Positions 1-64,000 of a stretch of 64,000 bases of DNA are shown here, piece after piece. Position 1 is the stretch's first letter. Every line of letters begins with the position of its first letter. Location: NCBI GenBank assembly GCA_963811105.1, contig CAWEPZ010000003.1, forward strand, positions 63,957 through 127,956, read 5' to 3'. A program made the position numbers and the translations under genes. Below the pieces are notes generated by a model. The model searched no databases. It saw only the letters and a list, made by a program, of their open reading frames with translations, and was not told where the DNA came from. Source of the DNA: Candidatus Bathyarchaeota archaeon. GTDB taxonomy: Archaea > Thermoproteota > Bathyarchaeia > Bathyarchaeales > Bathycorpusculaceae.

Positions 1-49
1 CAATACTGTAGGCTAAAGTTTCTTGCTGAATTTGGGCACCAATGTAGAG

Positions 50-1471
50 CTACTCTGGGTTTAGCCAGAACGGTTTCCCTGATAGAAAATCAGTTAAAAA
101 TTTGGCAAAATCGTCGTTTTCCGCGTACACTTTTGTAATTTGACCGTTTACCAACACCTTGAGGTTCTTTTGAATTGATTTTGCAATTAGTTCGGCGACG
201 CCTGCGTTTTTTCCTCCATTCATAAGCATATCTGTGAGTAGCGAAGCAGCATTTGTTGTTTTGCGTGGCACCTCAACTGTCCATCGCCCGTCCTCAATGA
301 AAGGTCCACAAATAACTCCGGGGTTGGCGTCGTATTTTGCAAGGAAGTTTTCACATTCGGCCTCGCGTTCGAGAGGTGGGCCAAGGTGTTTTTTGATTTT
401 TGGCAAAAGCTGAGATTCCAGCTCAAGTACGTAGATGCTTCGATTTTTTTCGTTACTCCAAACTGCTTCTTTTAGGATTTTGAAATCGCTAAGCTCCAAT
501 AGTTTGTGGAGTGAGCGTTTGGTTTTATAGAGTTGCCCCCATAAAACGTCTGGAACTGCCTCAATCTGGTCAATAACAAGAAATATAATGGATGAGCCTC
601 GACTTTCCACTTGAGTTTTCAACTTTTCAGCTGGAAGAGCCTGAGTTTTTGGCGGATAAAAGAACGTTTCCGTTGACTGTTTACGAAATGCTCTGGCAGC
701 GCTCACAAATTCGTAAAGTTTCTGGGATTGCACCGCTGAAGCCACATTCCTGCCTTTATCTACAGGGTCAACAATTATCAGTGGCTCAGAGAAAAGTAGT
801 GTGAGCTCGTTTTGCCTTTGGGCATAATATTTTTCAATGTCGATTATAATGCGTTTATTATAATTTGCAAAGGCTTGTATTGTGTTATTGAACGAGCTGT
901 AATTTATGATTAGCAATTCGCAGAGGTAGCCGCTGAAACCTCCCACTTTGATTTCTGCGCCGTAAACGCCTATACCCTGCATGAACGCTTTTAGAAGCCG
1001 AACTTCTCCACGCAAACCTGAGCTGAGGTTTCTGTTGATATAGTCAGTGTGGTATGGAGTTCGGTCGGTTGCGCTTTGCCACTCTCCAGGCTTAGTATCA
1101 TAACAAGGCACAATGTCAGCATGGTAGCCCTCAGCGACAATTTCAAGATATGGGTGCTCAGCGAACCGTTCAAGCTGCAAATAGCCTTCAGCGGCTTTTT
1201 TTGCAATTTTTAAGGCTACTTCGCCTAAGTTTTTTCGTGGAATTGATGTTGGTAACCGCATGAAAACGTCGATGTCTGGGTTTTCGCTTAGCCACGTGTC
1301 TTTGGCAACTGAGCCTTCAACACGCACAACCGCTGAAACGCCCTCTTTCTTGCAGGCAGAAGCTACTTTCTGTTCAAGCGAACGGGTTATCGCTTCGACT
1401 TTTGCTCGGTCCTCTTGGCTAGGTGTAATTTTCTTTAGAACCCGTTCAGTTAAGTCTTCAGCTTGCACCAT
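50..1471 (-). CDS. cca: CCA-adding enzyme (class I tRNA nucleotidyltransferase)
   Basis: GSVAKDTWL..DIDVF nucleotidyltransferase motif, AEHPY, DRTPYH, GGFSGYLCELL. Confidence 0.96.
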   Translation of the reverse strand: MVQAEDLTERVLKKITPSQEDRAKVEAITRSLEQKVASACKKEGVSAVVRVEGSVAKDTWLSENPDIDVFMRLPTSIPRKNLGEVALKIAKKAAEGYLQLERFAEHPYLEIVAEGYHADIVPCYDTKPGEWQSATDRTPYHTDYINRNLSSGLRGEVRLLKAFMQGIGVYGAEIKVGGFSGYLCELLIINYSSFNNTIQAFANYNKRIIIDIEKYYAQRQNELTLLFSEPLIIVDPVDKGRNVASAVQSQKLYEFVSAARAFRKQSTETFFYPPKTQALPAEKLKTQVESRGSSIIFLVIDQIEAVPDVLWGQLYKTKRSLHKLLELSDFKILKEAVWSNEKNRSIYVLELESQLLPKIKKHLGPPLEREAECENFLAKYDANPGVICGPFIEDGRWTVEVPRKTTNAASLLTDMLMNGGKNAGVAELIAKSIQKNLKVLVNGQITKVYAENDDFAKFLTDFLSGKPFWLNPE

Positions 1472-1477
1472 AGCGTA

Positions 1478-2056
1478 TCATTTTTGTTCCTGCACAGGGC
1501 AAACTTCTCGTAGCGTTGAGTAGGTAGGACCTTTCGGTGAAAGCTGGCTTCTTTTAAGTCGCAGACAATCTGCTTTGATTGTACCAAACTCGTAATCCGT
1601 TTTTTTAGTGACAAATTCTGCAAGATTCTGCTTGTTTGCGCCAGATTTTACTCGTGCAATGGTTAAATGTGGACTAAACCCGTATTGATCAGGTGCAAAG
1701 CCTATCGAACGTATCTGAGGTTCCAGCTGGCTAAAAATGCTTTTAAGCTGTTCAGCGCCCTCTGTTATTGCTGCCCAAACAACCCTAGGATAATTTAGGC
1801 TGGGAAAAACTCCTAAGCCCTTGATTAGTATAGTGAAAGGGATAAACTTTACTTTCTTCATGGCTTCATGCAGTTTGTCTACCATGGCTGGACTTATATT
1901 GCCAAGGAAACGGATGGTTACGTGAATGTTTTGGGTTGCTACGGGTCTTAGGTCGGCGCCTGTTTCAACTAGAAGCTTCTGTACAAACGCCAGCTTGTTT
2001 AGAACCTGCTCACTTTCCAAGTCAAACGCGATGAAGCTTCTAATTCTTTCAGACAA
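1478..2056 (-). CDS. thpR: RNA 2',3'-cyclic phosphodiesterase (2H phosphoesterase)
   Basis: Two HxT motifs (HVT, HLT), RSFIA N-terminus, PRVVW; adjacent to cca. Confidence 0.93.
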   Translation of the reverse strand: MSERIRSFIAFDLESEQVLNKLAFVQKLLVETGADLRPVATQNIHVTIRFLGNISPAMVDKLHEAMKKVKFIPFTILIKGLGVFPSLNYPRVVWAAITEGAEQLKSIFSQLEPQIRSIGFAPDQYGFSPHLTIARVKSGANKQNLAEFVTKKTDYEFGTIKADCLRLKRSQLSPKGPTYSTLREVCPVQEQK

Positions 2057-2210
2057 AGCTTTTGCCTCTTCAAACTATTTTTAACATACAACACGCATAA
2101 ATGCTTTTAAAAGAAATTGTCGTCAAGAAACTTTTTGCTGCTAGAACCAGAGTTGCCTACGGATACTTTTTAATTCAAGTTGCAGATATAGAAGCAAAAA
2201 AGGGTATGCT

Positions 2211-2777
2211 ATGAACGCTGATAAACTGCTGGTTGGATTGGCTGGGATGCCTGGGTCAGGCAAATCCTTGGTTGTTGACACCGCGCGTGAATTAGGGTAC
2301 GCCGTCGTGGCTATGGGTGATGTAATTAGAGAAGAAACAGGCAAACGCGGCTTAGAATTGACGCCGAATAATGTGGGAAAAGTTATGTTGGAACTACGAT
2401 TTGAAGGTGGAAACTCCGTGGTTGCCCAGAAATGCATTCCCAAAATAGAAGCAAAAGCAGGCAGCAAAGTTCTCGTTGACGGATTGCGCAGCCTTTATGA
2501 AGTGGATACTTTTAAGGCTTATTTTGCCAAGTTCAGCCTTATGGCTGTGCACGCTTCCCCTGAAGCAAGGTTCACCCGTCTCTCTAACAGACGTCGAAGT
2601 GATGACTCATCTGGTTGGGCGCTTTTTCATGAGCGAGATATGCGGGAGCTCAGCGTTGGTTTAGGTAACGTTATTGCCCTATCTGAGCAGATGATAGTAA
2701 ACGATAATAGTTTTGAAATGGTTAAAGCAAAAACTAAGGAAAATCTAAAGAGGATTGAGGAGAAATGGCTGAAGTAA
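2211..2777 (+). CDS. UPF0200 family P-loop NMP-kinase-like protein
   Basis: GMPGSGKS Walker A, MGDVIRE, VDGLRS, RDMRELSVG. Confidence 0.85.
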   Translation: MNADKLLVGLAGMPGSGKSLVVDTARELGYAVVAMGDVIREETGKRGLELTPNNVGKVMLELRFEGGNSVVAQKCIPKIEAKAGSKVLVDGLRSLYEVDTFKAYFAKFSLMAVHASPEARFTRLSNRRRSDDSSGWALFHERDMRELSVGLGNVIALSEQMIVNDNSFEMVKAKTKENLKRIEEKWLK

Positions 2778-3178
2778 CTATTCATGTTGAAGCTGAAGTC
2801 AACCCGACTGAAAGCGAAGAAAAGATCAAGGCAGCTATTAACAACATTTTAGGCAATGCAATGATTACAATTGAGCCCGGAGAAAAATCCAGCCTCTTAA
2901 CCGGGGAAGCTAAAGGCCAAGATTCACTCATAAAGCTACGCAACATGCTGCGTAGCGACCGAATTAGGGATGCCGCGAGAAAAGCGCTTTTTCGCAGTAC
3001 AAAAGGAGAAAACATCGTTTTTTGTTTGAATCGACAAGTTGCATTTGCAGGGCACGTTAGCTTTTCTGAAGAAACCGGGGAATCTCCTCTGGGTACTATA
3101 CGAGTCACAATTACAAGCGATAATCCGAGCCAGCTTATTGAGTGGCTGGCAGAGAAATCCCGCAGAGAAGAAGGCTAA
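2765..3178 (+). CDS. UPF0201 family RNA-binding-fold protein
   Basis: PTESEEKI, RIRDAAR, LNRQVA, ESPLG motifs; coupled to the UPF0200 gene. Confidence 0.85.
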   Translation: MAEVTIHVEAEVNPTESEEKIKAAINNILGNAMITIEPGEKSSLLTGEAKGQDSLIKLRNMLRSDRIRDAARKALFRSTKGENIVFCLNRQVAFAGHVSFSEETGESPLGTIRVTITSDNPSQLIEWLAEKSRREEG

Positions 3179-3181
3179 GGG

Positions 3182-4201
3182 TTGTCTGCTAGGGCTCAAG
3201 TGACTAAAAACGGCGCAGTTCTGCTAGGCGATAGCGTAGCCTGCGACGCCTTTGATGCCCAGCGCCCTTTGCGGATTGTAACTCATGCGCACGCTGACCA
3301 CCTTGGCGGGTTACGAAAAAGCCTCAGTTGCTGTGAGAAAGTTTTGATGACTAAAGCCACTCGAGACCTTGCCCAGACACTTAATGAATCTCTTAAACTT
3401 AGGGATGCGGCAATACATACTTTAGAGTACGGCAAAACCTTTAGGTTCGGCGACGAAAAAATCACGTTTACGAAAGCTGACCACATCTTAGGAGCAGCGC
3501 AGGTGCTAGTTGTAGATGCAGGCGGAATACGGATTTCTTATACCGGCGATTTCCGCATTGACAAAACACCTGTCGTTGAAAGTGACGTGTTGGTTGTTGA
3601 AGCCACCTATGGCAGCCCATCATGTAGACGCAACTTTGAGGTAGATGTGCCGGAACTCTTGGTTTCCATGATTGAAAAACGCCTGCGAGGAGGCGCTGTC
3701 TACGTTTTCGGTTACTACGGCAAACTCCAAGAAGTAATGCAGCTTCTTCGGGAAGCAGATGTGGAGGTGCCTTTCGTCATGCCGGAGCGCATGTATAATG
3801 TAACGAAAGTTTGTGAGAAACATGGCATGAAGCTGGGCTGCACAACACTCTCTACTGAAGCTGATGGACATGAACTTTTAGATGGCAATCTTCCATGCGT
3901 GGCTTTCTACCACATGAACGCCCGAGAGCTTGTAGGCATAAAAAACGCCCGCATTACCGTGAGCGGCTGGGAATTCAACACACCCTGCAGACAAATCGGT
4001 GACCGCGAATACATAGTTGCCCTAAGTGACCACTCGGACTTTGACGGTTTGATCGAATATGTGAAACTTTCAAAAGCAAAACAGGTCATCACAGACAATT
4101 ACCGAGCAAGCCACGGCGCAGTTTTAGCTAAGGAAATCCGCCGTCGGCTGGGAATTTCGGCAGTCGTAATGCCCAGAACGCGCGGCCAAACCACACTGTA
4201 G
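3182..4201 (+). CDS. Metallo-beta-lactamase/beta-CASP-like nuclease
   Basis: THAHADH, HILGA, YTGD, EATYG, LSDHSD motifs. Confidence 0.88.
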   Translation: MSARAQVTKNGAVLLGDSVACDAFDAQRPLRIVTHAHADHLGGLRKSLSCCEKVLMTKATRDLAQTLNESLKLRDAAIHTLEYGKTFRFGDEKITFTKADHILGAAQVLVVDAGGIRISYTGDFRIDKTPVVESDVLVVEATYGSPSCRRNFEVDVPELLVSMIEKRLRGGAVYVFGYYGKLQEVMQLLREADVEVPFVMPERMYNVTKVCEKHGMKLGCTTLSTEADGHELLDGNLPCVAFYHMNARELVGIKNARITVSGWEFNTPCRQIGDREYIVALSDHSDFDGLIEYVKLSKAKQVITDNYRASHGAVLAKEIRRRLGISAVVMPRTRGQTTL

Positions 4202-4289
4202 CATCCAGTGTTTTGGAGTAAGCTTAGTTAAAGCTTAAAAGCGAAAAACCAAACTAATTTCAACCAACAAACAAAGGAAATGAATTCAA

Positions 4290-5558
4290 TTGAGCAAGTC
4301 ATCTGTTATTTCAGGCTTCTACAAGCTCTCACCCAAAGAACGGTTAACAATCATCAAAGATTTTGCAAGTTTGACCGACGAAGAAATCCAATTGCTTCAG
4401 AACACCGACTCCTTGCCTATGGATGTGGCCAACCACATGGTTGAAAACTATGTCGGCGTTTTTCCTGAGCCGTTAGGCATCGCAGTTAACTTCCAAGTTA
4501 ACGGCAAAGACTACTTGATTCCTATGGCTACAGAAGAGCCAAGCGTTATTGCAGCAGCAAGTTACGCCGCTAAAATGGTGCGAGACGGCGGAGGGTTCTA
4601 TACAAGTAGCACTACACCTGTGATGATTGGGCAAATCCAGGTTGTCGCCTTAAAAGACGCGAAATTTGCCAAGAAACAGGTTTTAGAAGCCAAGGTTGAC
4701 CTTCTCAAAAAAGCAAATGACCAAGATCCTGTTCTCAACTCTTTCGGCGGGGGAGCCAAAGACTTGGATGCAAGAATCATCGACACTCGCATGGGGCAAA
4801 TGCTAATCGTTGAGTTGTATGTTGATTGCCGAGACGCCATGGGCGCAAACGCCGTTAATACGATGGCTGAAGCAGTCGCACCAGTACTTGAGCAGCTTAC
4901 CGGCGGACACGTTTACTTGCGCATCATCTCGAACTTGGCTACAAAACGACTTGTAAAAGCGTGGTGCGTGGTAAACAAAGAATCCCTAGGCGGAGAAGCG
5001 GTCGTTGACGGCATCGTTTATGCCTCAGCTTTCGCGGAAGCAGACCCTTACCGTGCAGCCACTCATAACAAAGGCGCCATGAACGGCATCATCGCCGTTG
5101 TTTTAGCAACAGGCAACGACCACCGCGCAATCGAAGCAGGAGCCCACGCATACGCAGCTTTAAACGGAAGATACACCTCCATATCAAAATGGGCAAAAAA
5201 CACAAACGGCGATTTAGAAGGCGTAATTGAGCTGCCTATGGCGGTTGGTTTAATCGGAGGCGCTGTCAAAACCCACCCCATAGCAAGGATAGCTATGAAA
5301 ATCCTAAATGTTAAATCGGCCAATGAATTCGGTGAAGTTTTAGCTGCAGTTGGCTTAGCCCAAAACCTCGGTGCCCTTCGAGCTTTGGTGAATGAGGGTA
5401 TTCAGCGTGGTCACATGTCTTTGCATGCAAGAAACATCGCGGTTACTGCAGGCGCCAAAGACGGCATGGTTGACTTAGTAGCTGAACGCATGGTCAAGGA
5501 ACGCAAAGTCAGAGTAGACAGGGCTAAAGAAATTCTTGAAGAATTAACAAGGAAATAG
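4290..5558 (+). CDS. HMG-CoA reductase, class II
   Basis: PMATEEPSV, DAMGAN, THNKG, GIQRGHMSLH motifs. Confidence 0.95.
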   Translation: MSKSSVISGFYKLSPKERLTIIKDFASLTDEEIQLLQNTDSLPMDVANHMVENYVGVFPEPLGIAVNFQVNGKDYLIPMATEEPSVIAAASYAAKMVRDGGGFYTSSTTPVMIGQIQVVALKDAKFAKKQVLEAKVDLLKKANDQDPVLNSFGGGAKDLDARIIDTRMGQMLIVELYVDCRDAMGANAVNTMAEAVAPVLEQLTGGHVYLRIISNLATKRLVKAWCVVNKESLGGEAVVDGIVYASAFAEADPYRAATHNKGAMNGIIAVVLATGNDHRAIEAGAHAYAALNGRYTSISKWAKNTNGDLEGVIELPMAVGLIGGAVKTHPIARIAMKILNVKSANEFGEVLAAVGLAQNLGALRALVNEGIQRGHMSLHARNIAVTAGAKDGMVDLVAERMVKERKVRVDRAKEILEELTRK

Positions 5559-5799
5559 TTGTTCTTTTTGCATTTTGAAGATTGTAGAATCATCTTAAAA
5601 TCTAATAAGCGCATTTAGTAAAACCGAGGAGAGGCAAGTGCAAACAGAATTCTTTAAACGCAAGAATATTGTCGTCAGGTTTAATGGATATGCTTATTTT
5701 GTATCTTTTCGAGAAATGGCTCCGCGCTCTTATACTTATTTATCTTCAAAAATATAGGAAAACAGCATCTAAATATTTATTTTAAGGATGGATGAATAG

Positions 5800-6510
5800 C
5801 TATTCAAGTATTATTCTTGCATCAACTGTTTTTGCGCCCTTATGGTACGCCATCACCGGATTCAAGTCTAGCTCTTTGATTTCCGGGTTCTCCATGACCA
5901 ACCGCGAAGTACTGCATAATATGCCGACTAACGCATCGATATCTGAGGACGGCGTGTTCCTATAACCATTCAGAAGCGGATATGCTTTAAGCTGTGTAAT
6001 CATCTCTCTTGCATCCTCAGCGGTTAAAGGTGCGATCCTAAAGTTTACATCTTTGAGGATTTCAACAAAGATGCCGCCTAATCCAAACATTATGGTTTGC
6101 CCAAACTGCGGATCCTTGATAGCCCCAACGATTACTTCAGTTGACTGTTGCGCCATTTCCTGAACCAAAACACCCACAATTTTTGCCTTACTGTTATATT
6201 TTGACACATTTTCTATGATCTTTTTAAAGCCGCGTGCGACTTCATCCGAGTTTTCTATGTTAACAATGACGCCTCCAGCGTCAGATTTGTGAATTATGTC
6301 TGGAGAAATAATCTTTAGGACTACTGGGTAACCGATTTCATCTGCGTATTTTACTGCTTCTTTCTCAGTTAACGCTGTTTTGAATTTTGTAACCGGTATG
6401 CCGTATTCTGAACAAATGGTTTTGGCTTCTGGTTCCAGAAGGGCTTTTCTGCCTTCCTTTCTTGCTTGGTTTTTGATTTTTGCGGTTTGGTTCAAGATAG
6501 TTAACTCCAT
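5800..6510 (-). CDS. acdB: ADP-forming acyl-CoA synthetase beta subunit (ATP-grasp)
   Basis: GYPVVLKI.SPDIIHKSDAGGV, DPQFG, ELDLNP. Confidence 0.92.
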   Translation of the reverse strand: MELTILNQTAKIKNQARKEGRKALLEPEAKTICSEYGIPVTKFKTALTEKEAVKYADEIGYPVVLKIISPDIIHKSDAGGVIVNIENSDEVARGFKKIIENVSKYNSKAKIVGVLVQEMAQQSTEVIVGAIKDPQFGQTIMFGLGGIFVEILKDVNFRIAPLTAEDAREMITQLKAYPLLNGYRNTPSSDIDALVGILCSTSRLVMENPEIKELDLNPVMAYHKGAKTVDARIILE

Positions 6511-6683
6511 TAGCCCGGTTGGAGTATGAACATGTTTTAAGGGTTTAAAATCGTTTTGATAAGTTAATGCTCTTTTGCCTATGTTCTGGCTGCTGTCTAT
6601 GCGATGAACACTTAGTCATTATTGTATAGTAAGACATAATATTTAATAACCTTTGTGAGATGAAACCTAAATACTGACCATAA

Positions 6684-8459
6684 ATGCCAAAGCTACACCT
6701 CAGACAAAAAATCAAAAACTCCACCACGAACTTCCAGCTCAAAACCAGTGCATTCAAAGCAAGATTCACACAAAAAATCAAAAACTCCACCACGAACTTC
6801 CAGCTCAAAACCAGTGCATTCAAAGCAAGATTCAAAAGAACAAGAAACAAAAGAAACAGTTCAAAAATAAAATTCAAGTTTCCAAAAATAAATTTTAGAC
6901 CAAAAAAGAAAATATCTGAGCCAGAACTCTCTGAAGTTGTCAAGTCTCTCCCAAAAGATGTCAAGATAGTTGACAAATACCCACTCTACGAGCCTTTTGC
7001 TCAAGTTGTAATCATTCAAGACCCTAAAACCGGCGAATACAAATACATTTTAGACGAGTTGCAGCTTGACCCCATGGAACGAGGCATATATAAACGCATC
7101 CTGGAAATATTACTTGCAGAAATTGAGTCACCAAAAGAAGAAATAAACGACCCGAGAAAATTCTTCGCCGAAGCGGCCAAAAAAATAGTGGACAAATATC
7201 GCATCAGCCTAGGATGGTTACCGGACGTTTCATGGTACAAAATCCTCTACCATGCTGAACGTGACTTGGTAGGCTTTGGCAAAATTGACTCTTTAATGCG
7301 TGATCCAAACATTGAAGACATTTCTTGCGACGGTGTGAAAAAATCAGTTTACATTTGGCACCGAACATTCGAAAGCATCGAGACTAACGTGCAATTTGAA
7401 AGCGATGAAGTCCTTGATAATATGGTTGTTAAACTTGTTCATATGGCTGGAAAGCATGTCAGCTCGGCCTTCCCAATAGTTGACGCTTCCTTACCAGGCA
7501 AACACCGCTTGGCCGTTTGTTACAGGCGCGAAATCACACCCTTCGGAACAGCATTCACGATACGCAAGTTTCGAGATGACCCATACTCTATCATTGATCT
7601 CATAAATATCGGCACCTTCACTGAAGAAATGGCTGCCTATCTCTGGATTTGCCTTGAAAACCGCGCTTCAGTAATGGTTCTCGGCGGGACAGCAGCAGGC
7701 AAAACAACTGCACTGAACGCTCTTGGTTGCTTGATTAAACCAGGCAGCAAAATTATGACCATTGAAGAAACCGCAGAATTGAATTTATCCCATGAAAACT
7801 GGGTTTCACTAATCTCGAGGCAAAGCTATGGTTTGGGCGGCAGCAGTGTGGGAGAGGTCGCACTCTTTGACTTAGTGAAGACCTGCATGAGACATCGCCC
7901 CGACTTGATGATTGTAGGCGAAGTACGAGGTCAAGAAGCATACGTTCTGTTCCAGGCGCTAGCGACAGGTCACGGTGGAATGTGCACCATGCATGCTGAA
8001 AACGTTCAATCAGCCGTTAGACGTTTAACTCAGAAACCTATGGACATTTCGCCATCGTACATTCCTCTTATGAATATAGTAATATCAGTGCAACGTGTTC
8101 ACCTAGTGAAGAACGGCGAAAAGAAAGCTTATCGCCGAGTTCTTTCAGTAAACGAAATTATTGACTTCGAAAAATATGTGAACCCTTTCAAATGGGACCC
8201 TATTAGAGACGAGCAAGCCATAGATTTAGAAAGCAGCTTCCTGCTCAGCAACTTTTCAGAGCGCCTTGGGATAACACGTGAACAATTAATCGCAGAGATG
8301 AATCGGCGAACAGACGTGCTACGTTGGATGCGTAAAGGCAACATACGAAGCTACAAAGAAGTTGCTTCAATAATTGCAGAATACTACGCTAGACCAAAAG
8401 AATTCTATCAGAAAATGATGGACAGTGAGGAGAAAAAGCCAGTTGCCGCTTCTAGATAG
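6684..8459 (+). CDS. Type IV pilus/type II secretion assembly ATPase (TadA/FlaI-like)
   Basis: GGTAAGKTT Walker A, RHRPD.MIVGEVRG, TGHGG.CTMHA; the true start may be downstream of the low-complexity N-terminus. Confidence 0.93.
   Translation: MPKLHLRQKIKNSTTNFQLKTSAFKARFTQKIKNSTTNFQLKTSAFKARFKRTRNKRNSSKIKFKFPKINFRPKKKISEPELSEVVKSLPKDVKIVDKYPLYEPFAQVVIIQDPKTGEYKYILDELQLDPMERGIYKRILEILLAEIESPKEEINDPRKFFAEAAKKIVDKYRISLGWLPDVSWYKILYHAERDLVGFGKIDSLMRDPNIEDISCDGVKKSVYIWHRTFESIETNVQFESDEVLDNMVVKLVHMAGKHVSSAFPIVDASLPGKHRLAVCYRREITPFGTAFTIRKFRDDPYSIIDLINIGTFTEEMAAYLWICLENRASVMVLGGTAAGKTTALNALGCLIKPGSKIMTIEETAELNLSHENWVSLISRQSYGLGGSSVGEVALFDLVKTCMRHRPDLMIVGEVRGQEAYVLFQALATGHGGMCTMHAENVQSAVRRLTQKPMDISPSYIPLMNIVISVQRVHLVKNGEKKAYRRVLSVNEIIDFEKYVNPFKWDPIRDEQAIDLESSFLLSNFSERLGITREQLIAEMNRRTDVLRWMRKGNIRSYKEVASIIAEYYARPKEFYQKMMDSEEKKPVAASR
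6704..6834 (+). repeat. 66-bp period tandem duplication (2 copies, 22 aa) in the ATPase 5' region
   Basis: 6704-6768 is identical to 6770-6834 (QKIKNSTTNFQLKTSAFKARF twice). Confidence 0.95.
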
Positions 8460-10164
8460 ATTTGAAGCTTTGTCGTTTCGGCTCTTCGGTCGTTTCGCTC
8501 CTTACGTCCTAAAAAATATTTTTCCACAGATCAAGGGGACTCTTGAAAAGGGTCGGGTGAGGATTTACTCTGAAACCTACATTTCTTTAATGCTTCTTTC
8601 TGCCATGTTGACCCTTCCAATTTCAGTAATCGGGGCAGTCCTTGCTTTAGTGACTGGGTTTTTGCCTCTTTTAATCTTAATTCCAATTCCACTCTTTGTT
8701 ATCGGCGGTTTTCTAGTTGTGCCGATGAACAATGCAAGTGACAGATCCTCAAATTTGGAACGAGAAATGCCTTTCGCGGCTGCATACATCAGCGTCATGT
8801 CGTCGGGAGGCATCGCACCCTACTCCAGCTTCAAACGTCTAACTCAAGTAGATCTCATGCCCGCAATGAGCAAAGAAGCAAGAGATATAATAAAAGACGT
8901 AGAAATCTTCGGAGTTGACCCGCTCTCCGCCCTTGATTTGGCTTCAAGAAAGACTCCTCTTGACATATTCAAAGATTTCTTGGGCGGGTACGCTTCTACT
9001 GTCATCATAGGCGGCGACATTGGGCACTACCTTGAACGTAAAGCAGAAGACATATTTAGAATTCGAGCACTACGCGTTAAAGCTGCTGCTGAACGCTTAG
9101 GTATGTTGCTGGAAACTTTCATCATAGTCATGGTCATGATGTCCCTTTGCTTTTATATCCTGTTCGCGGTAAACGGCATTCAAAGCGGAGCCAATGCGAG
9201 CGCAGACATATCCCAGTACTCTGGTATACTTTTGTACACCTATATTTTCACGCCAATGCTATCGATGCTCTTCATCTACTTAGCCCATAGTATGCAGCCT
9301 AAAACACCTCTGGTGGACATGCGTCCTTACAAAGTCTTCGGCCTCTCTAGCACTATAGGCATAATTGTATTCCTACTGCTAACCAACTTCATGGGAACAA
9401 CCCAACTGCCTCTATTTTCCACCTTGCAATCTATAGGCGTTGACTTGCCAATGGCCTTGGCTGTGGCACTGTTCATTTCCGCCGCGCCAGCAGCCATTGT
9501 ACACATGAGATTGTCAAAAGCCAGGGAAAGCATGGAACAGGGCGTTTCAAATTTCCTTCGGGACCTTACTGAAGTACGAAAGACTGGGTTGTCACCTGAA
9601 AAATGTATCGAAAGCTTATCCAAGCGTGACTATGGCACATTCAGTAGGCAACTGCGAAAAATTAGCTCTGAAATTTCATGGGGTATCCCGATTAAAAAGG
9701 TCATGGGGGATTTTCTGCATCGTACTCGCAGTTGGATGGTTCAAATCGTCATGTTCCTTCTGGTTGAAACCATCGATGTAGGAGGCGGAACAATTGCCAT
9801 GATAGAATCTTTGGCACGTTTCAACAATCTAACTCAGGAAGTTGAGAAAGAAAAGAAAATGTCCGTTCGTCCCTATGTGTTTATGCCCTATTTAGCTTCG
9901 ATCCTGCTCGTTGCGACCACTATTATGATGATGGGTTTGACTACAGGGATAACTGTGCCTGGAGTAGATGCAGTGGCAAAAGACAACAGCCTGATGCAAA
10001 CAGTTTTCATGTCCTCAGTCATATTCAACAGCTTCCTAATCGGAATAGTTGCAGGAAAAATTAGCGAAGAGTCAATTGGAGCAGGTTTCAAGCATGCAGC
10101 CATCCTTGTGCTAATCTCAATAATAGCCGCCAAAATAATTCCGCAATTCGTGAAACTCGGATAG
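8425..10164 (+). CDS. Pilus platform membrane protein (T2SS F / TadC / FlaJ-like, two domains)
   Basis: Multiple TM segments, FLRDLTEVRKTGLSP, follows the ATPase. Confidence 0.9.
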   Translation: MRRKSQLPLLDRFEALSFRLFGRFAPYVLKNIFPQIKGTLEKGRVRIYSETYISLMLLSAMLTLPISVIGAVLALVTGFLPLLILIPIPLFVIGGFLVVPMNNASDRSSNLEREMPFAAAYISVMSSGGIAPYSSFKRLTQVDLMPAMSKEARDIIKDVEIFGVDPLSALDLASRKTPLDIFKDFLGGYASTVIIGGDIGHYLERKAEDIFRIRALRVKAAAERLGMLLETFIIVMVMMSLCFYILFAVNGIQSGANASADISQYSGILLYTYIFTPMLSMLFIYLAHSMQPKTPLVDMRPYKVFGLSSTIGIIVFLLLTNFMGTTQLPLFSTLQSIGVDLPMALAVALFISAAPAAIVHMRLSKARESMEQGVSNFLRDLTEVRKTGLSPEKCIESLSKRDYGTFSRQLRKISSEISWGIPIKKVMGDFLHRTRSWMVQIVMFLLVETIDVGGGTIAMIESLARFNNLTQEVEKEKKMSVRPYVFMPYLASILLVATTIMMMGLTTGITVPGVDAVAKDNSLMQTVFMSSVIFNSFLIGIVAGKISEESIGAGFKHAAILVLISIIAAKIIPQFVKLG

Positions 10165-10170
10165 GAGACG

Positions 10171-11037
10171 ATGAAGACGCGAAATAATCACACAAGTTTA
10201 CGCAGAGATAAGCGTGCGGTTAGCCCAGCAATCTCCACTGTCGTTTTGACCGCCGCCGGAATAGTGATGATTCTGATAGCGATGACCTACGCAAACAACA
10301 TCCTGAGCTTAAAGATGGCTCAAAACGAATACAGCACAAACAAACAATTCATGCAGACAACTGCGCAGCAGATTGATGATATTGCTTGGACAGTTGGCCG
10401 TACACAAACAGTCAGTTTTTCAAACAGGTATGGAAATGTGCAGTTCCAAGCTGTGGCTCTCAACTATACTTTCCGAATTCACACAATTTCAGGATGGGAA
10501 AACTTAACTTTATCTGGAAAAACAGGAATTGTCCTCTACAACATGCCCGTAGGCTCATATTCCCTTGGCAACAATTACTTTGAACGCCTCCCCTCCAATG
10601 TAACTAGTTCATTTCTGCTGTCTGGTTCAACAGCGCCCATAACCCAAGTTCTATGCGAACAAAAAGTACCTATGATCGATGGTACTTACAGTCGAATCGC
10701 TCTAGTGCCTAACATGAGAGTGCTAACCTCAACAGTAACATCAACGAATTACTTCAAATTCTATTTAGCTGATCTTGAAAACGGCAAGAATCTCTACAGA
10801 TCCCAATCCATTACTCTAACAGGAAACGGTATAACAAAAGTAACCCGAAGTGGTGTTGACCAAGTAATCATTGATGTTAGTTTTCCAAAAGCAGCGTCAC
10901 TTGGATTTGACTCATCATTTTTCAATTTCAACAGTACGAGTATAACTCTCAATGCCTCTTCGACTCCTAGGTTGCCTTCTAATTCGGTTGTTGAATTCTA
11001 TGTTGGAAAAGTGGTAGTTGTAATCGGACAGGTGTAG
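10171..11037 (+). CDS. Pilin-like protein with class III signal peptide
   Basis: KRA/VSPAISTVVL prepilin cleavage-type motif followed by a hydrophobic helix. Confidence 0.8.
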   Translation: MKTRNNHTSLRRDKRAVSPAISTVVLTAAGIVMILIAMTYANNILSLKMAQNEYSTNKQFMQTTAQQIDDIAWTVGRTQTVSFSNRYGNVQFQAVALNYTFRIHTISGWENLTLSGKTGIVLYNMPVGSYSLGNNYFERLPSNVTSSFLLSGSTAPITQVLCEQKVPMIDGTYSRIALVPNMRVLTSTVTSTNYFKFYLADLENGKNLYRSQSITLTGNGITKVTRSGVDQVIIDVSFPKAASLGFDSSFFNFNSTSITLNASSTPRLPSNSVVEFYVGKVVVVIGQV

Positions 11038-11054
11038 CTCGTGGAGGATGAAAA

Positions 11055-11531
11055 TTGGTGCATATAACCATTGAATATATGATTATGATACCTGTCTTAA
11101 TCATGCAGATTTTTCTTTTTCCGTTAGCTGCCTCAGTAATCATGAACACTTGGGTAGATTCTAATATGACTATACAACTGCAAACAACATCGGGGCACAT
11201 GGGAAGTTACATTCAGCAACTATACTACACCATGAATCATGGGGCAATCTCAGACGGTTCCATGAAAATCGCCCTAGATGTTCCACCGATAATAAACGGA
11301 CGCGCCTACACAACTACTCTGAGTCATGTAACGCATCTGGATACGTCCTACCAGATTATGAACGTCACGCTCAAAATAATAGGAACCAAAGTCCAAACTT
11401 CAACCTTAGTAACACTAGGGCAAAACGTGGATTGGCACGAAAACTTGGCTTTCAATAGTACTTCCCATAATCTTAGCTTAATCGCCACCAAGACCGCGAA
11501 TTCCATTTTTATATCCTATGGAGGAAATTAA
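11055..11531 (+). CDS. Putative minor pilin
   Basis: N-terminal TIEY plus hydrophobic helix; position in operon. Confidence 0.65.
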   Translation: MVHITIEYMIMIPVLIMQIFLFPLAASVIMNTWVDSNMTIQLQTTSGHMGSYIQQLYYTMNHGAISDGSMKIALDVPPIINGRAYTTTLSHVTHLDTSYQIMNVTLKIIGTKVQTSTLVTLGQNVDWHENLAFNSTSHNLSLIATKTANSIFISYGGN

Positions 11532-12771
11532 CACGGCAAGCGCGGCAGTAGATCACATGATTTCCCTAACAATATTTATGGCTGCTATCTTGATTTTTAT
11601 CGGGCTCTTTAGCCAAACAATGCAGACAGGCATTACTTATGAGCTCCACACGGCACTGTCAACGAAAACAAGCGATCTCCTAGACACAATTTTGCTAAAT
11701 CCAGGGTTACCGGTCAATTGGTCACAAAGTGATTATGCAATTATGGGTTTCGGATTGCAGAATCCAGATTTCAGCCAATATAAGTTGAGTTCACTTTCCC
11801 CAATGCGGTTAACTTCTTCCACTCAATCGCCTGTTTATTATCCTCGGACAGGTGCATATTATAGCAACAATAGTGCAGGGCTTGGAAGCTGCTTACTTGC
11901 TCAATCGGCTAAGAGCATTAATTATTCTACTGTATCTAAGCTACTGGGAATAAACGGCACCTATGGATTCCAATTTATCCTATCGCCCACAATAACGGTT
12001 TCAATCGAGAAAACATCAACAGGAGCACCGTTGAAACTTTCGGTTAACGCTGCAGGAACTGGTTACCCACTTGCAAACGCACCCCTAAGTTACAGCCTCA
12101 TATTAGTGAAACAAGACGCAAACAACTATCCTTCCTATTCAACGATTAACGGAGCCGCTGCCACTGACCCAGCAGGCTTTGCGCAACTGAACTTCCCAGG
12201 AATTGACGGTGAAAGCCAAACTTATGGGTTAATAGTTTACTCCTACCTAAGCGGTCTAAAGGGCATGGGTTACTACGTCCATGAACTGCCTTCTTTTACT
12301 AAAACTGTGGTTCCGTTAATCGACAGCTTCCAGAACAGAACCATAACGATCGCTCATGGCGATTCTGTTGGTCAACCTCCACAAGCTCCTTCATATTCAC
12401 TATTAAGCTATAATGCATCTTTTGTTCTTCTAACCGAAGAATATACCTTTCGCCAAGTCGCTTTAGATCAGACCGGTGCAGTTGGAAAAGTATTCTATGA
12501 TTCAAGCAGCGGACAAAACTACTCTTCGATAAACCTGCCCAACAATGACGGAATATTAATTGTAACCTACAAGGGCGCGTCTTCAGGTCAGTATGGACTT
12601 GTTTTGGTGCCTTGGGGCCTGAGTTCACTGGGGATCCCGTTAACTTTCGGTGGCAACCCAACAGGGCAAGACTGGGTAACAACCGACATACGCCAAGTAA
12701 CCGTCGGCGGCTTATCTTACCAAGCAAAGCTCGAACTGTGGAATCTGCAAGGATATCAAGGAGGTCGTTAA
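11518..12771 (+). CDS. Pilus-associated membrane-anchored surface protein
   Basis: N-terminal hydrophobic helix, PG.P.NW motif, N-x-S/T-rich; overlaps the upstream gene. Confidence 0.65.
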   Translation: MEEINTASAAVDHMISLTIFMAAILIFIGLFSQTMQTGITYELHTALSTKTSDLLDTILLNPGLPVNWSQSDYAIMGFGLQNPDFSQYKLSSLSPMRLTSSTQSPVYYPRTGAYYSNNSAGLGSCLLAQSAKSINYSTVSKLLGINGTYGFQFILSPTITVSIEKTSTGAPLKLSVNAAGTGYPLANAPLSYSLILVKQDANNYPSYSTINGAAATDPAGFAQLNFPGIDGESQTYGLIVYSYLSGLKGMGYYVHELPSFTKTVVPLIDSFQNRTITIAHGDSVGQPPQAPSYSLLSYNASFVLLTEEYTFRQVALDQTGAVGKVFYDSSSGQNYSSINLPNNDGILIVTYKGASSGQYGLVLVPWGLSSLGIPLTFGGNPTGQDWVTTDIRQVTVGGLSYQAKLELWNLQGYQGGR

Positions 12772-14082
12772 ATGATTCGCACAATCGAAGTCCTGTTCGT
12801 AATAATAATTCTCTCCGGCGCCTTCGTTGCAGTCTCATACTTTACTGTGTTGCCGCCGCCAAGAGAAGTTTCACCCATAAACCTCAGGCGCCTCTCCTTC
12901 ACGACCTTGCAGACACTTGATTCAAGCTATGACCTAAGCCGAGCTGCCTTTGACACAGATAACTCAACGGCTTGGAGTGGACTACAAGTTGCACTTTCAG
13001 CTTCTCTGCCTCCAGAAGTTGTATACAATCTAACGGTTTATGACGTGAACGACGCAGAAGGGCAACTCTACAATTACGTAAATTCAATTTCCAACACTCT
13101 AAGCTTGGGCACAACTAGCGACGCATCAACGTATGCGGTGGCATCTTCAAACGTGACTTTTAACGTTACACCCCAAAAAATTGGGGAAAGCGGCAACGGT
13201 GGAACACTATATATTTTAAATTGCAGTGACTCAAACGGCTGGTGGATTACCGGCTACACAGCGCAAAGCTTAGCCCAAGACCTGTACAATCTATTATCAC
13301 CATATTTTGTTAAAACAGTAATGGTGCAGAATACCGCTCAGCTTGCGCAGATTCTGAATGGGACGCCTTTGCAAGGAGAGAGCGTTCAAAACGCAGTCGT
13401 CATCAATACCTACGGCGAAGCCGTACCGATACCTACTTCCTATTGCCAGGCGCCATATTCAAACGATGCTTACGCACAATACAGCTTCTTCTTGGGGCAA
13501 CGCGTGAACGTGTACAATTGGACTTGGGCAAGCATCGTAGGTTACCCGTTCTATTACGTAAGCAATACAGTGTCCTTTTCAAACGGGCAAAATACTTGGG
13601 GCATCTATGGAATGCAAAAGACGGGTCCAGGTGGCGCAAGAGCGTTTCTTCAAGGTTTAGATAGGCAAACATACCATACAGATGCCACCAACGTTACTGA
13701 TAGTAACGATAAACAAACTTCTCTTAGCCCAATAGCTCTGGCTGCGTGCAACTATTATGGTATTTATCCTTCTGCTTACCAAACTGCTACAAGAGCCCTT
13801 GGAAATACAATCCCACAAAGCTACAACCTTACGATTGGATTAAATGTTTTCAATTCCGTCGGAAACTATAATCCTGGCACAATTTACAATCATAAAGCAA
13901 CGGGTTCAACCAACATTACTGGTTCTCTTTTGGCTTTAGGATTAACTCGAACTCCCGACGTTCGTGTAACAGGCTTGAGTCTTCTGTCGTATTTTCAGCC
14001 TAGACTCTACGCTTCCGAATACACTACAAAAGGAACCTCGAGAATAGTAATTTTACAATTAGGTTTGGTGGGGAGTGGATAA
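12772..14082 (+). CDS. Pilus-associated pilin-like surface protein
   Basis: MIRTIE plus hydrophobic helix; abuts both neighbours. Confidence 0.65.
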   Translation: MIRTIEVLFVIIILSGAFVAVSYFTVLPPPREVSPINLRRLSFTTLQTLDSSYDLSRAAFDTDNSTAWSGLQVALSASLPPEVVYNLTVYDVNDAEGQLYNYVNSISNTLSLGTTSDASTYAVASSNVTFNVTPQKIGESGNGGTLYILNCSDSNGWWITGYTAQSLAQDLYNLLSPYFVKTVMVQNTAQLAQILNGTPLQGESVQNAVVINTYGEAVPIPTSYCQAPYSNDAYAQYSFFLGQRVNVYNWTWASIVGYPFYYVSNTVSFSNGQNTWGIYGMQKTGPGGARAFLQGLDRQTYHTDATNVTDSNDKQTSLSPIALAACNYYGIYPSAYQTATRALGNTIPQSYNLTIGLNVFNSVGNYNPGTIYNHKATGSTNITGSLLALGLTRTPDVRVTGLSLLSYFQPRLYASEYTTKGTSRIVILQLGLVGSG

Positions 14083-17000
14083 ATGAATAATAAAGGTCAG
14101 TTTTCAATCATAGCTGCTTTGCTTGTGGCAGTGGTTTTGATAGCTTCTGTCATGACGACTTATTCTGCAATTCGTTACAGTCCAGCTCAGGGGCAACCTC
14201 AAATTCTAAGTGCAGTAGATGAAACCAACCAGGCTCTGAAGCAGCTTTTAGGTTTCTCTGTTGGCTATTATGCGTCAGTTTTAAGAGTTACTGGAAACGT
14301 GACTTACGCTCAACAATTAGCTTCAACTTATCTAAACAGTGGGTTAACGAATGCGGGCTCTATTAAACCAGAATGGGGCTTATCGTTGAATGCTACTGAT
14401 TTGAAACTTAAGGCCAACTGGTTTTCCAATGATAGTTACAGTCAGGGCACGATGCAAGTTACTTATGATTTGAACGGCTTAGGCATTACGGGCATAAGCT
14501 ACAATGCTTCAACACGATTAGAAGTACAGGTATCAAACGCTAGCTCACCAACACAAGCACAGTTTAGAATATTAACTGATAACAATGAACCGCTAATCAA
14601 CCTTGGAACTAATAATATAAAGTTTTATCGTTATGCTTATGATAATTTAACTTGGGATTTTTCGGTTCCAACCAACATAATTTCCCATGGAGACGGAACC
14701 TATACAGTTGATCTCCCCTCGGGAGTATCTTGCAACTCCTACGTGGTTCAAGTGGAAGATACACGTGGGCTCTCTGTTCTGGCATCTTCATTTAGCGAAT
14801 TTACTTCGGCAATCGCTTGGAACTCAACTGCTTTCAGAACCGACTTAGATTACGTCGACAGAGCTAATTTGGACGTTTTGGGGACTCACAGTAATTTCAC
14901 TGCCCAACAAAACGGGCCCGACAGCGGCTATGACACTTTGACTGAAGCAGCCTCAGGAACCATACTTGTGCCAAGTTACCCAACATATTACGCGACTTCA
15001 GGATCAACCACATTAGCGAATGGAACATTAAGCGAATTGCAGGTTAACAACGGAATCTACATGAGTTTCCACTCTTATCCCTCCTCTTTTTCAGGATCAA
15101 ACACTACATTCGGATATGCAAGCATTGGAGTAAATACCCAAAGTATTGAAAATAACATAAGAGGTTCATTCTTCACTATTCCAGATTTTGGTCAAGTTCA
15201 AACACTATCTGTATATTTAGAATTGTCAGGTGCCTCAAACCGAAAAATTAAAACTGCTATTTACTCGGAAGCTCACGATTTTATAGCTGGATCCGAAGAA
15301 AAAACTATTTCGTCAACTGGCTGGTACAATTTTAGTTTTGCTGATCCTAAGCCCATATTGAATGCGAATACAAATTATGTTCTGGTAGCTTGGGCTGATT
15401 CTTCGTCTGGAACCGTTTCCATACGTTATGATGCTGGTTCAAGTAATCAGGGTCATCGGTCAAATCAAGCTTATGCTGGTTGGCCTGTTTCCGGAGGTTT
15501 TAATCATGACAATAATATGTACAGTATTTATTGCACTTACACTCCAACCAACCAATTCACTGCGCAGATTGAACTAAATGGAAATTCAACTATAGCTTTC
15601 CCTTGGAACGACCTTGTTTGGACAATAGATAGTTCTGCATCACAGAGCAGCGTAGCCTCAACTTTCCAACTTTTCAACTATGCGACAGGGCAATACTCCA
15701 CCAGCGGAGACGGATACATGACTAATACCATAGGACCTGGCGATTTAATAAAACCCCAGACAATAATAACAAGCCCAGCTAGCTATCTAAACAGCAGCGG
15801 ATACTGGAAAATCAATATTACTGCTGTTAAGTCAACTTCAAGCCCATTTGACCTAAACTTGGATTTAGTACAGTACAGTCCAGATGTAACTAATTATGCA
15901 CTAAATCTTCAAGAGCAATGGTTAAACGTAAACGCCACCAACGTTCGCCAGGATTTATGCATCAAAACAGGCACCATGGGAGCGGAGCCATTGTTGGTGC
16001 AGGTCTTGCACAGTGGCAACTGGATGACGCTCATGACGCTTGTACCCAATTACTTTAACAACGCTTCCTTAATTCCATACATTGATTCAACAAACCTAAC
16101 CATCCGCTTCGTAGGAAGTAATGACGGAGCCGACCCTATTCCAGACACCTGGAACATTGACTCTATTTATTTACAAGATGAGCCAGATATCAGTTTCCTG
16201 CTTAATATCCAACAATCCACATTCACCCTTGAACTCCTACAGAACGGCACTATGCGTTGGCTCGGCCAAAACATGCAGTTAACCACTCAAACATTGCCAA
16301 TTCCGCCCATCCCAGTAAAAGATATCCACCTTAACCAAACCATAAACGGCGTAAACCAGGAAGTTCCTTTCCAAATTGAAGACTGGGCATCCAACTACCA
16401 AATACCCTTAGGCTTAACGAGTAACTCCACGGTTTTTGGAAACCGTCAAATGATTGTTTTCCTGTTAAGCAGCAAAGTTAGTGACTTCACGGTTTGGTGG
16501 AATGGAAGCGATGTAGCAACCCAGACGCCTTTGGCATTCATCAACAAGTATTTCACCAATGATAACACCAACACCCAAACTCTTACGAATGGCTACGTTA
16601 CTCTTCTGTTCGGTAGCTTTAACGTTAAATCAACTGTGGCTGGAACTGGGACATTTAGCACCGCGACTTTCATGCGAATAAACCAGCAGACAAGCACCTA
16701 CGGCGCCGGATTAGCATATGTAATTCATCATGGGGTAGTAAGAGATGTTGTACAGCAAGAAGCAGAATGGAACAATGGACCTACAGGTTGCCCCAACCTC
16801 TATGCGAACATTGTTTTAACGTTACCTGCGAACGCGACATACTACACTTACCAGCTAAGAATAATGTTCATCAATTCAACCCAAGCACGTTCCATCACAG
16901 ACTTATCCCCAATCCAGTTAACAACTTCGGTAAGTACACAACAATTACAAACAGAAAATGGCACCCTCGCTGGTTTTCCAATAGTCCAGAATGGCACGGG

Positions 17001-17364
17001 AACATTCCTTAACGCTACAAGCGGCAGCTGGACGGCGCATCACTTTAGCCAATTCATCTCTGACATTGGAAAAGGCGCTGGAATAATGTTCTCAGACGCA
17101 GCTAACCAGAAACTCTATGCGTTTGATTCTATCGCAGGAAGCTCAACCGGCGCTTTGAAAGCTAGCAGTGCCTTAATCGAATTGCTGCCTGTCAGTGGAG
17201 CGCAAGCCTCATTCAAATATCCATATGATATTACTTGGCAAGGTGCAGTTGTAACGTTTGACAATTCAACGCCTATTTGCAGCTTTTATGAAGGAACGAC
17301 CCCGACTGGCCTTTGGATACTGGCTGAATATCCACCCACATTAACCGTAACTGCAAAAACTTAA
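14083..17364 (+). CDS. Large pilin-like adhesin with class III signal peptide
   Basis: KG/QFSIIAALLV motif; S/T/N-rich beta-type domains; 1093 aa. Confidence 0.75.
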   Translation: MNNKGQFSIIAALLVAVVLIASVMTTYSAIRYSPAQGQPQILSAVDETNQALKQLLGFSVGYYASVLRVTGNVTYAQQLASTYLNSGLTNAGSIKPEWGLSLNATDLKLKANWFSNDSYSQGTMQVTYDLNGLGITGISYNASTRLEVQVSNASSPTQAQFRILTDNNEPLINLGTNNIKFYRYAYDNLTWDFSVPTNIISHGDGTYTVDLPSGVSCNSYVVQVEDTRGLSVLASSFSEFTSAIAWNSTAFRTDLDYVDRANLDVLGTHSNFTAQQNGPDSGYDTLTEAASGTILVPSYPTYYATSGSTTLANGTLSELQVNNGIYMSFHSYPSSFSGSNTTFGYASIGVNTQSIENNIRGSFFTIPDFGQVQTLSVYLELSGASNRKIKTAIYSEAHDFIAGSEEKTISSTGWYNFSFADPKPILNANTNYVLVAWADSSSGTVSIRYDAGSSNQGHRSNQAYAGWPVSGGFNHDNNMYSIYCTYTPTNQFTAQIELNGNSTIAFPWNDLVWTIDSSASQSSVASTFQLFNYATGQYSTSGDGYMTNTIGPGDLIKPQTIITSPASYLNSSGYWKINITAVKSTSSPFDLNLDLVQYSPDVTNYALNLQEQWLNVNATNVRQDLCIKTGTMGAEPLLVQVLHSGNWMTLMTLVPNYFNNASLIPYIDSTNLTIRFVGSNDGADPIPDTWNIDSIYLQDEPDISFLLNIQQSTFTLELLQNGTMRWLGQNMQLTTQTLPIPPIPVKDIHLNQTINGVNQEVPFQIEDWASNYQIPLGLTSNSTVFGNRQMIVFLLSSKVSDFTVWWNGSDVATQTPLAFINKYFTNDNTNTQTLTNGYVTLLFGSFNVKSTVAGTGTFSTATFMRINQQTSTYGAGLAYVIHHGVVRDVVQQEAEWNNGPTGCPNLYANIVLTLPANATYYTYQLRIMFINSTQARSITDLSPIQLTTSVSTQQLQTENGTLAGFPIVQNGTGTFLNATSGSWTAHHFSQFISDIGKGAGIMFSDAANQKLYAFDSIAGSSTGALKASSALIELLPVSGAQASFKYPYDITWQGAVVTFDNSTPICSFYEGTTPTGLWILAEYPPTLTVTAKT

Positions 17365-17425
17365 CCAAAAAAACCTTATTAGCGTATCCATAAACAAGCT
17401 ACCGCATAAGATTTCCAAGGTGCAT

Positions 17426-18245
17426 ATGAATCCAAACCACACAAGCAATATTAATCGCTGCAAATATCACGTTTTCAATAGGTATTCTATTCTATGCTTC
17501 ATGGAGCGACTACAAAACACGCGAGGTAAGCAACCGTTTATGGGCAATCTATGCGCCTATTGCACTTATAATTTCCCTTGCAGAATTAATCCTCTATAGC
17601 CCCTCTCAGCTTGTACTTTTTGGCGTCAGCGTAGGCTTAACCGTCGGGCTAGCTTTCCTACTCTTCTATTCAGGTGGGTTCGGCGGTGCAGACTCAAAAG
17701 CTCTCATGTGCCTCGCCATAGCCATACCTTTTGCCCCTACAATCCTAATAACGCCCATTTTAAAAACGGCGTCTTCACCGATTTCACAGTTCATTTTTCC
17801 ATTCACCGTCTTTACTAACGGTGTCTTATTTGCAGCGGCAAGCGGCATATACATGATACTACGCAATGTCATTTGGCATAAGAGAAAAGGCAAAAAAATG
17901 TTTACAGGAACACTCGCCAAAGAATCAATCGTCAAAAAAATATTGGTACTAATAACAGGCTACAAAGTGAACATTGAAAAGGTTAAGGCGAAATGGCATG
18001 TTTTCCCCATGGAAGATGTTGAAATCGAAAATCCTCTGAAACAAAAACTGGTAATTATTCCTCATGACGAGGGGCGAGACAAAATTGTTGAACGCTTATC
18101 AAATGCAATAGATGCTGGAAAAATTGATTCTTACGTTTGGGCGACGCCTGGATTGCCAATGTTGATTTTTATAACTGCAGGTTTGATTGTTGCTTTATTT
18201 GGTGTGGATATAGTCTGGTTGCTTGTCCGATTTGTGCTTGGTTAA
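17426..18245 (+). CDS. Prepilin peptidase (A24, PibD/FlaK-like); ATG is out of frame by one base
   Basis: Frame open from 17430: ASWSDYKTREVSN...GGFGGADSK...WATPGLPML; ATG at 17426 is off by 1 (likely indel). Confidence 0.85.
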
Positions 18246-18254
18246 TTGAAAGTT

Positions 18255-18476
18255 TTAATGAAGCATGTTTTTGCTACGTTTAGAATAAGAGATTGATGCT
18301 GCGGTCATTAGGGCTGAGCCAAATCCGACGATTGGTAGCGCGTATCCTCTGTATGGGTAAGAAGCCCAACTTAAAATGAAACTGCTGTTGCCTGTTTGGT
18401 AAATGTAAAGAAATGTGCTTGCTGCAAATAACGTTATAGACAACGCCAATAGGCAAACTTCAAGTTTAAACTCCAT
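18255..18476 (-). CDS. Small two-TM membrane protein
   Basis: 73 aa, two hydrophobic helices, YPYR motif, upstream GGAG. Confidence 0.6.
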   Translation of the reverse strand: MEFKLEVCLLALSITLFAASTFLYIYQTGNSSFILSWASYPYRGYALPIVGFGSALMTAASISYSKRSKNMLH

Positions 18477-18571
18477 TCGTTAATACTCCCTTCTCCGTAA
18501 GCTAAACCCCATTAATCAAAAGGTTATTTTAGCTTTTGGGAAATATACCCTTAAGGAGTCTCCAATACACC

Positions 18572-19648
18572 ATGAGACGATGCAAACAAGAACTTACAGA
18601 TTTTTTAGCACTAGAAAAAACCAAAGAATGCAAAGTTACTGTTTTGCCTGATTTTTTTCTTGACCGGCTTGTGAACCTAAGTTGGAATGTCCAAGAGTTC
18701 TCAGAGTTAGTTTTAGATGTGGCTCAACGGAAAGGCGGCAGCATTGACGGTATAGCTCAAACTGACCTGCCAGGGGGAAACGCCATCAACGTCGCCTCAG
18801 CCCTTTCCAACTTAGGTGCCACGGTCACGCCGATTGTATGCACGAACCAATATGGGCTTCAACAAATAAAATACCACCTCCGAGATACTCAAATTGACAC
18901 TTCGCACATTAAAGTCTACGATAAGGCTTCGATAACAACAGCTCTGGAGTTCAAAAACAAGAGCGAAAAAACGAACGTTATGATTCGTGACTTGGGCGCC
19001 TTAGCGGAATTTGGCCCAAACGACTTAAATGAAAACGATTACGACGCGATTGAGAACGCAGATTACACATGTCTCTTTAACTGGGCTGGAACACTAAAAT
19101 TTGGCACAACATTGGCTCAATCAGTTTTTGGGAGAGCAAAAAAAGGTGTAGGTAAGACTTACTATGACACGGCAGATCCCACTCCAAACATTTCTGGAAT
19201 AACTGGGTTGATGGAAACGGTTCTAAAATCCAATCAATTGGACGTTTTAGGTGTCAACGAAAATGAAGCAATCATGTACGCAGCTTTTCTTGACAATTCT
19301 TTGAATGATGAAAAAGGACATTTAGAGTTATCTGAGTTGGCAATGGTGGCGGCAAGAATTTTGGCTAAACATCTGTCTGCAAGGATTGACCTGCACACCA
19401 CAGTTTTTTCCGCAACTCTAAAAGGGAAAAATGAGTTTGTTGTGCCCACCTTCAAGGTTAAAGTTTTAAGGGCAACTGGCGCTGGTGATGCTTGGACTGC
19501 TGGAAACGTTCTAGGTGACTGGAATGGGCTCTCCGACGAGTGCCGACTTATGTTGGCAAACGCTGTTTCTGCCTGTTACCTCTCCGATCGTGAAGGTAAA
19601 CATCCCACCAGGAGTCAGCTCTCAAGTTTTCTTAAGAATAATGCTTGA
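18572..19648 (+). CDS. PfkB family carbohydrate kinase
   Basis: GGNAINVA, NENEA, ATGAGDAW. Confidence 0.88.
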   Translation: MRRCKQELTDFLALEKTKECKVTVLPDFFLDRLVNLSWNVQEFSELVLDVAQRKGGSIDGIAQTDLPGGNAINVASALSNLGATVTPIVCTNQYGLQQIKYHLRDTQIDTSHIKVYDKASITTALEFKNKSEKTNVMIRDLGALAEFGPNDLNENDYDAIENADYTCLFNWAGTLKFGTTLAQSVFGRAKKGVGKTYYDTADPTPNISGITGLMETVLKSNQLDVLGVNENEAIMYAAFLDNSLNDEKGHLELSELAMVAARILAKHLSARIDLHTTVFSATLKGKNEFVVPTFKVKVLRATGAGDAWTAGNVLGDWNGLSDECRLMLANAVSACYLSDREGKHPTRSQLSSFLKNNA

Positions 19649-19718
19649 GGCTGTTAGCTAAATATTTTAAGTAACTACCAATGCATGTAGTAGTTACCAG
19701 TTAGGCGATGAGAGATAG

Positions 19719-21084
19719 ATGGCAAAACTGTTTGGAAGCTCCGGCGTTAGAGGCTTAGTAAACGTAGACCTTACGCCGCAACTTGCATGCAAGGTAGGCT
19801 TAGCTGTGGCTGCTTATGTGAAGGCGAAGAAGAACAGTTGTAGCGCGTGATACCCGAGTTTCAGGCTCAATGCTCGAAAACGCCTTGGTTGCAGGCTTAC
19901 TTTCGAGCGGAACCGACGTCTTTTTGGCTGATGTGATTCCAACGCCCATGTTGGCTTACGCCACCCGAGCATTGGGAGCCGAAGCTGGTTTCATGCTTAC
20001 TGCTTCGCACAATCCGCCTCAATATAACGGCATTAAAATATTCAGTGCAGACAGCTTATCATTCACAAATGAAGACCAAGATGGCGTAGAAAAAAACGTA
20101 ACAGAAGGAGCTTTTGCTTTTGCGAATTGGGGTAAACTCGGCAAAACTATTGCTTTTGACGCAAGCCAAGCTTATTTGCAAATGGCTCTTAAAGCTGTCA
20201 CACTTCGTAAAAAATGGTGGGTTGTCGTTGACCCAGGATGCGGAGCCACCTTCAAAGTTGCCCCTGAATTGCTTAAGGCTTTGGGTTGTAAAGTCACTAC
20301 CCTTAACGCTCAGCCAGACGGATATTTTCCAGCCCGAAAATCTGAGCCGACTGCTGAATCGCTCGAAGATTTGGCAAGCGTTGTTAGAGTTCTTGGCGCT
20401 GACATAGGCATAGCTTTTGACGGGGATGGCGATCGAGTAGCTTTCGTTGATGAGAAAGGCGCTTTTGTAAACTTTGATCGTTCATTGGCTGCATATTCTG
20501 CTTATGCGCTTAAGAAGACGGGCGGCGGCACAATCGTAACAAATGTTGAAGCTTCAATGTGTGTGGAAACAATGGCGCAAAAGCAAGGCGGCAAAATTAT
20601 TCGAACCAGAGTCGGCGACATTTACATTTCTGAAGCCATTAAGCAGTCGGGTGCAGTTTTCGGCGGCGAGCCGTGTGGAGCGTGGGTGCATCCGCAGTTC
20701 CATTTTTGCCCTGATGGTCCGCTTTCAGGAGCACTTATGCTTGAAGCGTTGGAAGAGGAAAACAAAACTTTAAGCCAATTCATATCCGAGGTCCCAGAAT
20801 ATATTACTCGACGAGAAAATATTTCTTGCAAAAATGAGATAAAGTATAGAGCGGTTGAAAAAATCGGCGTTGCCCTGCAAGCAGCATTTCCATCTTTCAC
20901 TGATTTTTCGACGGTTGATGGAGTTCGACTGGCATTAAAGGATGGTTGGTTGCTAGTTAGGGCTTCTGGAACGGAGCCGCTTATCCGATTAACTGTTGAA
21001 GGAGAATCAAATGCAGTGGCAAACGATATAACCAAAAAAGCGACAGCAATAATACAGAAGCAAGTTGAGGCTGAAATAAAATGA
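19719..21084 (+). CDS. glmM: Phosphoglucosamine mutase / phosphohexomutase; frameshift near 19830
   Basis: [12 protein letters not shown] start, TASHNP, FDGDGDR, RASGTEP; one extra base before VVARDTR. Confidence 0.85.
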
Positions 21085-22361
21085 AAGCTGTACTTTTAGC
21101 TGCTGGCGCAGGAGTAAGACTCATGCCTATAACGGCCACACGCCCCAAACATTTGATTAAGGTGGGCGGAAAACCCATCTTGCAGTTTTGCTTGGAAGCC
21201 ATCAAAAACGCTGGAATTGATGAAGTTATAATAGTTACTCATTATATGGGCAAAGATATTCGGGATTATTTCGGTGACGGACAAAAACTTGGCTTATGCA
21301 TTTATTATGTTGAGCAAAAAGCCGTGCTTGGAACAGGAAATGCTGCAGGCGTCGCTGAACCATACATAGAAGACGATTTTGTTCTTATCTACGGCGATTT
21401 ATTGTTCGGTCAAGATGTAGTAAAAAGTGTGCTACAATTATATAAAAGTGGAAAAACAGCTGCAGTTATGGGCGTAGTTCCAGTTGACAAACCAGAGAGC
21501 TATGGCATAATCGAATTTGACGAAAACAAAAGGGTTAGACGCGTAGTGGAGAAACCAGAGGCTGGCAAAGCGCCTTCAAACTTAGCTAATGCTGGAATCT
21601 ACGTTTTCTCAAAACAAATTTTTGAGACAATAAAGCAAACAAAAGCTTCAATTCGCGGGGAATGGGAACTGACGGACGCTGTAACCATGCTTGCAGATGA
21701 GGGAAAAACGGTTTTAGCTGCTCAGCTTTCGAAGGATGACTGGTTTGATGTGGGTAGACCTTGGGATTTGCTGGATGCTAATGTTTGGGCGCTAAAACGT
21801 ATGAATCCCCAAGTTCTAGGTACTGTAGAGCAAGGTGCTCACATTGTCGGTTCAGTTTCAGTTGCAAAATCAGCTCGTATCCGCTCAGGGGCTTACATTG
21901 AAGGACCAAGCTTTATTGATGAAGAATGCGATGTTGGACCAAACTGTTACATTCGTCCAGGAACTAGCCTTGGCAAAAAAGTTCGCGTAGGCAACGCTTG
22001 CGAAATTAAAAATTGCATCATAATGGATGGCACGCATGTAGGGCATCTTTCTTATGTTGGCGACAGCGTTCTTGGTGAAAAGTGCAACTTGGGCGCAGGC
22101 ACGGTTACAGCTAATTATCGGCTGGATTCTGGATTGATCAAAATGATGGTTAAAGACCAACTCGTTAACACAGGCAGAAGGAAGCTGGGGACTGTGATGG
22201 GTGATAACGTGAAGACAGGGATCAAATCGTTGTTTATGCCCGGGGTAAAAGTTGGTGCGAACAGTTGGGTAGGGCCAAACCTTATGGTGGAACGCGATTT
22301 GCCAGCTAACACAATAGCTTTTCTTAAGCAAAGTTGTGAAATACGGGAAAAGAAGACTTGA
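21081..22361 (+). CDS. glmU: Bifunctional sugar-1-phosphate nucleotidylyltransferase/acetyltransferase
   Basis: LAAGAGVRL..RPK N-terminus, left-handed beta-helix C-terminus, HLSYVGDS. Confidence 0.9.
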   Translation: MKAVLLAAGAGVRLMPITATRPKHLIKVGGKPILQFCLEAIKNAGIDEVIIVTHYMGKDIRDYFGDGQKLGLCIYYVEQKAVLGTGNAAGVAEPYIEDDFVLIYGDLLFGQDVVKSVLQLYKSGKTAAVMGVVPVDKPESYGIIEFDENKRVRRVVEKPEAGKAPSNLANAGIYVFSKQIFETIKQTKASIRGEWELTDAVTMLADEGKTVLAAQLSKDDWFDVGRPWDLLDANVWALKRMNPQVLGTVEQGAHIVGSVSVAKSARIRSGAYIEGPSFIDEECDVGPNCYIRPGTSLGKKVRVGNACEIKNCIIMDGTHVGHLSYVGDSVLGEKCNLGAGTVTANYRLDSGLIKMMVKDQLVNTGRRKLGTVMGDNVKTGIKSLFMPGVKVGANSWVGPNLMVERDLPANTIAFLKQSCEIREKKT

Positions 22362-22505
22362 GATTACTTTTCAAATTCAACTGTTCCTTGCTTTGCAGAA
22401 TTGATGTATGGTAAAATTAAGCTTGCAGACGTCTTTTAGTTTGGTATTTAAATCAAAGATAAATAGTGGTAGTGCAATTTCGTTACACTATTGGAGAAAT
22501 AAAAG

Positions 22506-22928
22506 TTGTCTGTAGCGCAAAGAAAATATTTCACCGAAATCGCAGCGTTAGCAGATAAAACGGTGTCTGTAGTGACAACTACTGGAAAAACATTCAACGG
22601 CACACTCATCGGTATTAACCCCGACAACATGAGTCTTTGCATTGCTGATGCAAAAGACGAAACCGGAAACTTGCTTCACAGAGTATTCTTAAATGGAAAT
22701 GTTGTTGCACAAATAAATAGCGCAGAAAAACCCTTCGATCTCAAAGCTTTAGCTGCAAGGCTTGAAAAAGTTTTCCCGACAATGGTTAAGCTTTATGATG
22801 ACAAAGGATTCATTTGGGTAATGGACAAAGTAAAACTAACCGATAGAGGCGTTGTTGAAGGTTCAGGTCCAGCTGCTGATCGAGTGCAGAAAGTCTACGA
22901 ACAGTTCATGAGTGAAGTCAAACCCTAA
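22506..22928 (+). CDS. Lsm/SmAP3 RNA-binding protein
   Basis: Sm1/Sm2-like N-domain plus C-terminal extension (GSGPAADRV). Confidence 0.85.
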   Translation: MSVAQRKYFTEIAALADKTVSVVTTTGKTFNGTLIGINPDNMSLCIADAKDETGNLLHRVFLNGNVVAQINSAEKPFDLKALAARLEKVFPTMVKLYDDKGFIWVMDKVKLTDRGVVEGSGPAADRVQKVYEQFMSEVKP

Positions 22929-23677
22929 ATAAACCAGCGCAGTTGCTGCTCTTCTTTCTTCTTTTCTTCTGTTATGCTTCTGATGATGCCAAAGGATTCT
23001 AGCACTTTCTTTATTTCGGATGCACTGTCTTCAAGCTTCGAGAGGTCAACGTTTAGGTTCAAGTATTTTTCCAGCGTAATTAGTGCGTAGCGTGCTGCGT
23101 TAATATCAGGGTTCATCCCGGGCGTATCAATCAGCAAAGAGAAACCCTTCATGTCTCTAATCTTTGCTAAACCAATGGATAAGCCAGCGATGCCAAAAAC
23201 ATGTCCAACCATCACTTTTGTTCCCAAATCCAACGCCGCCTGCATAGTTTCCTCATCTGTGGCTGTACTATAAATCCCGGGAATTGGTTGAGCTTCATCT
23301 TTTTTGAATCCGCCAATTGAAATTACTAAACGGCAGCCGAACTCCTGTACCAAGTCAAGCACTTTACTGCATAGCTCGTATTGCCCGACAGTTGTTAGGG
23401 CCTGCGTGTTCCCATACCAAATGATCAAGTCGCGTGCGCCTTCTTCTCGCTTGGCGTAATAGAGTTCGTTTATCGGCGAGAGTGCTCCGCCATCGCCAGT
23501 TGTTACTGCAAAATCTTGGAATGATGAGGAAAAAATTTGAACAAACCGTTTAGCTTTCAGCTCTTTTATCATGTGTAGCGCTGCAATGTTAGCTACGAAC
23601 CCTATGCCTGGTAAGCCTTCTATCAGTATTGGGTCGTTTAGTTTGGGTTTTTCGCTAATATCTATCGAGCAAACCAT
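22925..23677 (-). CDS. PAC2 family proteasome assembly chaperone-like protein
   Basis: LIEGLPGIGFV, IGGF, PD..AAR motifs. Confidence 0.88.
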   Translation of the reverse strand: MVCSIDISEKPKLNDPILIEGLPGIGFVANIAALHMIKELKAKRFVQIFSSSFQDFAVTTGDGGALSPINELYYAKREEGARDLIIWYGNTQALTTVGQYELCSKVLDLVQEFGCRLVISIGGFKKDEAQPIPGIYSTATDEETMQAALDLGTKVMVGHVFGIAGLSIGLAKIRDMKGFSLLIDTPGMNPDINAARYALITLEKYLNLNVDLSKLEDSASEIKKVLESFGIIRSITEEKKKEEQQLRWFI

Positions 23678-23794
23678 GATTTTCGCATCTCGCTTTTTAT
23701 AGAGAAACAATGCGATATAAGCATGCCTAATCTATTAGAGTTGCAACATTAATCTTGTTAGAAACAGTATTGTTTTATCAGGATTTGGCGTTTG

Positions 23795-24217
23795 TTAGGT
23801 CTCTTTCTTCTGTGGCCTTCTAGTAACGTAGCCGAGAATGAATCCTGTGCTGACCACATTTGCGTTAAAAGAAGCAGAACTGAACACTAACGCCTGAACT
23901 GGTTTAGCAAATCCCAACGCCAAGTTGGTAATTGTAACTCCTGATAATACTATTAAGACCAGGGGAGGTATAAGAACCGCCCATAATCTTTTGTCAACCC
24001 ATTCCTTGCTAACTATTATAAGCGAGGAGAAACCGAAAAGTATGCTTGCTATAAAAAGTAAACCATTCGTAAACTCAAATGGAACAGGCATGCTTACGGG
24101 CACATGTTTTATCAAGTATACATCGATAAATGGAAGAACAATGCCAACTGGGAAACCGACAGATAGAAGCGTTGCCCAAATTAAGCGAATTCTGCGTGTT
24201 TTCTTTAACTGACCCAT
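23795..24217 (-). CDS. Hypothetical membrane protein (about 4 TM)
   Basis: Hydrophobic ORF filling the intergenic gap. Confidence 0.6.
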   Translation of the reverse strand: MGQLKKTRRIRLIWATLLSVGFPVGIVLPFIDVYLIKHVPVSMPVPFEFTNGLLFIASILFGFSSLIIVSKEWVDKRLWAVLIPPLVLIVLSGVTITNLALGFAKPVQALVFSSASFNANVVSTGFILGYVTRRPQKKET

Positions 24218-24342
24218 TGAACCACAACAGAGAATCATTATAACTCTACAATAAATACGCTTTTCAAAAGAAATCAAGTTTCATAGCTTTTTGGGCTAAC
24301 GTTTTTTATAATCGGGAAGCGATTCTTGTTTAGGTTTCAACG

Positions 24343-25968
24343 TTGAGTTTCGAAATAAAAGAAAAAGACTTGCTGGGCAGAATAGGCAAATTAAAAACGA
24401 AAAGTGGAATAGTGGAAACGCCGCTCTTATATCCAGTAATCAACCCAAGCATTCAGCTTGTAACACCTAGAAGGCTTAAGGAAACTTTTGGGTTTGAAGC
24501 AGTAATAACTAACGCTTACATACTCAAAAAACGCTATGGTGAAAAAGTCGTCAACGAGGGATTGCACAAGTTTCTAGATTTCGATGGAGCAGTCATGACT
24601 GATTCTGGCGCTTATCAAATACTTGTTTACGGCGAAGTGGAGGTCAGCCAAAAAGAAATCGTTGAGTATCAAGAGGACATCGGTAGCGACATTGCAACTA
24701 TGCTTGACATACCAACTGGGTGGAAAATAACCAAAGAACAAGCTCAAACAACTGTCGCTGAAACCCTTCGACGGGCAAAGTCTTTCTTTGAAACCAAGAC
24801 GCGAGATGATATTTTATGGGTTGGACCGGTGCAAGGCGGAAGACACCTTGATCTTGTGGCAAGCTCAGCAGTTGAAATGGGGAAGTTACCATTTCAAATC
24901 CATGCCTTAGGAAGCCCAACGGAAGTTATGGAAAATTATCGCTATGATGTACTAGCTGATATGATATTGACCGCGAAGAAAGGTTTACCCATAGAGCGTC
25001 CTTTGCATTTGTTTGGGGCTGGTCACCCATCGATGTTCTCGTTGGCAGTAGCTCTGGGCTGTGACCTTTTCGATTCAGCAGCTTACGTCTTGTATGCTCG
25101 TGAAAACCGCTACATGACTGAGAATGGAACATGGCATCTTGAAGAGCTAGATTGTTTTCCATGCTCATGCCCAAAGTGCTCAAGTGAAACACCGCAAGGG
25201 CTTGAGCGGAAAACGAAGAAAGAACGAGAGGTTTTCTTAGCTGAGCACAACTTGTATGTTAGTATTGCAGAGTTACGACGAATAAAACAAGCGATAAGAG
25301 ATGGCAGATTATGGGAACATACAGAGATGCGCGTCCATAATCATCCAGCTTTGCTTTCCGCCCTTAAAAAACTGCGTAGCCACAGCGATTTCCTTGAAAC
25401 TTATAGCCCCAGAGTGAAATCGAAGGGGTTCTTCTATTTTGATTCTGCTGGGCTTGTACGTCCAGAAATCACACATTACCACAAGCAACTAAACGCAAAT
25501 TATGAGCCGCCGAGGGAAAGCAAGGTTCTTTTTCTTGTTCCACAAACCAGAAATAAGCCTTTTCATAAGGCTCCAGAGTTTAAGAAAATTCGGCAGCTTT
25601 TCCGTAAATTGGGTGAAGAGTCGGCTTCGAAAATTCACGTTTGCGTTTACGCTGCGCCCTTCGGTGTTGTTCCATTGGAGCTTGACGAGGTTTATCCGCT
25701 TAGTCAGCATGAGGCTGCAATGCCACTTGACTTGGAAACGATGAATTACGTAGCAAACGAAACTGAAGCATACATAAAGCGCACAGGTTACGTTAGTGTT
25801 GTTTTGCTTAATGAGCCTAGACTTTGGAAAAACACGGTTAAAAAAGCCGTTACGTCAGCTTGCAAAACAAAGAGTTTAGCTTTTGAATGCGTTGAGGCAG
25901 ATGTAGCTGGAAGCAAAGAGATTTTAGTTCGTTTAGAGAACATTTTTCGAAAACAATTGAGCGAATAA
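24343..25968 (+). CDS. tgtA: Archaeosine tRNA-guanine(15) transglycosylase
   Basis: MTDSGAYQ, GPVQGG, HLFGAGHP, FDSAAY, CSCPKC zinc motif. Confidence 0.95.
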   Translation: MSFEIKEKDLLGRIGKLKTKSGIVETPLLYPVINPSIQLVTPRRLKETFGFEAVITNAYILKKRYGEKVVNEGLHKFLDFDGAVMTDSGAYQILVYGEVEVSQKEIVEYQEDIGSDIATMLDIPTGWKITKEQAQTTVAETLRRAKSFFETKTRDDILWVGPVQGGRHLDLVASSAVEMGKLPFQIHALGSPTEVMENYRYDVLADMILTAKKGLPIERPLHLFGAGHPSMFSLAVALGCDLFDSAAYVLYARENRYMTENGTWHLEELDCFPCSCPKCSSETPQGLERKTKKEREVFLAEHNLYVSIAELRRIKQAIRDGRLWEHTEMRVHNHPALLSALKKLRSHSDFLETYSPRVKSKGFFYFDSAGLVRPEITHYHKQLNANYEPPRESKVLFLVPQTRNKPFHKAPEFKKIRQLFRKLGEESASKIHVCVYAAPFGVVPLELDEVYPLSQHEAAMPLDLETMNYVANETEAYIKRTGYVSVVLLNEPRLWKNTVKKAVTSACKTKSLAFECVEADVAGSKEILVRLENIFRKQLSE

Positions 25969-26077
25969 CTTTGATTCATGCTGATTTAAATGCAGTTGTT
26001 TACATCTCTAATCACATTAACCTCGTTGAAGATTACTTCGCAGAATCAAAATTGAATGCTGGATAAGAGAAAAGCAC

Positions 26078-26390
26078 ATACACGGCTATACGAAGTTTCT
26101 ACAAACATTGCAAAGCTAAACTGCCAAGCTACCCCATAAACTTCAAAGATAAAACAGCCCTGAAACCGATTGTTTCACAACAACCAATTACCCTCGATGA
26201 AATGCGCCAGCTATTGACAAATGCTAAGCCAAGAGAACAGGCCATGTTTCTAATCCAACTACAGACAGGAATGGACCGCTCAACTTTCGCAGAGTGTTTC
26301 AACCTCTACAGCTGGAATCAGATCGTTAAGCAATTAGGCAACGAAGACCCAGCACTCTAGGACCTATCAAATGTACCTATCCAACTTTAC
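26078..26390 (+). pseudogene. Tyrosine-recombinase (integrase)-like remnant
   Basis: YTAIRSFYKH...TLDEMRQLL..AKPREQAMFLIQLQTGM then an in-frame stop; truncated. Confidence 0.6.
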
Positions 26391-26886
26391 TGATGTATGG
26401 TTTAGAGACTACGTCACTTATTGCCATAACAAAAAAATAAAGCCAAAAACACAGGGCGCCTTCATAGGCACAATAAAACAACATTTGCCTGGAGCAGAGA
26501 AAGCAAAGATCAGGTCTGTTCCAGACGCCAGCCCTTTATCAGCATGGAGATACGTTACTTTTGTTCCAGCTGTTCCAGGTGTTCCAACCTCTGATACAAC
26601 TATTTCAGGAACGAAAAAAAACGAGGTGCAAAAAAAGCTAAATTATGAAAAGTTTAGTGAAAAGGTCGGAACAGGTGGAACACCTGGAACAGATAGTAAA
26701 CGTGAATGTGGTAAATGCGCCAAATTTGGAAGGTCATTCTATCCAGCTTGTAGTTTTCCACATGGAATAACAAATAACGGAAAACATTGTGATTACGCAG
26801 AAAATTGCCAAGACTATGAAGGTATAGAGCAGCTGCCACGCGCCGAATCCGGGGATTACCCAGAGCCAGAGGAGCCTTCGCAATGA
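26371..26886 (+). pseudogene. C-terminal remnant of a viral/plasmid primase-helicase-like protein
   Basis: Y..YC....IKP..QGAF winged-helix-like segment, VP-repeat linker, Cys-rich tail. Confidence 0.45.
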
Positions 26887-26929
26887 GTGCCCCTTTCATG
26901 TTTGATGACTTCAAAGACAAAATACGCCG

Positions 26930-27345
26930 ACATAATAGTGAAGAAGAGGCGTCGTCTTGCAGGATCATCGCGCAGCTGCTTGCGAATTTTCTCCAAAATC
27001 CCCAGTTTTAATGGTCCGTTGGGTTCTTGGGCTCGCTCCCAGGTTAGGTGATGCCTGGCGAAATCATCAAAGTTCGCTTTGATGCAGATTCGCCAAAAGA
27101 GGCTGTCCGTGTTCCATGGTGTGCTTGTGCAGATGAATTTGCCGTTTGTCGTTCCTAGCGTGAAGAGAGCTGCGTCGTAGAGGTCTTCGGCGTTTGGTAT
27201 GAAGTTGAATTCGTCGGCATAGACCACGTGCAAGGTGGGCCCTCGGATGGTATCCGGGTTGTTTGGGAAAGCCTCAATGACACTTCCATTAGAACAAGAT
27301 ATCTTCGTTTTCTGCACAGTAATTTTGGAACCAGACGGCAGCCGC
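26930..27345 (-). pseudogene. Terminase large subunit ATPase fragment
   Basis: NGSVIEAFP..PDTIRG.T..VVYADEFNF, STPW motifs; truncated at both ends. Confidence 0.8.
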
Positions 27346-27347
27346 AG

Positions 27348-27799
27348 TTATTTGGCCTGAGGGTTAGTGGATTTTTTTGTAAGCTCCGCATACTTCTCCC
27401 TCCATTCTAACATTTCAGTTCTAGCCCACGATAATCGACGTACTCTGCTATGAGCTCCTGGTACACTTTCACGCCCTGGATGATGCTGCGTAAACGCAAA
27501 ACATCCGTCTTATCCAACTTTGGCGTCTCAAGACCTTTCAAGGCTCCAACTAAGGTCTTGAGTTTTTCCTCAATTGAAGGCAACTCATCTGGCAAAATTA
27601 ACTTATCAAGGGTAGTTGTTGATGGCGTGTTTTTTTCACTCGCATCAACAACTTCTAAGTCTAATCGAGATGTTTTCATTTGTACAGAGGTAAGGCTTTT
27701 GCCCAGAAACTTTGCAATTGAACGCATAGACTTTTTTTCTGTTACGAGCTGTCGAAGTTGCCTTTCATCTTCAACACTCCAAGGTTTACCCTTCGCCAT
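27348..27799 (-). pseudogene. Myb/HTH-like viral protein upstream of terminase (possible small subunit), copy 1, 1-bp deletion
   Basis: MAKGKPWSVEDERQL; 452 bp versus 453 bp for the paralog at 38144-38596. Confidence 0.65.
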
Positions 27800-27958
27800 T
27801 AGGATCTTCCTGTCCTGCTGCAGACTTCTCGGGCTATTGGTTTTCCGCTGATGATTCTGTTCCACATGTTCCAAGTGTTCCAGGCTTTCTGAGTTATTGT
27901 TTTAAGATTCAATGTTTTTTTCCTACAAATAACCCGATTATGATTCCGGTTAGGCCTG
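27348..27958. repeat. Diverged direct repeat, copy 1 (copy 2 at 38144-38751)
   Basis: About 610 bp colinear similarity, same orientation. Confidence 0.9.
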
Positions 27959-28482
27959 TAATGGTTGCACCAATCAACTGAAATGAGGTTCCCTGGCTTA
28001 ACATCCTCCAAAAGCTTAAAGTTTTGCTTACTCACAAGCATTCAACCTAGTACACCACTTCTGTAGTATGCTAACTGCTTTTATGTCTTAAGATTGCATT
28101 AACGATACTAGCACTAATACACCAACAAAAAATTGGTCAAAAAAAGGCATGAACTACTGCAGCTGAAGGATTTATGCAAATAAATGTGCTGTAGTGAATC
28201 ATATGAAAGCTGTTATCGCAAGTTTTAAGCCAAGTAACAAGATATAAGACAAGTGAAGTGAGAGAAGCCGCTGGCACAGAACGTGCTGGGATAGGCTATC
28301 ACACTGACGTGAATTACACGTAAACAATAACCTTTCAACACAGAGTGGTTGCGAGAAGCAAACTACGCTATTTCTCTCTCAAAAAAATGGACATCTTAAT
28401 CGAGACATAGTCGCCAAAAGCGGCTCACCTTCACTTCCAAAACTAACAGTGAAGAATGAAAGATGAGAAGGGAGGTGAAAAA

Positions 28483-29885
28483 ATGAAAAGAAAAGTAATT
28501 CTTGGAGTCATTCTAACAGTCACATTATTATTCCTAACAATAGTCGCGGCAAACACTTCAATGTTCGCCCTTAGCCAAGACAATAACATTAGCGATAGCA
28601 ATAACGTAACACTTACCGGCGCTGCTGGTGATGTGATATTCCAGTTGCCCTCAAACTCTTCGCCGCCAGCACCACCAGGAGGCACTCCAAACCACCCCAC
28701 CATACTATGGATTATTGCTTTGCATTTTGACAAAGGATCTACTGAAGGCGCATTTGATGGATTATCGGTTCATATGTGGAGACCAGTAAAACATGAGTTC
28801 GATCCCGTTGCTTTGATCACGGATAGTGCAAATCATGCTGCGCTCTTAAAGACTGTGTATAACCAGACTTACGTTTGGTATCCCACTGGTCCACCAGTAT
28901 TCCCTATATTCACTAATTTATTCCCAAACGTCATTCAAGTTGAACCTCAAGACCTGCAGGTTTGGACAGAATCAAACGGACATAAAGGCGCAAGCTCTGC
29001 CATCGACACACTCAACGCTAACCTAACAAAGGCAGTAACAATTACACTTCCATACTACAACGCAACTGGAGTAAACAGCAATCAGACCTTCACATTGCCG
29101 CCATTGAGTCTAATGTTCAAAGTAATCAGCAGCGAATTTAACGATCCATTTACTGTTGAGTTCAAGGGCTATCCTGGCGCATCTAACTATACTTTTGTAC
29201 GTTCAGGATCATCTCAGTTTGCAGCGGTTCGTATCAATATTCCCGACTGGTTAAGTGCAGACCCTCTATCGGCTATGTCGAAGCAACAGGGCATGTACAC
29301 TTGCATTTTGTCGACACTTATACACCGCCAGCATCGGTTTCAAGCTGGTTCTCAGACCCATTTGGCCCAGTATGGGGCATTCATGATACAGGGGCAATGA
29401 GCATCTATGCAAGTGGGACTTCAAACACTTTTGGTAACACAAACATCGGAACTTATCAGGATGGGAATGACGCTAACGCTAAATCTGCCTCCTACTTCAA
29501 GTGCAGCTATACTGGAACGGTAACTGACATTTTCGCTTACGTTGCTCGGGTAGGTGCTGCAGGAGATGGTGCGGCTGCAATCTACGCTGATAACGCAGGT
29601 TCACCGGGAGCCTTAATTGCATCAACGAACAAGGCATCTATTGGCACGGCTTATTCTTGGGTTGACTTCCACTTGCCATCACCAGTCAGCGTAACTTCAG
29701 GAACAGTCTATTGGCTTGCAATCTCAAGCAACAACGCCTTAAACCTAAACATAGTCGCTGGATCAGGTGTACGCGTTCATAACGGGATTTGAAGCTGGTT
29801 CTCAGACCCGTTCGGCCCAGTATGGGACATTCATGATGCAGGCGCAATGAGTATCTACGCAACAGGTTTGTACACTCGACAATAA
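28483..29885 (+). pseudogene. Secreted protein with C-terminal beta-sandwich (DUF4082-like) module; disrupted
   Basis: GGAGGTGA SD, signal peptide; frameshift near 29260 and in-frame TGA at 29790. Confidence 0.65.
29342..29862 (+). repeat. ~70-bp direct repeat at 450-bp spacing (29342-29412 and 29792-29862)
   Basis: Both copies encode SWFSDPFGPVW.IHD.GAMSIYA. Confidence 0.9.
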
Positions 29886-30439
29886 ACACCTCTCAGAAAC
29901 AGCAAACATTCATCATAGGACGAGGAAAACCTCACAAAAACCTCTTTTTCTTTGAAGAGAAAAAATCTTTGTTTACTCAAGCAATATTGCGAGTTAAGAA
30001 ATTTTTGCTTTCAAGATAAATAACTTTCGTTAGGATTTACCACAAAAAATTCTAAAAAAAAACCATGTGTCCATAATTAACATACAAGATTGCGAAAAAA
30101 AAATTCTTCAAAATTTTTTATGTCCAACTATAGCGTCTGCACGAACTCATCTTAGATATTCACAGCTTATCTGGGGAATTATTAACAGGTTAGAAGCCTT
30201 AAGCTCCAACAGTACCTGTTTTGACTTTTCCAGCTCGCTTGTAATTGGCAATAATCACTCCACTTGGCGTAGTGACTTAACTATTGCACTGTTCTTTGGT
30301 GATGCATTGATTTATCCTTCACCATCGACGACTTTCACGAGTTTCACAACATAGTTTTATAACTAAAACCATGACATATGAGCCATTGTTGAGCGATAAG
30401 TTTTACACTTTAGTTCAAACAAAATTAGAGAGAAGAAAA

Positions 30440-32983
30440 ATGAAAAAAACAATAAAAACATCAGCGATTCTATTGCTTCTGATTCTAACTATTGGATTAC
30501 CTTTCTTTCCTTTCATTAATACAACAAAAGCTGCTAATACATATTATACCTATATCTACGTTGACCCAAACCCGATAGGCATCGGTCAGAGGGTGAACGT
30601 TGGATGGGGATTTACAATGCCTACGAGTGATCCAAATTACTATATGGGCTGGATGTTGACAATCACAAGCCCCAGCGGTGTGAACAAAACCTTAGGACCG
30701 TTCTCGTCTGACTCAACTGGAGGTACAGGGATAAGCTTTACCCCTGACGCTGTAGGAACATGGCTTTTCCAGGTGTACTACCCTGGAGGGAACGTAACTT
30801 ATCCTGCCAAGCCGCCTTATGGGGTGACGACTTACAATGTTCCGCCAGCCTACTCGACGTACGCTAACCTTACTGTTGACACAACAACATACTTATCTTT
30901 CCCTCCGACAAACGCGCTTCCAACCACGTACTGGCAGTATCCAGTATACGGTGATAATGCACAATGGTACAATATTTCAAGCAACTGGTTAATGGCCGGC
31001 TACGACACACAACGAAAGTACTCATCCGCAGTTAGCGGCGTTTTTGACCCATATACCACAGTTCCAACAAGTGCTCACATACTGTGGACAGAACCTTGGA
31101 CGTTCGGTGGCGTCGCTTCATACAATACATTTACTGATACGGGACTTACAAAATCCTCAAGCGGTATCGAAACCTACTACACAGGATCCAGTTACAGAGA
31201 AGAAGTAACCCCGCCTATAATCATTAACGGAAGACTCTACTACAACCAAGTTGACCCGCCGGCATACGGCTTCTACTGCGTAGACTTATACAATGGGCAA
31301 GAAATATGGTTCCGGAATCAGACTTTCAATAGCGGAACCGGCACCATCGTACAGGGCACCGCAGCACAGCTAACCTTAGGTCAAATACTCATACAAAACG
31401 ACGAGAACCAAAACGGAGCCCAAGCCTACTTGTGGGCCGCCAGCGGTACTACTTGGGCAAGATTTGATGCATACTCAGGAAACCTGCTAAATACAATTGT
31501 AAACGCAACTGCCATCTCAACAGGCAATGCCAACAACGGAGTAACTTATGGTCCATCAGGAGAAATTTTAGCCTACTACTTCACGGCGCGAAATGCCACT
31601 GCAGGGTATTTAGCCTTGTGGAACTCCACCAAGTGCGGCTTAACCGCAACATACACTCAAACGCAACAGTTAAACATTCCTTGGAAAAACGGAATACAAT
31701 GGAACGTGACAGTACTCGCATGCCCTAACGAGGGCAGCACTAATGGGGATTGCACTTGGGATCCCAAAAGTCTAACGGCGATCATCATCAGCAACCAGAC
31801 TAACGGAAATCCGCTTGTTTCTGGCACGTTCGAAGACATAGCCTACAGCATGGTTGACGGACATGTACTATGGGACAAGGTTAGAAATACTGATGGAAGC
31901 ACTTGGGAAGGTTTTCTTTACAACAGCAGGTCAGTGGGCAATAACATCTACACGATTTACAGAAAAGAAACAAGGCAACTATACGCTTTTGACGTCACAA
32001 CAGGGAACCAAATGTGGGTGAGTGAACCGCGACCGAATCCGTTGGGCGCTTTCGGCTTTGGTATTGTGGTTGCCTACGGCAACGTTTACCAAGAAGCCGA
32101 CGATGGAATGGTATATGCTTACGACCAACAAACTGGAAAAACGGTGTGGAGTTTCTACGATGCTTCGGTGAACCCTAGTGGCTTAGAAGTGCCTGCTGGC
32201 CAATATCCATTATACGGCGCCATGGTTGTTGCTGACGGAATGCTCCTTGTTGAGAATCATGAGCACAGTGAGCAATCACCATTATTCCGAGGAGAAGCTA
32301 TGTATGCTATCAACGCAAGCACCGGTCAGCTAATTTGGCAGGTAAAAGGACAATACAAGCAAGTGAGTATTGCAGGAGGCATTCTCGTAGCACCAAACCT
32401 TGTGGATGGACAAATATACGCTTTTGGCATGGGACCGAGCAAAACTACCGTTAATGCACCTAGTGTTGGCGTTACAACCTCTACACCGATAACGATAAGC
32501 GGATCAGTCACGGATATCTCTGCAGGTTCACAGCAACAAGCAGTAGCAGCGAATTTCCCCAACGGCTTACCATGCGTTTCTGACGATAGCATGAGCCAGT
32601 GGATGCAGTACGTTTACCAGCAGCAGCCAATTCCAAACAACGCAACCGGAGTTCCAGTTACCATAAGCATCCTTGACTCTAACGGCAACAACAGGCAAAT
32701 CGGCAATACTACAAGTGATGCTAGCGGCATGTTTAGCTTCCAATGGACTCCTGACATCCCAGGCAAGGCCACCGTCATTGCTTCGTTTGCAGGTTCACAA
32801 TCATACTATGGATCTTCTGCTGAGGCAGCCTTTACTGCTAGCGTTGCACCAACAATAACACCGACCTCTGCACCTTCAAGCCTTACAACCACATCAGACC
32901 TAATGACCTACTTAGCCGTTGCAACACTCATCATAGTCATTGCCGTAGCAATAGTCGGTTTGCTTCTGTTTAGGAAAAAATAA
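30440..32983 (+). CDS. PQQ-like beta-propeller surface protein, membrane anchored
   Basis: Signal peptide, PNPIGIGQ, repeated ..TG...W blades, PCVSDDSM, C-terminal TM plus RKK. Confidence 0.88.
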   Translation: MKKTIKTSAILLLLILTIGLPFFPFINTTKAANTYYTYIYVDPNPIGIGQRVNVGWGFTMPTSDPNYYMGWMLTITSPSGVNKTLGPFSSDSTGGTGISFTPDAVGTWLFQVYYPGGNVTYPAKPPYGVTTYNVPPAYSTYANLTVDTTTYLSFPPTNALPTTYWQYPVYGDNAQWYNISSNWLMAGYDTQRKYSSAVSGVFDPYTTVPTSAHILWTEPWTFGGVASYNTFTDTGLTKSSSGIETYYTGSSYREEVTPPIIINGRLYYNQVDPPAYGFYCVDLYNGQEIWFRNQTFNSGTGTIVQGTAAQLTLGQILIQNDENQNGAQAYLWAASGTTWARFDAYSGNLLNTIVNATAISTGNANNGVTYGPSGEILAYYFTARNATAGYLALWNSTKCGLTATYTQTQQLNIPWKNGIQWNVTVLACPNEGSTNGDCTWDPKSLTAIIISNQTNGNPLVSGTFEDIAYSMVDGHVLWDKVRNTDGSTWEGFLYNSRSVGNNIYTIYRKETRQLYAFDVTTGNQMWVSEPRPNPLGAFGFGIVVAYGNVYQEADDGMVYAYDQQTGKTVWSFYDASVNPSGLEVPAGQYPLYGAMVVADGMLLVENHEHSEQSPLFRGEAMYAINASTGQLIWQVKGQYKQVSIAGGILVAPNLVDGQIYAFGMGPSKTTVNAPSVGVTTSTPITISGSVTDISAGSQQQAVAANFPNGLPCVSDDSMSQWMQYVYQQQPIPNNATGVPVTISILDSNGNNRQIGNTTSDASGMFSFQWTPDIPGKATVIASFAGSQSYYGSSAEAAFTASVAPTITPTSAPSSLTTTSDLMTYLAVATLIIVIAVAIVGLLLFRKK

Positions 32984-33423
32984 AACGGCAAAACCACAAT
33001 AAACCCTATTTTCTTATTTTTTTGATGAATTGGAGGGCTGAAAAGGTTTGAAATTAAATCAAACTATTATGGTGGTCTCAAACTTTTCATAAATGATGAA
33101 TTAATCATAAGAAATATTGCGATTGCAGAACAGAGCCCTTGCTTGCGAGAAGGTTGCCTTTTAGTTTGGAATTTGCAGTTCAATTTCGTTACTTAGCCGC
33201 ATATTTTGTGTTATCTTTCTGTTTCTTGTTAGCCGTGGCTTCTGCTTTTGTGAGAATGTACCGCCCAAAGCATTCCTTGCAATAACATGTATTGTTTTGA
33301 TGTGAAAGTTTTCGACCGCAACTACCCTTGCAGACTTTTGGCACTAAAACCCTCCAGACTTCGGCTTACTATGTACTGTAGGGTTACGCTTAGGCGTCGT
33401 TTGCTGTTGCTCTTGGTTAGTTC

Positions 33424-33860
33424 TTAGTTAATTCTAGTGTCTTCGCTTCCAGCTGTGCCATGCCCAACACGCTTCACACGCCAGTTACCCAAGTTGCCTC
33501 GGACAAGCAGAGGATTCGAAGTAACCAGATAGAACGGCAAGTTGATTTGGGAAGCATAGAGCTCAGCGACGAAGTTAAGTAGCCGTTTGCCTAAGCCTAC
33601 GCTTTGGTAATCTGGCAAAACAACAAGACGACTGACCCTGAAGTAATTCGACTTCATTCTTGTGTGAACCACCACAATGAAGGCAACGGGTTCCTGGCTG
33701 TAGAAGGCGGCATAACATCGCACGCCGGCACCGAGTTTCCCGTTCAAATAATGATATTGCCGAAAACTTTTCCACATTGTATTGTTGCACATGCGGACCT
33801 CGAACTCAATTGCTGGACGGGTTCTTTTTTTTATTAAACTCCATCGTGTCGGTGTTGTAA
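33424..33860 (-). pseudogene. GNAT acetyltransferase domain preceded by the tail of an ABC-type ATPase
   Basis: W..F..YHYL, SRLVVLPDYQ.VGLG; upstream IYNTDTMEF in another frame across an A8 run. Confidence 0.7.
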
Positions 33861-34029
33861 ATGAATCCTTGAGTCGAAATATATCTCACAAAGACAGAGC
33901 GCCCAAACCAGGTGAACTATCCGTAATGCTATATAGAGCCGCTATTCGAGGAAGCTTTGTCATCGCAGGCATAGCAACAGGAGGCTTTAGAGAAGGCGCC
34001 TTTGCTCTTGCCTTTGCACAAATCGGCTA

Positions 34030-34130
34030 AGTGCTATTCAGAGGAATGCAGTACCAAATAGAATGGATTCCAGAGAAGAAAATGAAGACGCTGATCGGTT
34101 GACACATCTTGCTTATAAAAAGTCTCTAAA
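34030..34130 (+). pseudogene. RNase HI-like C-terminal remnant
   Basis: IEWIP(R)EENEDADRL..LAY after a 1-bp correction. Confidence 0.45.
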
Positions 34131-34197
34131 AAGCAGGGCTAAAAAATGTTACGCGTCAAATGTTCTTTATTCGGTAATACTATAACAGAAACTAAAA

Positions 34198-35640
34198 TTA
34201 TGCTAGCTCACGGGTTATTCTGTAAACTTCGAACATTGGCTGGTAGATTATGCCTTTATTTAAACAATCAGTGATTAACTGTTCAGTGTCAGAGGGTTTA
34301 GTTTTCGCTTCTTTAATAATATCTGACTTTTTCGCACCGTATTCTCCGGTTGAATGATATTTTCTGATTATTCTTATAATATCGCGATATTTCACATTTA
34401 GTGAAGCTAATTCTTCTTTACCTGAAATGGGACTGGCAAGCAAATCTGCCCAAATATCGTAGAGATATTCAAAGTTCCACTTGAAAAACTCATTAAAGAC
34501 CTTGGACACTACATCGGGATCAACAACGCTGATGTCATTCGCTCTTGCATATGCTAAGCATTCTCGAAAAACTGAAGAGGGCCTTGAGTTGTAACTAGCG
34601 TTTAAGAAACCATGATTAGTCAATTGTGTCGAGTCCAATCCATAACTATCAACCAGCTTTTCTAATTCAGTGACAATCTTTCCTTGGGATATTTGTAGAT
34701 CTTCCATAACGGGTGCTTTCATGTGACTAACTAGCATAAATTTGAGTGCATCAAACTGATCGATACCTGATCTTGAACGGTTAATTGAAGTGTCCTCAGG
34801 AATTACTGTTGGTACATCGCTTAGACTGCACGGGGGGTCTTCAATCGAGACAGGCCTATTGTTTTTGCTATACATTGACATCGAAATTTCCAAGTCTTGT
34901 CCGGTTGACCTCGAACTTTTATGTTCGAGCAAATTTTCTGTAATTTTTGTCAGCGGTTTATCGGCGTCTTCAGAGACAAAACCATATTTGTATCTCATAG
35001 CAAATTGTCCAAACCCGGTTTCTACTTTATGGATTATAGCCATGTCTGGAGGTATTATCTTTTTTAGTTCACGAACAACTTTAATCGGTAGCCCCAATTT
35101 GGTTGAATCATACAACGTGAGATTTATCCCTCCCGAATTTTCAAGAAATGCCGGTGAGCTAATCACAGAGAACGCCAAAAAATCCCTTATTTGCGGTTCC
35201 AAAGCTTCAACTCTAGAAGTTAAACCCAATTTGAAATCTCGGTAACTGAGATTTAGTTTCGGAGTCTCAAAAGCAGGTTTAGCATTTATCCAGTCATATA
35301 CTTCGATAGCCAAATCGCCCCTAAAACGCCTGGACGTCTCAGATATTTTTCGGAGTCTTTCAAATTTAGCAAGCCCTGAAACAGTAACATATGTATTCTC
35401 AACCGGGTTCGTATCAGTGCAGTTTATGCAAACAACATATGTCTGATTAGAAAAGAGTGTTGGTACTAACGCAAAAATATTATTTCCAATCCATTTTACA
35501 TGTCCGCTTACTGAAGCTTTCTCGTTTGCTTTTATGTTTGAGTATTCATTGATTCTTTCCGTTTCAAAAGGCAGCCACAGCGCTCCAGATTCACGTTGCC
35601 AAAGCTTTAGATTGAAATACTTTGAGGATGATGCCGACAT
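34198..35640 (-). CDS. Degenerate MCM-like protein (OB fold, eroded AAA+, winged helix)
   Basis: Segments resembling the MCM pre-Walker A strand, sensor-2 helix (FRECLAYARA..VV) and C-terminal WH (GIIYQP..Y); no Walker A lysine motif. Confidence 0.5.
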   Translation of the reverse strand: MSASSSKYFNLKLWQRESGALWLPFETERINEYSNIKANEKASVSGHVKWIGNNIFALVPTLFSNQTYVVCINCTDTNPVENTYVTVSGLAKFERLRKISETSRRFRGDLAIEVYDWINAKPAFETPKLNLSYRDFKLGLTSRVEALEPQIRDFLAFSVISSPAFLENSGGINLTLYDSTKLGLPIKVVRELKKIIPPDMAIIHKVETGFGQFAMRYKYGFVSEDADKPLTKITENLLEHKSSRSTGQDLEISMSMYSKNNRPVSIEDPPCSLSDVPTVIPEDTSINRSRSGIDQFDALKFMLVSHMKAPVMEDLQISQGKIVTELEKLVDSYGLDSTQLTNHGFLNASYNSRPSSVFRECLAYARANDISVVDPDVVSKVFNEFFKWNFEYLYDIWADLLASPISGKEELASLNVKYRDIIRIIRKYHSTGEYGAKKSDIIKEAKTKPSDTEQLITDCLNKGIIYQPMFEVYRITRELA

Positions 35641-36158
35641 AGGGTAAATATTCGCCGAGTTAGATTAAAGGTATCGATGTGATCCCTTAAAACATTTTAT
35701 TAAATTTGACTGTTTATTTCAAATTATCGTTTGTTCTTGCTCTATCAATTGGTATTATGTTCTGACGATGCATTGTCCGTGTTACTGGGACATGCGATGG
35801 CCTCTTATTGATTAAGTTGAATCTTTTTGCTCCGCAGTCTCCAAGGGGAAATAATTATTCCATGTCTGCAGAATTCTGGGAAAGTTGATTATTCATCTAA
35901 TTGGATAAACCATCTGTCTATCTCAGTAAAGCTTCACCTTAGTGGTTATTGACTAAAAAAAGGGCACATAGTAACCCAATATGCATTTGTCAATATACAC
36001 GATTTGTTGCCAAACTTATACAACAAAAACAGCCCCTTACCCTTTTCCTTATGGGCGGACGAGCCACTACATAATAATATGTAACTAAGTACATACCACC
36101 TGAGTCGTTATATGATCCTGCGACTTGCTCTTTTTAGGGCGGCATGACAGTAACTCAG

Positions 36159-37101
36159 CTAACTGTTCCTTTCACTTTCAGGCAAACCCTCTATTACCTT
36201 TTTTAGAAAAGCCATCAGTTTTTCAATGAACTTGTAAAAGTCATTCTCATCGATTTCCTTTAACAGAAGTCCTTTCTCTTCACCCCAGTTGAATGGCGCT
36301 GAAAGAACAGTTTGTTTTTTCGCCTCTAAGTTCTGGCGGTACCTTTCATAGAGATCAAGCGTAAATTGAGTCTTTTCTAATACTCAAACATAAATGTCAT
36401 CTAATGAAATTTCGAATTGCTTTTCAATCAGGTAAACATCAAGGAAGTCTCTCGCTTTTTGTGCCTTGACGAGTAAGTATCGCTCGAATTTTCTCCGCTA
36501 AAATCTCATAGTAATCGTAAACGTCAAAAGCTATTTTCATGGTGTATTCTTGGTATTCTGGGTATAACAAAACAAGCTCTTTGGTGTCCTCTGAAATTAG
36601 GCTTTTCAGCTCGCCGCTTTTGAAGGGATAGCATATTTTTTCTACAAAGTTCATTTGAACTTTAAGAAAGATCTTGCGACCAAGAACTTCAGATAGGTAC
36701 CAAACCTTAAACGTGCAGATTTTATCTCCACCAGTTAACTCAACATAATCTCTGTTCTCTTTTAGACATCTGAAATCCAAACCACGCACTTTAGCCATAT
36801 CTTCAAAAATTTGCCCAATATTATCAATGACCTGCGAAAGATACCGTCTAACTTCTTTCTGAGATTTTCCCTCAAAAACAGTCTGATCTTTCCATGTGAA
36901 ATCAATATCTTCAGAGAATCTGAAGTAATCGAGATAGCATTTGGCAAGACAGGTTCCGCCTTTGAAAGCAAAATTGTCATAGAAGAAATTGTTTTTCGAG
37001 AGGTCAAAGAGCACTTGGTGCAGGATGAGGTCTTTCTCTATCAGGTCTGCTCTCTTGACATTCTGAGTTTTGGCTACTTCATTTACGAAGTCTTTTCTCA
37101 T
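36159..37101 (-). pseudogene. AbiEii nucleotidyltransferase toxin (type IV TA); frameshift plus nonsense codon
   Basis: FKGGTCL.K, RFSEDIDF, AEKIRA..TR; frameshift near 36458 before ARDFLD; TGA near 36385. Confidence 0.85.
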
Positions 37102-37733
37102 CTAATCACCATTTCAACGATTTCCTGAACCGTTTTTGGATAGTTGACTGCGTATTTTTTGGTTTTTTCGCCTGATATGCCCTTAGCCCACTCTGAAACA
37201 TCAAGGGCTATCTTTTCCTTAGGAACCCCATTATACCGCCATGTATAAATAAAATCTAGAATGGTTTTTTCAGGATCCGAGTACCTGAGGTTGTCTTCGA
37301 TAACCCCGAATTTCAGTAGCTTGGGTGCCAGCTTGATGAATCTGTACTTGCACCCTGCTATGTTAATGGGTTTAGACCTGAACAGTCTGTCGTTGACGAC
37401 GTAGTCGATAGCAAAGGACTCGTGCGTCATGTTGTTAAATTTTAGGGCTGTGTATAATCCGAAGTACCACTTCTTGACGTCTTTGAGTTCAAGACCTTTG
37501 GCAACAAGCTCTAGATTGCTATATTTGAACTTGCCAAGATTTGCTTCATCTAAGGATTTTACGTAGAATATTCCCTTAAAAATCCGGATTAAATAGCCTC
37601 GGTAAACAAAATATCTGATGGTTTTCTCGTAATTTAGGCTCATCAATTTGCAGTAGCGTTTAAGCTCCTCTGAAGTGGTGAATTCCTTGTTGTCTAGTCG
37701 GAGCTTTTTGAGCAGCAAAGTTGACTTTATCAT
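37098..37733 (-). CDS. AbiEi-type antitoxin (wHTH)
   Basis: LIRIFKGIFY, YSDPEKTILD; 4-bp overlap with abiEii. Confidence 0.8.
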   Translation of the reverse strand: MIKSTLLLKKLRLDNKEFTTSEELKRYCKLMSLNYEKTIRYFVYRGYLIRIFKGIFYVKSLDEANLGKFKYSNLELVAKGLELKDVKKWYFGLYTALKFNNMTHESFAIDYVVNDRLFRSKPINIAGCKYRFIKLAPKLLKFGVIEDNLRYSDPEKTILDFIYTWRYNGVPKEKIALDVSEWAKGISGEKTKKYAVNYPKTVQEIVEMVIR

Positions 37734-37849
37734 TCATATCACAATATTGTATTTTATGTAATGTTATGATATAAATCACAAAGTCACATTTAAGCTTAGC
37801 TAAACAACAAGACATGCTACTCGATAGAAAAACAAGTGAAAAAAGCCCT

Positions 37850-38115
37850 GCAGTGACTCAATCGAGAAGGGCGCAGAATTCATCCATAAGCCACTATTGA
37901 GCCCCGGATTCAATCAGTTTGGCAACTCGATATCGATATTTTTGGCCCTCGCTAAACTGATTATACGGCCTAAGGAACAAGAAAACGTCATTTAATCCAA
38001 CCTTGCAAAGGAGCTCCAAGGCCTCTTCAACCGTAGCGCCAATAGTATCAATCAACTGCTTATTTTCGTCCACTTGGACATCAGCCATATCAACAGCTTC
38101 AGAACCAAGATCCTC
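37850..38115 (-). pseudogene. ABC-type ATPase internal fragment
   Basis: GLND..LFLRPY.QFSEGQKYR signature, (W)LMDEF Walker B; two stop codons. Confidence 0.7.
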
Positions 38116-38143
38116 CCGGGTCTTAACTCGAGTATCAATGAAC

Positions 38144-38596
38144 TTATTTGGCCGGAGGGTTCGTGGATTTTTTTGTAAGATCCGAATACTTTTCCCTCCA
38201 TTCTAACAATTCAGCCTCAAGACCCCGATAATCAACGTACTCTGCCACGAGCTCCTGGTACACTTTCACGCCCATAATGATGGTGCGTAAACGAAAAACA
38301 CCAAGTTTATCCAATTTACCCGTTTCAAGCTGCTCCAAGGCGCCAACTAAGGTCTTGAGTTCTTCCTCAATTGAAGGCAACTCATCGGGCAAAACTAACT
38401 TCTCAAGGGTAGATGATGATGGCGTTGTTTTTTCACTCCCATCATCATCAACCAAGCCTAAGCGAGATGCTTTCAACCGTACAGCAACAAGGGTTTTACC
38501 CAGAATCTTTGTAATAGACCGCATGGACTTTTTTTCTTCTAAGAGCTCTCGAAGCTACCGTTCATCTTCAACAGTCCAAGGTTTACCCTTCGCCAT
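38144..38596 (-). pseudogene. Myb/HTH-like viral protein, copy 2 (nonsense codon)
   Basis: Paralog of 27348-27799; TAG at codon 14. Confidence 0.65.
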
Positions 38597-38756
38597 TAAG
38601 GTCTTCCTGTCCTGCTGCAGACTCAGGCTATTGGTTTTCCGCTGATAATTCTGTTCCAGCTGTTCCAGGTGTTCCAGGTTTTCTGAGAAACTATTTTAGG
38701 GTTCAATGTTTTTTCCCTACAAATAGTCCGATTATGATTCCGACTAGGCCTGAGAT

Positions 38757-39162
38757 AGTTGCGAAAATCTCGCTGTTCCAACCTGAAGGTGTCTGCGCGA
38801 ACCTGGACTTGGGCTACAAGGGAGTGAAGAACGATTATCCTAACTTCAACTGTAAGGTGCCCTTCAAGAGGCGAAGCCTGGGAAGAGGCAAACGCAGAGT
38901 GGAGGCGCAAGAGCTCACGCCTGAGCAGAAAGCCTTCAACAAGACGCTTTCAAGTGACAGAATCGTCGTGGAGCATGACTTTTCGAGGCTGAAAAAGTTC
39001 CATATTTAGGCTGATGAGTTTCGAAACCGTTTCAAACATTACGATATGATGACAGATCTTGTGTGTGGGTTGCTTAACTTCAGGATAATGGGAACAATAT
39101 TCGTCTAGCACCGATCGAAAAACAAACAGGCGACTCAGAAAAATAATAGAGACTAAGGTCTA
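38757..39162 (+). mobile_element. IS5-family (DDE_Tnp_4-like) transposase 3' remnant with right end
   Basis: DLGYKG, QKAFNK.LS.DRIVVEH..SRLKKF; internal TAG; ends ...GACTAAGGTCTA. Confidence 0.75.
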
Positions 39163-39321
39163 GTTAAAATACTGGAAAGAAAACTCGCTAAATAAAAAAG
39201 AGCCCCAAATAAATCCCGTTAACTGTTTCAAAAATTTTATCTAAACAATAGAAAGTAGGTGTGCCGTCATCGTTCTCCATTAATCTGAGGTTGGCGAGCA
39301 CCTAAAGAGGACTATGCTTAT
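39161..39321 (+). repeat. Duplicate of the wecB 3' end plus repeat A (matches 40613-40773)
   Basis: TAGTTAA.ATACTGGAAAGA.AACTCGCTAAATAA...CTAAACAATAGAAAGTAG shared. Confidence 0.9.
39249..39321 (+). repeat. Repeat A copy 1 (core 39261-39305)
   Basis: GTGCCGTCATCGTTCTCC...GGTTGGCGAGCACCTAA. Confidence 0.95.
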
Positions 39322-39415
39322 TTATTTCGCTGGAAAATGTTAAGAATTCGCGGTCCTGGTTTTTTGGCAGGTCTGTTTTAATATATTGGATGGCTTAGTT
39401 TGGGTTGATTTGGTG

Positions 39416-39865
39416 ATGGCGTCAAAGAGGGGTGAGTCTGGTTTTATTTCTTTGGCTCTTTATGATCGGATAGTGCGGTTGATGCCTATTACTTCGGTTG
39501 AAGCTGTTATTGTGATTGATGGTTGTTTGCTTTTTTTGAGAAGGAAAAATGATCCTGCTGTGGGGCAGTGGTGGTTTGCGGGTGGAAGGATTCATAGGGG
39601 CGAGTCGTTTGAGGAGACGTTGCGCCGGGAAGTTAAGGAAGAAACTGGGCTTGAAATTGAGTCTTGTCGTTTTATTAAAGCATATTCAAGGGTTTTTCCC
39701 AAGCGACATGACATAACCATCGCTTATTTATGCAAATGTAAAAGAAGCAAAATAACGCTTGACAGTGAGCATTCAGAATACAAGCTTTTCAAGAAGATGC
39801 CAAAAGATTTACATCCCTATCTGCTTGAGACCATAAAAGATTCCCACTGGAAAAAACAGTTATAA
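39416..39865 (+). CDS. NUDIX hydrolase
   Basis: GGRIHRGESFEETLRREVKEETGL Nudix box; GGTGA SD. Confidence 0.92.
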   Translation: MASKRGESGFISLALYDRIVRLMPITSVEAVIVIDGCLLFLRRKNDPAVGQWWFAGGRIHRGESFEETLRREVKEETGLEIESCRFIKAYSRVFPKRHDITIAYLCKCKRSKITLDSEHSEYKLFKKMPKDLHPYLLETIKDSHWKKQL

Positions 39866-39921
39866 TTTGACCATCCTGCTTTTCAAAAAGGAACTCTCAA
39901 CGCTTAAAGTATTACGAGTAA

Positions 39922-39980
39922 GTTGTGCCGTCATCATTCTCCACTCATGTGGGGTTGGCGTGCGCCTAAAGTTGACTATG
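39922..39980 (+). repeat. Repeat A copy 2 (core 39925-39969)
   Basis: GTGCCGTCATCATTCTCC...GGGGTTGGCGTGCGCCTAA. Confidence 0.92.
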
Positions 39981-40229
39981 TATCGTGAGTTAGATTTTTT
40001 GGGTGTTGAAATTGGTGTGTTTTGTGAATGGTTTTTAGCCATTCAAGTTTCTCATTTTGAATCCTTATTTTGAACGGAACTTTCTGATTCGGTTTGTGTT
40101 CTGGAAAAGGAGGCTCGATTTTTTCTTCTTATTTCTTAATTTGAGCTGTATGATGATTCAAGTAACATGGTATCGTTGACTTGTTTACTTTCATTCTCGT
40201 TTTGTATGCTGGTAATAATTATCGTTATT

Positions 40230-40647
40230 ATGCAGAAAGTTCAGAGTGAATTTAAGCTTCCGTTGATTTATCCTAATTCATCCTAGGGCAAGAAAGCAAC
40301 TGGACGCATTCGGAATAGATTCTGGGGGCATTACGTTTGTTGAGCCTTTAGATTATTTGGCTTTCCTGCAGCTTGAGAGCAAAGCAAGACTTGTTTTAAC
40401 TGACTCGGGCGGGGTGCAAGAAGAAACCTGTATTCTGGGTGTTCCATGTGTTACGTTGAGGGATAATACTGAAAGGCCTGAAGCGGTGGATGTTGGCGCG
40501 AACGTTCTTGCCGGTACTGATCCTGAAAGAATTCTTGAGGCATCAAAAAAGACCCTTAATAGTAAGAAAAGTTGGACTAACCCATTTGGCGACGGTACAA
40601 CTGGTAAAAAAATAGTTAAGATACTGGAAAGAGAACTCGCTAAATAA
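40230..40647 (+). pseudogene. wecB: UDP-N-acetylglucosamine 2-epimerase 3' fragment
   Basis: HPR, TDSGGVQEE, PCVTLRDNTERPE, NPFGDG; most of the 5' part missing. Confidence 0.88.
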
Positions 40648-40700
40648 GAAAGAGCCAGAAATAAGTCCCGTTAACTGTTTCAAGAATTTTATCTAAACAA

Positions 40701-40779
40701 TAGAAAGTAGTTGTTCCGTCATCATTCTCCACTAATCTGGGGTTGGCGAGCACCTAAACCTGACTATGCTTATCTCATT
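40701..40779 (+). repeat. Repeat A copy 3 (core 40713-40757)
   Basis: TAGAAAGTAGTTGTTCCGTCATC...GCACCTAAACCTGACTATGCTTATC. Confidence 0.95.
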
Positions 40780-40919
40780 ATCTTTTATATGTTTTTTTTG
40801 GGGTTGTTTGGTTAAGGATCAGATGGAGAGGGCATTATAGCCAAGGCCAGCCTTGGTTACGATTGTTTTTTTGATCAAGGGCAAAGTTTGTAAATTAATT
40901 AACTTGCTATGAGATGTGA

Positions 40920-41429
40920 TTATGTTTGGGCTGCTATTTTTCTTGCTTCTTTGATTGTTTGTATGTAGACTTCTTCTTTTAGTCTAAAGCCTTTGCTTAT
41001 GAGTAAATTGAGGATTTCAATGCATTCATCCAAGTCTATTTCTTTTTTCTCTTGGGCTTTTAATAAAACAAAAATTGTTCCTCTGGGCGTTAAATCTAGC
41101 AATCTTGCAGCTGAGCGGGCTGAAACCTCATCTAAAAGTACTGTGGTTAAGTTTAGTTCTTTTGCAAGAGATAGTGCTGCAATTTCCCCTTCATGAAGCT
41201 TTATTGGAGCTTCTATTTTCTTTGCTGGCAGGACTTTAAGCCAGCCTTCGCTGATTGCTTTCTCAATAATGTATGCGTCTTGTTCGCCTATAAGTTTGCC
41301 TTTATCTACAACTTCGTTTTTGACTTCTTGGGGGATGAAAACTGTTTTGAATACTTTTCTTAGCAGGTCAATTTTGCCAGCTTTTGCTAAGTAGATTAGG
41401 GGGGTTGAGTTGGAGACTACGCCGCTCAT
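40920..41429 (-). CDS. PIN-domain toxin (DUF3368-like)
   Basis: VSNSTPLIYL, LHEGE.AAL.LA, LLDE..AR..A, GT. Confidence 0.88.
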   Translation of the reverse strand: MSGVVSNSTPLIYLAKAGKIDLLRKVFKTVFIPQEVKNEVVDKGKLIGEQDAYIIEKAISEGWLKVLPAKKIEAPIKLHEGEIAALSLAKELNLTTVLLDEVSARSAARLLDLTPRGTIFVLLKAQEKKEIDLDECIEILNLLISKGFRLKEEVYIQTIKEARKIAAQT

Positions 41430-41740
41430 TTAGGTGAAGTCCTTTGTAGGCCTTTGAGGTCTTCTTTGAATTCTTCTAGGGTGTATGGAACGTGGGTTCC
41501 TCTTTTTTTGGTTTCCAGGGTCATTTCCCAAAGCGATAAATTGCATGTTTTTGCGGCTTGCCAGAGTGTGATTTTGCCTTGCTCATAATCATCTAAGTTT
41601 TTTTCGATTAACCATTCTTTCACGGCTTTCATTAGAAACCTTCTGATAACTGTGGACCTGTCCATGCCTTCTTCTTTGGAAACTTCGTCTATGACTTTGG
41701 CTAAGTCTTCTTCAATTCTGGTTGTAAACGTTACAGGCAA
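41426..41740 (-). CDS. RHH/UPF0175-like antitoxin
   Basis: DRSTVIRR RHH, Y.QGKITL.QAA; 4-bp overlap with the toxin. Confidence 0.85.
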   Translation of the reverse strand: MPVTFTTRIEEDLAKVIDEVSKEEGMDRSTVIRRFLMKAVKEWLIEKNLDDYEQGKITLWQAAKTCNLSLWEMTLETKKRGTHVPYTLEEFKEDLKGLQRTSPK

Positions 41741-41845
41741 TTAACTTTACCTCATGTATTAAAAATATTCATTTTAATATTAAAGCTTTCTGCAACTACG
41801 CGACTCCTGATTTATCTTTCAAAATTTGTTTAATAATTTAAAGAA

Positions 41846-42090
41846 GTTTGTGCCGTCATCGTTCTCCAATATCTGGGGTTGGCGAGCACCTAAACCTGAC
41901 TACGCTTATCTCATTTAAGGGCAAATAGAACATCCCTGCATTCTTGCCTTCAGCAGACGGAACGTGACATTTGCAGACGCAACCAGAGAGATCTGTGGAG
42001 CCTGTTCAACAAAACCAACCAAAACCAGACTCGACGCTGCACACACAAAAAAACACCGTTCATCATCTATCAGACAACAAACCCTCCAAA
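41846..42090 (+). repeat. Repeat A copy 4 (core 41850-41893) joined to repeat B
   Basis: Near-identical to 53895-54030 across the A-B junction. Confidence 0.93.
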
Positions 42091-42372
42091 ATATAAACTT
42101 AAATGCTAAGCCTCGCCAAATCCTTAATTAAAATAAACCTATGCGAATATCAAGAAAGCGTAAGCCGTCAAATAAGCGCATAGTCCTTAAACTAAAGAGA
42201 AATAACAAAATCAGGCAGTATCTGCATTGGATGTTTTGACAGGTTACGGGAATGGTGCTTCTTGGGCGCCTCATGACACTCTATTAAATGAATAGATCTA
42301 TTAACAAATCTAAATCAGGACAATGCCCAGAAAAAAGTTAAGATCTTATTGGAGATAAAATAATTGAGTGAA

Positions 42373-42723
42373 TTATTCTTCTTTATAGTCACTGTTGAGT
42401 AATTTTTTAATTAGCGGTTTCAAAACTGGTAAATCTAAAAACACTGCGTCCCATAATATTTCTAGCTTAATGTAAGAGTATCCATGAATTATTTTGTCTC
42501 TTATTGCCGCCATTTGCTTCCATGGAATTTGAGGATACTTGCTTTTAGTTTCTGCAGGAATATTTTTAGAGGCTTCACCTATAATTGCAAAATCCATCGT
42601 TACAGCTCGAATTGCCATCTTATTTTTAGTAAATTCTTCAAAAGTGAGGTTTTTGGTGAATTCTTCAATTTCTTCAATCGACTCAAGGATATCAACAAAG
42701 TAAACCCTAAGTTGCTTAGTCAT
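42373..42723 (-). CDS. HEPN (DUF86/HepT-like) RNase toxin
   Basis: IIGEA, IPW, RDKIIHGY (RX4HXY). Confidence 0.92.
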   Translation of the reverse strand: MTKQLRVYFVDILESIEEIEEFTKNLTFEEFTKNKMAIRAVTMDFAIIGEASKNIPAETKSKYPQIPWKQMAAIRDKIIHGYSYIKLEILWDAVFLDLPVLKPLIKKLLNSDYKEE

Positions 42724-43019
42724 ACATAAACAACTTCGCTCAACACACGGTCTTTGAGGGTTGGTTTCAAACCACCTTTAGCCACTAAATCTACTTTCAC
42801 ACCTAACTGTTCGCTCAAAAAAATCTCCATCTCCACATACTTCAAGAGACCTATATGGGCATCATTTGCGAACTCTACTAGAACGTCTACATCGCTCTTC
42901 TTGTTTTGCTCTCCGCGAACATAAGAACCGAAGATTCCTATGGTTTCCACTTGAAATTTCTCTTCAAGGATCGGCTTTAGCTCTTCCAGTCTCTTTTTAA
43001 TATACTTGATACTCTTCAC
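42720..43019 (-). CDS. Minimal nucleotidyltransferase (MntA-like) antitoxin
   Basis: FGSYVRGEQ...SDVD (GSX10DXD), KVDLV. Confidence 0.92.
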   Translation of the reverse strand: MKSIKYIKKRLEELKPILEEKFQVETIGIFGSYVRGEQNKKSDVDVLVEFANDAHIGLLKYVEMEIFLSEQLGVKVDLVAKGGLKPTLKDRVLSEVVYV

Positions 43020-43341
43020 ATTTTATCCTTTTATAATATGGCTTTACCCTTTTTAAATTCATGTTGGTCCCAATCCGGGTTAGCAAAAAAACTAACTAAA
43101 GCAGAGAACGCTGGATTAATAGAATAACGTTAGAGAAAAGGGAAGATGACATCGTTTAGCTTAAAGAAACTGTAACCCCAAAACAATCTACTTTTTTCAA
43201 TAGACATTTACTCAAAAGTTGACTGTGCAGCATGTGTCATGCAATAGAAAATAATAATTGAATCGCAACAAGCCATTTTTCAAACTCGCCAATAACCTGC
43301 TTGATAATTGAAAAAAAAATTGAGGGAAGTTTCTTTGTGGT

Positions 43342-43851
43342 TTATTTGTTTATGGCGATGTTGCCGGATGTGATCGGTGTTGGGTCCATGGAGCAGTGTA
43401 ATTGACCGTTTGGCTCATAGAGTGTGATGCTGATTGTGTCTTTGGCTTTTGTGTTTGAGTCAAACGCGGTGATTGTGAATGTCCAGCTTTCTTGCCATGG
43501 GTTATTGTCCATTTTTACGGTGGCAGATCCAGTGAAGGTGGCTTGTAAACCTTTTTTGACTGATTCAACACTAAAACTCGTTATTTCGTCGCTTTTAATG
43601 GTCATAAGGATTTGTTTTTCTTGCACGCAAACCAGGTTGAAGAAGCCTTCTGCGCCATTTTTCTGCTCGAAGACGCTGAAATCAAAGTAATGCTTGTGGG
43701 TTACTCCTGATTCGTCATGGAGAAATACTCCTGCTCCAACAGCAAAAGATTTTTCGCAACTCTTGTTTGTTGGTTTGGCGTTTACTATGGATAGCGTTGC
43801 AGTGAGGCTTAATATTATTACAATTGAGATGACTATGGCTTTGCTTTTCAT
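43342..43851 (-). CDS. Hypothetical secreted beta-rich protein
   Basis: Signal peptide; GAGGT SD; ends ITSGNIAI. Confidence 0.7.
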   Translation of the reverse strand: MKSKAIVISIVIILSLTATLSIVNAKPTNKSCEKSFAVGAGVFLHDESGVTHKHYFDFSVFEQKNGAEGFFNLVCVQEKQILMTIKSDEITSFSVESVKKGLQATFTGSATVKMDNNPWQESWTFTITAFDSNTKAKDTISITLYEPNGQLHCSMDPTPITSGNIAINK

Positions 43852-43914
43852 TAAATTACCTCGGTTTTCTTATGGATATTGATATAATATTGGTTTGTTG
43901 GCGGCAAGACACAG

Positions 43915-44290
43915 CTACAACCGCCTTTGAGCACACAAAACCTGACGTATGCAGAGGCAACCAAAAGCCCTCCAAAGCCTAACAACAAACGCAACCCAAA
44001 CCTTCAATGCACGCACAAAAACCCTGCTACTTCTATCAGACAAAAAAATAAAGAATTAGAAAGTAGTTGCGCCGTTATCGTTCTCCAATTATGTGGGGTT
44101 GGCGAGCACCTAAACCTGACTACGCTTATCTTATTTAACAGCAACTATAATCCTTGTCTTCTTGCCTTCAGCGGACGAATAATGACATATGCAGATGCAT
44201 CCAAAAATATCTCCAAAGCCCTTTCAACAAAACCAACCCAAAACAAACCCGAGACTAAAATGCGAATCCCCACTTTCTTATTCTAACAAA
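43915..44290 (+). repeat. B-A-B composite repeat (A copy 5 core 44069-44113)
   Basis: Period about 241 bp; parallels 53720-54135. Confidence 0.9.
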
Positions 44291-44392
44291 TGAAAACGCA
44301 GTCATCAACAAGAAATAACACAGATATTGTAATAGTCCAATGAATGAAAAGCTGAGTATTTTGCCAGTATTTTGTCGACTACCACGATTATT

Positions 44393-44818
44393 TTATACGC
44401 TAGGTAGTTTGGCTATGCCATCTATGTTGTTGAAGTGTTCATCAAAGGTGTATATTTCTGTTATTTCATTTTGGCGCATTATGTCTACTGCTAATGCATC
44501 GTTGGGTTCGAGTTGAAGGTCCTGACCCAATTCGGCAGCGGCAAAATAAGCATCCTTTGTTACGTCCACTATTTTCAAGTTGTTTAGCATGAAGAGTCCG
44601 AGAATTATTTGTGTTAATTGATCTTGGGGCATACCGTTTTTTAGGATGTTAACTATTTCAGAGATGTGCACAACTGTTGTTGTTACCATCTCTTTGCCTT
44701 GTGATATGTTGCTGACTATTTTTTTTGCTTGGTCTTTCATGGCTTCTTCTTTTTGTGTTAGCTGTTTTTTTGGTCTGTAATAGGCGTAGATGAAAATGTT
44801 TGCATCCAAGAATCTCAT
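44393..44818 (-). CDS. VapC-like PIN toxin
   Basis: FLDANIFIY, PNDALA, IYTFDEHF. Confidence 0.9.
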   Translation of the reverse strand: MRFLDANIFIYAYYRPKKQLTQKEEAMKDQAKKIVSNISQGKEMVTTTVVHISEIVNILKNGMPQDQLTQIILGLFMLNNLKIVDVTKDAYFAAAELGQDLQLEPNDALAVDIMRQNEITEIYTFDEHFNNIDGIAKLPSV

Positions 44819-45069
44819 ATTTGTTCCTCAGAGATTTTCTTTTCAAATTCACTCCAACTGCCAATTGATTTAACGCCTAAGTCGACTTTGTCAAAGTATT
44901 TGGTTAAATCCACGTGGCGCTTGGGAACTAACTTCAAGTAGCCTTTCCTTTTTATAACATAGAGTTCTCTACTTTCTCCTATTTCGGCTTCTCGCCAATC
45001 TACTGGCAGAATGAGGCGACCCTGAGAATCCACTTTTTTCACTTCTACACCACTTTCCAAAACTTTCAC
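44815..45069 (-). CDS. AbrB/MraZ-like antitoxin
   Basis: KVDSQGRLILP; 4-bp overlap with the toxin. Confidence 0.85.
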   Translation of the reverse strand: MKVLESGVEVKKVDSQGRLILPVDWREAEIGESRELYVIKRKGYLKLVPKRHVDLTKYFDKVDLGVKSIGSWSEFEKKISEEQI

Positions 45070-45311
45070 CAGAAAATATTATTGCACACCACCCTAAAAA
45101 GTTTATGAAACAAATCACCTTAACCAAAAAAGCGAAAATCCAGACATAGGGTAAAGTACAAGATCCAAAAAATGAACATTCAAGACAGTCCTTCCAAAAA
45201 ACCTATCCGGAAATAACTGAACACTCTTTATCCCTGTCTACTCTAAGTCAATTAGATGTATTCTATAAAAAGAATAAAGAACGAATACCGAACTCAGATA
45301 GCACACACCAA

Positions 45312-45591
45312 CTACAGTGGATCAAGCCTAACCTCAGTTACATGATTATCAAGATTGAATTTACCATCTTTGAATAATGCAATTGCCAGCTTGGGGATTA
45401 CTATTCTTCCGTCTTTGCTTATTCTGGATAGAAAACTCTGGGGAAGCTGCCATGCTCCAAGGATTTTTACGGTTACTTGTAAGATTTGTGTTGGTTCTAG
45501 TCTTGTAGTGCCATCTGACGTATTTTGGAACTTGCACTCGATTGCCTTGCTGCAACCTTGTTTTAAAGGAGACGCGTTCAGTTAACGGCAA
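45312..45591 (-). pseudogene. Double AbrB-like domain protein; one frameshift
   Basis: MPLTERVSFKTRLQQGNRVQVPK.../...SKDGRIVIPK; shift near 45503. Confidence 0.65.
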
Positions 45592-45746
45592 CTACAAAAC
45601 TTCTCCGTCGTCAACCTTCGGCAGCCTAAACCAGACGTTTGCAGACGCAACCAAAAAGCGCGCTTAAGCCTATTCAACAAAACCAAGCTAAACCAAACTC
45701 CATTGCAAATGCAAAAACACATGTTCTACTTCCAATAGACAACAAA
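45587..45746 (+). repeat. Repeat B in its apparent native position, between the primase stop and the AbrB-like start
   Basis: GACGTTTGCAGACGCAACCAAAAAG...TTCAACAAAACC...AGACAA shared with other B copies. Confidence 0.85.
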
Positions 45747-48302
45747 TCACACATCATCCTCTAACCCGTAATGAATTTCATAACTTGTAGAGTCGTAGGC
45801 TAAGAGAATCTTGTCTAGATGCGCCTTGCACCAGACGGACTTATTGCCTTCAGGGCTAATTAGGTAGTGCTCGCTCCCAAAGCCACAGTCGCATCCAGCT
45901 GAATTAGCGCCCTCACATGGTTCACCCTGACTTGGCAAAACCCTAAGCACCAACTTACCCAAACACCCAGCGCTATTTTTTTGCTCCAACAAAGCAGTGG
46001 CAGCTTTGGCACTTATTTTACGCTCAACAAAATCGTCATCGGCTTTTGATTTAATTTTATTCGGCTCCAAACTACCTGCCACATCTGCCACTTCAGCCAC
46101 AGCATCGATCTTAGTCTGGACCTCCTGACTTTGTTCTTTACTCTTAAGACCAATACCCATAAAACCCCTCTCAGTTCTCGTCTTATACTCCTTAACTTTA
46201 GGCATATCCCTTAAACGCTGAAAAAACCTGCGTTCCGTATCAGGCACCCGACCCAACTCTTGATCCACATAATTCTTGTAATCCTCAAAACTTACTTTTC
46301 TACAAAAAAACTCTCCAGAACCCATAACACAATTATCCTCTACCCAAGCAGCAAAAGGATCAGAAAGACGCTTAAACTCCAACATCACCTCAGCAGTCGT
46401 CTTACTTATCGTAAAATCACCATTCTTAACAAGACGCCTAAGACCTTCAAGCATCCAATTAAAAATCCCCGAAACCTCAACTGGATCACTAAGCCATGTG
46501 CGCTCAACATTGTCTATTTGGCTTTTACCCTTAAACTCGTTAGGAAACTTTAAGATTAAAGTCCGGTCTTCAAAAGCAACGCTCGTATCATCGACTTTAG
46601 GAAACTCGTTGCCCAACACAAACGCTTTAGCAATATTACGAAACGTCAAACGCTTCTGTTTACCCTTAACCTCAGCATCCAAGGTATCCTCACCTGTTAT
46701 CTTCTTCAACAAAGGCGTCTGCAACGAACCAGTCGTATAGGGTTCGCTACTAACATTAACCAGCTTACCATAAAGCTGAGCTAACGCAAAACGATGTTCA
46801 CCGTCAAACTCTCCAAGCTCAAGATAACTACAGTTCTCCACACCAACTATAGCTTCCACCGTTGCGATAACTCTGCCTTTGCCGTTTCTGCCCCGCCCAT
46901 AAAACCACATCATCTTGTGCTTGGGCATAGCTGGCAAGATGCAATATCCCATATACTCCTGCAGCAACGCCTGATCATCCTTGGGTAATATTTGATCCAA
47001 AAAAGTCTGCCAAACAGGATACTTGTTAGCTGGATTGAAGTGGATGTTGAGCCTGTAAGTGAAAACAAAGTCCGGATCAAAAGGTTTTAACTCTGATGTA
47101 GTTAAAGAGAGTAATCCGTTGAGTACTGGAACAGATCCTTCATAGCGATTAAACAATGAACGCTCAACGTAGCTGCCACGCTTGAGATGCTCTAAAACCT
47201 CATCAACAAAGTGGCTACTAGCCGACGACCCCAACTCACGCTCAAGCAACCCCTCAACCAAGCACTCAGCAGGCTTGTAGATTCCATCGCAATAATAGTA
47301 GAGATCACGCAGGTCCATAGGCGTCTTAAACGTGTATTCACTACGCAGACGCTCTAAGACTTCTTCGAGTCTTTGATCTTTAACCTCTTTGGCACCATTT
47401 GTAGATTGAAGTTTCCGGATGCACCCGCCACATTTGTCTAAGGAAGCGCCAAAAACCTGGAATAACGGAGTGCTAACATGCCCTGTTTCAGGATTCATTT
47501 TAGCGGTGCAGGGATGTGGTTTGCCGCCTCTCTGATGAAAAACATGTGCACATGCAACTTGGGACTGGGTTATACTATAATCATAGTCTCTTCTGCCTTC
47601 TGAGCTGTAGACTGTTTTGAAGAAGTCCTGGATTTCATCATCCAAAAAACCTTTCGAAACCATAAACGCCGCCAAAGCCAACCTCTGAAAATGATCCAGC
47701 CGAATATGCTTCCTATCAACGACAGCGCTTATACAGTTGAAACGCAAAAAATCGTACCGCTCCAACTCTTCACAAAGAAACGTCTTAGTGTCCGCAATTA
47801 TGGCGTTATCAACCTTTATTGGGGCATCTAAAAACCGAGCATAAGGCTGCTTAGTACCTTCGCAATCCTCTGCAAAACCGCCGACAGCAACATAGCCGCC
47901 GTTCTCAAATTCCATATGCAAATGCCGCTTAAACGGGCTACTGTTTTCGTTCTCAGAAGTCAAATAGAGCATACGGTAACCCATATTGGGTGTTCTAAAC
48001 GTCAGAGTCTTGGCTCGATCACCAAAGTGTTTGCTCCAACGGTAAGCAAGAAACTCCCAATCCCAATCCAAACAAGCCAAACCCCCAAGCCCGCTGCGAG
48101 GACCAAAATTCCAAGCCTCAACCTCACTTCTCTGCGCTCTATCGACCAGAGCTTCTAAATCCTGCATCGACTGACTAACAATATCCTTCCAGGAACCCAC
48201 AAGACGCGACGGATTCTTCGACTTATCCCCTATCAACAGAACCCATTCAGGATGAACTTTTTTTAGCAAATAGAGCTCATTCAAATCAAAAGCAATCGTC
48301 AA
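45747..48302 (-). CDS. Primase-polymerase / SF3 helicase (P4/D5-like) replication protein
   Basis: Prim-Pol LDWD, RTP..GY, GYV; PriL-CTD-like Cys domain; GRGRNGKG Walker A, KKITGED, EVKGK. Confidence 0.9.
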   Translation of the reverse strand: MTIAFDLNELYLLKKVHPEWVLLIGDKSKNPSRLVGSWKDIVSQSMQDLEALVDRAQRSEVEAWNFGPRSGLGGLACLDWDWEFLAYRWSKHFGDRAKTLTFRTPNMGYRMLYLTSENENSSPFKRHLHMEFENGGYVAVGGFAEDCEGTKQPYARFLDAPIKVDNAIIADTKTFLCEELERYDFLRFNCISAVVDRKHIRLDHFQRLALAAFMVSKGFLDDEIQDFFKTVYSSEGRRDYDYSITQSQVACAHVFHQRGGKPHPCTAKMNPETGHVSTPLFQVFGASLDKCGGCIRKLQSTNGAKEVKDQRLEEVLERLRSEYTFKTPMDLRDLYYYCDGIYKPAECLVEGLLERELGSSASSHFVDEVLEHLKRGSYVERSLFNRYEGSVPVLNGLLSLTTSELKPFDPDFVFTYRLNIHFNPANKYPVWQTFLDQILPKDDQALLQEYMGYCILPAMPKHKMMWFYGRGRNGKGRVIATVEAIVGVENCSYLELGEFDGEHRFALAQLYGKLVNVSSEPYTTGSLQTPLLKKITGEDTLDAEVKGKQKRLTFRNIAKAFVLGNEFPKVDDTSVAFEDRTLILKFPNEFKGKSQIDNVERTWLSDPVEVSGIFNWMLEGLRRLVKNGDFTISKTTAEVMLEFKRLSDPFAAWVEDNCVMGSGEFFCRKVSFEDYKNYVDQELGRVPDTERRFFQRLRDMPKVKEYKTRTERGFMGIGLKSKEQSQEVQTKIDAVAEVADVAGSLEPNKIKSKADDDFVERKISAKAATALLEQKNSAGCLGKLVLRVLPSQGEPCEGANSAGCDCGFGSEHYLISPEGNKSVWCKAHLDKILLAYDSTSYEIHYGLEDDV

Positions 48303-48736
48303 GTCAACCCCTCCGATCTAACCAAAAAAGTAACTTCGCCAACACCTAACAAGCGAACCTGGCTACGACCAAACAAAAAAATCTCACCATGACCTCTCTC
48401 CACTATTACTTTCACAATCTCGCACTCGCTCAACTTCACAAACGCTTCTTTCTGCCAATTAGCCATAACATTCCAATCAACGCAAAAAACAGACTCTGGA
48501 TCCTTGAAACCATCAAACCTGACGCCCTGAGAGGCAATAGATTTTATCGGGACTTTTCCATCTGGAAAAACCTCTCTCCACACCTCTTTTGCTTCCCAGG
48601 TCAACCCAGCCCAGGCTCGACAGGCACTCAAAGCACTTTGCACCTTACTTTGGCTGTAGTTTTTTTCGGTAGATTTTGTCAGGTCCATATAGCCAATAGC
48701 TGTACTGGTAGTCGATGCCATGGTAGCGGTCTTCAA
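48299..48736 (-). CDS. Hypothetical element protein (true start probably downstream)
   Basis: 4-bp overlap with the primase start; FPDGKVPI segment. Confidence 0.5.
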   Translation of the reverse strand: MKTATMASTTSTAIGYMDLTKSTEKNYSQSKVQSALSACRAWAGLTWEAKEVWREVFPDGKVPIKSIASQGVRFDGFKDPESVFCVDWNVMANWQKEAFVKLSECEIVKVIVERGHGEIFLFGRSQVRLLGVGEVTFLVRSEGLT

Positions 48737-49004
48737 TTGTTGAGTTGCTATTGCGTAAGATCGTGAATGCTATTTGCCATTTATCGTCCAAGTTGGCTTT
48801 CTTGTAGGCTATTTCAAACTCTCCTAGCTTTGCGCCCTTCTGGGCTTCATATTTTAGAGTCGTAAAATTGGCTTCGTTCCCTTTAGCCAATTCATTTTTT
48901 AGTCCAAGAGTTGCCAACGACTGTCTGTAAACTTCAGACGCATCAATAAGCAGTTTACCTATATGGGAAAGTTTGAGCAAAAATTCTTCTTCAAACACAT
49001 TCAT
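48645..49004 (-). CDS. Hypothetical element protein
   Basis: 119-aa ORF co-oriented with the primase; YSYWLYG..KIYR tail. Confidence 0.65.
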   Translation of the reverse strand: MNVFEEEFLLKLSHIGKLLIDASEVYRQSLATLGLKNELAKGNEANFTTLKYEAQKGAKLGEFEIAYKKANLDDKWQIAFTILRNSNSTIEDRYHGIDYQYSYWLYGPDKIYRKKLQPK

Positions 49005-49256
49005 TGAACTCGCCCGCTATGATCGATTTTACCTTATTATATCGCCAATTTGCTTGGCTACATCGTGCTTGTCTATGGTTTTGCTCTATTTTGTATACAC
49101 ATTGTTTGAAAAGAAAAACGGCTTGACCTGTGTTAATTTTATTTATTTTTCTTTTTAGCTTCATGTTTTGTGGTATCACTGAGGTATATTGGTAAAACTT
49201 TAATATTAGGATACGGAATTGGTATCTGGATACGAATAAATTAAGCAGGTATAACT

Positions 49257-49961
49257 GTGAAAGGAAGAAGCAAATTCAACAATCCAAAAACAAGAAAAGC
49301 CGAAATCTATCAATTAATCGTACGCGAAGGAACCGAAGCCAGATGGAAAACCCTAAAAACACATCTAGAAGAACTCCGCCTCGGACCAACCACCCTCAAA
49401 CAAACCCTCGATGAAATGATAACGGAAGGAAGTATAACCAAAGAAGCCCGGCTAGGAACAGAAGGAGCAGAAGTCTGGTACAAAATCGCAACAAAACTCG
49501 ACGCAATCTGGGGTAACCCCGAAAAAAACATGCAACAAGCGGAAAGCATCCTAAAAGAAGCCTATACCTTAGATCAATACTATAAAAAAATTAAGGAAAA
49601 AGCATCAACACTAAACGATAAGGAAAAAACCGATTACCTCCAAACACAAATGGAAATAGTTTTCGAAAACGCAATGGAGAGTTATGCCAAGTATTTGGGT
49701 TCTTATGTAAGAGGCGCTCAATGGGCCAATCCAACAGAACTTGACTATGTATTTAATTACTACATTAACAGCGTTTTTTTGGAAGACAATGCACTTTATC
49801 AAAAAATTCTAGCAGAGTATCCAATAGGCAGCCTTAGAGCAATTCATAGTTTTCTACTTGAGGATCAGTCTAAGGTGGATAAAGCCATTTTAAAAGAGGA
49901 AAAAAACAGGAAAACAAAAATATCAAAAATGAGAAACGAGACTTCTCAAAAAAAGCTGTAA
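49257..49961 (+). CDS. Divergent wHTH putative regulator
   Basis: N-terminal wHTH (PTTLKQTLDEMITEGSITKE..WY); CAGGT SD. Confidence 0.65.
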   Translation: MKGRSKFNNPKTRKAEIYQLIVREGTEARWKTLKTHLEELRLGPTTLKQTLDEMITEGSITKEARLGTEGAEVWYKIATKLDAIWGNPEKNMQQAESILKEAYTLDQYYKKIKEKASTLNDKEKTDYLQTQMEIVFENAMESYAKYLGSYVRGAQWANPTELDYVFNYYINSVFLEDNALYQKILAEYPIGSLRAIHSFLLEDQSKVDKAILKEEKNRKTKISKMRNETSQKKL

Positions 49962-49973
49962 CTGCAAAGAAAT

Positions 49974-50018
49974 GTGCCGCCATCATTCTCCATCCAAATG
50001 GCGGTACCCGGCGCCTAA
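49974..50018 (+). repeat. Repeat A copy 6 (diverged)
   Basis: GTGCCGCCATCATTCTCCA...GGCGCCTAA; same 45-bp length. Confidence 0.8.
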
Positions 50019-50136
50019 CGAAGTTAAGAAATCATTTTCTTGGGAAGAAATTGCACGTCTTCAAAAACTTGCTTGACCACAAAATATTTAAGTAGTACTT
50101 TCAGATCAAGTTGTACCTAAAAACTGAGGTTGGATT

Positions 50137-50364
50137 ATGGAAGCTCTCGTTACCCGCAAGGGTCAAGTTACCATCCCTGTTGAATTAAGACGTCAATACA
50201 AGATAGTGGAGGGCATGAAATTGACGGTTGAAGATTCCCCTTCAGGCATAATTTTCAAAGTTATTCCAAAAATCGAAGACCTAGCAGGCGTAGATGCCCA
50301 AAAAATCACCATAGAAAAAGCATTTGAAATCATAGATAAAATGCGCGCCCAAGACCGAATCTAA
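50137..50364 (+). CDS. AbrB/MazE-like antitoxin
   Basis: VTRKGQVTIPVELR. Confidence 0.9.
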   Translation: MEALVTRKGQVTIPVELRRQYKIVEGMKLTVEDSPSGIIFKVIPKIEDLAGVDAQKITIEKAFEIIDKMRAQDRI

Positions 50365-50365
50365 T

Positions 50366-50770
50366 ATGCAAGCCGTAATAGACACAAGGTTTTTAGTTAC
50401 ACATTTTCTAGCCCCTGATGAAGAAACAAAGAACTGGACCAAAACAACACTTGAAGCTCTTCAAAAAGAACCCAACCAGGGAATAATACCCACTATAGTA
50501 ATTCATGAATTTTACAAGTTTGAAATGCAAACCCTCGGAATAGACGTCGCCAACATCAGAATCAACATCATCATGAAATCAAAATTAACCATAACTAACC
50601 TGGATTCGTCCATTGCTATTGAAGCAGCACGACTAAGATGCAAATACGCCGACTTGCCTACAGCAGACGCCATCATAGCTGCCACCTCCATCAACTCATC
50701 GGCCAACTTTATCCTTACCGACGACAAGCACATTAAACAAATCAAAGAAACCAAAACCAAGTGGATATGA
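50366..50770 (+). CDS. VapC-like PIN toxin
   Basis: VIDTRF, HEF, ADAIIAAT, LTDD.H. Confidence 0.9.
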   Translation: MQAVIDTRFLVTHFLAPDEETKNWTKTTLEALQKEPNQGIIPTIVIHEFYKFEMQTLGIDVANIRINIIMKSKLTITNLDSSIAIEAARLRCKYADLPTADAIIAATSINSSANFILTDDKHIKQIKETKTKWI

Positions 50771-50829
50771 ACATAAGTGCAAATCAATCAATTTTCTTAT
50801 TTCCCAATTTTTTCAAAAAAATGATAAAG

Positions 50830-50890
50830 AATTAGAAAGCAGTTGTGCCGTCATCGTTCTCCACTAATCTGGGGTTAGCGAGTCCCTAAA
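50830..50890 (+). repeat. Repeat A copy 7 (core 50845-50889)
   Basis: AATTAGAAAGCAGTTGTGCCGTCATCGTTCTCCACTAATCTGGGGTTAGCG. Confidence 0.93.
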
Positions 50891-50989
50891 TCAGATGATG
50901 AATTATCATGGAAAACATGTGTTCCTGCCCAGATATCAATAGTGGGAAAACTTAAATTAGTGGAATCATAATTTATTGTGGGAAATTCA

Positions 50990-51244
50990 ATGAGTGAAAC
51001 AACCGCGAAAATAGATGAGAAAGGCAGAGTAATGATTCCCAAAAGCATCAGAAAGGCAGCCAAAATTGAGGCAGGAACATACGTTAACATCAAGGCGACA
51101 GACACAACCATAATAATAGAACAGTCTGAATCTATAGCTGAAAAATATAGCGGTCTCTTCCAGATAGCTAAATGGCCTGAAGACTTGGATGAATTTATAG
51201 TGGAGGCAACTAGAAAATGGTGGACAAATCACGCTTCTATGTAG
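50990..51244 (+). CDS. AbrB/MazE-like antitoxin
   Basis: KIDEKGRVMIPKSIR. Confidence 0.9.
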   Translation: MSETTAKIDEKGRVMIPKSIRKAAKIEAGTYVNIKATDTTIIIEQSESIAEKYSGLFQIAKWPEDLDEFIVEATRKWWTNHASM

Positions 51245-51642
51245 ATGTAAATGTATTTGTTTACTGGCTTGGGAATCACCCAAAATACGGGCATGTAGCG
51301 TTGGACTGGATTAAGAAAATGGAAGCCTCTCCACGAGGAGAATATGTTACGTCAGCTTTAACACTTTATGAAACACTAGTGATAATATGTGGGTTAACTG
51401 GCAAGAATTTGAAAGACAAGAACTTTGTGCAACAGGTTGTCAATCCGATAACGAGAATCAAAGGATTAGTTATTGAATCCCTTAGATCAGAAGACTTCAG
51501 GAAAGCCGCGGACTTGATGAATGAATGCAAACTTGACTACGAAGACTCACTTCATCTCGCCGTAGCGATAAGAACTGGTGCACAAGAAATAATCTCAAAC
51601 GATAAAGACTTTGATGCTACCCAAATCAAAAGAACTATGTAG
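51217..51642 (+). CDS. VapC-like PIN toxin
   Basis: YVDVNVFVY, YEDSLHLA, ISNDKDFD. Confidence 0.9.
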   Translation: MVDKSRFYVDVNVFVYWLGNHPKYGHVALDWIKKMEASPRGEYVTSALTLYETLVIICGLTGKNLKDKNFVQQVVNPITRIKGLVIESLRSEDFRKAADLMNECKLDYEDSLHLAVAIRTGAQEIISNDKDFDATQIKRTM

Positions 51643-51684
51643 ATAACTGCAAGTGCGATGTGAAACCTTATCGCAAATGCGAGC

Positions 51685-51702
51685 AATTAGAAAGTGGTTG
51701 TG
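51685..51702 (+). repeat. Repeat A left-arm fragment (copy 8)
   Basis: AATTAGAAAGTGGTTGTG, then diverges. Confidence 0.7.
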
Positions 51703-51830
51703 AGAAGTTGCTGCTTCTGCCACTCGCTCCCTGCACAATAGTTGCTACAATCAACCCAACAAAAACTTCTTTTTAAAACGTCCAGAAACAATTATATTCT
51801 GGATTATCCAGATAACTTAGATGATCTACA

Positions 51831-52103
51831 ATGGCAACAATCCTAGTAAAAAACCTGCCTGAAGAACTACTAAAAGAACTAAAACGGCTAAAAATAGAAC
51901 TCGGCTGTAAAACCTGGGCAGACCTCCTATCAGAACTAGTCACCAGCGAAGAAACCCTACTCAACGAAGAAAAAAATAGCGAAACCGAAACCGGCGTCAA
52001 AAACTTCCTAAACCTAAAAACCGCAGTCTCAACCGAATGGAATAACAACCCAACCGTACTGCAAGAAACACGCAGGTCTAGACGACATGAAACAGCCAAG
52101 TAG
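51831..52103 (+). CDS. RHH-like antitoxin
   Basis: MATILVKNLPEEL..ELKRLK..LG..TW. Confidence 0.8.
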   Translation: MATILVKNLPEELLKELKRLKIELGCKTWADLLSELVTSEETLLNEEKNSETETGVKNFLNLKTAVSTEWNNNPTVLQETRRSRRHETAK

Positions 52104-52533
52104 ACGCCTTACTCTAGACTCCAACGTCCTTATCGCCGCATTAAAAGCAGATGAACCTCACAGTGAAAAATGCGCACAAATACTTAGCAAGGTACCAAAC
52201 AACTTCCAATTAGCTGAGCCAAGTATCATCTACCAAGAAGTGTGTGGGACTCTTGCCAGAAAAACAAACCTTGACATAGCCAACATGGCAAAAAAGCAAA
52301 TGGACCTTATGATTAATCCAAAACTGCTAACGAACTGTGACAAAACCCTATGTACCTCAGCATTTTGCTTGTGCTCAGAATATAAAATTTACACTATCGA
52401 CGCACTCTACCTACAGGTAGCTCTAACGAACAAAGCTATCATGGTTTCACTTGACAAAGAAGACTTTGTAGACAGACTTAAACAGAAAAAGTTACCCATC
52501 GAAGTCTACAGTGTCTCCGACTTTCCCTACTAA
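52087..52533 (+). CDS. VapC-like PIN toxin
   Basis: LDSNVLIA, EV, DALYL.VA, VSLD. Confidence 0.88.
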   Translation: MKQPSRRLTLDSNVLIAALKADEPHSEKCAQILSKVPNNFQLAEPSIIYQEVCGTLARKTNLDIANMAKKQMDLMINPKLLTNCDKTLCTSAFCLCSEYKIYTIDALYLQVALTNKAIMVSLDKEDFVDRLKQKKLPIEVYSVSDFPY

Positions 52534-52685
52534 AACAACAAAACTGTTTCTTTATCTGCAAGTGTCTCTAACGTTGCAAGTATCTGCTCCATCTTGATGT
52601 AAGTGCCGACCATTTCCTTGAAAAGCTTCTTTGGAATAACGATTCCTTCGTCTTTGATTTTGACTTTGCCTCCAACTGAATGCAC
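52530..52685 (-). pseudogene. Truncated antitoxin-like ORF
   Basis: KVKIKDEGIVIPKKLF...ILATLETLADKE; no partner toxin. Confidence 0.4.
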
Positions 52686-52918
52686 CTGAGTAATAGACAG
52701 TTTAAGCGGTTTTTAATTCTTTTCAGACAAATCTTTAATTTCGAACAAGAGTCTCTTACTTGAAACGTGATTACAACAGAAGCCAAGGTTGCTGATTAAT
52801 AGAGAAAGCCTTAGTGAACAAGAAGACCCCCCACTATACCTTGCAAGTCGTACACCAGACAACAATCAACTCGCCTTCATCTCAAATTTTGTCAAGAAAT
52901 GTAAAATAAATAAAAAAA

Positions 52919-52930
52919 GGTTGTGCCGCC
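52919..52930 (+). repeat. Repeat A fragment (copy 9)
   Basis: A-rich flank plus GGTTGTGCCGCC directly before a TA promoter region. Confidence 0.5.
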
Positions 52931-52980
52931 GGTAAGTTAAATAAATGATGTGTATACATTATGTATGTAGGAGGCTTAGG

Positions 52981-53208
52981 ATGTCAAGGCAGATTTCAGT
53001 CTCAAATGAAGTTTATGAACTTCTATCAAAAAGGAAAGGCAAAAAGAGCTTTTCGCAGGTTATAAAGGAGAATCTGTGCTCGGAGGAAAAAAAAGTGGAC
53101 ATCATGAGCTTTGCAGGAATCATGAAAGGCGACAAGCAGAAGCTTGAGCTATTGAAATCTAAAATAGCAGCCGAAAGAGAAGCTAATTACGGAAAAGCAT
53201 TGACGTGA
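52981..53208 (+). CDS. VapB-like antitoxin
   Basis: ISVSNEVYELL..RK.KKSFSQVI. Confidence 0.88.
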   Translation: MSRQISVSNEVYELLSKRKGKKSFSQVIKENLCSEEKKVDIMSFAGIMKGDKQKLELLKSKIAAEREANYGKALT

Positions 53209-53212
53209 GCAT

Positions 53213-53587
53213 ATGACTTTCATCGATACCAGTGTCATAATAGATTTCTTAGCGGGGGATGAAAAGATTGTTTCCTTAATCAAGGAACTAGCTGAGAAAG
53301 AAGAAATCAAAACAACGACTATAACAGAGTATGAATTACTCAAGCATAAGACCGAACTAAAAAGGCAGGTTGCAGAAAAGTTTTTGTCAGCAATAATAGT
53401 TTGTCCTTTCGACAGAACCTCTGCCAGAAAGGCGGCTTTACTTTTTGAGAAGCTTAGCAAAACTGGAAAGATGATCAACGAAAATGATTTGCTTATAGCA
53501 GGAATTTCATTCGCCAACGACGAACTTCTGTTGACGCGTGACCAAAAATTCGGTAGCATAGATGACGTAAAAATAAGGATAGTTTAA
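53213..53587 (+). CDS. VapC-like PIN toxin
   Basis: IDTSVIIDFL, EYEL, NDLLIAG, LTRD..F. Confidence 0.92.
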   Translation: MTFIDTSVIIDFLAGDEKIVSLIKELAEKEEIKTTTITEYELLKHKTELKRQVAEKFLSAIIVCPFDRTSARKAALLFEKLSKTGKMINENDLLIAGISFANDELLLTRDQKFGSIDDVKIRIV

Positions 53588-53719
53588 ATGCTCAATCCCA
53601 AGACCTAAACCTAAGAGTGCTAACGAATTAATTGATTTCAAAAAGTTACCAAATAGCGTACGAGTTGGGAAATTTAGGCTGGTAACTGTTTGATGTATTT
53701 GCAATTTGATTTTTGTTAC

Positions 53720-54135
53720 TAGAACATCACTCCCAGTATAACCTCAGCTAGACGAAACGCGATATATACAGAAGTAATCCACAATACCCTGCAAAGCCTT
53801 TCAACAAAAGTAACCCAAAACAAACCTTTAATGCAAGCACAAAAACCCTGCTACTTCTATCAGACAAAAAATAATAAAGAATTAGAAAGTGGTTATGCCG
53901 TCATCGTTCTCCTGGCATGGGGTTGGCGAGCACCTAACCCTGACTACGCTTATCTCATTTAAGGGCAAATAGAACATCCCTGCATTCTTGCCTTCAGCAG
54001 ACGAAACGTGACATTTGCAGACGCAACCAAAAAGCCCTCCAAAGCCTGTGCGACAAAAGCAACCCAAAACAAACCCCACTGCAAAGTGCAAAAACACCTG
54101 TTCTTCTTTTATCAGACAAATAAACCACTCCAAAA
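53720..54135 (+). repeat. B-A-B composite repeat (A copy 10 core 53895-53937)
   Basis: Period about 249 bp; parallels 43915-44290 and 41846-42090. Confidence 0.92.
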
Positions 54136-54152
54136 CAGAAGAAGCCTAATTA

Positions 54153-55245
54153 TAGTTAAAGACGTAGCTAATTAGATTGTTGTGGCAGGAACTTTTGAAC
54201 CCAGCCTTTTGCGAAGCTTAGTCTAGTGGATAGTTGTCTGTATGCGTTCTCTATTACCGTTCGGAACTCAGTTTCTGTCCTGAAGACTGCAGTGGATATT
54301 TCGTGTTTGAGACATCTCCAGAGCTGCTCAATGGGGTTTAGGTCGGGCGAATAAGGCGGAAGATAGGTCAAGCGTATGCCTAATTCTTGGGCCATCTGCT
54401 GAGTTGTTTGCGCCCTGTGGGAACGAAAATTATCCAGGACCAACACGATGCTCTCATCTGGGTTGTTTGCCCTGACTTCCTCCAGGAAGCGGCACACGCT
54501 CTCCTTCTTAGAATCTTCCTTAAAGCCGACGACGCTTACGCCTGCGGGAGCGTAGAAACCAAAAGTGTTAGCCTTATACTTTGTCGTATCATTCACGATC
54601 AATGCCTTGCCTAACGACCACACCCTCTGAGTGTTAGCGCACGTTGAGGCCTGCACTCGTCCATGAAGCCCAGCAGAACGTTCTTTTCATCTTCCAAATC
54701 TTCTAAGCCTTCCAAGCTGGTTGCTACGGCGCTCCTTCAGTTTAGTCTCGGCGTCGCTGGGCCTTCGATAGTCCCTCGGGTAAGCTTAGCATACCTCATG
54801 CCAAGCCGCCTGAGAAGCCTGCTCACGCTTCTAAGCGAGTATTCAACGCCGAACTTTTCCTCAATCTGAGCTTTTGCCTCTCTCGTCGTCCAGTAGTCTT
54901 GGCTTTCAAGCATTCGTTTCAGTTCATGCTGTTTCTCGCGAGGCAATTTTGGAGCTTTGCCTTCTCTGCGCGTAGGTTTCAAAGCGCTTAAGCCGCCGTT
55001 GTTCCACCGCTTCAGCCACAGGTACCCTGTTGCCCTGCACCTTCCAATTTTCTTAGTCGCCGTCTCCACTTCTTCGCCAGCGTAGAGGCTTCGGATGAAA
55101 ATCAGCCTTTCCACAAACCTCTTGCTCTTCTCATGCTTAATCAAGCTCTCCAACTCGACCTCAGAAAGATGCTTAACCAACAAAAATAGTTCACCCCTCC
55201 ACAAAACAAAAGAAAGCACAATCTAATTAACATTGACTTAAACTA
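54153..55245 (-). mobile_element. IS630-family element, transposase with several frameshifts
   Basis: TA target duplications (54151-2, 55246-7), imperfect IRs TAGTTAAAG/CTTAAACTA, HTH N-terminus, LDNF.SH, LPPYSPDLNPIE. Confidence 0.9.
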
Positions 55246-55284
55246 TAATTAAGTTAAACAGAGAGTATATTTGAGGCTAAGACA

Positions 55285-55725
55285 GTGAAAATCAGCGAAA
55301 AGAAAACAAAAAAGCCGCCTGCTTTATCAAAAGTAACTGTTGGTTCAATAGCCAGAATACCTATTCCAACCGTTAATCGTTCAGAAACTGCCTCTAAAAT
55401 CGCTTCACTTATGGTAAATTGTAACATAGGTGCTGTTATCGTTATGAGAGATACTGAACCCTTGGGCATAGTGACAGAGAAAGACCTAATTCGAAGAGTA
55501 ATATACGCAGAGAAAGACGCACGAGAAATTGTTGCTCAGGAAATAATGACGGCGCCGCTGATAACAATCTCGTATGACAGGACTGTTGAGGATGCGCTTG
55601 AAATTATGCAACACAATCACGTAAGAAGATTGGTAGTTCTCAAAGGCGAGAGCGCAGTTGGTCTATTGACTGAGAGACGACTGCTACGCGCAAAATTACC
55701 GTACGAACCTAAAATGAAATCTTAG
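55285..55725 (+). CDS. CBS-domain pair protein
   Basis: GIVTEKDL, IMTAPLITI, VRRLVV..GLLT. Confidence 0.9.
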   Translation: MKISEKKTKKPPALSKVTVGSIARIPIPTVNRSETASKIASLMVNCNIGAVIVMRDTEPLGIVTEKDLIRRVIYAEKDAREIVAQEIMTAPLITISYDRTVEDALEIMQHNHVRRLVVLKGESAVGLLTERRLLRAKLPYEPKMKS

Positions 55726-55933
55726 AGTTTAATTATCTCATCTCTTTAGATGTTTTTCAAGGTTTAATCAATTAACATAATGCAAAATCATTGTAATGGA
55801 AACGCTGTATGCTATTTGATAACTTTAATTTGAAAAAATATTAGCGCACTGAGCAGGTTTAGGTAAAAAAAGGCTTGAGCGCCTCTCACGTTTATTACTT
55901 CTCATACCATCGAGTGACACTCTCCACAGGATG

Positions 55934-55961
55934 GAGGGTTCAAATTCCACTCCTTGCACCA
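55934..55961 (+). other. Degenerate tRNA 3'-end fragment (possible att scar)
   Basis: GAGGGTTCAAATTCCAC-TCCTTGC-A-CCA: T-arm, acceptor 3' strand and CCA; no 5' half. Confidence 0.55.
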
Positions 55962-56000
55962 TTTGAAGATTGGTTAAGAAGCGCGCGCAGGTTTTTGCTT

Positions 56001-56228
56001 TCATCTTTCGGAAATTTCTTGGAGTTCAACGTTTTTGTCTTTGACTATTATAGCGTTCATTTTGCCGAAAAACTCCGTGTAACCAATCGTGTGCGCTATT
56101 GTTCTCTGTTTCCTTTTTATTTCTTCTGTGGAAACTTCAACACTTTGCCCAATATTATTTAAATCTACACAGACAAGAGTATTCGAAAATTCTAAAGTGC
56201 CGTCATCAAACCTTTTTTTGCTCTTCAT
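56001..56228 (-). CDS. Hypothetical small protein
   Basis: 75-aa ORF with plausible composition only. Confidence 0.4.
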   Translation of the reverse strand: MKSKKRFDDGTLEFSNTLVCVDLNNIGQSVEVSTEEIKRKQRTIAHTIGYTEFFGKMNAIIVKDKNVELQEISER

Positions 56229-56845
56229 TTCGATTCAGAAACAAATTATGTGAGCAAGATAACTAAAGATTATGAACCTGTAATTCATTTTTTTAAGGAG
56301 GCGTCTGTTCCGTGGAGGAAAGAGGAACTTGTCAATCATAAAAGGAAATGATGAGTTGGGCACAACCACACTGGAAAAAGTCTTAATAATTGTAGATTTT
56401 TTCGGCGCATTTGAAATTCTGTAACTACAAGTAAGGAAAAATTGGGAATGCGCCTATGTGAAGTCAACTATTTAGTCTTTCGTTTTCCATTCTTCTCCTC
56501 TATTCTTTCATTCCTTCCTCGCTGATTGACAAAGGGCACGCGCCTATCCGCCCACCAAAGAGCACTATGGCTTCGCATCCAGACCCTCCTCAATCGGGTG
56601 AACGTCCACCACTTAGGAACGCAAATTCATGGATAAGATGGTGGATTGTAAGTATCTTCGCAACAATCAGGGCAAAATAATAATAGATCTGGACTTTTTC
56701 CAGTTCGGCGAACTAATCGACATAAAGCCAAAGCAGGCAGCGAGTTTATTCACAGCATGAGCGAACAATTGTGCAAAACTAGTACACTAGTACACCATGA
56801 AAAAGCCTTTAAGCAACCTATCCAACTAAACCTTTGGTGACATAT

Positions 56846-57142
56846 ATGCGAAAAGTAAGAAGCGTAATTATTGTTACCACGCTCGCAGCCGTAGGGTTGC
56901 TTGTAGCCACCATAAGTCCCCTAACAGTTTTGTGGGTTTCAATTACCATGTTGATATTTCTATCAGTCATGAGGCAAGTAAGCTTTCAAAGAATGCTGCT
57001 GGCGCTGAAAAACTACGCTAAAAACGTGGCTCGAATGCGCGTTGAAATAAGAGCAAGGCTTCACACAGGCTTCAGAGACTATACTGACCCATTGGATGGA
57101 GAAGCATCACACCGCAGCGGAAGATGCGGCTACACAAGGTAA
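56846..57142 (+). CDS. Hypothetical small membrane protein
   Basis: GGTGA SD, two TM helices, basic tail. Confidence 0.6.
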   Translation: MRKVRSVIIVTTLAAVGLLVATISPLTVLWVSITMLIFLSVMRQVSFQRMLLALKNYAKNVARMRVEIRARLHTGFRDYTDPLDGEASHRSGRCGYTR

Positions 57143-57401
57143 ACTCCGCTTTTCAGCCTGTGCGTATGTAGAATGAGCGCGCAGGCTTTAGGGTTCCATT
57201 GCTAATGTTTACTTACCCTTTTATTTGGTTCCTTTCATGGCTGTGTCGCGTGAAATTTAAACGTGGGTTTAGATTTATACCCGCCCGCCACGGACAATCC
57301 CGCCCGTTTTGGGCGCGCTTGTTTTTCTTGGATTGAATCGGGTAAATCGTGAACCTGAAGGTTTAATATTTGGGTTTGGTATTTTGTTTAGTGTGGTTTT
57401 T

Positions 57402-57689
57402 ATGAGCGAAAATTTTGACAGAATACGATTTAGAGCACCAATCTGCTATTTTCCGCCAATATGGGAGCTCGTCCTCAACAAAGCAGTAGACCCCGCTCAA
57501 GCCGCAAAAACAGTCGCCGCTGAACCGGATCCACACCCTTGGGCTGTAGCAAATCATCTCAAGGAACGCATAGCCATCATAAAGCAGTTGTCCGACAGCA
57601 AAAAACTTGATGCAGGATTAGCCAAGATTGCTATCAGCCACTTTGAAGCTCACCTAAAAGAAATAGATGCCGTTCAGGCGCAGCATTAA
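57402..57689 (+). CDS. Small protein coupled to radical SAM enzyme (candidate substrate or partner)
   Basis: TAA directly followed by the rSAM ATG; ICYFPPIW and PDPHPW motifs. Confidence 0.6.
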   Translation: MSENFDRIRFRAPICYFPPIWELVLNKAVDPAQAAKTVAAEPDPHPWAVANHLKERIAIIKQLSDSKKLDAGLAKIAISHFEAHLKEIDAVQAQH

Positions 57690-58688
57690 ATGAAATTTGT
57701 CATCTTAGAAGTCGGCTACTCATGCAACGCCGCCTGTAAATTCTGCTACAACGCCTGGCGGACCTCCAAGCAACAAAAATACCCTGAGGCTCAAGTTCTA
57801 GCAAAAGCCTCTTTTTTTTCTATTATCGACAAATTGAAAAAATGGGGAGTAGACACCATTGGCTTTTCCGGCGGAGAGCCACTTCTAAATCCAGATCTTT
57901 TTGAAATAGCCGCCTACGCAAAAGCTAATGGCTTTAAGAATTCTCTTCTTACAAACGGGATTCTTGCAACGGAGTTTTCCAGCCAAATAGCGGAGAACTT
58001 TGAAGTAGTCCAGATTTCTCTTCAAGGCCTCCAGGCAACACACGACAAACTCACCGGCGGGGAAGGCAACTTTCAAAAGGCATTGTTAGGAAGGACTGCT
58101 TTGATGGATTACAAAGTGTCAGTTTCAGCAGTTATCGTGGTTAATCGACTAAATCTTTCTGAACTCAAAGATACCATTGCCCTTGCTGCTGGAATGGATA
58201 TGAATTCTGTTTTGGTGAATCGCTTTTTGCCTGGGGGAAAAGGATTAGAGAATACAGACTTAGCTTTTAACGAGGGTGAATTGGTGCAAATGCTCAATTT
58301 GGTCGAGGAGTCAAGTGAGGCATATGGTATTCCCGCACTTGTTGGTACTCCGACACCTTTGTGTCTTGAAGGGCTGCGAAGCTACAAGTTTCTACTAAAA
58401 GAAGGCTGCATGGCAGGTAAGGGTATTCACTGTGCAATTGATCCTTCTGGGGGTTTAAGAGTTTGCAACCACTCTCCGCAAGTTCTGGGCAATTGCTTGG
58501 AATTGGACCCAAAAGAAATCTATGAAAACTCGCACTATATCAAAGGATTTACTGAACTACGTTATACTCCCGAGATGTGCAAAAACTGCGACAAACTTGT
58601 CAAATGCAAAGGCGGCTGTAGAGAATCTGCACACGTTCTCTACGGCAGTCTAAACGATCCAGATCCCATTTTCCACTGTCGAAACTAA
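57690..58688 (+). CDS. Radical SAM/SPASM domain protein
   Basis: CNAACKFC, SGGEP, TNG, CMAG...C, CKNC.....CKGGC SPASM motif. Confidence 0.93.
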   Translation: MKFVILEVGYSCNAACKFCYNAWRTSKQQKYPEAQVLAKASFFSIIDKLKKWGVDTIGFSGGEPLLNPDLFEIAAYAKANGFKNSLLTNGILATEFSSQIAENFEVVQISLQGLQATHDKLTGGEGNFQKALLGRTALMDYKVSVSAVIVVNRLNLSELKDTIALAAGMDMNSVLVNRFLPGGKGLENTDLAFNEGELVQMLNLVEESSEAYGIPALVGTPTPLCLEGLRSYKFLLKEGCMAGKGIHCAIDPSGGLRVCNHSPQVLGNCLELDPKEIYENSHYIKGFTELRYTPEMCKNCDKLVKCKGGCRESAHVLYGSLNDPDPIFHCRN

Positions 58689-59189
58689 AGTAATCATTAC
58701 GTGCCCTTTCATTATTTACGAATGCGGAAGCTATCGCACTAAAACCACCTACTTAATCTCAAAAATCCAATCCTTGCCCGAAAAAGGTTTAGAAACAGAT
58801 TTGCCAAGCATCGGCTTGTAAAAACGACTAAAGCTCTACTTGCAGGAGTTACGTTTCAGAAAGCAGCAATGCAACTAGCCAATAATTTTTGAGCCCATGG
58901 TAACGTCTATTCTTTTGGCTCAGCAAAAAAAGCTTCAAAACCTTGAGTACAAACTTAACGATGCGCTGTGGAAAAAAATCTGTGCAAAGGCCTTTTGACG
59001 TAATCTCTGCAAGTGTAACATATGACCCCACATCCAACACATTTAGTCTTCAAATAACTGACACAACTACTAACACGGTATGATTTTCTGGGGAAAATGA
59101 TTTCTAACTTCACGAATAACCATGCTGAACCCTTAGTTTGTATTATTAAATGACAAAAAAGAAAAAGGGAGAATTTTTGGAAATGCTGT

Positions 59190-61783
59190 TTATGGGTGTT
59201 TTTTGAGAATTAGTATTGTGGCTATGGCGATTGCAATTATAATGGCGATTACTCCGACAACTATGTAGGTCATCAGGTCTGATGTCGTTGCTAATCCTGA
59301 AATTGTTGGTGTCGGTGTTGGTGATGTTGTTGGTGCGTTCACGACGTTTGCGTGTGCTTCTGCAAATGAGCTTCCGTAAGCATCGGTACCTACGAATGTG
59401 GCGGTTATTTTGTAGTCACCTGAAATTGTCGGTGTCCATGTGTAAGAGTATGTTCCGCTTACATCGCTTGTAACAGTTGCAATATGCATAAAGTTGCCGT
59501 TTGGATCAACTGCATCTATTGATACTGGAACACCAGTTACCGTTACGCCTGAGGGTATGGGTAATTGCATGTAGAGGTAGTCCATGTATGTTTGCATAGA
59601 TTCATCTGACACGCACGGCACGTATGTTGGGAAGTCAGTTCGTGCTGTTGGGTTCGAGTAGCTGCCAAGGTCGCCTGGAGACTTATCTAGCACTGTGCCA
59701 GATATTATGGCGTTTTGTCCGGTAGTTATCTGTGTTTGTGGCGCTGAGACTGTTGTTGTACTTTGACCTTTGCCGAAGATGTATTGGTATCCGTCGTAGA
59801 CACTGGTGGCTGACATATAACCGTCAGAGATGCCGCCTACTGCTGAAGGATTAGTCATGTTCCATATTCCGTGGCCTGTGGTTGCGTTGATGCAGAAAAT
59901 TTTCCAGCCTCTTGTGAGCGGGGAAATGGCTGAGTGTTCTATGTTGTATGTGTAGATTTTTCCGTCAGCTACTATTGCACCCTGATCGAACGGATATACT
60001 GTGGTATTTCCGTCTTGGTAGTAGGTTTCATATGGGTAAGGCGCAGGGCTCAAAAAGTGCCAAGCTATTTGTCCATTGGTCCAGTTGTAAGCGTATACGC
60101 CATCGTATGCTTCCCAGTAGAAGAGACCGTAAGCTGATTGGCAAGCGTAGCCACCGAAGGCAGATGCACCCCAGGGCAAGTCCATTTCTTGGCCTGTCCA
60201 TGCTAGTCGTCCAGTGAGTAGGTCCCAAGCTAGCCAGTGCCCAGCCTCAGTTAAGACGGCAATTTTGCCTTGGTCAGCGACAGCGCATGATCCACTGTAT
60301 ATTGGTTCAGTTGTGTTTGTGCTCCACAATACTTGTCCAGTTATGAGGCTGATACCGGTTACGTTGATGCCAGCATAAGCTCCTGAGATAGTAATGGAAC
60401 TCACAGTTGCAGTAACGCCCACTTGATAATCAGATGTAGACGGTACCGTGTTAATTGGCCAGCTTATGTTGCTTTGAATTCGTTGTGCCCATGTTGGGTT
60501 AACGCCTCTTTGGATTTCAGTAATATCGGTCCAGTTAACCAAGTAGTATTTAGCGCTTGCTCCAGATCCAATCGTCTGCACTGACAGCACATAATTGTTG
60601 GCAAATACGGTGCCTGATGTTAGTGGTGAAAGCGAAATGTTGTAGGTTATAGCTCCTGTGAAGGGGTTATACTTCGTCATCATTCCGCTGCCTATATACA
60701 ATAAACTTACCGTTAACATTGATTGTTTAGCGCTTCCTCCGGCAACTATGGGTGCTCCGGTTTCATAGGAAATTGATGTTGGCGGGTGAGTGACGTTTAC
60801 TTGATCCCAGTATATTTGTCCTGTTCGCAAGTCATAGCATTCCCAAACGCTCTGAGATATCCCATCCATAACTTTGCTTAAAGTAGTGTAGCATCTTCCA
60901 TCGTAGATTAGAGTTGGGTTATTTGCAACAGGTAGAGTTTGAATACCGCCCGGTGCTCCGCCATAGGATTCTTGGTAGTTGCCTGCGCCGACGATTCCGT
61001 CAATCGTTCCTAATCTACGCCACAATACGTGTGCAGTGCTTGGGGCTTGAACGTAGGGTATGAAGTTGTAGTTGCTCTCATACGGGTTAGTGTTAGCTGG
61101 CCAGATATCGCTCTCTCCGGGGCCAATGAAAGGATAGTCTCCCATGATTGATGCCCATTCTCTGAGGTTTGCAACTACAGGTCTAGTCCAGTAGTCGGTT
61201 GGAAGTTGAGCTGCGGGCCATGAAGATACTGGGTTTTCTTGCACGTAAAGGGGTGTCTGTGCGGTTGAGCTTGGAGTAAAGTAGATAGAGCCATAAGTAG
61301 AGACACCACCATAGGTCGTAGCTGACGTGTTATCCACTTTAACGCCTTGCAATAGTTTCCTGCTGGGTCATAGTTTCCGGCAAAGCTAAACTGAAGCTGC
61401 CAAGTACCTATTTGATCGGCAACATATTCAAACCAATTTGTTCCATCATCAGCATTAGATGTCATGTTAAGCACGGCTTTACTTCCATCTGGTTTTGTGA
61501 TCGTTACACTGTAACCTAATTGGCGACGATTAAAAGCTGGTGCAGGGTCTGTCCAGATGTTAACTAGAAAAGTTTGTCCGAGTCCTACAGGATTAGGCCG
61601 AAAGCTAATGCGAGCTTGCGTTGTAATTGTTATGTCAGGGGTTACACCAGATGGCACAGTTGTTGTTGGTTGAGTTGCTGAAACTTGAGCCTTAACAATA
61701 GGGTTAGTCATCAATGTTACTGAAGCAATCAGTACAATCAAAAGAAATATTGCGGATATTTTTTGTTTCTTAGATATTAGCAT
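59190..61783 (-). CDS. PQQ-like beta-propeller surface protein; one frameshift near 61350
   Basis: Signal peptide, PNPVGLGQ, PCVSDESM, C-terminal TM; paralog of 30440-32983. Confidence 0.82.
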
Positions 61784-61806
61784 TTATTTTTTTCTCCATA
61801 TTTCTT

Positions 61807-61853
61807 GTTGAGAAGAAGACAAAATTTTATAAAATCCGTTTTTTCTTCTCAAC
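61807..61853. promoter_or_regulatory. Inverted repeat in the leader of the PQQ-like gene
   Basis: GTTGAGAAGAA-N25-TTCTTCTCAAC between a TATA-like CTTATAAG (~61874) and the ATG. Confidence 0.5.
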
Positions 61854-62526
61854 TAGTCAAGTTATAGTTGAGCTTATAAGTTTTGCTGGAATTTGATACT
61901 GCTAAAAGCAAAAATTTTTTTGTATTCTCTTAATAGTATTGAATTCTTTTTAAATTATCCTATTATGACTATATAATTTATGAATCCTGTATCCATCATA
62001 GCCCATTTTAGTATTCGCCGTTATCGCTTCATGAGTAGCTTCTGGAACTATTTCTTCTAAGCAGACACAGGCGAGAATTATTATGATTGTGCGATAGTTA
62101 CCACAATAGTTAAAATCTCAAACATACACTTAAAATTGGGTATGCAGGGCAAAAACGAGTCATCATGCCTAAGGCTTTCAACTACCCATAACTACAAGGG
62201 ACAAAACTATTGTTGCGAAATAACAGTGTTATGACAACTGAGGTGAGTAAAGGGCTGAAAAGGCTCTCAAGCCATCAAAAAACGATTATATTTCTCTTCC
62301 TGAAAAAGTGTGTGTATTGAAATTTTTCTCCTAAGTTTGAGAGAGCCTCAGCAAACCCTTCTCACCATATTGCAATTATAGTTATTCATTTACGGCTAAG
62401 GTTATACTCTGCATGAGAAATGTCGCCAGGTTATTGTCCGAGCCAACTGCACTGTTCTATTTTTGAATCATTCTTTGCTTCAAGGATTATCATTTCCCGA
62501 AATTATTTCGCCAGCTCCCAAGTGAT

Positions 62527-62554
62527 GAGGGTTCAAGTCCCACCTCCGGCATCA
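62527..62554 (+). other. Degenerate tRNA 3'-end fragment
   Basis: GAGGGTTCAAGTCCCAC-CTCCGGC-A-TCA; no 5' half seen. Confidence 0.5.
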
Positions 62555-62576
62555 ATCACAAATTTTAGTAAATAAA

Positions 62577-63215
62577 CTAACCACTGGTACCCATTTCTGC
62601 AGTATAGTTGGATTCACCCATTAAGTAGGTTCCTAAACCAAGCGTCCAGAGCCATAATGGATAGACTATTAAACGTTCTAATCCACCTATGCCTAAGCTT
62701 AAAGCGAAACTGGGATTAACACGTTGTGCTAAAAGAGAAAGAAACAACATTAAAAGCGATACAGAACCTAAAGTAACCGATACGTAAGAAAAAGGTGACT
62801 TAACCAATTTATAGGACAATAGAGCAGCAACCGCCCAAGACACAAACATAATCAGGGCAAAAAGGCTATGCACAGACGGAATAACGTTTTCTGCAACCAC
62901 TCCTACCATAACGTTACCGACACCTGCTATTGCTAATAGGGCGGTGAAGCCTCTGTTCTTGGAACCTTGCATATTGAAATAAGCACCAGCTATAATGAAC
63001 ACACCCAACAAAATAGATGAGGCAGCGAAAACTGCAGCGAAATTACCTGCTAAACCCCAGTTACCCAAGTCACTTATAACCTGTTGCCCGACAAGGTAAT
63101 CTGGATAGATTGTTTCACAAACGATTTGGGTGAGAATAAATTGGACCAAGCCGACAAATAGCAGCAAACCCGCAATTTTTCTATTATCGCATTTCATAAT
63201 TGAGAAAAGAATCAA
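62577..63215 (-). CDS. DUF998-like membrane protein
   Basis: YP.Y....ISDLG, H..FA, GGLERL.VYP. Confidence 0.8.
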   Translation of the reverse strand: MILFSIMKCDNRKIAGLLLFVGLVQFILTQIVCETIYPDYLVGQQVISDLGNWGLAGNFAAVFAASSILLGVFIIAGAYFNMQGSKNRGFTALLAIAGVGNVMVGVVAENVIPSVHSLFALIMFVSWAVAALLSYKLVKSPFSYVSVTLGSVSLLMLFLSLLAQRVNPSFALSLGIGGLERLIVYPLWLWTLGLGTYLMGESNYTAEMGTSG

Positions 63216-63325
63216 TTGATTAATAAAACTTTAGGGGTGTGCATTATTCCCCTGAAAACTTGTTTAATTAACATTAGTATGTAGTCGAAATTGCTTTGTC
63301 TGTTCATCCGATCTTTTGAGCCTCA

Positions 63326-63679
63326 TTACAAAGGTATGGCTGTAAGTTCCTTGATGCGTTGTAGCACGATTCTCAGCAGTTCCTCTCTGAGTTTTTCTCC
63401 TGGAAGGTTTGGCGTTATGAAGCACATTCTACTTGCAAGCTCGTTGTCTCCTATCACTTCTCGTATCCATGCTTGAAAATCGCCGCGTAGATAATAATAC
63501 AGAATGACTCTATCATCTATCCCGTGCAGTTTCTCAACAAAATCTGAAAGGCTAATGGCTGTCACCATTGAGTAATTTTGGTCTGCGAAGCAAAAGTGAA
63601 AACCACGATCTTGACCCACAACGACCAAGATTTTTGAAGAATTTGCCTTCTTCGGGTCGGGTTTACCCATAAAACTCAC
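63326..63679 (-). CDS. DUF5752-like small protein
   Basis: FHF...A.SL.DF.EKL...RGDFQAWIR..IGD.ELA. Confidence 0.7.
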   Translation of the reverse strand: MSFMGKPDPKKANSSKILVVVGQDRGFHFCFADQNYSMVTAISLSDFVEKLHGIDDRVILYYYLRGDFQAWIREVIGDNELASRMCFITPNLPGEKLREELLRIVLQRIKELTAIPL

Positions 63680-63831
63680 TTAAAGTTAAACCCCGCTTCC
63701 TCCTTACACATGTTTGCAAAGTGTTTAATTGTTTGTGATTGCGCATTAGCTACAACACATGTTTAAGAGAATTATTCAGTTCTATATTCAATTGAGGCAC
63801 TAAGTATAGGCGTTTTTAGAAGGTGAAATTT

Positions 63832-64000
63832 TTGGTAAAAAAGAAAGGCGAAAAATACAAGTGTGATGAATGTGGGCTTGTTGTCTTGGTGGAAGATGAT
63901 TGTGGCTGTGAAGAATGCGACATAGTCTGCTGCAGCGCCCCAATGAAACAGGTCAAAGAAGAACCCAAGACTGCAGCAAAGCCTAAACCCCGAGCACTTA
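63832..64000 (+). CDS. Cys-rich desulforedoxin-like metal-binding protein (runs off the window)
   Basis: AGGTGA SD; GEKYKCDECG...CGCEEC..VCCSAPM. Confidence 0.7.
   Translation, partial: MVKKKGEKYKCDECGLVVLVEDDCGCEECDIVCCSAPMKQVKEEPKTAAKPKPRAL

Follow-up and report, generated by a model that had tools for sequence, protein, structure and literature searches.

The 64,000-nt stretch of a Candidatus Bathyarchaeota contig analysed here (the window) contains a row of small gene modules punctuated by a short non-coding repeat, which we call repeat A. The core of A is about 50 nt long (75 nt with the arms), and alignments show that its conserved part consists of block 1, GTTGTGCCGTCATCRTTCTCC, a variable spacer of 4-9 nt and block 2, GGGGTTGGCGAGCACCTAAA, between semi-conserved arms; the consensus given in the initial annotation of this DNA was correct as written. 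The window holds seven strong, one degenerate and two truncated copies, all on the + strand. The strong copies (at ~39261, 39925, 40713, 41850, 44069, 50845 and 53895) were recovered by the repeat search and by pattern: the 19-nt block-2 pattern, with up to 3 mismatches, matched seven times against 0.02 expected, a number reached in 0 of 100 shuffles. An nhmmer profile built from these seven added one degenerate copy, at ~49974 (E 3e-4), and gave no further match outside 39240-53962 in the rest of the window's contig. The truncated copies (~51685 and ~52919) are reduced to the left arm plus 6-12 nt from the start of the core and fall below the profile threshold; that at ~52919 is indeed a truncated copy, since in a metagenome contig its left flank runs into a full core at this place (joint 52917->40709). 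Thus, of the eight full and two partial copies first described, one of the full ones (~49974) is degenerate and the other nine stand, all facing the same way and none lying elsewhere in the window. They are also intergenic, as described: the open reading frames (ORFs) that overlap them are all unsupported, none having a Pfam match. Searches of A against tRNA, Rfam families and insertion sequence (IS) ends gave no match.

Strong copies 1-5, 7 and 8 were each found by repeat, pattern and profile searches. Upstream of A copy 1 (39240..39330, core 39260-39305) lies a 45-nt remnant of a wecB tail (39161-39205; 87% identity to 40613-40793, repeat family D8), and downstream of it a NUDIX hydrolase module (39386..39865, + strand; PF00293, E 1.7e-16). 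A copy 2 (39904..39994, core 39924-39969) is followed by the 3′ fragment of a UDP-GlcNAc 2-epimerase gene (wecB, Epimerase_2; 40357..40647, + strand; PF02350, E 1.4e-31, profile positions 252-347 of 347); a full-length wecB copy, and then A, is found on contig C11. Next come A copy 3 (40693..40780, core 40712-40757), a UPF0175 antitoxin/DUF3368-PIN toxin pair (40920..41740, - strand), A copy 4 (41829..41918, core 41849-41893) and a copy of a second repeat, B (41925..42082; nhmmer E 1.4e-45). They precede an MNT (NTP_transf_2)/HepT (HEPN) toxin-antitoxin (TA) pair (42373..43019, - strand) and the gene for a 169-aa protein (43342..43851, - strand) with no Pfam or PHROG match. A partial B copy (43926..44046) abuts A copy 5 (44048..44138, core 44068-44113) from directly upstream, and beyond it are another B copy (44145..44299) and a PIN toxin with an upstream 84-aa partner (44393..45069, - strand; PF01850).

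Next in the array come a frameshifted copy of c1, a 92-aa AbrB-like gene (45315..45591, - strand; two tblastn pieces, 76% and 93% identity), and a B copy (45615..45748). These are followed by the gene of an 851-aa P4-family primase-helicase (45747..48302, - strand; TIGR01613, 174.7 bits against a cut-off of 108.7), by c56, encoding a 145-aa protein (48299..48736, - strand), and by c57, encoding a 234-aa putative winged-helix protein (49257..49961, + strand), both syntenic with the primase, c56 in other genomes. A copy 6 (49967..50031, core 49973-50018), although degenerate, keeps a CGCCAT/ATGGCG stem. From here on all modules are on the + strand: a MazE/AbrB-type antitoxin/PIN pair (50137..50770); A copy 7 (50824..50910, core 50844-50889), whose block 2 is a rare variant also seen in the copy at C10:22386; a second MazE/AbrB-type antitoxin/PIN pair (50978..51642), of which the C10 array has a 97%-identical version; a 90-aa partner/PIN pair (51831..52533; PF01850); and a VapB-type antitoxin/PIN pair (52945..53587; PF02697, PF01850). 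The two truncated copies of A, seen by sequence inspection, precede the last two pairs: left arm and GTTGTG only at 51670..51702, and GGTTGTGCCGCC only at 52915..52930. A partial B copy (53744..53870), A copy 8 (53874..53962, core 53894-53937) and a B copy (53969..54124) close the row ahead of an IS630-like transposase (Pfam DDE_3/HTH) that borders it. Pfam confirmed the cargo initially named (NUDIX, wecB 3′ fragment, UPF0175/PIN, MNT/HepT, antitoxin/PIN pairs and primase), and gene orientation does flip along the array while that of the repeat is constant.

Repeat B is about 150 nt long, is likewise co-oriented and has six copies in the window (all + strand, all by nhmmer); B, the AbrB-like gene and the P4-type primase replicon are recurrent components of the arrays. 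The AbrB signal of the c1 family is weak (TIGR01439, E 4e-4). The primase is further supported by D5_N and DUF5906 (Pfam), by the PHROG DNA primase and by a match to the DNA primase of PDB 7ola (E 1.5e-14), and c57 has no recombinase signature in Pfam, PHROG and other profile searches. Repeat B and the copies of A beyond the window had not been noticed in the initial annotation.

Across the host genome (3.49 Mb) the A profile gave 22 matches in five places only: one array on contig C3, two on C10, and two singletons. Of the 120 species of one genus, 27 carry repeat A, and of 16 genomes from other genera of the same order none does; when 185,579 species genomes were scanned with a pattern, all seven matches were in Candidatus Bathyarchaeota. 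In 12 genomes, 125 copies were mapped. Neighbouring copies no more than 30 kb apart form 107 pairs, of which 106 are co-oriented; the median spacing is 1.44 kb (IQR 0.9-4.1 kb), and there are up to 18 copies per array. Every genome compared is a metagenome bin, and some array structure could therefore depend on assembly. Each interval contains one TA pair or some other small module, in most cases a clean single TA pair of ~0.9-1.5 kb; the arrays also include truncated genes, a frameshifted c1 and incomplete copies of A and B. Gene islands for glycosylation or polysaccharides anchor the arrays, and A always has the direction of the neighbouring glycosylation genes. The copies are thus not randomly scattered, and related genomes do hold the clustered, co-oriented copies that had been anticipated.

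The order of modules is not fixed either. Blocks shared by genomes G104 and G115 are scrambled (identities 80-95%), and modules common to different species differ unequally (80-100% identity). At ≥85% identity, homology is limited to the left flank in 20 pairs of copies and to the right flank in 28, and 160 of 174 blocks shared between genomes keep their orientation relative to A (14 of 174 are inverted). Flank homology drops to background at alignment column 33/34, just before GTAGTTGTGCC, and recovers from column 85, after CCTAAA. One left flank, 99% identical, stops precisely at the core edge, and a TA module in two species is 95-100% identical in most 40-nt windows from right after CCTAAA; its transfer looks recent, because this identity is above that of other blocks shared by the same genome pair. 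In metagenome contigs from three studies the flank of A copy 3 is joined to the module downstream of A copy 7. The fixed crossover point that had been expected was not borne out: breakpoints lie at the left core edge, in the spacer (C10:22386 versus A copy 7; G104 versus G128), at the right edge (between columns 79 and 85; G093 versus G104) and ~65 nt into repeat B (G104 versus G115). Homologous recombination would produce such a spread. In comparisons between species, the core is inherited together with neither of its flanks, and adjacent cores resemble each other hardly more than distant ones (0.218 versus 0.226), so that A, unlike attC, does not travel with its cassette.

We detected no recombinase among 52 ORFs of the window, 59 ORFs of C10 and 109 ORFs of at least 180 aa in six other arrays, and none of 59 PF00589 matches in five array-bearing genomes lies within an array; G104 has a single PF00589 match above cut-off. 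The host assembly has no serine recombinase and no HUH Y1 transposase (the same Y1 search was positive in 6 of 14 control genomes). Neither a tyrosine nor an HUH recombinase, as initially proposed, was found to co-occur with the arrays; the recognised candidates are tyrosine recombinases only, on other contigs. Since none is encoded in cis, any recombinase must act in trans. The statement that A is not a canonical attC held, and the array is not an integron: IntI is absent from the assembly (best TIGR02249 score 37 bits against a cut-off of 265), and two of the 105 copies have RYYYAAC...GTTRRRY boxes in attC order (R″/R′), which are complementary in neither. The GTT...AAC polarity of A is the same on both strands; the reverse order first noted is correct as a description and gives no evidence of mechanism.

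We tentatively favour a reading of repeat A, which is clustered, polar and spread through part of the genus, with reassorted modules and flank homology that ends at core edges, as the junction (recombination) site of a cassette array that is specific to this archaeal lineage and is served in trans. A would mark where ~1-kb modules (single TA pairs, small enzymes, surface-glycan genes reduced to 3′ fragments, and a primase replicon of the P4 type that contains repeat B) were inserted, moved between species and re-ordered. A recombinase encoded elsewhere would cut and rejoin A, the weak + strand hairpin may form part of what this enzyme recognises, and the array would work like an integrase-less integron array (CALIN) without attC or IntI. 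The better fold of the core on the + strand and the variants that keep its stems speak for this reading. Against it, no recombinase is linked to A, the hairpin is weak, and a variable spacer of 4-9 nt is unusual for sites of double-strand tyrosine or serine recombinases. Cassette capture served in trans, as initially suggested, agrees with the clustering, the reassortment and the lack of a recombinase in cis, but homologous recombination explains the shuffling about equally well.

Such recombination is central to the main alternative, which we consider possible, though rather unlikely, and in which A and B are conserved non-coding sequences that mainly serve a different function and modules are swapped between arrays and species by homologous recombination or gene conversion. 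'Minimal mobile elements' in Neisseria are reportedly a model for such exchange via flanking homology. Candidate functions for A are a + strand RNA hairpin (3′ end, processing, insulator) in transcripts of the glycan island or, at the DNA level, a site that binds protein or resembles an origin. The hairpin is modest: with RNA parameters the core fold of 105 copies favours the + strand (mean z -1.84 versus -0.28 on the - strand), stem-keeping variants occur (CGTTATC...GATAACG, TCTCC...GGAGA), RNAalifold gives four pairs, and covariation is marginal (score reached by 30 of 500 shuffles). The strand asymmetry depends on two G.U pairs per hairpin, which suits RNA more than DNA, and with DNA folding parameters 91-nt stretches fold no better than shuffles. 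The spread of breakpoints across the core and into B, the lack of a recombinase in cis, the constant orientation of A with adjoining glycosylation genes and the decoupling of the core from both flanks are also consistent with this explanation. However, a general RNA or regulatory element would be expected at other operons, not in five places of the genome, and A flanks modules of either gene direction and so cannot serve each module's own transcript. Moreover, ~45 nt at 75-90% identity is short for efficient homologous recombination, and two of the informative recent events stop no more than 1-6 nt from a core edge, unexpected under uniform exchange.

It is improbable that A is the att core of small P4-type primase replicons, whose repeated use of one site, with deletions, left rows of att sites in which TA pairs survived because they are addictive. 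According to Krupovic et al. 2019 (PMC6563490), archaeal tyrosine-recombinase mobile elements form arrays by reuse of att sites, with att cores of 29-69 bp. Consistent with that account, each unit of the A arrays is bordered by direct repeats as long as an att core (~45-50 bp), and one type of unit is a primase-helicase replicon with distant relatives (in G013 and G049) beside tyrosine integrases; integrases of G000, on other contigs, are 25-37% identical. Primase elements have A on both sides in the window (copies 5 and 6), G115 and G110, in 5 of the 7 genomes examined the arrays include primase genes, and the truncated genes, partial repeats and frameshifted c1 would be the expected debris. 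Yet every A-linked element lacks an integrase, most intervals are clean TA pairs and not random debris, an array has up to 18 copies of A with ~1-kb units of one TA pair each, and single modules move between species alone. Some loci that lack A have the same primase module (B-c1-B-primase in G110:C1 and G010:C19; primase-c56-c57 in G092:C20), so A is not simply the att site of that module, and IMG/VR contigs gave seed-length matches only, none to full A.

Further systems share some traits with the arrays. P4-like satellites have a TIGR01613 primase replicon with variable TA or defence-type genes; they carry their own integrase and a single variable defence hotspot, in contrast to an array punctuated by a repeat. 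The pdif modules of Acinetobacter plasmids and the Neisseria elements have small cargo, often TA, short conserved borders and mobility via host functions encoded elsewhere. However, pdif sites are 28-bp XerC/XerD sites in alternating orientation, and A comes from an archaeon, measures ~50 bp, is strictly co-oriented and forms no palindrome as duplex DNA.

We regard as very improbable that A, with B, is a small non-autonomous mobile repeat (MITE, REP or PATE-like) inserted many times in a tolerant region. A is short, non-coding, imperfectly palindromic and lineage-specific, as such repeats are, but it is confined to five places, its aligned copy edges have no terminal inverted repeats or target duplications, the assembly lacks a Y1 HUH transposase, and self-insertion leaves flanks shared on the left and different on the right unexplained. 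No filled and empty orthologous sites differing by A plus a target duplication were seen.

In layout the arrays resemble sedentary chromosomal integrons and CALINs. Ghaly et al. 2022 (PMC9668308) describe integrons in archaeal bins, mostly CALINs rich in TA cassettes. Such systems share with our arrays co-oriented ~1-kb modules, a single repeated site, TA enrichment, sites similar within a lineage, an integrase mostly not adjacent and exchange of cassettes between species. Unlike these, A arrays lack IntI and R″/R′ and L″/L′ boxes, have the opposite GTT...AAC polarity and a weak fold, and in many modules the genes point either way. That A is an ordinary CALIN with merely divergent attC sites is highly improbable despite this layout, given the TIGR02249 and attC-box results, the polarity, the conservation of A in sequence and not in structure over 27 species, and a core that does not travel with its cassette. 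This soil archaeon (Bathyarchaeota) keeps its TA genes in arrays of kilobase modules with an integron-like layout, minus the integron's enzyme and recombination site.

The co-oriented repeat that the initial annotation had placed between toxin–antitoxin (TA) and cargo modules, here repeat A, was recovered in a repeat search of the window. A 19-nt pattern of its second conserved block has 7 matches there (at most 3 mismatches; 0.02 expected), and the copy at 49974 is a degenerate eighth, picked up by a profile built from the seven strong copies. Of two further copies, originally described as partial, only a truncated left end remains; for one of the two, a metagenome contig carries the complete repeat. 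Alignments with 46 and 122 copies define the parts of A: block 1 (TTGTGCCGTCATCRTTCTCC) and block 2 (GGGGTTGGCGAGCACCTAAA) are separated by a spacer whose length varies from 4 to 9 nt, and semi-conserved arms lie to the left (AATTAGAAAGTAG) and to the right (CYTGACTAYGC). Since the length of the spacer shifts by 1-2 nt among aligned copies, we excluded a coding repeat. A minus-strand GGAG plus ATG start in block 1 was dropped because it is not conserved (ATA in the copy at 44069), and resemblances to C/D-box sRNAs and to the archaeal origin box ORB break down in motif order or arrangement.

The host assembly G000, whose contig C3 carries the window at 63957-127956 (GCA_963811105.1; 3.49 Mb, 15 contigs, GC about 41%, completeness 96.65%, bin contamination 4.3%, matched by the archaeal SSU model at 1489.5 bits) holds 22 matches to the A profile in five places: eight in the window array, six in each of two opposite arrays on contig C10, and two singletons. 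Every cluster has a single orientation. We mapped 125 copies of A and 85 of a second repeat, B, in G000 and in stretches of 11 other genomes; of 107 pairs of neighbouring A copies up to 30 kb apart, 106 have both members in one orientation, the sole exception bridging the two C10 arrays, and the spacing has a median of 1.44 kb (range 0.24-27 kb). Each of the 84 copies of B lying no more than 30 kb from an A has the orientation of that A. The proposal that A is clustered and co-oriented, not scattered, is thus borne out. The C10 arrays lie at 20012-25598 (+) and 53890-64550 (-), 28 kb apart. In the congener genome G012, a segment of ~5 kb with three A-bounded modules is a tandem duplicate (G012:C10:7470-14290; L010:2470-9290), with A at 2470, 3370 and 4228 and again at 7472, 8372 and 9230, and flanks that are 91-100% identical.

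A is present in 5 of 24 congeners of a first sample and in 27 of 120 species genomes across the whole genus; 16 genomes that represent other genera in the order all lack it. All seven species-genome records matched by an A-derived pattern bear the title Candidatus Bathyarchaeota; this pattern, with a gap of 4-12 nt, admits the shortest copies only, and its matches give a taxonomic label, not a range.

The intervals between A copies hold single TA pairs (PIN with a MazE/AbrB-, VapB- or UPF0175-type partner, HepT/MNT, ParE, HicAB), as well as NUDIX, small secreted or unknown proteins and 3′ gene fragments. The arrays are located in glycosylation and polysaccharide islands, with wecB, a Wzx-type flippase, YdjM, DUF1616, glycosyltransferases and archaeosortase-like genes, and run in the direction of these neighbouring genes. 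On contig C11 of G000, one A stands downstream of a full-length wecB, and after it come B, the AbrB-like gene c1, B again and a flippase gene; the tail of this wecB together with A occurs as two decayed copies in the window. Just left of the window array, and in no A interval, lies an AbiEii-type nucleotidyltransferase toxin (36439-37733, -; PF08843, E 6e-23); its upstream partner is 211 aa long. Transposase remains bracket the array: to its left lies a DDE_Tnp_4 fragment (38734-39009, +), and on the other side the last B is immediately followed by an IS630-like transposase (54168-55219, -) whose HTH and DDE_3 parts are separate ORFs. A radical-SAM gene and a PQQ_2 beta-propeller surface protein adjoin both the window array (57690-61352) and the first C10 array (G000:C10:16377-19838), and these flanks may be paralogous or may be strain variants within the bin, given its contamination of 4.3%. 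Contig C10 also carries a 107-aa ORF (G000:C10:48619-48942; L020:8619-8942, -) that matches ribosomal protein L22e above the gathering score (PF01776, E 1.3e-8), which is unexpected in a genome labelled Bathyarchaeota because this eukaryote-type protein is discussed chiefly for Asgard archaea. Ammonia monooxygenase, sought as a taxonomic check, had no match, but the control had none anywhere either, and no weight is given to this result.

Repeat B, unnoticed in the initial annotation, is ~150 nt long, CA-rich on the plus strand and present in six window copies, directly after A, directly before A, or alone. Its folding (z +0.3 to +1.8, both strands) led us to reject a structured RNA. B frames part of an element that encodes a P4-family primase-helicase (TIGR01613, 174.7 bits in the window), and the order A-B-c1(antisense)-B-primase-c56-c57-A, in which c56 and c57 are primase neighbours of 145 and 234 aa, is conserved between the window and the congeners G115 and G110. 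The product of c1 is a 92-aa AbrB-like protein with a weak TIGR01439 signal, and the gene is frameshifted in the window. Neither gene serves as a marker of A: of the 65 genomes (among 120) that have the c1 family, many lack A, only a close subfamily tracking the arrays, and the primase family, in 33 of 120, does not track A cleanly. The primase module is present without A in G110:C1, G010:C19 and G092:C20. Genus-wide, the c1 family (double AbrB-like) is multi-copy, with up to 11 matches per genome at 40-60% identity, most of them far from any A, and it may mark other mobile modules. At G012:C1:7600-11150 (L008), c1 and B form a tandem triplicate with a period of 1539 nt (B at 7912, 9451 and 10990; c1 at 7620, 9159 and 10698).

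Exchange of modules is seen in the flanks of A. At a threshold of 85% identity, the 105 near-full copies give 20 pairs related in the left flank alone, 28 in the right flank alone and 5 in both. In mismatch profiles, relatedness of the left flanks extends up to alignment column 33/34 and that of the right flanks begins at column 85, the two positions that flank the A core; between them, core mismatch is at background in left- and right-sharing pairs alike, an effect that may be due in part to saturation of unconstrained positions between species. Module order is not fixed, in agreement with the shuffling first envisaged: blocks common to the congeners G104 and G115 are scrambled, at identities of about 80 to 95%. 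Orientation relative to A is kept in 160 of 174 inter-genome blocks (counted at HSP level and not independent), and the 14 inverted blocks trace to a few inverted module copies. One AbrB/PIN module common to G104 and G115 shows 95-100% identity across most 40-nt windows, dipping briefly to 90-94%, from just after the CCTAAA of the upstream A, via the next A, to ~65 nt inside B; G093 has only the first 330 nt of this module in common with them. In metagenome contigs from three studies, the region of the third window copy of A (core 40712) is joined to the module that in G000 follows the seventh (core 50844), though these contigs may come from relatives because they are short and show 90% likeness. 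The metagenome evidence consists of short DNA contigs from four runs, and depth, gaps and back-joints at repeats, being ambiguous, were not counted as evidence of circles.

In recent high-identity pairs the breakpoints fall in four places: exactly at the left core edge (C10:24395 versus C10:53890, left flank 99%), in the spacer (C10:22386 versus window 50845, which have a rare block-2 variant in common, and G104 versus G128), between columns 79 and 85 (G093 versus G104), and inside B. There is therefore no single crossover nucleotide, and the fixed crossover point expected at the outset has to be given up. A segment of ~300 nt common to the C10 arrays at 99% identity (the 3′ end of a DUF3368-PIN gene and the sequence downstream) ends exactly at the A core and is a recent intragenomic copy. 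Neighbouring cores differ almost as much as distant ones do (0.218 against 0.226, and 0.248 between genomes), which argues against the repeat being duplicated with every insertion, as it is in CRISPR arrays.

We detected no recombinase in or beside the arrays examined. None was found among 52 ORFs of the window, 59 ORFs of C10, 109 ORFs of at least 180 aa around six other arrays, or 35 representatives of recurrent small array families. A six-frame search of five other array-bearing genomes with PF00589 gave 59 matches, none inside an array, and G104 has just one match over the cut-off; in G000, the array contigs C3 (that of the window) and C10 have no PF00589 match. G000 encodes eight full-length tyrosine recombinases of two families, all on other contigs; its assembly has no serine recombinase and no match to the Y1 HUH transposase family PF01797, for which the control was positive in 6 of 14 genomes. 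Searches of the primase element against Pfam, PHROGs, NCBIfam, PDB sequences and the ESM Atlas (where scores under 0.9 count as leads only) found no recombinase and returned only primase, winged-helix and replication-initiator-like leads. Relatives of the primase (50-52% identity) in G013 and G049 directly adjoin tyrosine integrases (G013:C34:3945-8656, L082, PF00589 at 36.5 bits; G049:C5:88881-92599, L083, 71.5 bits). Both loci are elements of the usual type with integrase and primase, unlike the A-linked ones, which lack an integrase, and the 25-37% identity of their integrases to the family I tyrosine recombinases of G000 is a lead, not a link.

A was compared with known classes of repeat. 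Integrons combine IntI, a tyrosine recombinase with an IntI-specific extra domain, with an array of attC cassettes, and the core sites of attC (RYYYAAC ... GTTRRRY) are complementary and 50-150 nt apart. A canonical attC was rejected: the best TIGR02249 match in the G000 assembly scores 37.3 bits against a cut-off of 265, the two motifs occur in attC order within ±60 nt in 2 of 105 A copies, and a complementary pair (at least 6 of 7 positions) occurs in none. A arrays resemble integrons in being runs of co-oriented cassettes. They differ in that A mostly does not travel with the cassette, a mixed result given that the downstream A did move with its module in one recent transfer. The attC site is a single-strand hairpin with extrahelical bases whose structure is conserved and whose sequence is free, whereas A is conserved in sequence. 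A hairpin of 14-18 bp, imperfect and bulged, can be drawn in A. With DNA parameters, 91-nt stretches fold no better than shuffles (z -0.5 to +1.2), and RNAalifold gives 4 pairs. Folded alone with RNA parameters (105 copies, mononucleotide shuffles), the core of 42-45 nt has a mean MFE of -12.3 kcal/mol (z -1.84) on the plus strand versus -8.4 kcal/mol (z -0.28) on the minus strand, an asymmetry due to two G.U positions. In 122 sequences the first reads UG in 90, UA in 22, CG in 7 and other in 2, and the second UG in 80, UA in 36, CG in 1 and other in 4. Divergent copies in G073, G049 and G127 (CGTTATC...GATAACG, TCTCC...GGAGA) turn wobble into Watson-Crick pairs, and covariation is marginal (score 0.123 versus 0.117; 30 of 500 shuffles as high). 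A bulged plus-strand hairpin, as modelled here, is plausible but not proven.

Nor is A a known tRNA or IS end, and none of the findings that would have overturned the initial annotation (scattered copies, a constant module order, a match to an attC, tRNA or IS end) was made; ARAGORN finds no tRNA or tmRNA gene, and A is not a tRNA fragment. Rfam gives no match over the window at gathering score and, at E up to 1 over 39100-54300, two chance-level matches (Na+ riboswitch, MIR169) off all A and B copies. REP/MITE-type repeats are dispersed in many copies and in either orientation, unlike A, which occupies five places in G000 with one orientation per cluster, in a genome without a cognate HUH (RAYT/IS200-type) transposase. 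CRISPR arrays have repeats of 24-48 nt, spacers of 25-70 nt and adjacent cas genes; the spacing of A excludes one, and the sole Cas1 of G000 is on another contig than the array. Three exact-seed scans of IMG/VR for a viral or episomal form carrying A returned seed-length matches only, and divergent copies would escape such scans. Our literature search on archaea, including Bathyarchaeota, found no description of such a repeat. In the portions of PMC9668308 consulted, archaeal integrons are canonical attC arrays, and the word Bathyarchae is absent, supplementary lists aside.

The reading that we favour, tentatively and at somewhat less than an even chance, is that A is a junction site used by a recombinase acting in trans, because polarity is strict, each interval holds one module, and flank homology ends at the edges of the core. 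If conserved elements with some other role instead recombine by homology, the scattered breakpoints and the absence of an enzyme would be accounted for, and we regard this as a serious, if rather unlikely, alternative. Integrative primase elements may also have accumulated at a single att site, a known archaeal pattern in what we consulted of PMC6563490. This would account for the debris, the B copies and the primase, and tandem elements at a reused att site likewise have direct repeats flanking each unit, but A-linked elements encode no integrase, and clean single-TA units and primase modules away from A are left unexplained, making it improbable.

On a bolder reading, the ~50-nt element with its plus-strand hairpin would be recognized by sequence and cut at or near its two edges, either by a recombinase of a yet unrecognized type or by a tyrosine recombinase that the host encodes elsewhere and that is recruited to A. 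Modules of kilobase size would be slotted between resident A copies and traded between species, among them TA and defence genes, fragments of surface-glycan genes and even a primase replicon. The chemistry would not be that of attC x attI recombination, because what moves is the cassette and the A core remains in the array. That the genus in this way has its own cassette-capture system around A, an integron analogue of independent origin, is a speculative proposal that we consider on the unlikely side.

Even if homologous recombination is responsible, a 50-nt element kept at 75-90% identity in 27 species needs a function. A also offers a handle for tracking gene flow, and a covariance model of it would locate variable islands directly. 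To our knowledge, integrons alone, among well-understood systems, store single-gene cassettes and shuffle them, and the archaeal integrons we know of are canonical, bacterial-looking attC arrays. A second, unrelated punctuation site with the same architecture, in a lineage of widespread, uncultured soil and sediment archaea, would make cassette arrays a convergent solution. It would suggest a recombination activity with a new site, by a new enzyme or by a new use of a host enzyme, and would provide a route by which TA and defence genes and variants of surface-glycan genes pass between Bathyarchaeota species.
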